IMG/VR virus record: IMGVR_UViG_2910596823_000004
Length of the DNA stretch: 27,765 nt
From: a virus
Taxonomy: Duplodnaviria; Heunggongvirae; Uroviricota; Caudoviricetes
Direction: 5' to 3' (one strand)
Positions 1-27,765 of this stretch are shown one piece after another; within the stretch, counting starts at the first letter, position 1, and each line of letters starts with the position of its first letter. A program made the position numbers and the translations under genes. The notes beneath the pieces were generated by a model. The model saw only the letters and a program-made list of their open reading frames with translations, had not been told where the DNA came from and searched no databases.

Positions 1-5
1 GCTGA

Positions 6-305
6 ACAGGAGGGACAGCTGATAGAAACAGAAGCCACTGGAGCACCTCAAAAACACCATCATACACTAAATCAGTAAGTTGGCAGCATCACCTACAGTC
101 TATTTCATATAATGGTAAAAGTGGCGACGATCTTAAATTTATTTATTCCGAAAGCTACCCAGGCTTAGATGAGACTAAGACCGAGTTTTCTGTGCCTCTT
201 TCCGACGCGAAAACAAGAGTTGAATATAGAAATCTGGCATTCAAGGTTGTTGATATGGATGGCACTACAATCCGCTACCACGTTTTACCATCCGGCAATA
301 AATAA
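6..305 (+). pseudogene. 3' remnant of a gene entering from the left edge (possible lipoprotein-like beta protein), apparently frameshifted
   Basis: Frame 3 is open 6-305 (...LQSISYNGKSGDDLKFIYSESYPG...EYRNLAFKVVDMDGTTIRYHVLPSGNK*) but has TGA at 3-5 and no early ATG. Frame 1 is open only 1-78. It converges on the terminator at 323-342. Confidence 0.35.
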
Positions 306-311
306 ACCACT

Positions 312-345
312 TTAATAAAATAAAGGCGCCGTTTGGCGCCTTATT
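312..345 (-). terminator. Intrinsic terminator of the par operon, probably bidirectional
   Basis: Stem AAGGCGCC/GGCGCCTT (323-342) with a 4-nt loop, followed by TATTTTATT on the minus strand, immediately after the stop at 347. Confidence 0.75.
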
Positions 346-346
346 C

Positions 347-706
347 TTAGCCTTTCTTCATCAGCTCACGCTTGATTTCATCGGTGCGCATCGTGACGTC
401 GGCAGCGGTGATCGCCTCGTTCAGTTTCACGATGTCCTCGATTTCCTGCGGCGACTTCTCTGCCAGATGGAAAATGGCTGCACGAATCACGTCAGAACGG
501 GTGAACTTCTCGAAACGAGGGATGAACTTCATCATCTCCAGCAGATCGAAGTACTCGTCTTCCAGCGACATTGTGCGGCTCTTAATTTTCTCTTTCCCAC
601 GAGTCGGACGCCCCTGCGGTCTGACTGGCTGGCGCATTGGGGTGCTGCTTTTTGGCTGCTCTTCCGGCTCTTTGCGCTTTGCAAGGTCTCCCATTCTCAT
701 GGACAT
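347..706 (-). CDS. Type Ib partition adaptor (ParG/ParB-like centromere-binding protein, ribbon-helix-helix)
   Basis: 119 aa, coupled to parA by a TAATG overlap; flexible basic N-terminus followed by an RHH pattern (SRTMSL beta strand, EDEYFDLLEMM helix, TRSDVIRAAIFHL helix). Confidence 0.75.
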   Translation of the reverse strand: MSMRMGDLAKRKEPEEQPKSSTPMRQPVRPQGRPTRGKEKIKSRTMSLEDEYFDLLEMMKFIPRFEKFTRSDVIRAAIFHLAEKSPQEIEDIVKLNEAITAADVTMRTDEIKRELMKKG

Positions 707-1371
707 TATTCTTCCTCCAGACTCATGATGTAATCTACAAACTCTTCGAACTCGGCTTCTGCCTTCTTATCGCGTTCGGCGCCAGTCATTTCAAAGATAG
801 AACGACCTGCCTCTTCCGCGTCGTCATAAACGTTACGGTTGTACAGGTTAACCGGCGCAGCCTCGATGCCAAATGTCTCGACAATTTCTTTCGCCGCCAG
901 AATACGTGATGCCTGGGAAGGCAGTGACGGACACTGGTTCACTACCGCGCGGATCTTCACTGTCTCGTTCACATTGCGAACGTTGTCGATGATCGGGTCG
1001 ATATCACGCAGAGATTTCAAATCACGACGTTTAGGACGCAGCGGGATGATAATCACGTCAGCCATAAGCATCGCCAGACGCTGAATTTCGGAGTCAAAGC
1101 CACCAGCATCTACCACTACATAATCGGTGCGCCCCTGAAGCGATTTAAGATGTTTGACGATATCATCCTGAACATATGCGAAGGGAATCAGCTCAAGATC
1201 ATCATTCTGGCGACGGTCTTCACACCAGCTCGTCGTGGTACGCTGGATATCGATATCGGTGACGTGAACCTTCTTTTTCTTTTTAACTTTGAGGCATACC
1301 GCAATTTGCTGGGCAACGGTAGATTTGCCTGGGCCGCCTTTTGTGCCGCCAACCACAATGATCTTGGTCAT
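706..1371 (-). CDS. parA: ParA Walker-type partition ATPase (short type Ib, no N-terminal HTH)
   Basis: Deviant Walker A KGGPGKST, DIDIQ A' motif, Walker B YVVVDAGG, and a downstream ADVIIIP motif; 221 aa. Confidence 0.93.
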   Translation of the reverse strand: MTKIIVVGGTKGGPGKSTVAQQIAVCLKVKKKKKVHVTDIDIQRTTTSWCEDRRQNDDLELIPFAYVQDDIVKHLKSLQGRTDYVVVDAGGFDSEIQRLAMLMADVIIIPLRPKRRDLKSLRDIDPIIDNVRNVNETVKIRAVVNQCPSLPSQASRILAAKEIVETFGIEAAPVNLYNRNVYDDAEEAGRSIFEMTGAERDKKAEAEFEEFVDYIMSLEEE

Positions 1372-1406
1372 TGGTGAGTTCCCTTTGCGTGAATTATTGT
1401 CGTATG

Positions 1407-1419
1407 AAACAACTTGTTT
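1407..1419. promoter_or_regulatory. Inverted repeat AAACAA-C-TTGTTT in the parA leader, candidate operator or parS element
   Basis: Perfect 6-bp arms between the predicted promoter and the parA start; function inferred only. Confidence 0.3.
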
Positions 1420-1434
1420 TCTTATATGTGATAT

Positions 1435-1463
1435 AGCCTAAATGCCTACGGCTGCGGTGTAAA
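1435..1463 (-). promoter_or_regulatory. Sigma70-like promoter of the par operon
   Basis: TTTACA-17 bp-TAGGCT on the minus strand, 64 bp upstream of the parA ATG. Confidence 0.55.
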
Positions 1464-1504
1464 GGTTAAATGATAGGTACTTGGGGAATGTGGAGCGTGG
1501 GATC

Positions 1505-1527
1505 AAAAAACCCGCCGTAGCGGGTTT
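1505..1527 (-). terminator. Intrinsic terminator closing the accessory operon
   Basis: AAACCCGC-TACG-GCGGGTTT followed by TTT, overlapping the stop codon of 1526-2275. Confidence 0.85.
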
Positions 1528-2275
1528 ATGGGAGAGAGATGATGTTGACGATGTGCGTACAAGAGCCTTTATCAAGTCGCAGCTCGCGGTCTCCCCACTC
1601 GTCTGTTACGCGACTTAAAGGCAAACTGCCAATATCCCACGGCAGGAAGCCGGTGGTAGAACCCTTTGCCTTGTCGCCGAGCTGGTCAAGACAACATTTT
1701 TTCACGGTATCGTAGATCATAACCTCGCCATATCTCCGCATAGTACCTGACCACATGGACGCACCCAGAATGGTTTGCAAATTGTCGCAAACGAGGTGGC
1801 GGTATTTGTCCAGTATGAAGCGATATGCTGTAGAGCCTATGCGGGCTGAGTCAAAAGGCGGTTCGAGATAAGCGCCTTTGATTTGCTTACCGAGGTATTC
1901 ATTCCCATCGACGCCAATAAACGAAAAATCGTTATAGGCAAACCGACCCACAACCTTCAGCTCTTCTGGGCTAAGAGTCGCATCCACGATCTCAATTTTG
2001 ATGATGTGTTCGGCAGCCTCAAACGCACTCATCCCCTCGTCATCCATAACCCGCGTGATTTCGTCAAATTGATAATCTGAGTTATAGGAGGGCAAAAGAT
2101 ACACAACGAGAAAGTTGTCGAACTCGCCTTTATCGGCACGCATCTCCACCAGACGAACAACATCGCCTTCTGGTGTCGCGAAATGAAAGGTCTCTAAAAT
2201 AGTATAGCCGCCCATAGAGAGCGGCATTTTGTTCAACTGCTTGTTGTAGCGTTCATCAATTAAAGAAGGTGCCAT
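1526..2275 (-). CDS. Hypothetical protein with a degenerate GNAT (acetyltransferase-like) C-terminal half
   Basis: 249 aa. KQIKGAYLEPPFDSARIGSTAYRFIL...LVCDNLQTILGASMW follows the GNAT beta4-alpha3 / beta5-alpha4 pattern, but the R/QxxGxG acetyl-CoA loop is degenerate. Confidence 0.55.
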   Translation of the reverse strand: MAPSLIDERYNKQLNKMPLSMGGYTILETFHFATPEGDVVRLVEMRADKGEFDNFLVVYLLPSYNSDYQFDEITRVMDDEGMSAFEAAEHIIKIEIVDATLSPEELKVVGRFAYNDFSFIGVDGNEYLGKQIKGAYLEPPFDSARIGSTAYRFILDKYRHLVCDNLQTILGASMWSGTMRRYGEVMIYDTVKKCCLDQLGDKAKGSTTGFLPWDIGSLPLSRVTDEWGDRELRLDKGSCTHIVNIISLP

Positions 2276-2682
2276 TGTTCTTTTTTGCGTTCTGGTAAAA
2301 CGCTTTCCTTGAGGTCGTTGAACTTATTCTTCATGAATTGTACAACGGCTTTCTCAATTTTTGGAACAATGGATTCTTTAACATCAACAATTTCGGGGTA
2401 CTGTTCCTGCGGCTTGAGGACAAAGCGCAATTTGTTATTGCGCACAACGACCTCTGCCAACGGAGTTACAGTTGAGGTGCTGTTGGAGATGTTCTCTGCG
2501 CGAGCAACATCACTTTTGAATGTGACAATGAAGTGCTGGCGGTCTGCTGTTTCGCGACATAACATGCGGCGCACTTCCACTGAGTCTTCACTGTTGTGAA
2601 AACGCATAGGGAAGCTATCGACTACCGCAGTGTTCGTGCGGATCGTTTGCATAGTACGTGTTTTGTCATGATAGTTGAGCAT
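2260..2682 (-). CDS. Hypothetical protein, first gene of the accessory operon
   Basis: 140 aa, strong RBS (TAAGGTGG) before the ATG, 16-nt overlap with the downstream gene; no recognisable motif. Confidence 0.75.
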   Translation of the reverse strand: MLNYHDKTRTMQTIRTNTAVVDSFPMRFHNSEDSVEVRRMLCRETADRQHFIVTFKSDVARAENISNSTSTVTPLAEVVVRNNKLRFVLKPQEQYPEIVDVKESIVPKIEKAVVQFMKNKFNDLKESVLPERKKEQWHLL

Positions 2683-2801
2683 GTTTCCACCTTAGCCGTT
2701 AAGACATTGATGTCGTGCGGCGACCCCATCGGGGTTTAGAGGCTACGAGAATGCAGCGCTTCTTTGAAATAATGTATGAATGTCTTGACACTCGTTGATT
2801 A

Positions 2802-2830
2802 AATCTACATCAGTCACAAACTAATTGCAA
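2802..2830 (-). promoter_or_regulatory. Sigma70-like promoter of the accessory operon
   Basis: TTGCAA-17 bp-TAGATT on the minus strand. Confidence 0.6.
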
Positions 2831-2867
2831 CCTGACCAATCCCCAAAACCCCGCTAATCACGGGCGC

Positions 2868-3110
2868 TTACGCGCTTTCGTCTGCTTTTTTGCCGCTCCA
2901 TTGGCACAAACGCTCGCCCACCATATTGTGAGTCAAGATCTGCCGCTCTGTCTCTTCGGTCATTAAATCCTCATTACTCACATAGATAGGGTTGGCTGTA
3001 TCGCAGAAGAGCACGCCGGAAGTCTGTGTCTTAATCACGCACCCACTTACCATGCAGCTCACGATGAACAGCAGAAGAGCCTTTCCGCCGCACTTCATTA
3101 AATGTCTCAT
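2868..3110 (-). CDS. Rz1: Outer-membrane spanin (o-spanin, Rz1-like lipoprotein)
   Basis: Start reassigned to MRHLMK (or M at 3098). Hydrophobic signal with lipobox VSGC, additional periplasmic Cys residues, overlaps the 3' end of the i-spanin in another frame. Confidence 0.85.
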   Translation of the reverse strand: MRHLMKCGGKALLLFIVSCMVSGCVIKTQTSGVLFCDTANPIYVSNEDLMTEETERQILTHNMVGERLCQWSGKKADESA

Positions 3111-3282
3111 TTTTGACGTCCACTGTACTTTGAAGCCTTTTCCTGTCTTCCTGCCTTGCCTTCTCTTCGATCGCTTGCCGAGCCGCACGACCACCCATCG
3201 CATAAGCACCGACAAGCACGAAAAGAACGGCAGCCAGGGTAATCAGAGCAATTTTCAACTTCGAAACCAGGCTGCCGAACAT
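3031..3282 (-). CDS. Rz: Inner-membrane spanin (i-spanin, Rz-like)
   Basis: Start reassigned to MFGSL, 1 nt after the endolysin stop. Single N-terminal TM (IALITLAAVLFVLVGAYAMG) followed by a charged helical periplasmic region. Confidence 0.85.
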   Translation of the reverse strand: MFGSLVSKLKIALITLAAVLFVLVGAYAMGGRAARQAIEEKARQEDRKRLQSTVDVKNETFNEVRRKGSSAVHRELHGKWVRD

Positions 3283-3283
3283 T

Positions 3284-3976
3284 TTAAACCATCCCTTTCT
3301 GGTGTTTGCGTACCTGAGACCAGGCAATAAAGCCGGCCACAATGATGGTGGCTACGCCAAAAATGATACGAACCGTATCACCGCTGGTGATATGACCTTG
3401 TGCCTTATCCATCGCCACAGACACTTGGGGCATTACGTCGGCCAGCTGCGCCAGCCCAATACCTGCCGTGACAGTTGCGCCAGCCGTTTCTTTGGTCACA
3501 GGAACCGCTTTAACCGTCTTGATCGGCTTAACGACGCCAGCGCGACGCAGACCTTCCTCAATAACTTCTGCCGCATACCAGGTGTTTGGCGTTTTCAGTG
3601 GGCCACGGCCGTTCTCGTGCCGAATGATCGCCTCTACCAGCGGACGCAGAGTGTCGTAGTCGTGTAGATCGATGATCATGTCCGGGGTGACACCAACGGC
3701 TTTAGATACCTCGTTCACGTAGGCACTGGTGTTGTTTTCGTTTGGCGGCGCCCAGCGCTCGATGACCTCGCGAATGGTATCGATGCTTGAGCCGTCCTTC
3801 GCCCGGCGCTTGTCGTGGTAAGTGATGAGCGTTACCGCCAGCGCTCGAATCCCCCATACAGGATCTTTGAACGTGCAGAAACGTGGTTCGGAAGGGTTGC
3901 TAATAAGCCCCTGCCACGGCGACCCCTTATCGAGATTGCCTGGGTTGTTGTTACGAATACCTCTTGGAGTTTTCAT
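3284..3976 (-). CDS. Endolysin candidate (RGIRNNNPGN lysozyme-like family) with a C-terminal membrane segment
   Basis: N-terminal RGIRNNNPGN, WAP..EN and IIRHENG motifs; lies between a holin-like gene and the spanins; C-terminal hydrophobic segments ending IIFGVATIIVAGFIAW. Confidence 0.8.
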   Translation of the reverse strand: MKTPRGIRNNNPGNLDKGSPWQGLISNPSEPRFCTFKDPVWGIRALAVTLITYHDKRRAKDGSSIDTIREVIERWAPPNENNTSAYVNEVSKAVGVTPDMIIDLHDYDTLRPLVEAIIRHENGRGPLKTPNTWYAAEVIEEGLRRAGVVKPIKTVKAVPVTKETAGATVTAGIGLAQLADVMPQVSVAMDKAQGHITSGDTVRIIFGVATIIVAGFIAWSQVRKHQKGMV

Positions 3977-3988
3977 CCTTGATCTCCT

Positions 3989-4312
3989 TTATTGCAGTCC
4001 ATTCTTGACGCCGTAGGCGGCTAACCCCAGCAGCAGCGCGGTAATCAGGAACGACGTAATCTTTGAGATAATGCCGCCAAAGAACCCGCTGGAGATGGTG
4101 TCGAGCCGGTTAAGAAGTTTGTCCAGGTTGGAGTGCTGAATGCTGTGTTGTGCAGGCGTCATATCGCCAAAGTAGGTTTTGAGCTGGTCATTGACCTCCT
4201 GGCCAATTTCTTCACGCAACTCCTTACCTAATTTGCCAACGACTTCACGCGCAACGATTGCGGCAATGCGTTCAACCTGCTCAGGCGTTACGCCTGCCAT
4301 CTCGTTCGACAT
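3989..4312 (-). CDS. Holin-like membrane protein
   Basis: Start reassigned to MSNEM (GGAGG RBS). 107 aa, soluble helical N-terminus and one C-terminal hydrophobic helix; first gene of the lysis cassette. Confidence 0.6.
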   Translation of the reverse strand: MSNEMAGVTPEQVERIAAIVAREVVGKLGKELREEIGQEVNDQLKTYFGDMTPAQHSIQHSNLDKLLNRLDTISSGFFGGIISKITSFLITALLLGLAAYGVKNGLQ

Positions 4313-4369
4313 GATTTCCTCCATGAAAAGTCAAATCGGGATGGCAGTTTTATATCACAATATAACTGT

Positions 4370-4399
4370 ATTTTGTAGGTAAGCACTTACCTACAAAAT
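4370..4399. promoter_or_regulatory. 18-bp palindromic box, copy A (4376-4393, TAGGTAAGCACTTACCTA), within a perfect 14-bp inverted repeat
   Basis: ATTTTGTAGGTAAG-CA-CTTACCTACAAAAT between cor and the holin-like gene; 3 mismatches to consensus TAAGTAAGTACTTACTTA. Confidence 0.7.
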
Positions 4400-4404
4400 G
4401 AGTT

Positions 4405-4638
4405 TTAAATTTTTGGGCATGAGCTTAGTGAGGTGAAAGCACCAGAGCCGACCCAACGCCAGTTAAAGACACTACCTGCACGGTATAATGTGTAATGCCC
4501 TTCTTTCTTAATCGCATAGATTGGCACACCAGTGTCAACGCCGCCTACCATTGCTCGCCCATAGCAAACCGGCTCTGGTAGTTTCTGGCACGCAGTCAAA
4601 GTTAAAGCCATACCTAAAATTAATATCATCTTTTTCAT
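4405..4638 (-). CDS. cor: Cor superinfection-exclusion lipoprotein
   Basis: 77 aa, lipobox LTAC, with the PVC.G.A.VGG....V.IY..K......YRAG..FNWRWV....F....C pattern of phi80/N15/T1 Cor. Confidence 0.88.
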   Translation of the reverse strand: MKKMILILGMALTLTACQKLPEPVCYGRAMVGGVDTGVPIYAIKKEGHYTLYRAGSVFNWRWVGSGAFTSLSSCPKI

Positions 4639-4649
4639 TCTATTCTCCG

Positions 4650-5258
4650 TTATCCGTAGAGGTTTCTGTTCAAAACTGGAACTCGGTTATTGATAGCTAA
4701 TGTAGCCCCACCGTTAATTTCATTAACGAGAATCGAACTCACGGTGTTCCCATAACATGTGTAACCGTATACTAGGGTCTTCGCACCACCCGGCATCGGT
4801 ATGGCGAATGCGTTAGCATATGTAGGCACAATAGCTACTGGATAATCAAAGTTGTGTTTATCTCCGCTGTTCCAGCTCTTATTATCAAGAAACGTAAATG
4901 ACAATGGAATATTTGCCGTGTTATAGATCTCCACTCCCGATGAATTAAAGAAACTCATCCCCCACTTCTCTTTTTTTGAAATGCCAGTTGCGAACACATA
5001 CACCGTTACACTGGAGTCGCTGCCTACCCCGCCGAAGCTGTAAATAACCTGGTTATTGCGAACTAATCGGCTTGCCAGTAGCGATACTGCCTTTGAATAA
5101 GCAACGAAAACAATAGGCGACCGATCTGGAGACAGGCCAGTATTGAACTCACTTCCGCCTCGCAACGACACCACATGCTTACTTTGGAACACCATCGGGG
5201 TAAGACTTGGAGACATCCAGACCTTCCCATCAGAACGAACAATTTTGCTTCCGTACAT
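4650..5258 (-). CDS. Tail-tip/receptor-binding-associated protein (larger gene of the phi80/T1-like pair preceding cor)
   Basis: 202 aa, beta-rich, begins MYGSKI; TAATG-coupled to the upstream 84-aa gene and directly upstream of cor. Confidence 0.55.
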   Translation of the reverse strand: MYGSKIVRSDGKVWMSPSLTPMVFQSKHVVSLRGGSEFNTGLSPDRSPIVFVAYSKAVSLLASRLVRNNQVIYSFGGVGSDSSVTVYVFATGISKKEKWGMSFFNSSGVEIYNTANIPLSFTFLDNKSWNSGDKHNFDYPVAIVPTYANAFAIPMPGGAKTLVYGYTCYGNTVSSILVNEINGGATLAINNRVPVLNRNLYG

Positions 5259-5512
5259 TATTTCTGAAACACCAATATATAAATTGTACCGCGAGCATCA
5301 GACCAGTTAATCGAGTTGCCCGATACCGAAACACTTCCAATATATCCATTGATTGTTTCCATTATGTAGTAATCAATTGACATACCTGGCTCAATTGCAT
5401 AACTTCTGCTGCCACTACCTGTCGGTAGAAAATAATCCAGATAATAAATTGGCGCTAATGCGTCAACCATTTCCTGACGGCTAGGCGACCAGATTTTTGC
5501 TCCATAACTCAT
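5258..5512 (-). CDS. Small tail-tip-associated protein (MSYGAKIW type)
   Basis: 84 aa; the N-terminal YG.KIW motif resembles the small genes that follow J in T1/phi80/HK97-like phages. Confidence 0.55.
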   Translation of the reverse strand: MSYGAKIWSPSRQEMVDALAPIYYLDYFLPTGSGSRSYAIEPGMSIDYYIMETINGYIGSVSVSGNSINWSDARGTIYILVFQK

Positions 5513-5527
5513 TATTTTCCCTCCGTG

Positions 5528-5551
5528 AAAAGAGGCACTAACGTACCTCTT
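5528..5551 (-). terminator. Intrinsic terminator after the adhesin gene
   Basis: AAGAGGTAC-GTTA-GTGCCTCTT (one G-U pair) followed by TTC. Confidence 0.6.
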
Positions 5552-5555
5552 AAAA

Positions 5556-6092
5556 TCAGACTCTGGAGACGGTAAACGTCGCTCCTACCTGATTGAAAAA
5601 CCAGTTTTGTGCAGTTAATGCGTAATAAGTCCGCACCCCATTCAGGTACATATAATTGACAAACGACAGCACAGTACCATTAAGAGATAGATTAAAGTTT
5701 TGTGCAGGCCCATTAACCAATCCCAAATAGAGATTTTGATAACCGCTTGGTTGATAAAAATGTCGGATTTCACAACCAAACAAGCTACCGCTTAGAGAAC
5801 CAGTAGGGCGCACGGTTAGAACGTTACTGAGTACATTCTGGATACTGCCTGTAGCGGTTGCAAAACCGGTGTAGTTAGTGGACACAATGACCCACTGCAT
5901 GTTTGTTACCTGCACGCGGGCATCATAAGTACTGCGTCCAGTTGTGATGGTAAAGTCGGCAGTAGATTTACCAACCAAGCCACTCATCCAGAACGGTGTG
6001 CCGACCTTAACAGCCGAGCCAGCGGCGGACATCCACCGCTGACCAGTTGTTGCGACGGCTGACGACCCGACCCATCCGGAGCCAATAGCCAT
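5556..6092 (-). CDS. Tail-fibre adhesin with a T-even gp38-type N-terminal attachment domain
   Basis: MAIGSGWVGSSAVATTGQRWMSAA...PFWMS..VGKS matches the Trp-rich gp38 N-terminus. TGATG-coupled to the fibre gene. The C-terminus lacks polyglycine motifs. Confidence 0.75.
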   Translation of the reverse strand: MAIGSGWVGSSAVATTGQRWMSAAGSAVKVGTPFWMSGLVGKSTADFTITTGRSTYDARVQVTNMQWVIVSTNYTGFATATGSIQNVLSNVLTVRPTGSLSGSLFGCEIRHFYQPSGYQNLYLGLVNGPAQNFNLSLNGTVLSFVNYMYLNGVRTYYALTAQNWFFNQVGATFTVSRV

Positions 6093-9000
6093 CAATTACC
6101 TCCCTTTAAAACAGACATTTCTCCACGGAGTTCGCGCACTTCTTCACGTAACTCCTTCACAGCCTCGACCAACATGCCGATCACACCGTTATAGTTCAGA
6201 CGTAAACGCGCTTGGCCGGACTGATCATTGTGGTCGACAGTTACCAGCTCAGGCTGGACCTTCTGAACGTCCTGCGCGATAAGCCCGCCAGACTGTTCGT
6301 AACGGTCATAGACCTGAATTTCATATAGAACGCCTTCAATCCGCTCTAACTTGTCGAGCGCCCGTTCAATCTTGCGAATATTACGTTTGCTACGACGGTC
6401 AGAGCGGATATAAACGTCGTTAAAACTACCATTGCCACCGCAATACCACACGCCATCGTTCTGCAGAAAAGCCTGTGCATCCGTTCCGTTAGCAGTACGC
6501 GATTTGTTAATCATGTAGAACCCGAACTGCGAGTTCCCCAACCCACCGACCATAAAGTAACGATCGGCGTGCTCCTGACGAACAATTGCTGATGCGGAGG
6601 AGGTATTTACAGCGGAGCTGTTTGAAAGCGCAGCGTTAGTCCTCATGTCGATCCACGATGTGCTCGACGTCGGGATTCGGATATTTCCGCTCGTGACATC
6701 CACCCCTCCCCCAACGCTCAAGCCATTCCCCATTGAAACTGCACCGCTTGCGTTTGCAATAGTAATCGGTCGTAAAGCATTCCAACTTCCAAGCGGATCT
6801 CCAGATGCGGTCAAAAGGAAATAGGTGTTCCCCCCATCATTTCTGATAAAGAAACCATAGTTGCCATATGCCGCGCGGTAGGCGTTGGCCGATCTGGAAA
6901 TGATATCCCCTGCTGCAGTCAGACCACCTGAAAGCGTGCCACCGGACAAAGGCAAAGCCCCCACATCTGCGGCGCTCGGCTTGTTGAGTGTGGTGTAGAG
7001 CTGTGCCCACGCCGACCAATTTGCATCACTAGCATCACGGCGAGAACGAACGTAAACTGGCGCATGAGTACCGCTCGTTCCGCTCCAGCCAATCAATAGT
7101 TCACCTTCACCTGAAGACGCCGCACCTTTAAGATGAATGACGTTGCCATAAGTCGTTGGGTAATTGTTGCTGTAGGCTTCATACATTTGTATGCCGGGCA
7201 TTGCCCCCTGGGAGTTAGCTTCCAGCGCTGCGACTCTCCCGCGTGACACAAGTGTGGGAATGGAGATATTTGCTGACCCGTCAAAAGACACGTTATTAAT
7301 CGTTCTTGGGGTCTGTAGCTTAGTCGCTGTTGCTGCATTGCCTGTTGTACTCTGATTACCCGCAGTATTTACGCCCGGCAAATTGATATCAGTTGACCCA
7401 TCAAAAGAAACTCCGCCAATTTTTCGCGCTGTTTGCAGTTTTGTCGCCGTACCAGCATTGCCCGTAGTGCTCTGATTGCCTGCTGTGTTTACGCCAGGTA
7501 AGTTGATATCGGCTGACCCATCAAAAGAAACCCCACCAATTTTTCGGGCCGCCTGCAGCTTCGTCGCTGTGGCTGCATTACCGGAAGTATTCTGATTACC
7601 CGATGTATTTACGCCTGGTAGATTGATATCTGCGGAGCCATCGAAAGACACACCTCCGATACTACGAGCGATCTGGAGCTTGCTCGCCGTTGCAGCGTTA
7701 CCGGAAGTACTCTGGTTGCCCTGAGCATTCACCCCCGGAAGCACGATATCTTTGCTGCCATCGAACAATACGCCACCGATGCTGCGAGCGGTCTGCAGTA
7801 CAGTCGCTGAACTTGCGTTACCCATGAGCGATCCGGTAATAGAGCCATCTGCATCGGAAAGCACACGATGATAAACAACTCCCACAACGGCGTTTTCCGG
7901 TAGCGTATCCAGAACCTCAAAAACTTCCAGGGTCTCTACCGCTGCGCCAGAGAACTGAAGGTTAACAATCAGCTTCTGAGCACCCGCACCGGCATTCAGA
8001 TAGATATCGTAGTTGTCCTCATCGGTGTTCACAGTGGCTACGTTCTGCACGGCAGAATCCATTGTGCGATAGGTAACTACATTCAGGCCACGCGGATCGC
8101 CACTAGCTGTTCGAAGCACTATGTCGGCCATTGCCGCCTGATAAGGGCTGTTGACTTCATATCCCGCACCGCCAATGATCTCGATATAAACGGTGCTGGT
8201 CGACTGCGGCATACGTGCGCGCGAAATCTTCACCCATTTAGGCGAATCGGTAGTTAGGTCCATCTCTGCGGAAGTCCCTTTCCACTTCACGCTCGCTACA
8301 CTTGATTGGGCATTCTGAGCATACTCATACGCCTTATCCTCAGACTCTTTCGCTTTTGTTTGGGATATTTTTGCTTCACCCGCGGAGGTTGACGCCTCGG
8401 TTGCCTTCTTCGATGCGAGCACAGCGGACTCAGCCGCCTCATTCGCTTTGACTTCTATCCCAGCCAGAGAATCTGCCGCTGTTGTTGCCGACGCAGCTGC
8501 ACTCGTCTCTGACTTCTTAGCTTCACCTGCGCTCAATGCAGCGGCTTCTTTGCTGGCTAACGCAGCATCAGCGTATTCGCCAGATGCCGAAGCACTATTA
8601 GCCGCAGCCTCGGCACTCAGACCTGCGGCAGATTCACTCTCAGCAGCAGCCTTCTGCGATGCGTCGGCGTTGGTTTCTGAAACTTTGGCCGCAGCAGCAC
8701 TGGCCACCGACTCCCCGGCGCTCGAAGCAGCATGAGTTTCTGACTCCTTAGCCGCATTTTTCGAGGCCAGCGCATCAGCTGCACTACCAGCGGCGGCCTG
8801 CTCTGAGGCAGAGGCATTGGTTTCAGAGGTTTTTGCAGCAGCAGCAGAGTCAGACGCAGCAGACGCTGAAGCAGAGGCTTCGGATGCACTGGTCGCAGCC
8901 TGAGCTTCAGATGCTTTAGCCGCATCTTTGGATGCCGCGGCACTCGTGGCTGATTCACCAGCTTCAGTCGCTTTGGCAGACGCTGTCGCGGCAGACGCAG

Positions 9001-9646
9001 CAGCATCGACCTTGAGGCTTTCAGCATTGGTTTCAGACGTTTTGGCAGCGGATGCACTTACACCGGCAGCGCTTTCTGATGCAGCTGCGGCGGTAGCACT
9101 CTGGCTTGCTTCGGTGGCTTTGGTCGTCGCTGTATTGGCGCTTTCCGCAGCGGCCGCAGCACTGGCAGCGGCTGCTTTGGCCTTTTCACCAGCGGCATCG
9201 ATAGCGTCGGTATTGTCTTTGTACCATTGCTGATTGGCATTGTGCTCATTGACGATCTGCGTCAGCGACTTCACGGTCACTTCCGTACCGTCTTCACGCT
9301 CAAGCGTGACCTCATCAACAGCTGTCAACCAGCTGCGCATCGTCTTCGAGTCGGCTGACATACGGGTCATTAGCGCGGTAAAACGTGCGCTGAACTGCGT
9401 TAAATCGCCCTCATAGGTTGTAATGATGCGGCACGGAACTTCCGTCTGGGTTTCGCCTGAATACGGCTCCACCAGCAGCAGGATGGTGTCATTGAGTACG
9501 CGCTTAATTTCGTGCAGTTTGTTATCAGGGCCAATGACAATCATGCCCGGCAGCACACCATTCACGGTAACGTTCCAGAACGTACCGGTGCCGGTGAGTG
9601 TGTCACTCCCCTGTGTAAATGTGATAGTACCTTCCCTGTACCACAT
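6092..9646 (-). CDS. Long side tail fibre with a C-terminal intramolecular chaperone (peptidase S74-like)
   Basis: 1184 aa: MWYREGTI attachment domain, Ala/Ser-rich repeats, 40-aa repeats, gp37-like segments (YGFFIRNDG), and a C-terminal RSDRRSKRNI...GLIAQDVQ...LNYNG chaperone signature. Confidence 0.92.
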   Translation of the reverse strand: MWYREGTITFTQGSDTLTGTGTFWNVTVNGVLPGMIVIGPDNKLHEIKRVLNDTILLLVEPYSGETQTEVPCRIITTYEGDLTQFSARFTALMTRMSADSKTMRSWLTAVDEVTLEREDGTEVTVKSLTQIVNEHNANQQWYKDNTDAIDAAGEKAKAAAASAAAAAESANTATTKATEASQSATAAAASESAAGVSASAAKTSETNAESLKVDAAASAATASAKATEAGESATSAAASKDAAKASEAQAATSASEASASASAASDSAAAAKTSETNASASEQAAAGSAADALASKNAAKESETHAASSAGESVASAAAAKVSETNADASQKAAAESESAAGLSAEAAANSASASGEYADAALASKEAAALSAGEAKKSETSAAASATTAADSLAGIEVKANEAAESAVLASKKATEASTSAGEAKISQTKAKESEDKAYEYAQNAQSSVASVKWKGTSAEMDLTTDSPKWVKISRARMPQSTSTVYIEIIGGAGYEVNSPYQAAMADIVLRTASGDPRGLNVVTYRTMDSAVQNVATVNTDEDNYDIYLNAGAGAQKLIVNLQFSGAAVETLEVFEVLDTLPENAVVGVVYHRVLSDADGSITGSLMGNASSATVLQTARSIGGVLFDGSKDIVLPGVNAQGNQSTSGNAATASKLQIARSIGGVSFDGSADINLPGVNTSGNQNTSGNAATATKLQAARKIGGVSFDGSADINLPGVNTAGNQSTTGNAGTATKLQTARKIGGVSFDGSTDINLPGVNTAGNQSTTGNAATATKLQTPRTINNVSFDGSANISIPTLVSRGRVAALEANSQGAMPGIQMYEAYSNNYPTTYGNVIHLKGAASSGEGELLIGWSGTSGTHAPVYVRSRRDASDANWSAWAQLYTTLNKPSAADVGALPLSGGTLSGGLTAAGDIISRSANAYRAAYGNYGFFIRNDGGNTYFLLTASGDPLGSWNALRPITIANASGAVSMGNGLSVGGGVDVTSGNIRIPTSSTSWIDMRTNAALSNSSAVNTSSASAIVRQEHADRYFMVGGLGNSQFGFYMINKSRTANGTDAQAFLQNDGVWYCGGNGSFNDVYIRSDRRSKRNIRKIERALDKLERIEGVLYEIQVYDRYEQSGGLIAQDVQKVQPELVTVDHNDQSGQARLRLNYNGVIGMLVEAVKELREEVRELRGEMSVLKGGN
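7256..7822 (-). repeat. Tandem 120-bp (40-aa) coding repeat, 4 full copies plus 1 partial
   Basis: GNA(A)TA.KLQ.AR.IGGVSFDGS.DINLPGVNT.GNQ.T. units start at 7822, 7702, 7582, 7462 and 7342. Confidence 0.92.
8320..9200 (-). repeat. Low-complexity Ala/Ser-rich (AAxSETNA-type) fibre shaft repeats
   Basis: Recurrent AK.SETNA / SA.AAA motifs in the translation; boundaries are approximate. Confidence 0.8.
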
Positions 9647-9658
9647 ATTCGCTCCTTG

Positions 9659-9682
9659 ATAAGACGGGCATCCTCGCCCGTC
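9659..9682 (-). terminator. Hairpin (weak terminator) upstream of the fibre gene, loop GAGGAT
   Basis: GACGGGC-GAGGAT-GCCCGTC followed by TTAT. Confidence 0.5.
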
Positions 9683-9684
9683 AT

Positions 9685-9702
9685 TAAGTAAGTACCTACT
9701 TA
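9685..9702. promoter_or_regulatory. 18-bp palindromic box, copy B (TAAGTAAGTACCTACTTA)
   Basis: 1 mismatch to consensus; lies in the J-fibre intergenic region. Confidence 0.75.
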
Positions 9703-9733
9703 TTTTTACCGATATGAAGAAATATTTCTACTG

Positions 9734-12700
9734 TCAAAGAAGCCCAATCCTCACCCGGAGAACGTTGTTGTCGTCATAGACATCGATACGCTGGCCGTTG
9801 ATGACCAGACGACCGTTACCGCCACTATTGCCGTTGATCTCCAGCACGCCATTTTTCCCAAAGCGCCATCCTGAACGGCCAGAGATAAAGTTGGTGGACT
9901 GTAGGTCGCCAACTTTGGCGTTGGTGATTGTTCCATCCTTGATAAAAGCGCCGTTCATGTAAGCAACGCTGTTTTCGACCACAAACGGTGTGGTGATTTT
10001 CCCGTTAACCGAGTTCACAAGACCAAAGCGGTCTGCTTGAACAAGGAACTGAGAAAGACCTGTGCTATCAATGCCCAGCGCGATACCGGCAACATATTTC
10101 TGGCCACCGCTCGTGGAGGTCTCCATTTTAAGCGTCCACGCTGTCGAAACCTTTTTGTTGGTATCGGCAATTGCCTGGGCCTGCTGCTGGATAGTGGCCG
10201 AGTTGCCATCTACTTCAGCCTTAATCGTATCAATACGACCACCTAGTGCTTTATCGGCTTCCGCGCGTGCGGTTGCTTCAGAAGTAATAGCGGCACTGAT
10301 ATCTTTTCCTGTCTGAGCCTGCAAATTGGTGATTTGCCCTGCCAGCGCAGAGTCGGCATCGGTTCTGGCTTTCGTTTCTTCCGCAACAGCCGCCTTAATG
10401 TCGGCACCTGTTTGGGCCTTTAGTGTTGTGATTTGTTGTGCCAACGATTCGTCGGCGGTCGCTCTTGCAATCTGCTCTTCGGCTAGCGCCGCGCTGATAT
10501 CTCCCTCAACCTTCGCTTGCAATGTTGTGATCTGCTTCGACAACGACTCATCCGCCGTTGCACGAGCCTCTTGTTCGGTCACAATTGCCGCAGCGATATC
10601 GTCGTTAATCTGAGCTTCAAGCTTGGTTATTTGGGTCGCAATAGCCTTATCAGCCTCAACACGAGCCGTCGTTTCTTCAGTGATAGAAGCGCGAATATCT
10701 TCACCAATTTCTGCGCGGATCTCTTCCACTTTCGAGGCCATTGCAGACATATCGTCGGCAAACGTCTTCTGAGTGGTTGCGATCTTCGCGTTATTGACCA
10801 TCTGCTTGTGCTGGTCTTCATCCTGACGCAGAGCGAGATCGATATTGGTTTTGGCCAATGCCTCAATATTGGTGGTTACTTCCGCGCTGGCTCGCTCGAC
10901 TTCGGCCACAGTTTTCTTCATCTCTTCAACAGCAGCAACGCTATCGTCAACAGAAGACTTCATCGCCTCAATCTGTTTGGCGTTCGCCATATCGCCTTCT
11001 ACTCGGGCCTCACGTTCTTCGGCAATCAATGCAGAAGCATTATCGAGTGCTGCATGAGCTGCTTCGACCGCGCCAGCTACGGCTTTGCCCTGCTCGGATA
11101 CAGTTTCCTGTAACTCAACTAAAGCCGCATTGGAATCTTCAACCTGTTGCAGAGCGTCATTGACCTTATCCAAAGTGCCGGACACTTCCGTTTTAAGCCC
11201 GTTTTGCGCTTCTTCTAGTCTCTGATCTGCCGCCGTCAACTTGTCATCGAGATCTTTGAGGCTTTCCTCCATCTGCTGATAGATAGAATCAACAGCCTCC
11301 TGAGAAACCTTAGAGTCGATTTCCTCAAGCAACTCCTGTCCCAACTCAGAAGATGTGATTTTCCCTGTCAGGAATGAGAGAACATCCTTTGTCATCGCCT
11401 CGGTACCCAAATTGGAGTTCGGCGGACTCAACATGCCTCTCTTATTTGCCGCGCGAACCCAATAGAACCACGTTTCGCTATCCCCCAAACCTGCATGGGT
11501 GAAAGTAGTACTGGCGGCCTCGGCAATCAGTTTTGCGGTGTCCAGGTCGTTGGTCTGTGACGCATACACGTTGATGTGGTCGAGATCGATTGAATCAGGG
11601 TTAACCCAATTCAGAATCACGTTGCGATAGTCACCCACGGCCGTCAACGCAGTCGGTGCGCCTGGCGGTGTCATCGTTCCCTGAACTTTATAGACTGTAC
11701 TGATGATCTCAGTCTTTTTGCCGCTGAATGACACAGCATAAAGCTGGATATCATATTGGCCGTTCTCGGCAATATTGATGATTTCGTACTGCTCTTCAGT
11801 GACACGCGCGGACTGCCAGTTAGAAACGTTGTTCTCGTCCGAGCGACGCCAACTGATCCAATACTCAGCAGACTTACCTTCCCAGGTCGCAATAAGCTTG
11901 ATGGAAAGGTTGCCTGGGCTGGAAATATACGTTCCTTCCGTCACCTGCAGGTTTGTCGGCTTCGAGTATGTTGGATCGAGAACGGTGTTGTTCTCCGGAA
12001 TCAGCGTCGCCCCATTGTCTATCGCTTCGTACTTCGAAGGGTTATTCTGGACGACCGTCACATCGAAAGACCCTTGCGCATCACCCTGTGCAACGTTGAT
12101 AACGCGTACTCGCATTGGCTCCAGGTCTGGTTCGGTGATAGTCCAGATGCCATTCATTACTGGCATTTCGCCGGATGCCAGAGACTTCGAGAACGTCACT
12201 TTAGTGATATTCTCCCCCGTCTCCAGAATGTCGCGTTCGACGATCTTGCCTTCCTGGTTCAAGATGCGAATGTAGCTGCCGCTTTTCTTCAACGATACTG
12301 GTGCGTCTAATGTGATGCTGTTCTTGTTAAAGGACATAATGCGACCGGAGTTGCGTTTGCCCGAACGGTACTTGTTCTGGATCAGCACGGTTTCACCTGG
12401 CATCAAGAACGAAGCATCAAGACCTGCAGTAAAGGTGATAACGTCAGACTCCATGCGAGCGGTATACAGCAACCACAAACCGACACGATGCGCCTGGCCA
12501 CGGCTGGTACAACCGAACGCAACCACTTCGGTTTTGCGCTCGCCATAACGACGCATCGCCTCCTGGTCTTCGACGTACTCGATGTTCTGTTTGTAGCCGT
12601 CTTCTTTGTTGTTGTAGGTGACAAGGGCAACGGAAGGACGATCTTTGCGAGCTGAACCTTTATAGCTGAACAGGCCATCTTTGACGTTTGCGTTGGTAAA

Positions 12701-13891
12701 CATCATGACCGGGTCTGACGGGCTGTCCTGCATGACGTTGACCATTCCACCAGCCCAGAAGACCATACCGCGGAAGGCGCCAGCGATATCCTGAATCAGT
12801 CGATAAGCATCCTGCCGGCTGGTTATCTGGGTGTTGATGGCGAAACGCTTCTCCTTGCCGCCGAAACCATCGTCGACCTCTTCGTCGCAATAGCGACCGA
12901 TCTGATACATCTGTCCAAGATCAATCATGGACTCAGAGACAAACTGCCCAAGGCCATATCGGGCGTTGGTCAGAACGTCGAAGAGAATCCAGGCTGGGTT
13001 AGAAGAAGACAGCAGCTTAAACGTACCGTCCCAAACACCAACATAGGTATTGGTGTTCTCGTTGTAGTTTGACGGCACGCGGATTTTCAAACCACGCACC
13101 AGATACGAACGAGAAGGCATAGAGCTGCCGAACTGCTCTGAGTTAACCTTGAGTCCAACAAGCGCAGAGTTCGGATAGTTCATTGGCGTATCGACGATCT
13201 CACCGATGGAGTCCACCCACGTATCGTTATAGAGATACTGAGTTTTGCTGTCGTCGGTTAGGCGTATGACACGAACCTTATATGCGCGGCCAGGTTTCGG
13301 CAGTTTGAGTTCGTAGCTGCGATAGTAAACACCTGTCTTCTTCGCTGTCAGGGCAACTTCAACACTTTTCTCGCCTTCAGCAACTACATCAGCAAATGTT
13401 CCATCGCCATTGGCGATCTGAAACTTGTATTTGACTGTTGTGCCGTTGGTGTCACCCGATTTCTTATCCACGCTACGCAGAGAGGGAAATTTGAGGATGA
13501 CGCGAACGCGGTCAGCTTCATCGTTATCGATGGAGACTGTCACCTCATGTGTCTTTTTCAGCTGAATGTTGATGGATTTGGGCGTTTCAACAAAATCGAA
13601 ACCGTCCATCGGCGTCTGGTCTTGCGAGCCGTCACGAAAGTCCCAAGTAATACCGCTGTAGTTTGCAGAGCCGTCTTCATTGAGAATCGGCAGATCGTCG
13701 ATGAAAATCGACTTTGCTCCGTTTACAAGACCGCCAATAACGCCTTCCCCGAGCAAGTCGAGGATAGACGCCATAGCACGCGAGTTAACGGTATCATCAG
13801 CTTCAACCGGCGTGCGGCTGGAGCTGCTGCTTTTCTTGCCGCCTGCACCTGCGATCAGGAGAGGCAGCCTTTTCTTCTTGAACTGTTCCAT
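9734..13891 (-). CDS. Central tail fibre / host-specificity protein (lambda J-like)
   Basis: About 1385 aa (ATG of MEQF preferred over the TTG at 13897). YPNSALVG, SNPAWIL and GCTSRGQAHRVG motifs, FN3-like region, coiled coil, and C-terminal FLVQADRF...ITNAKVG DUF1983-type segment. Confidence 0.95.
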   Translation of the reverse strand: MEQFKKKRLPLLIAGAGGKKSSSSSRTPVEADDTVNSRAMASILDLLGEGVIGGLVNGAKSIFIDDLPILNEDGSANYSGITWDFRDGSQDQTPMDGFDFVETPKSINIQLKKTHEVTVSIDNDEADRVRVILKFPSLRSVDKKSGDTNGTTVKYKFQIANGDGTFADVVAEGEKSVEVALTAKKTGVYYRSYELKLPKPGRAYKVRVIRLTDDSKTQYLYNDTWVDSIGEIVDTPMNYPNSALVGLKVNSEQFGSSMPSRSYLVRGLKIRVPSNYNENTNTYVGVWDGTFKLLSSSNPAWILFDVLTNARYGLGQFVSESMIDLGQMYQIGRYCDEEVDDGFGGKEKRFAINTQITSRQDAYRLIQDIAGAFRGMVFWAGGMVNVMQDSPSDPVMMFTNANVKDGLFSYKGSARKDRPSVALVTYNNKEDGYKQNIEYVEDQEAMRRYGERKTEVVAFGCTSRGQAHRVGLWLLYTARMESDVITFTAGLDASFLMPGETVLIQNKYRSGKRNSGRIMSFNKNSITLDAPVSLKKSGSYIRILNQEGKIVERDILETGENITKVTFSKSLASGEMPVMNGIWTITEPDLEPMRVRVINVAQGDAQGSFDVTVVQNNPSKYEAIDNGATLIPENNTVLDPTYSKPTNLQVTEGTYISSPGNLSIKLIATWEGKSAEYWISWRRSDENNVSNWQSARVTEEQYEIINIAENGQYDIQLYAVSFSGKKTEIISTVYKVQGTMTPPGAPTALTAVGDYRNVILNWVNPDSIDLDHINVYASQTNDLDTAKLIAEAASTTFTHAGLGDSETWFYWVRAANKRGMLSPPNSNLGTEAMTKDVLSFLTGKITSSELGQELLEEIDSKVSQEAVDSIYQQMEESLKDLDDKLTAADQRLEEAQNGLKTEVSGTLDKVNDALQQVEDSNAALVELQETVSEQGKAVAGAVEAAHAALDNASALIAEEREARVEGDMANAKQIEAMKSSVDDSVAAVEEMKKTVAEVERASAEVTTNIEALAKTNIDLALRQDEDQHKQMVNNAKIATTQKTFADDMSAMASKVEEIRAEIGEDIRASITEETTARVEADKAIATQITKLEAQINDDIAAAIVTEQEARATADESLSKQITTLQAKVEGDISAALAEEQIARATADESLAQQITTLKAQTGADIKAAVAEETKARTDADSALAGQITNLQAQTGKDISAAITSEATARAEADKALGGRIDTIKAEVDGNSATIQQQAQAIADTNKKVSTAWTLKMETSTSGGQKYVAGIALGIDSTGLSQFLVQADRFGLVNSVNGKITTPFVVENSVAYMNGAFIKDGTITNAKVGDLQSTNFISGRSGWRFGKNGVLEINGNSGGNGRLVINGQRIDVYDDNNVLRVRIGLL
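10208..10702 (-). repeat. Five 99-bp (33-aa) coiled-coil repeats within J
   Basis: DI.AAI..E..AR..AD..LA.QIT.L.A... units start at 10702, 10603, 10504, 10405 and 10306. Confidence 0.85.
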
Positions 13892-13909
13892 GTTCAAAAA
13901 AATCCCTTA

Positions 13910-14500
13910 TTACATAAGCTGGTCGATGGTGATAGAAGAACTCACAACCTGCGAGCCAACCAAAATTTCCTCTCCATAGATGAGCTGCACCGGGTTTCCC
14001 TGGTTAGTGGTGTTCTGCGGCCCATCGAAATAGAACGAGTCAGAGTTATCCGCCTGCCTTACACTGTCGTTCGTCGCCTGTGGTGAAATGAGTTGCGCGA
14101 CGCCGCCCATCATTAATGACAAACCGAGCGGAGCCAGGGCTGGAACCCAGATGGAGGCGACCATCAAAACAGCGCCCACCACCGTCTGAAACCAACCAAA
14201 CGCAGAGCCGCCACTACCGCGAGGAACTGGCGTAATTCGGATCTTCGCGATGTTGTCGGACTGCCCCATCATCTGGTACTCACCTTCGTCGACCGACCAT
14301 TTGTGGCCCTGCTTATTGGTGATCTGGATGTGGTATTTGTCGTAGGTTTTAAGGTTTCGCTTCATCCAGGCTTTGAATCCGGGGCGATTAGCCTCAATCA
14401 AATCCAGAGCCTGCTTGGTGTTGCGAACCTTCAAATGCCAGTGACGACCGAAGTGTTTGGCCATAGGGCCACCAAGTTGCACATGAACTAACTCAGACAC
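13910..14500 (-). CDS. Tail assembly protein (lambda I-like)
   Basis: GTG start; N-terminal ubiquitin-like domain, hydrophobic middle, and C-terminal FDGPQNTTNQGNPVQLIYGE motif. Confidence 0.92.
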   Translation of the reverse strand: MSELVHVQLGGPMAKHFGRHWHLKVRNTKQALDLIEANRPGFKAWMKRNLKTYDKYHIQITNKQGHKWSVDEGEYQMMGQSDNIAKIRITPVPRGSGGSAFGWFQTVVGAVLMVASIWVPALAPLGLSLMMGGVAQLISPQATNDSVRQADNSDSFYFDGPQNTTNQGNPVQLIYGEEILVGSQVVSSSITIDQLM

Positions 14501-15285
14501 GTCTCATCTCCCTTGAGTAAGTCTCTGTGACGCAGGTGGTGCGTCGTGTGTTTCTGGTACATGCCACCGTAATAAGCGCGACAACTCAGGCGGTCTATCT
14601 GGTGATGCAGGATCATGCCGTCTCCGATATACACCGCGCAGTGGTCAGGCATTTTTCCGTACTGGATGAAGAAGACATCGCCGCGCTGCGGTTCCGTCCC
14701 TGGCGCAAGACGCACAAGCCCTTCATTTCGATAGTTCTGGTCGAGAATGTCGTTGTCGCCCGTGTACCATGACGGGATATGCAGGTGCGCATTCGGATTC
14801 AGCTCAACACCAAACTCGCGTTTGAGATAGTCGCGGCAAAGCATCCAGCAGTCGAAGACACCGAACACATAGGGTCTCCCCAGATAAGGCATCTCAAAGC
14901 CGTCTGGGGTGATCACATTCATCTCACTGAAGTGAAATGGCGCATCGCCCTCGACGTTCTTGCGTACAGCCAGAATCAGCCACGGAACTTCCGTTGCCTC
15001 GCATCCGGCGCGATCGGCGTCTGACGCATCCGCTGATTCGTCAGTGTGGGAGTGCCAGATGGCAACCACGTCTCCCGCATCTTCCGCAGCGATAATGTCG
15101 TCAGCGTGCATAACAAACGTGTTTTCCGGGTACTCCGACACGTTCCGGGCTTCAATGAAGCGATATTTCTCGCCAGAGGTACGCACCAGAAAGCCACACG
15201 CTTCGTTCGGGTAGCGTTTGATGGCTGTCAGATAGATTTGTTGCATAACGTCCGAGCCAAGCTCAGGGAGCGCTTTATTACCCAT
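14488..15285 (-). CDS. Tail assembly protein (lambda K-like; JAB/MPN plus NlpC/P60)
   Basis: Start reassigned to MGNK. YPNEACG, HSH.....S..D JAB motif, FDCW catalytic Cys and HCAVY His. Confidence 0.93.
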   Translation of the reverse strand: MGNKALPELGSDVMQQIYLTAIKRYPNEACGFLVRTSGEKYRFIEARNVSEYPENTFVMHADDIIAAEDAGDVVAIWHSHTDESADASDADRAGCEATEVPWLILAVRKNVEGDAPFHFSEMNVITPDGFEMPYLGRPYVFGVFDCWMLCRDYLKREFGVELNPNAHLHIPSWYTGDNDILDQNYRNEGLVRLAPGTEPQRGDVFFIQYGKMPDHCAVYIGDGMILHHQIDRLSCRAYYGGMYQKHTTHHLRHRDLLKGDETCLS

Positions 15286-15976
15286 AACGCGTTGCTCCGA
15301 TGAACCCGCCAAAGTGGATTACGCCATTGGCAAAGTAGTTACGGCGAGCGTTGCATGAGTCGTAGCGTTTCGTGCAGTAATCCGCGCCTGACATGGTGGT
15401 TTGCTGGTTGTTTTTGTCGAAATATGGGCCGGTGTAGCCACACTCTGGGCCGCGGTATTTCCACGGGCAGGTGTTTTTGATGATCTGGCGGTACGGCAGC
15501 TGCACGCCCATCAGATCGAACACACTCGACAGCTCAAACTCGACGACCTCATGGGTTTCGAGAGTCTTCTGTTCGATGAACCACATCTCATCCGGGAAGT
15601 GCTGATTTGGATCTGCGGTTGGATTCCCGTCTTTGAAGTTGGCAGCGTCGAGAAAACGCGCCAGCGTCATCTTGCGGATGATGCGGCAACCCACCAGATC
15701 GTCGTTTGCCTGAACTTCAGCGGAGACAGTTCCTGCAAAGTTGGAGACCTGGATTTTTGGACGCGGCAAAGTACCCTGACCAGTCTTATCAAAGCCTGAC
15801 GCTTTGATTGGCCACGGTTCGTAGGACACGCCCTGCCAAACGACTGGCTCCATCAGTTCGTTTGTGCCGGCGTGGAAAAACAGCTTGCCCCCAGAGGTGG
15901 TGTTCGACATATCAAGTTCGAACAGCTCAATGAGCGCGGAGGGCGACAAGCTCTGAATATCAGTTTTAATACCCAT
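15278..15976 (-). CDS. Minor tail protein (lambda L-like)
   Basis: Start reassigned to MGIK (AAGGA RBS). PWPIKASGFD, LPRPKI and C-terminal CPWKYRGPECGY...C..RYDSC Fe-S Cys pattern. Confidence 0.93.
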   Translation of the reverse strand: MGIKTDIQSLSPSALIELFELDMSNTTSGGKLFFHAGTNELMEPVVWQGVSYEPWPIKASGFDKTGQGTLPRPKIQVSNFAGTVSAEVQANDDLVGCRIIRKMTLARFLDAANFKDGNPTADPNQHFPDEMWFIEQKTLETHEVVEFELSSVFDLMGVQLPYRQIIKNTCPWKYRGPECGYTGPYFDKNNQQTTMSGADYCTKRYDSCNARRNYFANGVIHFGGFIGATRYG

Positions 15977-15989
15977 CGTTTCTTCCTTG

Positions 15990-16022
15990 AAATAAAGAGG
16001 CGCCAACATCCTGTCAGCGCCT
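15990..16022 (-). terminator. Intrinsic terminator between M and L, loop AGGAT
   Basis: AGGCGCTGAC-AGGAT-GTTGGCGCCT followed by CTTTATTT. Confidence 0.7.
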
Positions 16023-16033
16023 ATAGATAATAG

Positions 16034-16051
16034 TAAATAAGTGCTTACTTA
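16034..16051. promoter_or_regulatory. 18-bp palindromic box, copy C (TAAATAAGTGCTTACTTA)
   Basis: 2 mismatches to consensus; lies in the M-L intergenic region. Confidence 0.72.
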
Positions 16052-16065
16052 TCTAGTAGGTTAAA

Positions 16066-16401
16066 TTATCCTTCATAAATTTGTCTGAAGGTCGCAGTGA
16101 GAACCTGATAGCCCTGGTAACGTTTGACTGTATGGCTGTCGCACACCACAACAATCTTTTTGCCACGAGGGTTCGTCCAGTAGAACGACTCAACGGCTGC
16201 GCGTGCCGTCAGAAAGTCATCGACAGCATTGATGACGTCGTAAGAGCGCGTAAATGTCAGGCTCCACTCTTCTTTGATGCGATTGAGACCTTTGGCCTGG
16301 CGCTGTTCGTAATCGTCACCGAAATTCAGAACCGTCACGTTAGGCTTCACGGTCTTTTCCGACTCGTAGTCGGGATACCAGTTAAAAGTCAGTCTTTCCA
16401 T
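16066..16401 (-). CDS. Distal tail protein (lambda M-like)
   Basis: 111 aa; FGDDYEQR..KGLN...W.L.F and FL......F.W..P pattern; directly after the TMP. Confidence 0.92.
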   Translation of the reverse strand: MERLTFNWYPDYESEKTVKPNVTVLNFGDDYEQRQAKGLNRIKEEWSLTFTRSYDVINAVDDFLTARAAVESFYWTNPRGKKIVVVCDSHTVKRYQGYQVLTATFRQIYEG

Positions 16402-16438
16402 CTCACATCCTTGTGAGACTGCCCCTTCCGGGGCAGCC
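16401..16438 (-). promoter_or_regulatory. Tandem hairpins between TMP and M: a GGAA-tetraloop stem and an RBS-containing TCTCAC-AAGGAT-GTGAGA stem
   Basis: CTGCCCC-GGAA-GGGGCAG (16419-16436). The 16401-16418 hairpin places the Shine-Dalgarno in a hexaloop that matches the CsrA consensus ACARGGAUGU. Confidence 0.6.
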
Positions 16439-16442
16439 GTGG

Positions 16443-19400
16443 TTAGTTACGTTGAGAGTTAGGGTTGAGCGAACCGCCTGGTCGCTTCTCCTGAGCGATG
16501 GTTTCAAGCGCGATCGCCTTCATGCGCTGTGCGGCCTGACTCCATGCGCCTTCGGAATTGCTGTTCTCCGTGACACTGCCGTCGCTGTTGACGTTGATCT
16601 CAATGCTGACGGGGGAGAACACGCCACCACCACCGCCTTTAATACCCTCTGCATTGAGCGTGACCGGGATGGAACGACCATCCGGAAGCGGAACGTAGGC
16701 TTCGTTCATGTCTCCCTCGCCAAACAACGCCAGCTGTGGGGAATCCGCGATGCCACCTTTCTGGTACGCCCGCAGCGGAACCACTCCGTCTTTCCCGAAA
16801 ATTCCGCCTTTAGCGAACTTAGGAATTGAAGGAATGCCATTCGTACCATCTGCCGCGGAACCAGTCAGATTGTTAAACCCGGAGCTGCCAGAAGAACCCG
16901 ACATCAGACTATCAAACCCGCCACCAGCCCAGGCTGATACCAGTCCGGAAACCACTGTCGAACCGAAACTCAACCACTTGTTGCCTGATCCGGAAGCATT
17001 TGCCCCCAACATGGCGAACGCAGCGGAGAGTGCGCCAGTAACAGAGCTGAGGTTCTGCATTGAGAAGATGGAGGTCTTCACTGCTTTAGTTTCAGCGTCT
17101 TTGGCCTCGGTACTACTGAACAGCCCCGACACCCAACTCCCAATCGCGTTGGTTGCCGTACCGATAGCGCTGGTCGTTTGCTGAGTCGTCTGACCCAATC
17201 CGGACACAGAACTGGAGGTCTCTTTCGTCGCTTCACCTACTGACTTGTCACCGTTGACCGAATTCATACGGACGCCTTGATTAGCAACCGCTGACGCGAC
17301 ACCAGAAAGCAGATTGCCACTCTGAGAGCTTCCCGCTGCCGTCGTTCCCATCCCCAGCATGTTCATGAGAGGCAGGGTGATCTGCGTCTTCACAACCATG
17401 TTGGTGATGTCGCGGAGAATGGATTCTGCCAGGCTGGAGAAGTCCATTTTCCCCTTCATGACGAAGTCGGTGAGCGTATCGGTAAGACTGCTGAACAGAT
17501 TGCTCCAGCTGTTTTCCAGTTGCTCGGCCAGATTTTCATACTCAAGCGCCAGCTTCTGCGTGGCCGTGCCGGTCTCTTTGATGAGCGCGGTATTGCCAGC
17601 GGCAACAAGCTGATTGATCTGCTTGGTGTACAGCGCCACAATTTTCGGATCAGAAGCCTGGTCACGCAGATCCATCAACGCTTTCAGGTTACGGTTGTAG
17701 GTGTCGTTGAAATCGGCCACCTTCTCTTCACGAGACGGCTTGTAACCCGCGCTAATGATGGAATCAGATTCCGGCGCCCAGGTGGAGATCATCTGCTCGA
17801 CGTTGCGGCGGTTGAACATCTCGCGGTAGTCGTCGCTCGCGTTAGCCAGATCAGCAAGGCGTGACTTGGCTTTGTCGATCATCTCCTGAGTGATGAACTC
17901 ATTCGGTACGGCGTTGGCCAGTTCGGTCAGCGATTTGGTGGTATCGCGGAGAGACTGGTCAAACGACACGGTCGCTTTAGAGCTTTCACCCATCTGCCCC
18001 ATAAGCTGATCGGCTTTATCCAGCGCTTTCTGGTAGCCGGCCGCCAGCTTACGCTGCGCATTTTCTTCCTTCCTCGCGGCACGCTGAGAAGCATTGGCAG
18101 TGCGCTGGCCGGCTTTTTCCGCTGCTGCTGCATCCTGCTCACGCGCTTTGGTTAGTGCGGCGATCGCTGCTGCACGTTCCTCGTCGCTCATTTTCTCCAG
18201 AGAGCTGGCGCTGGAGGCTTTCTGCAGGTTCAGCTGGGTTTTGAGCTGCTTCGGCCCAATGATCGGCTTACCTTCGAAGTCCAGCATCGCCGTACCGTCT
18301 GGCAACGTGCGCTGATAGGTTGCGGAGTCCATTTGGTTGCGCATGTACTGCGCCAAAGCTTTCTGGGCCGCCTTGTCACTCGTACCAAGCCCCAAAACGG
18401 TTCCCTGGTTGGACATGACGCCCTTACCAGTTTTGGCAGCGTTATCACGCTCAAACTCGGCCTGAGTCAACTCCTGAGCGACAGCTTCCAGATGCTCCTG
18501 ATAGCCCCGAATACTGCCTTGTAGCTTCTGAATCTGCTCGGTATTGCCCTCTTTCTTCGCTTTTTCGAGCAGATCGTTGTAGTGGGCAATCTGCTTCTCG
18601 GTCGCGTTTTTACGGGAGGACAGGGAATCGACCAGTTTTTGCGCCGGTTCCAGGTATGACTTGTTCACCGTTTCACGGAGCGGTGCGAGAAGTTTGTTCT
18701 TCTCATCGTCGGACAGTGATTTGTCGTCATTGATTTTCTGGATCTTGTCCAGAGCCTCCTGACGTGCTTTCACAAATGTCGCAGAGAAGACCTGATTGTC
18801 GGCCCGGATTTTCTCAATCTGGGATTCTGCTGCCTCTTTAGCCAGACGTTTGGCTACAGCCCCGTCACCCAGCGCAATGGTGCCGGTAATCTTCTGGTAC
18901 TCTTCCTGATTCTTCTTCAGGCGAGCCTCGATATCGGCTTTTGACTCTTTGTGAGTGACAGCGCCAACAGAGTTGGACACATAGCTCACGCTTTCGCCTG
19001 TTTTGAGCGCTCGCTGGTCTGCGATGATCTCTTTTTCGAGCTTTTCCGCACGCTCTGCCATCTGCGCACGTTTGGCCGCCGTCATCGCTTCCGGGATTTT
19101 GCGGATCTCGTCAACGACTTTTGACGTTTCGCTGCGGAGCATGGTCATATACGTGATCAGCCCAGCCACAGCCACGGTAGCGACGGTGAACGCTGCACCA
19201 ATGGGGTTTGCTGCGATGAACGCAGTTAGCCCAGCGAATGCCCCCTGTAGCCCCGTAATCGCGCCACGGATAGCGAAGATCAGCGATGGGATTGGAGCCA
19301 GCCCCATACGAGCCGCACGATTAAAGCGGGTGACAGCTGTCGCGCCCAGATTGAACGGCGCCTGGATGACAGTCGACATCGTCGCAAACGTGTTAACAAT

Positions 19401-21023
19401 CTGCCCGGCAGTGCCAATCACGCCCATGATACCCGCACGCATCAGTTTGAACGCCACCATAGCGGCCACTACTTTGCCCAGGTTGACAATCAACTCCTGG
19501 TTTTTCGCCAGCCACTGCGCCAGCTCACGTAAGCTGTCGATTGCGGTGGTAAGTCCGGAACCTAATGAGTTAGCGAACGAAATGCCTTCAGCGCTGTTCA
19601 TAATGGAGGCCAGCTCTTTCATTCCCTTTGAGAAAGAATCCAGATAGCCCGCCTGACCGACGCGATCGGCAAACAGCGTAAATGAGGTTTGCAGTTGCGC
19701 CAGCGCACCGGTGTAGGTCTGCATCATGTCTTTGGCGGCGTTTTCGTTCTCTGCACGCAGACCAACGAACATCAGCGATAGCGCCTGCTTCGCTTCCACA
19801 GTGCCGGTGGAGACTGCTTTGGTCAGTTCCCCCATAGTGATACCGGCAGCGTCTGCCATCGCCTTCATCGCGTTAGGAACGGCTTCACCTAATTGCTGAC
19901 GCAGTTCTTCCATCGACACGACGCCCTTACCGGACATCTGCTGAACAGCCACGGCAGCACGTTTAAGCAGCTCGCTATCGCCGCCGAAGCGTGCAACGGA
20001 GTCCACCAGTGCTTTCAGCGATCCGTCAGTAGGATCGAGACCTGCCGAGCGGAATTTAACGAAGGAATCGGTCAGCGCCTGCATCGCAAACGGGGCGTTT
20101 TGCGCCATATCCACGATGTACTGCATATCCTCTGCGGCTGCTTTGCCAGGGTTGGCCTTGTCCTTGTTCAGCCCGCGCAACATGACGCGCATACGCTCCA
20201 TTTCGGAGGCAGCTTCGACGATTGGCTTCTGCCAGCCGAACAGGATGTCAGTTACCGTTCTTGCCGCATCACCAATCTCGCCCAGCAGGAAAATATTGCC
20301 TCGCAGACCAGAGAACACGCCATTTTCAGCACCGCGCCCGCCGTGGCCATAGGAACCGCTGTGTCGACCGCCACCGCCATTACCACCGCCCTCACCGTAG
20401 CCGCTGGTGCGCACACGCACCGGCTTGCTGATCAGCTGCTGGCGGCCAATCACCGCATCCATCTGATCGCGGACTTTCTTCAGCCCCTCGGCAGCCTGGC
20501 TCGTTGTGACGCCCCAATTGCTGAGACGCTTCGTCGTGGTGTTAAGGCGCGTATTCATGCCACTCACGGATGCAGAGGCTTCTTTTACCTCCGTACCGAA
20601 GCGGCTGGCGCTCTTACCAGCGAACGTTGCCCAATCGGAAAACTCATTGAGTTCAGACTGAACCTTGCGCAGCGATGTGGTGAGTTTATTAACGGATGAG
20701 GTGGTTGTGTCGACGCGCTCAATCAGAGTTTTGAGACCTGAGTTGAGGCTGGTAATGTTGCCTCGCGTCTTGCGCGAAACATCAGACACAAGCTCGAAGC
20801 CGGCAGCTACATCCTGTAGTTTGTCTGCCGTGGCATCGAGCTTGGACTCCAGAACGCCGATGATGCGGGAGACCGAACCCAACGAGCGTTCCAGATTGTT
20901 AATTTTCTGAGCGGGCTTTGTGGCCTGCTCCCCGAATCTGGTAAGTAGCTTACCCGCCCGGTCGATTGACGCTGTAAACTGCTTGTCTTCCAGCGACAGG
21001 ATAAACTCTACGTTTTGTGACAT
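16443..21023 (-). CDS. Tape measure protein
   Basis: Start reassigned to MSQNVEF (AAGGGA RBS); 1526 aa helical protein with a tape-measure domain (AQNAPF...GGDSELL.RA..AVQQMSGKG.VS.EEL..QL.E) and a lambda H-like C-terminus (FAKGG...GEGDMNEAYVPL). Confidence 0.95.
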   Translation of the reverse strand: MSQNVEFILSLEDKQFTASIDRAGKLLTRFGEQATKPAQKINNLERSLGSVSRIIGVLESKLDATADKLQDVAAGFELVSDVSRKTRGNITSLNSGLKTLIERVDTTTSSVNKLTTSLRKVQSELNEFSDWATFAGKSASRFGTEVKEASASVSGMNTRLNTTTKRLSNWGVTTSQAAEGLKKVRDQMDAVIGRQQLISKPVRVRTSGYGEGGGNGGGGRHSGSYGHGGRGAENGVFSGLRGNIFLLGEIGDAARTVTDILFGWQKPIVEAASEMERMRVMLRGLNKDKANPGKAAAEDMQYIVDMAQNAPFAMQALTDSFVKFRSAGLDPTDGSLKALVDSVARFGGDSELLKRAAVAVQQMSGKGVVSMEELRQQLGEAVPNAMKAMADAAGITMGELTKAVSTGTVEAKQALSLMFVGLRAENENAAKDMMQTYTGALAQLQTSFTLFADRVGQAGYLDSFSKGMKELASIMNSAEGISFANSLGSGLTTAIDSLRELAQWLAKNQELIVNLGKVVAAMVAFKLMRAGIMGVIGTAGQIVNTFATMSTVIQAPFNLGATAVTRFNRAARMGLAPIPSLIFAIRGAITGLQGAFAGLTAFIAANPIGAAFTVATVAVAGLITYMTMLRSETSKVVDEIRKIPEAMTAAKRAQMAERAEKLEKEIIADQRALKTGESVSYVSNSVGAVTHKESKADIEARLKKNQEEYQKITGTIALGDGAVAKRLAKEAAESQIEKIRADNQVFSATFVKARQEALDKIQKINDDKSLSDDEKNKLLAPLRETVNKSYLEPAQKLVDSLSSRKNATEKQIAHYNDLLEKAKKEGNTEQIQKLQGSIRGYQEHLEAVAQELTQAEFERDNAAKTGKGVMSNQGTVLGLGTSDKAAQKALAQYMRNQMDSATYQRTLPDGTAMLDFEGKPIIGPKQLKTQLNLQKASSASSLEKMSDEERAAAIAALTKAREQDAAAAEKAGQRTANASQRAARKEENAQRKLAAGYQKALDKADQLMGQMGESSKATVSFDQSLRDTTKSLTELANAVPNEFITQEMIDKAKSRLADLANASDDYREMFNRRNVEQMISTWAPESDSIISAGYKPSREEKVADFNDTYNRNLKALMDLRDQASDPKIVALYTKQINQLVAAGNTALIKETGTATQKLALEYENLAEQLENSWSNLFSSLTDTLTDFVMKGKMDFSSLAESILRDITNMVVKTQITLPLMNMLGMGTTAAGSSQSGNLLSGVASAVANQGVRMNSVNGDKSVGEATKETSSSVSGLGQTTQQTTSAIGTATNAIGSWVSGLFSSTEAKDAETKAVKTSIFSMQNLSSVTGALSAAFAMLGANASGSGNKWLSFGSTVVSGLVSAWAGGGFDSLMSGSSGSSGFNNLTGSAADGTNGIPSIPKFAKGGIFGKDGVVPLRAYQKGGIADSPQLALFGEGDMNEAYVPLPDGRSIPVTLNAEGIKGGGGGVFSPVSIEINVNSDGSVTENSNSEGAWSQAAQRMKAIALETIAQEKRPGGSLNPNSQRN

Positions 21024-21030
21024 TCCCTTG

Positions 21031-21390
21031 TCATCCTCTGCCAAAAATTTGCATCAGTTGCTCTTTGGCGTCAGGGTCTGCCTTATCCTTGCGCGGATCG
21101 TAGACTTTATCGGTTACGACTGGTCTTCCAATCCTGAGTTGCAAACCCTCCATGAACGCCTTCACGCCCTCGCCATCTGCCTGGGCAGCGCGAGCGACTT
21201 GCAGGTTGCGGACATCCTCTTCCGCGCGCAGGCGGTCGATGTTGCGACTGAGCATCCAGAACATCGTTAGAGGGACGCCCAGCAGCTCTAATGGCGACAC
21301 GGCGTAGTGAGCAACTACACGACTGAAATAGAATCCGAGATCTATCGATACGGTCTTTACCCCGGATTCATCGCGGGAAATTACTTTGCC
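21031..21390 (-). CDS. T frame of the tail assembly chaperone GT (about 222-aa fusion made by -1 frameshift)
   Basis: The -1 frame is open from 21390 (GKVISRDESG...HYAVSPLELL...) to 21031, with a TGA just upstream in that frame; classic position between G and the TMP. Confidence 0.85.
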   Translation of the reverse strand, partial: GKVISRDESGVKTVSIDLGFYFSRVVAHYAVSPLELLGVPLTMFWMLSRNIDRLRAEEDVRNLQVARAAQADGEGVKAFMEGLQLRIGRPVVTDKVYDPRKDKADPDAKEQLMQIFGRG

Positions 21391-21698
21391 CCTTCACCAG
21401 CCGCTTTTTCGTTCTCTTCATCAATCACTTCCATAGCGAAGGTGAAGATCTGCTGGAGCTGCGGAACAGTCAGTTTTTCCAGTACAGCGTCCGGCACGGA
21501 TGGGATGACCTTGCGAACCAGGTCGGCGTAAGCAGTAACCTGCTCAACAGGCGACATGTTCTGAAGGTCTTTGCCTTCCATCTGCTTGATGGAGACGAAC
21601 AGGCCAACAGTCATTTCAACGATGGGATATTCCTGACCGCCGAACTTGATGCTTTTCTTCGGAGGCAGAATGGAGTCGAGATCGAGTAATTTGGTCAT
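21381..21698 (-). CDS. Tail assembly chaperone G
   Basis: 105-aa acidic protein between the tail tube and TMP genes, ending GAA GGG GCA AAG TAA. Confidence 0.88.
   Translation of the reverse strand: MTKLLDLDSILPPKKSIKFGGQEYPIVEMTVGLFVSIKQMEGKDLQNMSPVEQVTAYADLVRKVIPSVPDAVLEKLTVPQLQQIFTFAMEVIDEENEKAAGEGAK
21384..21390 (-). other. Programmed -1 ribosomal frameshift site G GCA AAG
   Basis: Only three codons (GGG GCA AAG) lie between the upstream -1-frame TGA and the 0-frame TAA. Confidence 0.7.
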
Positions 21699-21714
21699 TG
21701 GTTAAAGTCCTTTT

Positions 21715-21740
21715 AAAAGAGAGGCTCTTCCTGAGCCTCT
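21715..21740 (-). terminator. Intrinsic terminator after the tail tube gene, loop AGGAA
   Basis: AGAGGCTC-AGGAA-GAGCCTCT followed by CTTTT. Confidence 0.75.
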
Positions 21741-21757
21741 GCTTAGTTACATCGCGA

Positions 21758-22504
21758 TTATTGGGCAGAATTAACCGTTACTGCTTTGGTCGCTTTCTTG
21801 CCGCCGCTATTGCTGGTGAAGGAGATATTTGCCGAACCTTCAGCTACTCCGCGAACCAGACCAGTCTGGTCAACGGTTGCCTTCTCCTGATTGTCGGATT
21901 CCCACACACCAGTTTTGTCGCCGGCATCTTCTGGGGTGATCTGGGCAGTCAGCTGCACGGTCTCACCAGCTTTAACTTCCGGAGATTCCGGAGAGATAGA
22001 GACGGTTTTAACCGGCTTTGGGCCACTCATTTTCCCCAGCACGCCGCTATCATCCGGGTAAGCGGTGAATTGAACGGAGAACACGCGAACATCATCAGAC
22101 TGGTAAGTCATGGTGAAGTTACCTGCGGTCGCCGCTTTCGGGATGGTCAGAACGTAGTCGGTGGTATCCTGCGGGGTCAGAACCAGCTCTTTGGCTACGT
22201 CGATCAGGTTGACGCCCTGTGCGGAGGTGATGGTTACAGCGTTATCTTCTTCGCTCAGGGTAGAACCCGGCATCAGATCGACCATATTCTTCAACACAGA
22301 CTCGGCCAGCGGCGCAGTGATAGTGATGTTACGACCCTGCACCAGCTCGGAGATGGTGGTCTGCCCCAGCTGGTCTACGGTGACTTTCAGAGTTTCGGTC
22401 GCAACCTCAACCTGAACACCGCCTTTGGTGTAACCCAGATCAACGCCACCAAACGACACTTTGCAGGCGCCAAGTTTGATGTTTTTTACATGGGTATTGG
22501 ACAT
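21758..22504 (-). CDS. Major tail tube protein with a C-terminal Ig-like (Big_2) domain
   Basis: LGYTKGGV tube motif; C-terminal VKTVSISP...GETVQLTA.ITP...W.SDN...ATVD..GLV.GVAEG.A.I Big_2 pattern. Confidence 0.92.
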   Translation of the reverse strand: MSNTHVKNIKLGACKVSFGGVDLGYTKGGVQVEVATETLKVTVDQLGQTTISELVQGRNITITAPLAESVLKNMVDLMPGSTLSEEDNAVTITSAQGVNLIDVAKELVLTPQDTTDYVLTIPKAATAGNFTMTYQSDDVRVFSVQFTAYPDDSGVLGKMSGPKPVKTVSISPESPEVKAGETVQLTAQITPEDAGDKTGVWESDNQEKATVDQTGLVRGVAEGSANISFTSNSGGKKATKAVTVNSAQ

Positions 22505-22555
22505 TGTTGGAAAACTCCTTTTTCCGTTAAATCAGCACCTTCATGGCGCCAATGG

Positions 22556-22573
22556 TAAGTATATACTTACTTA
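22556..22573. promoter_or_regulatory. 18-bp palindromic box, copy D (TAAGTATATACTTACTTA)
   Basis: 2 mismatches to consensus; upstream of the tail tube gene. Confidence 0.72.
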
Positions 22574-22578
22574 TTTTA

Positions 22579-22962
22579 TTAATTCAACAAATAGCCCGCA
22601 AATTCAATCGGGATACCCGCTTCAATTAATGAGCCTTCGTTTTTGGGATAAGTGATCGGCATAGACATTGGCCGAACCAACCGGAAGTAAACGCCCTCTG
22701 ACACGGTTTCTTCGACCGGGAACATATCCATGATCTTATTGGCTTTCGCCACCGCCTTTGTGATCGTCGCATTACGCACGATGACGGTAAAAGAGTCGTG
22801 ATAAAAGCCTTTCAACTCATGGTCAATAGCGATCCCCGTATTGGGATTAACCAACAGAACACCGGACTTCACATTGGCTGGCATGTAGTGACAGAAAATG
22901 TCAGCGCCGACTGTACCGATCTTCGCCTTCTGCATCAGGCTCGCAAATGCTTCAATAAACAC
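22579..22962 (-). CDS. Tail terminator / tail completion protein
   Basis: 127 aa, GTG start, canonical position immediately upstream of the tail tube gene. Confidence 0.7.
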   Translation of the reverse strand: MFIEAFASLMQKAKIGTVGADIFCHYMPANVKSGVLLVNPNTGIAIDHELKGFYHDSFTVIVRNATITKAVAKANKIMDMFPVEETVSEGVYFRLVRPMSMPITYPKNEGSLIEAGIPIEFAGYLLN

Positions 22963-22963
22963 A

Positions 22964-23437
22964 TCAACCTCTCGTAAAACCTGCTTTCCTTGCCGCTTCT
23001 GCTATCGTCTGAGTGAACTGTTTTTCACTGATCTGTACGGCTCTCTCAAGGAACAAAGGCCCAACTCGTGGCTTCACACCAGCGACTGGCGGGTTGGTGA
23101 CGCTCTTCATGCGAGAGAGATAGCCGAGACGATACTTGCCCAACTCCATGTACTCCGCATAATCGCCAACCTCAACGCCCGGATGCCCTTCGCGTGGTTT
23201 GGCTCCAGATACCGATAACTCAATACGAAGCCCGGTATAACCTTCTTTGACCACTCTCGCGAAGATCGCGCTTTCGAGTGAGCCAGTCTCCAGCGGGGCC
23301 ATTGCCCGCGCAAGACGCTCAACCAGACGCGCCAGCTTCTCCATGTCACGGATGAGATAACGCTTAAAGGCTTTCTGGCTGTTATTGAGCCTGTCGCCAG
23401 CACGCTTAAACTGATGCGCGTCGTACTTCAGACCCAT
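22964..23437 (-). CDS. HK97 gp10-like neck/tail completion protein
   Basis: AP.ETG.LESAI and YAEYMELG motifs, ending in PLFLERA. Confidence 0.8.
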   Translation of the reverse strand: MGLKYDAHQFKRAGDRLNNSQKAFKRYLIRDMEKLARLVERLARAMAPLETGSLESAIFARVVKEGYTGLRIELSVSGAKPREGHPGVEVGDYAEYMELGKYRLGYLSRMKSVTNPPVAGVKPRVGPLFLERAVQISEKQFTQTIAEAARKAGFTRG

Positions 23438-23772
23438 ATGTTTGCCCCTACTTCCAGATGCCCAGGGCGCCCACGCAGTCCCCAGCGACGATGCACGCTG
23501 GATACCTTCAGCTTTTGCCCCTCCAGAATGAGAACGTCATCAAGCTGTACTGCGGCCTCAAGTGGGATCACCAGAACAGCATCGAACAATTCCAGATCCG
23601 CTTTACCGCGACTGCCGGAGCTGTCCGCACGTACCGATGATTTCTCGTTACTTTGCTCAAACTTAACGACGCCGACGTTCGTCTTCCTGACGAACTGCAA
23701 TTGCGCTTCACCGTAGACGTTCTTCGAACCCAGACGGTAAATCGCTATCTCTGCTTGCCATGAAATGTTCAT
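23428..23772 (-). CDS. Head closure (stopper) protein
   Basis: Start reassigned to MNISW (AGGGAG RBS); NVYGE motif near the N-terminus and a beta-rich DDVLIL...KV.SV pattern; neck position. Confidence 0.7.
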   Translation of the reverse strand: MNISWQAEIAIYRLGSKNVYGEAQLQFVRKTNVGVVKFEQSNEKSSVRADSSGSRGKADLELFDAVLVIPLEAAVQLDDVLILEGQKLKVSSVHRRWGLRGRPGHLEVGANIWV

Positions 23773-23869
23773 GCACTCTCCCTGTGGTTGGCCGCCGCAC
23801 TCATTACCAGGCGAAGGCGCGATTGCTCGTCTTGAGCCTTTCGACCAGAAGTAAATAATGCGACTGGCG

Positions 23870-24703
23870 TTACGCACGGCGAACAATCATGCGGTTATTG
23901 ATGTAACTGACCAGCAGTCGCCAGGTACTGCGAGCCACATGCACATTTGCCGCTTTGCCGGTGCGGTACATATTAGTCGTTTCACCAATGGACTCAGACA
24001 GAATGCCGTCCTCGCGGGCTGCCGCTACGTCATTACCGTTAGCGATTTCGCAGGCTTCATTAACCACGGCCAGCATTAATGCCTGTTTGAAGTAGTCCGG
24101 GAACTCGTCGAATTTCTCCGGCGTTATCTGCTCCCAATCAATCAGATCGTGACGATATGCCCCGTCAGCGCCCCACGGAATGTCATAGACGTTCAGCATG
24201 TTTTGCGGGCGGTCGTAACGGTCGAAGTCGATACGCAGGACTTTGCGGATTGAGAACGGCAGCGTTTTGACGCGTCTGGTGGCCTCAATGAGACGTTTGC
24301 GCATCAGCCCTTCTCCATCAGCTAACAGGGTGTCGCCGTTCAGCATATCGATAGCTTGCATCTGGGCGTCTGCGACCGTTGCGAATGACTGGCCTGGAAT
24401 TGACAGCTCGAAGCTATTCAGCAGAACGTACATCTTGCGCTCTTCATGCGTCAGCCCGGATGCCACCGCTTTGACAATGACGTGTCGCAGATCGCGCTCT
24501 TTATCTGAAAGCAGGTTGTGTTCGGCCGACACGACAACCGGAATGGACATCTGCCCCTCAGTAATGTCGAGAGGTTCGTTATCAACGATGATCGCACCAG
24601 CGCCATCTCTGACGGTGTATGTGGCCGACGCAATATCCAGAACGTTAAATGCAAACGACAGGGAAACAGCTTCCCCGCTACGGTACGTGTCGATCTGCGC
24701 CAT
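23870..24703 (-). CDS. Head-tail adaptor/connector with an extra N-terminal domain
   Basis: 277 aa, TGATG-coupled. The C-terminal half has SFATVADA...LIEATRRV...P...K.A...A......ILSESIG adaptor-like motifs. Confidence 0.65.
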   Translation of the reverse strand: MAQIDTYRSGEAVSLSFAFNVLDIASATYTVRDGAGAIIVDNEPLDITEGQMSIPVVVSAEHNLLSDKERDLRHVIVKAVASGLTHEERKMYVLLNSFELSIPGQSFATVADAQMQAIDMLNGDTLLADGEGLMRKRLIEATRRVKTLPFSIRKVLRIDFDRYDRPQNMLNVYDIPWGADGAYRHDLIDWEQITPEKFDEFPDYFKQALMLAVVNEACEIANGNDVAAAREDGILSESIGETTNMYRTGKAANVHVARSTWRLLVSYINNRMIVRRA

Positions 24704-25137
24704 CACTCACCGCCCTGTGCTTTCAGGATGCCTTCGATCATTTCAACGATGCCTTTGGCTTTAACGCCAATCTGGTTGCCAATCTGACGCAGACCCGCAA
24801 TACCCTCACAGTCCGCAATCGACTCCAGCTCTTCACGAGTAAAGCGCTGTACCGGTTTGGCTTCGACTTCAGCCGTACCACGTTTCATTGGCACAATATC
24901 CGGGGCCGCCGTCTCGACAATGTCGTCCGCAGTCAAATCATTGCGGCTGCTGTACGCGGCAGAAGGAGATACATTTTTGCCTTCAACTGTAGTGGCACGC
25001 ATGGAGGCGCAAATTCGCTGCTGGTCGATGAATGGCAATTCGGCAACCGAGACTCCATCCACAAACTGAATGCCACAGAGGATGCCCGTATAACCCAAAA
25101 ACTGAGGCTCCAATAATTGAATTTTTGCTGGTTTCAT
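24703..25137 (-). CDS. Conserved hypothetical virion-associated protein
   Basis: About 144 aa (ATG of MKPAK); co-oriented and coupled within the head-neck cluster. Confidence 0.65.
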   Translation of the reverse strand: MKPAKIQLLEPQFLGYTGILCGIQFVDGVSVAELPFIDQQRICASMRATTVEGKNVSPSAAYSSRNDLTADDIVETAAPDIVPMKRGTAEVEAKPVQRFTREELESIADCEGIAGLRQIGNQIGVKAKGIVEMIEGILKAQGGE

Positions 25138-25152
25138 GGTTATTCTCACTTA

Positions 25153-25174
25153 ATGGGCGATCGATATCGCCCAT
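25153..25174. other. Perfect 9-bp inverted repeat without a U-tract
   Basis: ATGGGCGAT-CGAT-ATCGCCCAT; possible mRNA-stabilising or processing hairpin. Confidence 0.5.
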
Positions 25175-25181
25175 GTGTTAG

Positions 25182-25462
25182 TTACGCGGCAGGTGCTTCG
25201 GTCACTTTGACCGTTGCTGTCGCTTCGTAGGTTCCGTCTTCGCAAGTAATTTCGCAGATTCGTCGTCCGGTACAGTCGGCTCAGCCGGAGTAGTGGAAAC
25301 GGACGGGACGAATGGAACCGCCTGGAGGCAAGCAGCAAGACGTCTCTGCTGGCGCTCACCCAAAGGCTCGTCAGAGATGGAATGAGTGAATCCGGTGCCG
25401 CATACATGACCCGTGAAATCCGCAAACACCTCTTCAGTGATCTTCATCTTTTGTTCTGGCAT
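25182..25462 (-). pseudogene. Ig-like (Big_2) capsid decoration gene with an internal deletion and frameshift
   Basis: Frame 0 reads ...AVPFVPSVSTTPAEPTV (start of a Big_2 domain) and then loses similarity. A second frame encodes EITCEDGTYEATATVKVTEAPAA* (end of a Big_2 domain, stop at 25182). The domain core is missing. Confidence 0.65.
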
Positions 25463-25475
25463 TTCTCGCTCCTAC

Positions 25476-25503
25476 AAAAAGGGTGGGCGTATAGCCCACC
25501 CTT
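25476..25503 (-). terminator. Intrinsic terminator after the major capsid gene
   Basis: AAGGGTGGGC-TATAC-GCCCACCCTT followed by TTT. Confidence 0.85.
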
Positions 25504-25509
25504 AAACGG

Positions 25510-25527
25510 TAGATAATTACTTACCTA
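25510..25527. promoter_or_regulatory. 18-bp palindromic box, copy E (TAGATAATTACTTACCTA)
   Basis: 4 mismatches to consensus; lies between the capsid stop and the terminator. Confidence 0.55.
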
Positions 25528-25536
25528 CTATACTGA

Positions 25537-26418
25537 TCAAATTTTTACGTTGGTCAGTGCGGCGATAGCCTTGTCGTGCTTGTTCGCCAGAGAGCAGTAC
25601 CACTTAACGCGGGTACGTACTGCGTCTTTGTTCTGTACAGTACCGATGTTCTCAACAACGATACCGGCGTTTTCGCCACCGTACAGACCGGTCACGCCGT
25701 TCTCTTCGGACAGGTGCAGACAGTAGATGTCCGCAGCGGTGTTGTCTTCGCTCTTCGGAATGAAGTCGTTGATGATGAACGGAACACCGTTATGGCACAG
25801 CATCGGACGACCGAAGTTCTCCATCATGATTTCGGACGGGCCTACGTTGACGGTACGCAGCAGAGCGCGGTACGCACGCAGGTGTTCGGAACGCATCATG
25901 ATGCAGTCAGCGCCTAGGTCTTTCACCGCGTCCACCAGCTCGTCGAACATGGAGAACGTCATGGAAGCCTTAGCGATGTCGATCTTCTGATCGTTGTGCA
26001 TCAGCTTCGGAATACCGTCGAATGCTTTGGTGTTCTCGGTGGAGTTACCCAGAATCAGGTTGCGACGGAATGCACGCGCCAGACCTTTCACCTTCTGACG
26101 AACCTGGATTGCCAGCTGGCTGTTGGTGTCAGACATAGTGGTCGCCAGGAATTTGTCGACGTCTACGTCGCCTGCCAGGATACGCAGTTTCGCAACGTGT
26201 TCGGTGAAGGTTGCAGCGCCTTCGGTGATGGTGTCGTTCACATCAATAAAGGTTGCTTCGCTCAGGGTAGCTTCACGGTTGTAGAGGTATGCCTTAGAAT
26301 TAATCTTCATGAAAGGCAGAACAGCGAACAGGTCATCGCGATCGATGATGGTCTCGATCACACCCTGCTCAAGTTCGTTGTTAGACAGCTTTTCAGCTTC
26401 ATCACGCAGTAATGGCAT
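25537..26418 (-). CDS. Major capsid protein (HK97 fold)
   Basis: 293 aa following the scaffold; E-loop-like YLYNRE, GDVDVDKF, FDGI.K and C-terminal RTRVKWYCSLA...AIAALTNV. Confidence 0.9.
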   Translation of the reverse strand: MPLLRDEAEKLSNNELEQGVIETIIDRDDLFAVLPFMKINSKAYLYNREATLSEATFIDVNDTITEGAATFTEHVAKLRILAGDVDVDKFLATTMSDTNSQLAIQVRQKVKGLARAFRRNLILGNSTENTKAFDGIPKLMHNDQKIDIAKASMTFSMFDELVDAVKDLGADCIMMRSEHLRAYRALLRTVNVGPSEIMMENFGRPMLCHNGVPFIINDFIPKSEDNTAADIYCLHLSEENGVTGLYGGENAGIVVENIGTVQNKDAVRTRVKWYCSLANKHDKAIAALTNVKI

Positions 26419-26444
26419 CTTTCATTTCCCTATGATTTAAGATG

Positions 26445-27341
26445 TTACTTGAGTCCGATTTTCCCCAGACCGGAGGTCAACTTATCCATAGTCGACTTGC
26501 TCTTCGGCTGGTTTACTTTGTGGGTCGGTTTGCTATTGGAACCAGCACCCTGCTTGGCTTCGCTGCGCAACAGTGCGTCAGCTTCCGGATCTGCACGCAG
26601 AATACGCTCAATCGCGGATTCGAACGGTAACGGTTTGCCTTCACCGTCAACCAGAACTGCACGTTCTTTCTGACCGGCTGGCTTATCAAAGCCCACAACA
26701 CTACCGTCTTCACCCACTTCGAAATGAGATCCGTAGATAACGCGAGCCTTAGCCGGAGTCATCAGAACTTTGTCACGCAGGAAGGCAGAGCCGCTGAAGG
26801 AAGCGCCAACAGTCATTTCGACCAGTTGAGCCTTCAGTGCGGCGTTCTCGCTCTCCAGAGCGGAGTAGCGTTCGTCGCGCTGTGCCAGTTCAGCCTGGTG
26901 CGCTTCGATCATCTGCTTTTTCACAGCATCGAACTCACCACGGCGTTCCAGTTCAGCCTGCTCCGCCTCCCGACGTGCGGTTTCTGCGGCTTGTTCAGCT
27001 TCGAGAAGCTGGCGAGCACGCGCCGGGTCAATATCACCGTACTGAGCCAGCTGATCGGCCAATGTGCGCTCTTTCTCCTTGCGCTTCATGTTCTCTTTCA
27101 GCAGGTCTGCACCGGCTTTCTTGGACTTACGCAGTTCTGCCAGCAATTCTTCCTGAGTCATACCGGCATACTCGTCGTCGTCACCCTTCGGTTGCTCTTT
27201 TTGCTCGCCCTGTTTGCCTGGGTCTTGATTGCCCTGCTCATTGTCTCCAGCAGGAGCACCGCCACCAGCGCCTCCGCGCTCATGCGCTTCGGCTACATCC
27301 ATCAGGCCACGACGGGCCATAAGCATTTGCCACAGATTCAT
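26445..27341 (-). CDS. Capsid scaffolding protein
   Basis: 298 aa; Gly-rich acidic N-terminus, long coiled coil, and basic C-terminal tail; lies between portal and capsid. Confidence 0.85.
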   Translation of the reverse strand: MNLWQMLMARRGLMDVAEAHERGGAGGGAPAGDNEQGNQDPGKQGEQKEQPKGDDDEYAGMTQEELLAELRKSKKAGADLLKENMKRKEKERTLADQLAQYGDIDPARARQLLEAEQAAETARREAEQAELERRGEFDAVKKQMIEAHQAELAQRDERYSALESENAALKAQLVEMTVGASFSGSAFLRDKVLMTPAKARVIYGSHFEVGEDGSVVGFDKPAGQKERAVLVDGEGKPLPFESAIERILRADPEADALLRSEAKQGAGSNSKPTHKVNQPKSKSTMDKLTSGLGKIGLK

Positions 27342-27363
27342 AGAAATTCCTTTTCGTTACTTA

Positions 27364-27765
27364 TCACTCGGTCTCTTGAGTAGATGAGTCCCCATTCCCT
27401 CGGGGTTGATCTTGCCCGCTTTCTTGGGCTGCATCTCGATCATAAGTAAGTACTGACTTATTTTCAAGGGTGTTAAGATCATTTTTTGGAGGAAATTTCA
27501 AGAGATCTTTTTGAAATTCCTTTTGCATCACCTCGGAAATGTTCGGGAAGACCTTCTCGATGAGCATTTCCATCTGATGACGACGAACAGAATCAGGCGC
27601 CTGGAGCAGCGACAGTTTCTCAGCAACGGCAAACTCGTCAGTCAGACCGCGAATGTCGAAACTTTCCGGGTACGCGATCAGAGAGTGGTCTTCATCCAGT
27701 TCGACACCCATCCATTTCGCTGCCAGCTGCATCATCTGGCGCTCTGCCCTTTCGAGGCGCTCTGC
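27364..27765 (-). CDS. Portal protein, C-terminal part (continues past the right edge)
   Basis: The frame is open to position 27765 (AERLERAERQMMQLAAKWMG...YPESFDI); position upstream of the scaffold and an I.YP..F pattern typical of portal C-termini. Confidence 0.75.
   Translation of the reverse strand, partial: AERLERAERQMMQLAAKWMGVELDEDHSLIAYPESFDIRGLTDEFAVAEKLSLLQAPDSVRRHQMEMLIEKVFPNISEVMQKEFQKDLLKFPPKNDLNTLENKSVLTYDRDAAQESGQDQPRGNGDSSTQETE
27439..27467 (-). promoter_or_regulatory. Internal promoter in the portal gene whose spacer is occupied by 18-bp box copy F (27443-27460)
   Basis: TTGAAA-17 bp-TATGAT. The box TAAGTAAGTACTGACTTA (1 mismatch) covers 16 of the 17 spacer bp and the first two bases of the -10. 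Confidence 0.7.

What the first reader, a model, noticed from the sequence alone, without database searches (positions are those of the whole stretch)
4315..27355. Late-gene Shine-Dalgarno sequences systematically placed in A(N)GGA hairpin loops: a possible CsrA/RsmA-type translational control layer over the whole virion programme
Seen on the minus strand directly at the RBS: scaffold GAAA-AGGAA-TTTC (27343-27355), capsid TCAT-AGGGAA-ATGA (26422-26435), decoration gene TTTTTG-TAGGAG-CGAGAA (25463-25480), tail tube GGAAAA-AGGAG-TTTTCC (22509-22525), chaperone G TTAAA-AGGAC-TTTAA (21702-21716), TMP TGACA-AGGGAA-TGTCA (21018-21033), M TCTCAC-AAGGAT-GTGAGA (16401-16418), L TTTC-AAGGAA-GAAA (15979-15992), 84-aa gene TTTTC-ACGGAGG-GAAAA (5515-5531) and holin-like gene TTTC-ATGGAG-GAAA (4315-4328). 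Weaker cases occur at I (14503-14517) and head closure (23774-23786). The stem sequences all differ while the loop architecture is constant, which suggests selection on structure. Established: CsrA/RsmA binds A(N)GGA in 5-6-nt loops (SELEX consensus RUACARGGAUGU, matched over ACAAGGAUGU at M) and represses translation when the site overlaps the SD. Inference: host CsrA, or a phage-encoded protein with similar specificity, gates virion protein synthesis and couples it to host carbon/growth state, or silences read-through transcripts in the plasmid state. The accessory operon and parA RBSs show no comparable hairpin.
Basis: partly seen in the sequence, partly recalled or inferred. Interest (0 to 1): 0.85.

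Follow-up and report, generated by a model that had tools for sequence, protein, structure and literature searches.

The report
GGA-loop hairpins at phage late RBSs
In an SSU5/pHCM2-type phage-plasmid, many virion and lysis genes carry their ribosome-binding site in the loop of a small conserved RNA hairpin. Several also have a second GGA-loop hairpin just upstream, a layout that looks like binding modules for the host regulator CsrA, although no binding has been shown.

Summary
All ten hairpins sit exactly at the stated coordinates.

**Enrichment.** About 1.7 are expected (P about 5e-6).
- Non-late genes of the same element are at chance (4 vs 3.4).
- The host chromosome shows 5.7%.
- Lambda, N15 and HK97 late operons show no excess.

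**Conservation.** All eight relatives examined show the excess. There are compensatory stem changes (capsid, tube, L) and lineage-specific gains.

**New here.** Five of nine GC-rich late intergenic hairpins carry GGA in the loop, against 2.2% of host terminator-like hairpins. They lie 19-30 nt upstream of the SD GGA, and the GGA persists while the stems covary.

**CsrA reading.** The pairing of an SD loop with an upstream loop fits published CsrA site rules. The host encodes csrA, csrB and csrC; the element encodes no csrA and no sponge RNA.

**Caveats.** Binding is untested. The arms also raise predicted SD accessibility, so protein-free "SD presentation" remains a serious rival. A sequence-only CsrB/C matrix gave no support.

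**Verdict.** This is a real, conserved RNA feature. The CsrA interpretation is plausible (about 0.4) and directly testable.

The parts
27343..27355 (-). Scaffold (DUF6651) RBS hairpin GAAA-AGGAA-TTTC
   Evidence: Exact at these coordinates, dG +1.2. A GGA-loop hairpin is kept in 10/12 distinct orthologues, mostly as A-run/T-run stems.
26422..26435 (-). Major capsid RBS hairpin TCAT-AGGGAA-ATGA
   Evidence: Kept in 12/12 distinct orthologues. There is a compensatory TCAT/ATGA to TCAA/TTGA change in the E. coli clade and CP102, with no single-change intermediates. Predicted SD unpaired probability 0.98.
26452..26496 (-). Two GGA-loop hairpins inside the 3' end of the scaffold gene, upstream of the capsid RBS: GTCGACT-ATGGATA-AGTTGAC and GGTCTGG-GGAAAA-TCGGACT
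   Evidence: GGA is in the loop in 13/13 orthologues that have a strong hairpin here.
25463..25480 (-). Decoration (truncated Ig-like) gene RBS hairpin TTTTTG-TAGGAG-CGAGAA, with two G-U pairs
   Evidence: The 5' arm is the U-tail of the preceding terminator-like hairpin at 25479-25503, whose loop (TATAC) lacks GGA.
23677..23695 (-). GTTCGTC-AGGAA-GACGAAC hairpin inside the head-closure gene, about 80 nt after its start
   Evidence: dG -8.3. Its function was not followed up.
22509..22525 (-). Tail tube RBS hairpin GGAAAA-AGGAG-TTTTCC
   Evidence: dG -3.0. Kept in 16/16 distinct orthologues while the neighbouring spacer diverges. CP102 has TGCAAA-AAGGAG-TTTGCA (compensatory); other variants are a G-U pair and a register shift.
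21702..21716 (-). Chaperone G RBS hairpin TTAAA-AGGAC-TTTAA
   Evidence: dG +1.7. 18/18 distinct orthologues keep a GGA-loop hairpin, in 12 different stem forms.
21720..21740 (-). GC-rich hairpin AGAGGCTC-AGGAA-GAGCCTCT, 21 nt upstream of the G SD GGA
   Evidence: dG -13.1. GGA is in the loop in 30/35 distinct orthologues; the exceptions are AGGCA, AGGTA and ATGAT. The stem is mostly invariant, so covariation is limited.
21018..21033 (-). TGACA-AGGGAA-TGTCA hairpin spanning the tape-measure start codon
   Evidence: The GGA is at -3..-1, so it is not the SD. The region is invariant in all relatives but lies inside the G-T frameshift reading frame, so its conservation is uninformative.
16401..16418 (-). 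M RBS hairpin TCTCAC-AAGGAT-GTGAGA; the 3' arm reaches into the ATG
   Evidence: dG -6.8; -8.9 in the extended form. Kept in 15/16 distinct orthologues. It matches the SELEX consensus RUACARGGAUGU over CACAAGGAUGUG (PMC7652899).
16417..16438 (-). GC hairpin GGCTGCCCC-GGAA-GGGGCAGTC upstream of M
   Evidence: dG -18.2. The GGA loop occurs only in this lineage (2/18 distinct orthologues) and the loop is otherwise very variable.
15979..15992 (-). L RBS hairpin TTTC-AAGGAA-GAAA
   Evidence: Kept in 17/19 distinct orthologues. CP102 has CTTC-AAGGAT-GAAG (compensatory).
15998..16022 (-). GC hairpin AGGCGCTGAC-AGGAT-GTTGGCGCCT with apex ACAGGAUGU, 25 nt upstream of the L SD GGA
   Evidence: dG -15.6; terminator-like. 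GGA is at the apex in 34/37 distinct orthologues, with 16 distinct stems. These include the unrelated Klebsiella (CAACGTCAC/GTGACGTTG) and CP102 (GCCCCC/GGGGGC) stems.
14503..14517 (-). I RBS hairpin CTCA-AGGGAGA-TGAG
   Evidence: It lies inside the 3' end of K, so its conservation is confounded by coding. It is lost in the Klebsiella clade.
9663..9682 (-). GC hairpin GACGGGC-GAGGAT-GCCCGTC, 21 nt upstream of the tail-fibre SD GGA
   Evidence: The loop keeps GGA in 7/7 orthologues, with 7 different stems. The fibre SD itself is not in a hairpin in this element.
5515..5531 (-). 84-aa (outer-membrane-protein-like moron) RBS hairpin TTTTC-ACGGAGG-GAAAA
   Evidence: Broken in SSU5 by one change in the 3' arm. 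AnCo1 has a different palindrome, AAGTATA-AGGA-TATATTT. PHROG assignment.
4315..4328 (-). Holin-like gene RBS hairpin TTTC-ATGGAG-GAAA; the loop ATG is an in-frame upstream start
   Evidence: Only 3 bp remain in Cronobacter, Klebsiella and pSAN1. Dual in-frame ATGs at 4324 and 4312.
22534..22550 (-). Context: GC hairpin upstream of tube, loop ATGAA (no GGA here; GGA in the Klebsiella clade and CP102)
25153..25174 (-). Context: GC hairpin upstream of the 435-bp head gene, loop without GGA
5530..5551 (-). Context: GC hairpin upstream of the 84-aa gene, loop GTTA (no GGA)

Best explanation
The late (virion, lysis and tail-fibre) mRNAs of this SSU5/pHCM2/pMT1-type phage-plasmid carry conserved RNA modules built like CsrA binding sites.

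- **Low-stability site:** the SD GGA sits in a 5-7-nt loop closed by 4-6 pairs.
- **Stable site:** in several leaders (TerS, capsid, G, L, tail fibre; M in this lineage) a GC-rich hairpin 19-55 nt upstream displays A(N)GGA(U/A/C) at its apex.

**Most likely mechanism (inferred).** A dimer of the host's CsrA docks on the upstream loop and bridges to the SD loop, as described for glgC. It clamps the weak SD stem and competes with the 30S subunit. Translation of late proteins would then depend on the pool of free CsrA.

**Possible consequences (inferred).** Leaky late transcripts could be kept silent in the plasmid state. Repression could be relieved when late mRNA floods the cell or when CsrB/CsrC rise.

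**Shown here:** the motifs, their excess, their late-gene specificity, their conservation and covariation, and the presence of csrA, csrB and csrC in the host.

**Inferred:** that CsrA is the ligand, and the sign of the effect. Stabilisation, as for flhDC, is equally possible for the upstream hairpins.
For: **SD-in-loop excess**
- 9/20 late genes against about 1.7 expected.
- Other genes of the element are at chance.
- Host 5.7%.
- No excess in lambda, N15 or HK97.

**Family-wide conservation**
- All 8 relatives are enriched, including the divergent Enterobacter CP102.
- Compensatory changes at capsid, tube and L.
- Gains in non-homologous contexts, such as the Klebsiella fibre AATTACA-AGGAA-TGTAATT.

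**Upstream GC hairpins**
- 5 of 9 in the late region have GGA in the loop, against 19/848 (2.2%) of host terminator-like hairpins.
- GGA is kept in TerS 23/23, capsid 13/13, L 34/37, G 30/35 and fibre 7/7 distinct orthologues, over 7-16 different stems.
- In the TerS hairpin, 3 of 6 pairs have changes on both sides.

**Two-site layout.** An SD loop plus an upstream loop 10-63 nt away occurs in 6/26 late genes, 1/97 other genes and 2.0% of host genes.

**Loop sequence**
- Loops read CAGGA(U/A/C)G, A(A/U)GGAU or AUGGA(U/C).
- The base after GGA is G in 2/107 distinct upstream loops, against 38/83 true SDs.
- This matches the published CsrB repeat and the CLIP motif rather than an SD (PMC7652899, PMC5207318).
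- The host's own CsrB/CsrC units look alike, e.g. CTTCAGGATGAAG and GATCAGGAAGATC.

**Published CsrA rules (PMC7652899).** Stems of about 4 bp and 6-nt loops are typical of SELEX ligands. Bridging works over 10-63 nt and is optimal above 18 nt.

**Host genes.** The host encodes csrA, csrB and csrC.
Against: - There is no binding, footprint or genetic evidence.
- Every SD contains a CsrA-like core, so the SD sites alone cannot discriminate.
- A position matrix from the host's 36 CsrB/C GGA sites has little power and scores late SD contexts lower than other SDs.
- CAGGA(U/A/C)G is not over-represented in the element.
- The upstream hairpins have 7-10-bp GC stems and U-tails. They look like intrinsic terminators or 5' stem-loops, whereas SELEX ligands favour short stems.
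- G-up loses GGA in 5/35 variants. M-up has GGA only in this lineage.
- The arms raise predicted SD accessibility without any protein.
- The biological logic is unclear, because CsrA is most active in growing cells, when a phage would want late proteins.
- My strict two-site rule does not recover the textbook target glgC in this host. It therefore describes an architecture and is not a validated CsrA-target detector.
Confidence: 0.4

Rival explanations
1. Protein-free 'SD presentation'. The AU-rich arms pair with each other so that neither the U-rich terminator tail nor other pyrimidine tracts can sequester the purine-rich SD. This keeps late RBSs open, and perhaps hides AU-rich RNase E targets, in long structured polycistronic mRNAs. 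The hairpins are then translation or stability optimisers, not regulatory sites.
For: - Predicted probability that the 5-nt SD core is unpaired: median 0.19 in late genes against 0.016 in others (p 0.002).
- In hairpin genes the native arms give 0.38 against 0.13 for controls with a shuffled 5' arm (p 0.01).
- The highest values are at capsid (0.98), tube (0.87) and scaffold (0.52), the most abundant proteins.
- Four 5' arms are simply terminator U-tails facing an A-rich spacer.
Against: - It does not explain conserved GGA in the loops of the upstream GC hairpins.
- It does not explain hairpins at low-copy genes such as M and L.
- M's 7-8-bp stem buries the AUG and should inhibit translation.
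- A 5-nt loop cannot pair with the anti-SD without opening the stem (own knowledge).
- Most stems have dG near 0.
- Lambda, N15 and HK97 late operons have the same terminator-plus-RBS layout but show no excess.
Confidence: 0.32
2. A different RNA-binding protein, phage-encoded or host (not CsrA), recognises GGA loops. It acts as a late translational repressor or activator, or as an antitermination or processing factor at the GC hairpins.
For: - The feature is specific to this phage family and absent from lambdoid late operons in the same hosts.
- Most small genes of the element have no known function.
- The purine-rich pentaloops on GC stems (AGGAA, AGGAU) are superficially like boxB-type protein-binding hairpins (own knowledge).
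Against: - No candidate was identified.
- No CsrA-family gene is on the element.
- The motif rules coincide in detail with those of CsrA, which is essentially invariant across the family's many host genera (own knowledge).
- Nut-type sites occur once per operon, not at many cistrons (own knowledge).
Confidence: 0.1
3. The upstream GC hairpins are ordinary intrinsic terminators or 5' stem-loops. Their GGA loops act as SD-like standby sites for 30S subunits, or are historical accidents, and the SD hairpins are an unrelated by-product.
For: - L-up scores as a terminator, and U-tails follow most of these hairpins.
- Promoter-like -10 elements overlap the palindromic boxes just upstream. The hairpins could therefore be 5'-terminal, although such promoter matches are no more frequent than in shuffles.
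- The G-up stem and loop are largely invariant, so inheritance alone could explain that site.
Against: - GGA loops occur in 5/9 hairpins against 2.2% in host terminators.
- GGA persists over many different stems.
- The loops avoid GGAG (2/107) and include AUGGAC and AUGGAU, which have only 3 nt of anti-SD complementarity. They are therefore poor SDs.
Confidence: 0.1
4. Chance or composition: AU-rich flanks around SDs make short palindromes by accident.
For: - The stems are short and AU-rich, and TTTC/GAAA recurs.
- The criterion was chosen after looking at the data.
Against: - Nulls that preserve composition give 1.3-1.7 expected against 9 observed.
- Alternative criteria are also significant.
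- Non-late genes, the host and three other phages are at baseline.
- There are compensatory changes and independent gains in relatives.
Confidence: 0.03

Closest known systems
CsrA repression of glgC (E. coli): high-affinity GGA hairpin loop upstream plus low-affinity site over the SD, bridged by one CsrA dimer (PMC7652899)
   Same: - An upstream GGA-in-loop hairpin and an SD-overlapping GGA 19-30 nt apart (L, G, fibre, TerS, M).
- The host carries the Csr system.
   Different: - Here the SD site is itself in a small hairpin.
- The upstream stems are longer and terminator-like.
- The layout recurs at many cistrons of one phage operon.
- Binding is unproven.
- The host's own glgC leader does not meet my strict rule.
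CsrB/CsrC (RsmY/Z) repeat units and SELEX ligands: CAGGA(U/A/C)G or RUACARGGAUGU in 6-nt loops on stems of about 4 bp
   Same: - Loop and stem geometry.
- L-up apex ACAGGAUGU, M CACAAGGAUGUG, G-up CAGGAAG.
- CP102 L site CTTCAAGGATGAAG resembles host CsrB CTTCAGGATGAAG.
   Different: - The sites are dispersed in mRNA leaders and are not clustered in a sponge RNA (at most 5 per 300 nt).
- A sequence-only matrix gives no support.
RsmE-hcnA complex (Pseudomonas): protein-induced stem with an ANGGAN hexaloop over the SD (Schubert 2007, as summarised in PMC7652899)
   Same: A weak 4-5-bp stem around an A-N-GGA-N loop that contains the SD. Six or seven of the ten sites can adopt this hexaloop.
   Different: - Different organism and protein orthologue.
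- Three sites are pentaloops and two are heptaloops.
Intercistronic terminator or attenuator hairpins of lambdoid late operons (annotated in N15 and HK97)
   Same: GC hairpin plus U-tail after major head and tail genes, immediately before the next RBS.
   Different: Their loops lack GGA, and their RBSs show no SD-in-loop excess.

Membership tests
CsrA/RsmA binding site | GGA in the single-stranded apical loop of a hairpin | tested here: met
   Ten SD-proximal and six or seven upstream hairpins have GGA in the loop. The excess is measured against shuffles, the host and other phages.
CsrA/RsmA binding site | A(N)GGA / ANGGAN loop context on short (about 4 bp) stems | tested here: met
   - A at -2 of the SD GGA in 16/20 late genes, but also in 46/63 others.
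- Six or seven of ten SD sites can form an ANGGAN hexaloop.
- SD stems are 4-6 bp.
- The upstream hairpins have longer 7-10-bp stems, so they fit this rule less well.
CsrA/RsmA binding site | Primary-sequence likeness to the host's own CsrB/CsrC sites | tested here: inconclusive
   The log-odds matrix barely separates CsrB/C sites from SDs (medians -0.38 vs -1.29). Late SDs score lower than other SDs, and upstream loops range from -2.3 to +3.1.
glgC-type two-site CsrA repression module | One site overlapping the SD and a second site 10-63 nt away | tested here: met
   6/26 late genes, 1/97 other genes, 2.0% of host genes. The spacing is 19-30 nt at L, M, G and TerS.
glgC-type two-site CsrA repression module | Physical binding by CsrA and CsrA-dependent change in translation | not testable with these tools
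Csr system present in the cell | csrA plus antagonist sRNAs in the host | tested here: met
   csrA on C8 (92 bits), CsrB on C8 (333 bits) and CsrC on C16 (206 bits).
Element-encoded CsrA homologue | A PF02599 domain encoded on the phage-plasmid | tested here: not met
   A six-frame search of the whole assembly finds only the chromosomal copy.
CsrB-like sponge RNA on the element | Ten or more GGA loops clustered in a short non-coding RNA | tested here: not met
   At most 5 loop-GGA per 300 nt anywhere on either strand.
Conserved RNA secondary structure | Base pairs maintained by compensatory changes across relatives | tested here: met
   - TerS-up: 3/6 pairs with changes on both sides, 97% of cells paired.
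- L-up: several pair types at stem positions 4-10.
- Capsid, tube and L SD stems have double changes.
- G-up has little variation.
Intrinsic terminator (upstream GC hairpins) | GC-rich stem followed by a U-run | tested here: met
   L-up and deco-up are called by the scan. U-rich tails are visible after G-up, fibre-up and 84aa-up. Termination itself was not tested.

The most novel reading that the evidence does not exclude
Host CsrA acts as a titratable gate on the entire late programme of SSU5/pHCM2/pMT1-type phage-plasmids.

- In the plasmid state, abundant CsrA silences leaky holin, endolysin and virion transcripts.
- After induction, the flood of late mRNA outruns free CsrA. Each transcript carries a dozen or more GGA-loop sites. 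This would give a sharp threshold for virion synthesis.
- At the same time the late mRNA would act as a CsrA sponge that reprogrammes host carbon metabolism, motility and virulence regulons.
Probability: 0.15. Interest if true: 0.85.

Novelty: new variant of a known kind. Interest (0 to 1): 0.62.

Why it matters
SSU5-like phage-plasmids are common. The plasmid search found 795 matching records in Klebsiella, E. coli, Enterobacter, Yersinia (pMT1) and Salmonella. How they keep a full lytic programme silent while replicating as plasmids is poorly understood.

A conserved post-transcriptional layer on the late genes would be a new control point. If CsrA is the ligand, it would tie virion production to the host's central carbon, stress and virulence regulator. 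I found no paper in the held library linking CsrA to phage late genes or to this family.

Even under the rival reading, the finding gives a clear and testable case of selection for SD-in-loop RBS architecture in one phage family but not in lambdoid phages.

Tried and rejected
- **Sequence matrix from the host's CsrB/CsrC GGA sites vs SD sites.** It has little discriminating power and gives no support for late SDs being CsrB-like.
- **CAGGA(U/A/C)G counts.** The motif is not enriched in the element: 0.34 vs 0.38 per kb in the host. Only 4 copies are intergenic, though all four sit in hairpin loops.
- **Positive control.** The host glgC leader is not recovered by my strict two-site rule. Its hairpin GGA is 98 nt from the SD and the SD stem is only 3 bp. 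The rule is descriptive, not a CsrA-target predictor.
- **Element-encoded csrA.** None found.
- **GGA-dense sponge RNA.** None found.
- **MAFFT alignment of the L leader.** It is not structure-consistent across clades, so I counted stems anchored on the GGA instead.
- **G-up helix.** It is nearly invariant and carries little covariation signal.
- **GGA vs TCC in loops of all stable hairpins on the transcribed strand.** The counts are 27 vs 12. This is only a modest asymmetry and is confounded by coding-strand purine bias, so I did not use it.
- **Promoter scan.** -10-like elements overlap two palindromic boxes, but such matches are no more frequent than in shuffles.
- **Pfam and PHROG scans of ten small window proteins.** No RNA-binding domain was found.

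Full report
**What the window is.** The 27.8-kb window is the first part of a 91.8-kb contig of the assembly. It is 99.7% identical to Salmonella plasmid pCFSAN076210 and 97.5% to phage SSU5. It has about 94% relatives in Enterobacter, Citrobacter and Yersinia pestis (pMT1), and 79-84% relatives in E. coli, Cronobacter and Klebsiella. It is therefore an SSU5/pHCM2/pMT1-type phage-plasmid.

All late genes lie on the minus strand, in this order: TerS (just outside the window), TerL, portal, scaffold, capsid, a truncated Ig-like decoration gene, head-completion genes, tube, G/T, tape measure, M, L, K, I, J, tail fibre and adhesin, a small moron cluster, and holin-endolysin-spanin. I took gene starts from the PGAP annotation of the near-identical plasmid and checked them on the window.

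**The observation.** Every one of the ten claimed strings is at the claimed coordinates on the minus strand, ending 0-4 nt before the start codon or overlapping it. Four qualifications apply.
- The tape-measure hairpin has its GGA at -3..-1 and contains the ATG, so it is not the Shine-Dalgarno.
- The decoration-gene stem needs two G-U pairs.
- TTTC/GAAA recurs three times, so the stems do not all differ.
- Most isolated hairpins are marginal (+1.7 to -0.7 kcal/mol). Only tube (-3.0), tape measure (-3.2) and M (-6.8) are clearly stable.

The rule requires at least 4 Watson-Crick pairs and a 5-7-nt loop containing a GGA at -17..-4. Late genes scored 9/26 and all others 4/97 (Fisher about 1e-4).

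Two nulls that preserve composition agree.
- Swapping 3' flanks among late genes gives 1.63 expected (permutation p about 2e-4).
- Shuffling each gene's own flanks gives 1.3-1.7 expected (P about 1e-6 to 6e-6).

Non-late genes sit at expectation (4 vs 3.0-3.5). Stricter (at least 5 bp) and looser (G-U allowed) rules also give an excess.

A crude gene caller reproduces the late signal (9/21). It shows the host chromosome at 5.7% against 4.7% expected over 4255 genes. The late operons of lambda (1/16), N15 (3/14) and HK97 (1/11) show no meaningful excess, although they have the same terminator-then-RBS layout. The pattern is therefore real, late-specific and family-specific.

**Evolution.** I collected eight annotated relatives and 76 IMG/VR loci found with the tube protein, then extracted orthologous start regions. 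Every annotated relative shows the excess: 5-9 hairpins among 13-18 late GGA-SD genes, with about 1-2 expected.

Hairpins kept among distinct orthologous sequences:

| Gene | Kept |
|---|---|
| tube | 16/16 |
| capsid | 12/12 |
| G | 18/18 (twelve stem forms) |
| L | 17/19 |
| M | 15/16 |
| scaffold | 10/12 |

Clear compensatory double changes exist.
- Capsid: TCAT/ATGA to TCAA/TTGA, with no single-change intermediates.
- Tube: GGAAAA/TTTTCC to TGCAAA/TTTGCA in Enterobacter CP102.
- L: TTTC/GAAA to CTTC/GAAG in CP102.

New hairpins appear in non-homologous or previously unstructured RBSs. Examples are a 7-bp AATTACA-AGGAA-TGTAATT at the unrelated Klebsiella fibre gene, J in pSAN1 and CP102, and portal in Cronobacter. 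Losses also occur: the 84-aa gene in SSU5, the holin-like gene in three clades, and I in Klebsiella.

Folding the late intergenic regions shows a recurring order: palindromic box, GC-rich hairpin, U-rich run, SD, ATG. Of nine GC-rich hairpins in the late region, five have GGA in the loop.
- TerS-up: GGAGCGCA-AGGA-TGCGCTCT, just outside the window at contig position 30892-30911.
- Fibre-up: 9663-9682.
- L-up: 15998-16022.
- M-up: 16417-16438.
- G-up: 21720-21740.

Two further GGA-loop hairpins lie in the 3' end of the scaffold gene, upstream of the capsid RBS (26452-26496).

In the host chromosome only 19 of 848 terminator-like hairpins (2.2%) have GGA in the loop, and GGA ranks 58th among loop triplets. 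Across distinct orthologues the GGA is kept in TerS 23/23, capsid-up 13/13, L-up 34/37, G-up 30/35 and fibre-up 7/7. The stems take 7-16 different forms, including entirely different Klebsiella and CP102 stems at L-up.

The TerS hairpin has changes on both sides in 3 of 6 pairs, with 97% of cells paired. G-up is nearly invariant and therefore uninformative. Other hairpins (deco-up, 435-up, 84aa-up, J) never have GGA, and M-up has it only in this lineage.

The combination of an SD loop and an upstream loop 10-63 nt away occurs in 6/26 late genes, 1/97 other genes and 2.0% of host genes.

**What it most likely is.** Published rules for CsrA are as follows.
- GGA sits in apical loops, with SELEX consensus RUACARGGAUGU.
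- Most ligands have about 4 contiguous pairs and 6-nt loops, and ANGGAN hexaloops are typical.
- The CsrB repeat is CAGGA(U/A/C)G.
- One dimer bridges two sites 10-63 nt apart, with an optimum above 18 nt.
- glgC is the model: a hairpin site tethers CsrA, which then covers the SD (PMC7652899).
- In Salmonella, CLIP-seq gives [A/C]UGGA in apical loops (PMC5207318).

The phage motifs fit these rules closely.
- The L-up apex is ACAGGAUGU.
- The M site is CACAAGGAUGUG.
- G-up and L-up variants read CAGGA(A/U/C)G.
- TerS, G, fibre and capsid-up variants read AUGGA(U/C).
- Site spacing is 19-30 nt.

The host's own CsrB and CsrC units, such as CTTCAGGATGAAG and GATCAGGAAGATC, look much the same.

One feature argues against an 'extra SD / standby site' reading of the upstream loops. 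The base after GGA is G in only 2 of 107 distinct upstream loops, against 38 of 83 genuine SDs. Several loops (AUGGAC, AUGGAU) have only three bases of anti-SD complementarity.

The host carries csrA, csrB and csrC. The element carries no csrA and no GGA-dense sponge. I therefore rank host CsrA acting through glgC-like two-site modules as the single most likely explanation, at about 0.4. Binding and the direction of the effect are inferences.

**The main rival.** Partition-function folding of 180-nt contexts shows that late SD cores are far more often unpaired than others (median 0.19 vs 0.016, p 0.002). In hairpin genes the native arms raise this probability over controls with a shuffled 5' arm (0.38 vs 0.13, p 0.01). 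The highest values are at capsid, tube and scaffold.

The arms could thus have been selected simply to stop U-rich terminator tails and other pyrimidine runs from sequestering the SD, with no protein involved. Three points weaken this reading.
- It does not account for the conserved GGA loops upstream, or for hairpins at low-copy genes.
- M's stable stem buries the AUG.
- The pattern is absent from lambda, N15 and HK97.

It cannot be excluded, and the two explanations are compatible with each other.

**Negative and inconclusive results.**
- A sequence-only matrix from CsrB/C sites has little power and does not favour late SDs.
- CAGGA(U/A/C)G is not enriched overall.
- The textbook glgC leader of this host is not caught by my strict two-site rule.
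- I found no paper connecting CsrA with phage late genes, SSU5 or pMT1 late genes in the held library.

**Earlier notes of this scan.** On the same genome these describe the dispersed palindromic boxes and the promoter-operator cassette. I saw both directly next to the hairpins. The boxes sit immediately 5' of the GC hairpins. The AAACAAGTTGTTT cassette sits immediately 5' of the TerS leader hairpin.

**Verdict.** The structural inference is supported. The CsrA assignment is plausible, precise enough to test in a week of bench work, and not yet shown.

Noticed in passing
window 4312-4324 (-): The holin-like gene has two in-frame ATGs four codons apart (M-E-E-I-M). The upstream ATG sits in the loop of the RBS hairpin, and the GGAGGA between them serves as the SD for the second. 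This resembles the dual-start holin/antiholin motif of lambda S with its upstream stem-loop.
   Followed up: partly
window 25202-25462 (-): The Ig-like decoration gene is only 86 aa here and in pCFSAN076210. It matches just the first part of the 220-307-aa Ig-domain proteins of SSU5, pMT1, AnCo1 and others. The SSU5 alignment is about 640 bp longer in this interval.
   Followed up: partly
window 4371-4398, 9686-9701, 16026-16053, 22554-22572, 25508-25530 (-): Palindromic GTAAGT..ACTTAC boxes lie immediately 5' of the GC hairpins. At tube and L they overlap sigma-70-like -10 hexamers, which would place a transcript start at the foot of the hairpin. Such promoter matches are no more frequent than in shuffled sequence.
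   Followed up: partly
own contig C21 about 51611-51643 (outside the window; record NZ_CP033346 102970-103002): Two hairpins with CAGGATG loops (GTTCCAGGATGGAAC and CGTTCGTCAGGATGACGAA) lie 32 nt apart in an intergenic region upstream of a 164-aa gene. This is another CsrB-unit-like pair outside the late operon.
   Followed up: no
window 4405-5512 (-): The 84-aa gene, the 188-aa gene and the lipoprotein match PHROGs for outer membrane protein, membrane-associated protein and Cor. This is the same trio as N15 genes 22-24, and it is a likely moron / superinfection-exclusion cluster rather than a set of virion genes.
   Followed up: partly
locus L048:16490-16540 (IMG/VR relative): In one relative the L-up hairpin is replaced by a (GATGGT)n hexanucleotide repeat followed by a different hairpin with a TCC-containing loop.
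   Followed up: no
window 15998-16022 (-), ATG at 16009: The GGAUG at the apex of the L-up hairpin provides an ATG in frame with L, 11 codons upstream of the annotated start. It has no SD of its own.
   Followed up: no
window 23677-23695 (-): A stable GTTCGTC-AGGAA-GACGAAC hairpin with a CAGGAAG apex lies inside the head-closure gene, about 80 nt after its start.
   Followed up: no

Follow-up and report, generated by a model that had tools for sequence, protein, structure and literature searches.

A palindromic box dispersed over an SSU5/pHCM2-type phage-plasmid and an XRE-type regulator as its candidate binder

Six palindromic boxes among the virion and lysis genes

The stretch of DNA analysed here (the window; 27,765 nt) carries all of its genes on the minus strand, and six copies of a palindrome lie at or near junctions between them (Table 1). 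A scan of the window with the word TAAGTAAGTACTTACTTA returned five copies with one to three mismatches (Boxes 1 and 3–6). The sixth, Box 2, has four mismatches to this word and two to the degenerate consensus TARGTAAGTACTTACYTA, and its orthologous place in pJN2-26 is taken by a perfect box. The initial annotation had listed these six with the same positions and mismatch counts, and none of 100 dinucleotide-preserving shuffles of the window gave a match. It had also placed five boxes in intergenic gaps and one within portal coding sequence, which is the case, and had put the next start codon 39–102 bp away, a range that becomes 38–101 bp with the annotated starts of SSU5.

Table 1. Boxes and associated features (window coordinates unless a contig is named)
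Feature	Position	Strand	Context
Box 1	27443..27460		inside portal ORF 3' end; scaffold gene start 101 bp downstream
Sigma70-like match TTGAAA-17-TATGAT	27467..27439	-	spacer occupied by Box 1
Box 2	25510..25527		10 bp past major capsid stop; then hairpin, then decoration gene RBS
Hairpin GGGTGGGC..GCCCACCC TTTTT	25501..25485	-	terminator-like; after Box 2
Box 3	22556..22573		5 bp past tail-completion/minor capsid stop; tail tube gene 51 bp on
Box 4	16034..16051		between tail genes M and L
Hairpin of 11 pairs	16022..15998	-	terminator-like; after Box 4
Box 5	9685..9702		between J and tail fibre gene
G+C-rich hairpin	about 9682..9663	-	after Box 5; then RBS
Box 6	core 4376-4393; extended 4369..4400		between cor and holin gene
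TGTGATATAAA, extended -10-like	4349..4359	-	conserved in alignment; 16 nt downstream of Box 6
XRE-type regulator, CYRAN_45 family, 128 aa	C51:1898-2281		outside window; adjoins integrase and cobT

The surroundings of the boxes differ. Box 1 separates the two hexamers of the window's best sigma70-like match, while three others (Boxes 2, 4 and 5) directly precede a hairpin, two of these hairpins being terminator-like. The order of stop codon, box and terminator seen at Box 2 is identical at the capsid gene of the Acinetobacter plasmid pAF-673. Box 6 extends to a 32-bp perfect palindrome and is the sole strong RNA hairpin among the six (-14.4 kcal/mol). If the conserved block TGTGATATAAA downstream of it were the lysis promoter, Box 6 would sit at about -51 to -34. 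Conservation is concentrated in the boxes themselves: in the window alignment, 91 of 108 box columns are invariant compared to 337 of 540 flank columns, and for Box 1, among this element, SSU5, Cyrano and pJN2-26, all 18 columns are invariant compared to 74 of 90 in the flanks.

Distribution over the element and its relatives

The window is part of an element, represented by contigs C21, C52, C51 and C62 (118.6 kb), that is a phage-plasmid of the Salmonella SSU5/pHCM2 type; the remainder of the genome amounts to 5.36 Mb. About 27 copies of the box occur in the element (six of them in the window) against 21 weak matches in the rest of the genome, and with three mismatches or fewer the counts are 22 and 1. 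The 18-bp core is TARGTAAGTACTTACYTA, with an invariant kernel of GTAA-N4-TTAC and roughly symmetric flanks, which give a fuller form of 22–26 bp, A-W-R-A-TARGTAAGTACTTACYTA-T-Y-W-T.

According to the initial annotation the box heads structural and lysis modules, and in the complete element it was expected to be restricted to late or lytic genes. This part of the claim did not survive the wider scan, since early and late lytic genes both carry boxes, including those for replication and nucleotide metabolism. SSU5 has 26 boxes, of which 23 are intergenic in a genome that is only 11.6% intergenic (binomial P = 5e-19), and they precede not only structural and lysis genes but also those for SSB, NrdA, ThyA, a DNA methylase, RNase H and cobS; seven lie 0–18 bp from the next start. 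Boxes are not seen at the minus-strand maintenance genes of SSU5 and Cyrano, apart from three divergent intergenic regions and the regulator gene. What did find support was the proposal of a protein-bound operator for an uncharacterised regulator that the element itself encodes, with conservation in homologous intergenic regions.

SSU5, Cyrano and pJN2-26 have retained boxes at syntenic junctions. More distant plasmids carry variants, TTAGTAAGYRCTTACTAA in Acinetobacter pAF-673 (34 sites, against 4 for a control pattern) and TCAGTAARNNYTTACTGA in Aeromonas pNY4625 (about 25 sites), neither of which conserves the AAGT/ACTT centre. Box and XRE-type regulator occur together in the present genome, Cyrano, pJN2-26, pAF-673 and the Aeromonas plasmid. 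Neither is found in the lytic relatives BUCTxx99 and phiK7B1 (about 110 kb), a comparison in which distance and host G+C content are confounding factors; these phages do share structural and replication modules with the box-bearing elements. The free phage SSU5, with 97% identity to this plasmid, has kept its boxes and is missing the module of regulator and integrase. Among plasmid records in PLSDB, 865 carry the regulator and 954 the capsid gene.

A candidate repressor and other possible binders

The two halves of the box vary independently (291 Watson–Crick pairs, against 293.7 +/- 5.4 in shuffles), a pattern that fits a DNA-bound protein dimer better than a hairpin. The phage-plasmid most likely encodes a dimeric protein that recognises the box, and on present sequence comparisons the most likely such protein is the XRE-type regulator. 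Five genes are common to the temperate clades and absent from the lytic BUCTxx99 (ParA, SSU5_043, SSU5_070, the integrase and the regulator), and of these the regulator alone contains a DNA-binding domain that can be recognised and would suit a dispersed operator. In the present element, Cyrano and pJN2-26 its promoter, TTTACA-16-TAATAT, directly abuts a box core, and the box covers the edge of the -10 hexamer and +1. In pAF-673 a box fills the TTGGGT-17-TATAAT spacer ahead of the regulator homologue, and in Aeromonas one lies about 45–60 bp upstream of the gene; no box is clearly visible at the regulator promoter of a Serratia relative. The pAF-673 homologue scores 36 bits with the Pfam profile HTH_3 (cut-off 23), and the Cyrano protein matches HTH_19 only below the cut-off. 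The predicted model has the five-helix fold of XRE proteins. Its nearest structures are C.AhdI, 434 Cro and lambda cI, at weak similarity (Foldseek E of 0.007 or higher). Helix 3, KNANNLSLIKSGK, hardly varies across 27 enteric homologues that share only 47–97% identity; the co-variation of helix 3 with the box variant draws on three clades only. In a study of LF82, CYRAN_45 was termed a putative repressor and its transcription in the lysogen was 10-fold above the prophage background (PMC9928086), and none of the Cyrano genes listed there as lysogen-expressed, other than CYRAN_45, lies directly downstream of a box.

On balance, it is probable that the boxes are operators and roadblock sites of the lysogeny repressor of the element, the XRE protein, comparable to the C1 operators of P1 or the stoperators of L5. 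In the plasmid (lysogenic) state about 27 sites would be bound by repressor, a few of them lying in or on a sigma70 promoter, such as the one inside the portal gene; on the promoter of its own gene the repressor would be autoregulatory. Most sites have no complete promoter in view (a -35-like hexamer accompanies only 2–4 of about 20 boxes, and only 2–4 boxes have a full promoter-like context), and here the bound repressor would act like a stoperator, as a roadblock to transcription through lytic operons that are long and co-directional. Loss of the repressor would release every unit simultaneously. The narrower proposition, that these are true stoperators at which a small dimeric XRE repressor on a palindrome halts an E. 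coli-type RNA polymerase at about 20 junctions of a 100-kb phage-plasmid, is doubtful. The initial annotation had left the choice between a late activator and a repressor, and it is the second option that is favoured by the association of the box with a temperate lifestyle and an XRE gene, and by its overlap with the promoter of that gene.

Several observations run against a repressor. Immunity repressors usually diversify fast, and this box is nearly unchanged across enterics and recognisable in Acinetobacter and Aeromonas. Where a terminator comes directly after the box (Boxes 2 and 4), there is no obvious need for a roadblock. The box at the holin gene, at about -42 and upstream of the conserved extended -10-like block, occupies a classical activator position.

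An alternative widens the main proposal of the initial annotation to all lytic genes; in it, the box is an element of -35-less promoters used in the lytic cycle by a phage activator and host RNA polymerase, as with Lpa of P1, and the TAnnnT at the box edge serves as the -10 hexamer. This we regard as unlikely, though it has several points in its favour. The strong cross-host conservation of the box would suit a core transcription factor better than an immunity repressor, and the box over +1 of the repressor promoter could also be the point at which a lytic regulator turns that gene off. The late promoters of P1, AAGTNACTT-N4-TANNNT (12 matches, against 1 for the control), have a geometry similar to that of the enteric box, AAGTACTT-ACY-TAnnnT, and in Aeromonas (58% G+C) five sites end in TATAAT, TATAAG, TAAAAT or TAGAAT on the gene strand. 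The hexamer was correctly noted at four of the six boxes in the window and is present at the sense edge of 10–15 of the 18–23 sites per genome, very few of which have a -35-like hexamer. However, it is equally frequent on the antisense strand (sense/antisense sites in four enteric genomes: 13/14, 11/7, 15/14 and 10/12). For the seven SSU5 boxes at 0–18 bp from a start the RBS would fall outside the transcript, and at Boxes 2 and 4 the supposed start would be followed directly by a terminator. The position of the box relative to recognisable promoters varies (spacer, +1 or about -42), its centre is not kept in Acinetobacter and Aeromonas, and it is absent from lytic relatives that have structural and replication modules in common with the temperate elements. 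No homologue of Lpa (PF25716) was found in the present genome or in five relatives. The analogy to P1 late promoters drawn in the initial annotation was not supported, given the lack of an Lpa homologue, the even strand distribution of the hexamer, the boxes close to a start and the hairpins that follow three of the six boxes.

A somewhat less probable reading assigns the box to another element-encoded protein with a role in the plasmid state, whether a nucleoid-organising protein or one acting on a dispersed centromere or silencing site of the KorB/ParB or N15 SopB type. Dispersed palindromes serve as sites for KorB of RK2 and SopB of N15. The box is confined to plasmid-forming clades, ParA and the functionally uncharacterised SSU5_043 and SSU5_070 share its phyletic pattern, and enteric elements, Acinetobacter and Aeromonas all have a box in the divergent region preceding the two genes with ParB_N domains. 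Both ParB_N proteins, however, are also conserved in the box-less lytic relatives and contain no HTH according to Pfam, the parA promoter carries a different palindrome, AAACAANTTGTTT, and no box, and SSU5_043 and SSU5_070 have no recognisable DNA-binding domain.

A hairpin acting in polycistronic transcripts, as terminator, processing site or stabiliser, is very improbable: it would agree with the location of boxes in transcribed gaps just past stop codons and with the folding of the holin copy, but besides the missing covariation the other five copies are weak (-4.3 to -9.1 kcal/mol, two with z-scores near 0), the stems are A+U-rich, the sense strand lacks a U-run, Rfam gives no match, and positions 3/16 show no asymmetry between G:U and A:C (7 G/T, 8 A/C).

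Significance and comparison with known systems

Phage-plasmids of the SSU5/pHCM2/pMT1 type rank with the large plasmids found most often in Klebsiella, E. coli, Enterobacter, Salmonella and Yersinia pestis, and they are inducible and able to carry resistance genes (PMC9600943). In the literature searched no description was found of how they are silenced as plasmids, and full-text searches returned no paper on this operator. One operator word and a named candidate repressor make up a directly testable model of the lysogeny switch, which would also explain the lytic behaviour of SSU5. As a marker, GTAA-N4-TTAC boxes together with the XRE gene separate temperate from virulent members in a small sample of five temperate elements, one repressor-less phage and two lytic relatives.

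In the late promoters of P1 that depend on Lpa, a -10-like hexamer with no -35 comes straight after an inverted repeat, and the box with its TAnnnT edge may share this layout; its enteric centre AAGTACTT is similar to the P1 repeat. The two differ in that the box shows no late restriction, no strand bias of the hexamer, a variable geometry and a centre that is not kept in other clades. A tblastn search with P1 Lpa gave only E > 1, and the PF25716 profile had no match on the contigs of the element (E = 1.2 elsewhere in the genome) or in SSU5, Cyrano, pJN2-26, pAF-673 and the Aeromonas plasmid. Repressors of the Cro/CI type and the C proteins of restriction–modification systems (434 Cro, lambda cI, C.AhdI) share with the candidate its predicted fold, a dyad operator and a site on their own promoter, but act at one or a few operator clusters, whereas here about 27 sites extend over 100 kb. 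In the C1 regulon of P1 (NC_005856), also that of a phage-plasmid, one repressor controls many units from scattered operators, some of them at its own gene. In the present element this arrangement is putative, with 27 sites, one of them on the promoter of the XRE gene. The sites of C1 are asymmetric 17-mers and belong to promoters of early functions, late genes being controlled indirectly via Lpa, whereas the box is also found inside late operons, and no homologue of C1 was found (tblastn E about 8).

The operators and stoperators of gp71 of L5 and other Cluster A mycobacteriophages (PMC9283540) likewise number more than 20 across the genome, with some in promoters and most in short gaps of co-directional lytic operons. 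The sites of L5 are asymmetric 13-mers, active in a single orientation and bound by a two-domain monomer, whereas the box is a palindrome without asymmetry that follows the direction of transcription, and its candidate binder is a small XRE protein, presumably a dimer. The hosts here are Gram-negative, the prophage is a plasmid, and the elongation block is only proposed. In both groups a lytic derivative without repressor retains the sites, D29 in the one (PMC5712189) and SSU5 in the other. Were the boxes true stoperators, they would represent an independent invention of a silencing strategy known so far from actinobacteriophages, one common to pHCM2, pMT1 and the Acinetobacter and Aeromonas phage-plasmids, and SSU5 would have arisen naturally as a virulent derivative by deletion of the repressor, in the way that D29 relates to L5.

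Occurrence of the box in the element and its relatives

This analysis focused on the box, an 18-bp palindrome repeated through a phage-plasmid element of the SSU5/pHCM2 type. The most economical account of the boxes, held with moderate confidence from comparison of sequences, is that they would serve as operators of a lysogeny repressor of the CYRAN_45 family, here called the regulator.

The window, 27,765 bases long, opens contig C21 of a 5.48-Mb genome and is 97% identical to Salmonella phage SSU5 across 94% of its length, with a capsid protein that is identical in Salmonella enterica plasmid NZ_CP033346. Every gene in it lies on the minus strand (portal end, scaffold, capsid, neck, tail, fibre, cor, lysis genes, two unknown genes and parA), and the rest of the element is found further along C21 and on contigs C52, C51 and C62. 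The terminal IS1 sequence, 100% identical to the IS1 of P1 and other phages, explains why the contig stops there; SSU5 has no counterpart to the first 350 bp. About 640 bp of SSU5 are missing from the Ig-domain decoration gene, which specifies 86 aa here, 307 aa in SSU5 and 142 aa in pJN2-26, and in which the number of Ig repeats varies. Part of the tail fibre gene has no nucleotide alignment with SSU5 (a gap between BLAST blocks), likely reflecting exchange of a host-range cassette. Outside the window, an IS21-type istA transposase gene beside the thymidylate synthase gene is an insertion absent from SSU5, and a conserved gene specifies an FljA-like 'repressor of phase-1 flagellin' (PF03614, E = 9e-97) that could act on host flagellin expression. 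On C51, three large ORFs (518, 373 and 1055 aa) adjoin the integrase-regulator module, within a segment missing from SSU5; from their sizes we take them to be a candidate type I restriction-modification system.

Positions of the boxes and of other features discussed in the text
Feature	Position	Remark
Boxes in the window	4376, 9685, 16034, 22556, 25510, 27443	start positions
IS1 end	window 1-94	
parA	window 706-1371	minus strand
Second palindrome, AAACAACTTGTTT	window 1407-1419	upstream of parA
Conserved block, TGTGATATAAAWCYGCCATCCCGATTTGA	window 4349-4359	
Fibre segment	window 6547-7769	
Decoration gene deletion	window about 25241-25277	SSU5 5722-6401
FljA-like protein gene	L010:9125-9640	C21:36890-37405
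istA transposase gene	L011:13143-14165	C21 about 60.9-61.9 kb
Regulator gene	C51:1898-2281	
Three large ORFs	L024 (C51) 5588-11506	
Sigma70-like protein gene	L018:43891-44556	in pAF-673

The six boxes lie exactly where the initial annotation had placed them. Five match TAAGTAAGTACTTACTTA with 1-3 mismatches (none in 100 shuffles), while the sixth (25510) differs from this sequence at 4 positions and from a better consensus, TARGTAAGTACTTACYTA, at 2; five are intergenic and the remaining one is within the portal ORF, also as claimed. When the whole genome was scanned at up to three mismatches, 16 of 17 matches fell on the phage-plasmid contigs C21 and C52. A degenerate consensus gave 22 sites in the element and one in the remaining genome at the same tolerance, and in all 27 sites within the 118.6 kb of the element, compared to 21 matches, of the four-mismatch level, in the other 5.36 Mb. 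A chance origin was rejected on the shuffles and on this enrichment.

The claim that the box marks late modules did not survive a wider view. With the SSU5 annotation serving as gene map, 26 boxes were found between 2032 and 99799, of which 23 are intergenic in a genome with an intergenic share of only 11.6% (P = 5e-19), and they precede not only structural and lysis genes (portal, scaffold, decoration, tube, L, fibre and holin) but also SSB, a membrane protein pair, NrdA, ThyX, DNA methylase, RNase H, cobS and several unknown genes. At the minus-strand maintenance genes of SSU5 and Cyrano, boxes are confined to the regulator gene and three divergent intergenic regions. A full-text literature search found no paper describing the box operator.

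The same gene junctions carry the box in Cyrano (about 80% identity) and in Klebsiella pJN2-26 (about 78% identity on the shared half). In alignments of the six window sites, invariant columns make up 91/108 of the box and 337/540 of the flanks, and in the most diverged gap, cor|holin, 13/18 and 30/90, respectively. The element type is evidently much older than the enteric clade. In the Acinetobacter plasmid pAF-673, whose capsid is 57% identical, TTAGTAAGYRCTTACTAA occurs at 34 sites, compared to 4 for the reversed control; in Aeromonas pNY4625, with 58% G+C and a capsid 52% identical, TCAGTAARNNYTTACTGA occurs at about 25 sites. All clades share several box positions, namely the TerL|portal and cobT|cobS junctions, the divergent region between helicase and ParB_N, and the place just behind the capsid gene, and the kernel GTAA-N4-TTAC is invariant. 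Homologues of the regulator in Photorhabdus and Serratia again lie within SSU5-like elements, with boxes of the form TAAGTAAT-NN-ATTACTTA in the former and degenerate boxes only in the latter; a match in Thauera, considered as an independent test, was discarded, being an XRE protein of generic type carried by a conjugative plasmid.

Stenotrophomonas BUCTxx99 and Pseudomonas phiK7B1, two siphoviruses of about 110 kb that are lytic, have structural genes in common with the element, and at least BUCTxx99, which is fully sequenced, also shares its replication and ParB_N modules. Box matches numbered 1 and 0, respectively (controls, 1 and 3), and nothing but unrelated terminator hairpins occurs in their late intergenic gaps. 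De novo searching, by a crude method, found no other dispersed palindrome in these lytic relatives; such searches ranked the known palindromes first in complete pJN2-26 and pAF-673, and gave only a weak signal in the first 40 kb of SSU5.

Relation of the box to promoters

The initial annotation had read the box as the operator of a late regulator, by analogy with the P1 late promoters bound by Lpa. Binding by an activator of this kind appears unlikely. The late-promoter word taken from the P1 record (NC_005856), AAGTNACTT-N4-TANNNT, has 12 matches there, including the annotated late promoter LPpac, against 1 for the reversed control, and is a compact pattern with which to search for Lpa-type promoters. 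The centre of the enteric box, AAGTACTT-ACY-TAnnnT, resembles it, but AAGTACTT is not conserved in the other clades, and the analogy fails in that no Lpa (PF25716) homologue occurs in this genome or five relatives; the same is true of C1. The TAnnnT hexamer described at the box edge is indeed present, but it shows no strand bias, with sense/antisense counts of 13/14, 11/7, 15/14 and 10/12 in four enteric genomes, and a -35-like hexamer at 16-18 bp accompanies only 2-4 of about 20 boxes, so that oriented -10 or -35 elements at the boxes appear unlikely. Among these few is the portal-internal box, which sits in TTGAAA-17-TATGAT, the best promoter-like match in the window.

An Lpa-type activator needs a fixed geometry, while a repressor or roadblock does not, and the geometry of the box varies with respect to recognizable promoters: it lies within the spacer at the portal, across +1 at the regulator gene, and at about -51 to -34 of a conserved TGTGATATAAA ahead of the holin gene. 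Also against a fixed promoter role, 7 of the 26 SSU5 boxes are 0-18 bp from the next annotated start, a gap that would put the ribosome site outside any transcript begun behind the box. G+C-rich hairpins follow within a few bases downstream of window boxes 25510, 16034 and 9685, two being terminator-like with a T-run, and the order capsid stop, box, terminator is seen again in Acinetobacter.

Near the holin gene, TGTGATATAAAWCYGCCATCCCGATTTGA and the sequence downstream to the holin start are kept in this element, SSU5, Cyrano and pJN2-26, and the sequence upstream of the holin box is not alignable among the four. For the lysis cassette, this block may serve as a promoter of the extended -10 type or as part of the 5'-UTR.

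A second palindrome, AAACAANTTGTTT, is unlike the box. At about 20 SSU5 genes, including parA, dnaB, cobT, terS, nrdB, ant, a methylase and many small genes, it separates a GATAAT -10 from the ribosome site, so the element has promoter cassettes of a different and clearer sort. De novo searching recovered this palindrome in the enteric clade only, and it probably serves as operator for a regulator other than that of the box.

Candidate binding proteins

The Cyrano 'putative repressor' CYRAN_45 is among the genes transcribed in an LF82 lysogen, at 10-fold over prophage background (PMC9928086). It is an XRE-type protein of 128 aa that adjoins integrase and cobT, and has homologues in this genome (66% identity), pJN2-26 (56%), pAF-673 (32%) and, at the same place, the Aeromonas plasmid (29%). 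In PLSDB the regulator gene occurs in 865 records, with a genus distribution nearly that of the capsid gene, and 63 protein clusters of the family were found; of those with a longest contig recorded as long, most are on contigs of about 100-116 kb. The family profile has no match in the two lytic relatives and none in SSU5, where the tRNA-to-cobT segment carrying regulator and integrase is missing and all boxes are still present; mycobacteriophage D29 is similar, being described (PMC5712189) as derived by deletion from a temperate parent.

The regulator promoter of this element, Cyrano and pJN2-26 is TTTACA-16-TAATAT, and the box core, (C/G)GTAAG(C/T)ACTTACC, starts at its last -10 base, so that the start site is covered. 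At the pAF-673 homologue the box occupies the spacer of TTGGGT-17-TATAAT, and in Aeromonas it is about 45-60 bp upstream of the homologue. Five proteins are conserved in both distant temperate clades and missing from BUCTxx99, namely ParA, SSU5_043, SSU5_070, integrase and the regulator, and only the last has a DNA-binding domain that suits a dispersed operator. The regulator model (pLDDT 79) consists of a five-helix XRE domain plus C-terminal helices, its nearest structures, all weak matches, being C.AhdI, C.BclI, 434 Cro and lambda cI. Helix 3, KNANNLSLIKSGK, is nearly invariant in 27 enteric homologues of 47-97% overall identity; it is NQNMVSFIVRGK in Acinetobacter and QASMLSMIKNGS in Aeromonas, where the box differs too, and this joint change, across three clades only, is suggestive.

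That the boxes serve another DNA-binding function of the plasmid state is quite improbable. The ParB_N proteins are unlikely binders given their conservation in the lytic relatives, which are box-less, and a host transcription factor is unlikely given a single chromosomal site at up to three mismatches and a box common to hosts as distant as Acinetobacter. The FljA-like protein (SSU5_121 family) was discounted as conserved in enteric elements only, with no match in pAF-673, and the sole HTH match on C21 is the IS21 transposase. A phage sigma factor was rejected since nothing like the sigma70-like protein of pAF-673 occurs in the enteric elements. The latter protein, annotated as a sigma-70 family factor, is encoded between a MoxR/cobS-like gene and dnaE and scores only 17.9 bits against Pfam Sigma70_r2.

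An RNA element is scarcely credible. The extended holin copy is the sole strong RNA fold among the six window boxes, the other five being weak (-4.3 to -9.1 kcal/mol, with two z-scores near 0), an Rfam search of the boxes gave no match, and across 46 distinct sites the half-sites form 291 Watson-Crick-compatible pairs against 293.7 +/- 5.4 with right halves shuffled among sites, which means that change in one half is not compensated in the other; on these three grounds an RNA hairpin was rejected. As far as sequence can indicate, the pattern is that of a protein dimer which recognizes the two half-sites in double-stranded DNA. The dyad continues into the flanks (A at -1, T at +18, often atgaTA...TAtcat), and TA recurs every 4 bp.

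Proposed action of the regulator

If the boxes are operators of the regulator, a few would act on promoters, and most, at gene junctions within long co-directional operons, would halt read-through when bound by a dimer. For an immunity operator the box is conserved to an unusual degree, a weakness of the repressor reading. The logic proposed for the junction boxes is the same as that of the L5 gp71 stoperators (PMC9283540), and the repressor reading would combine this stoperator logic with the dispersed-operator logic of P1 C1.
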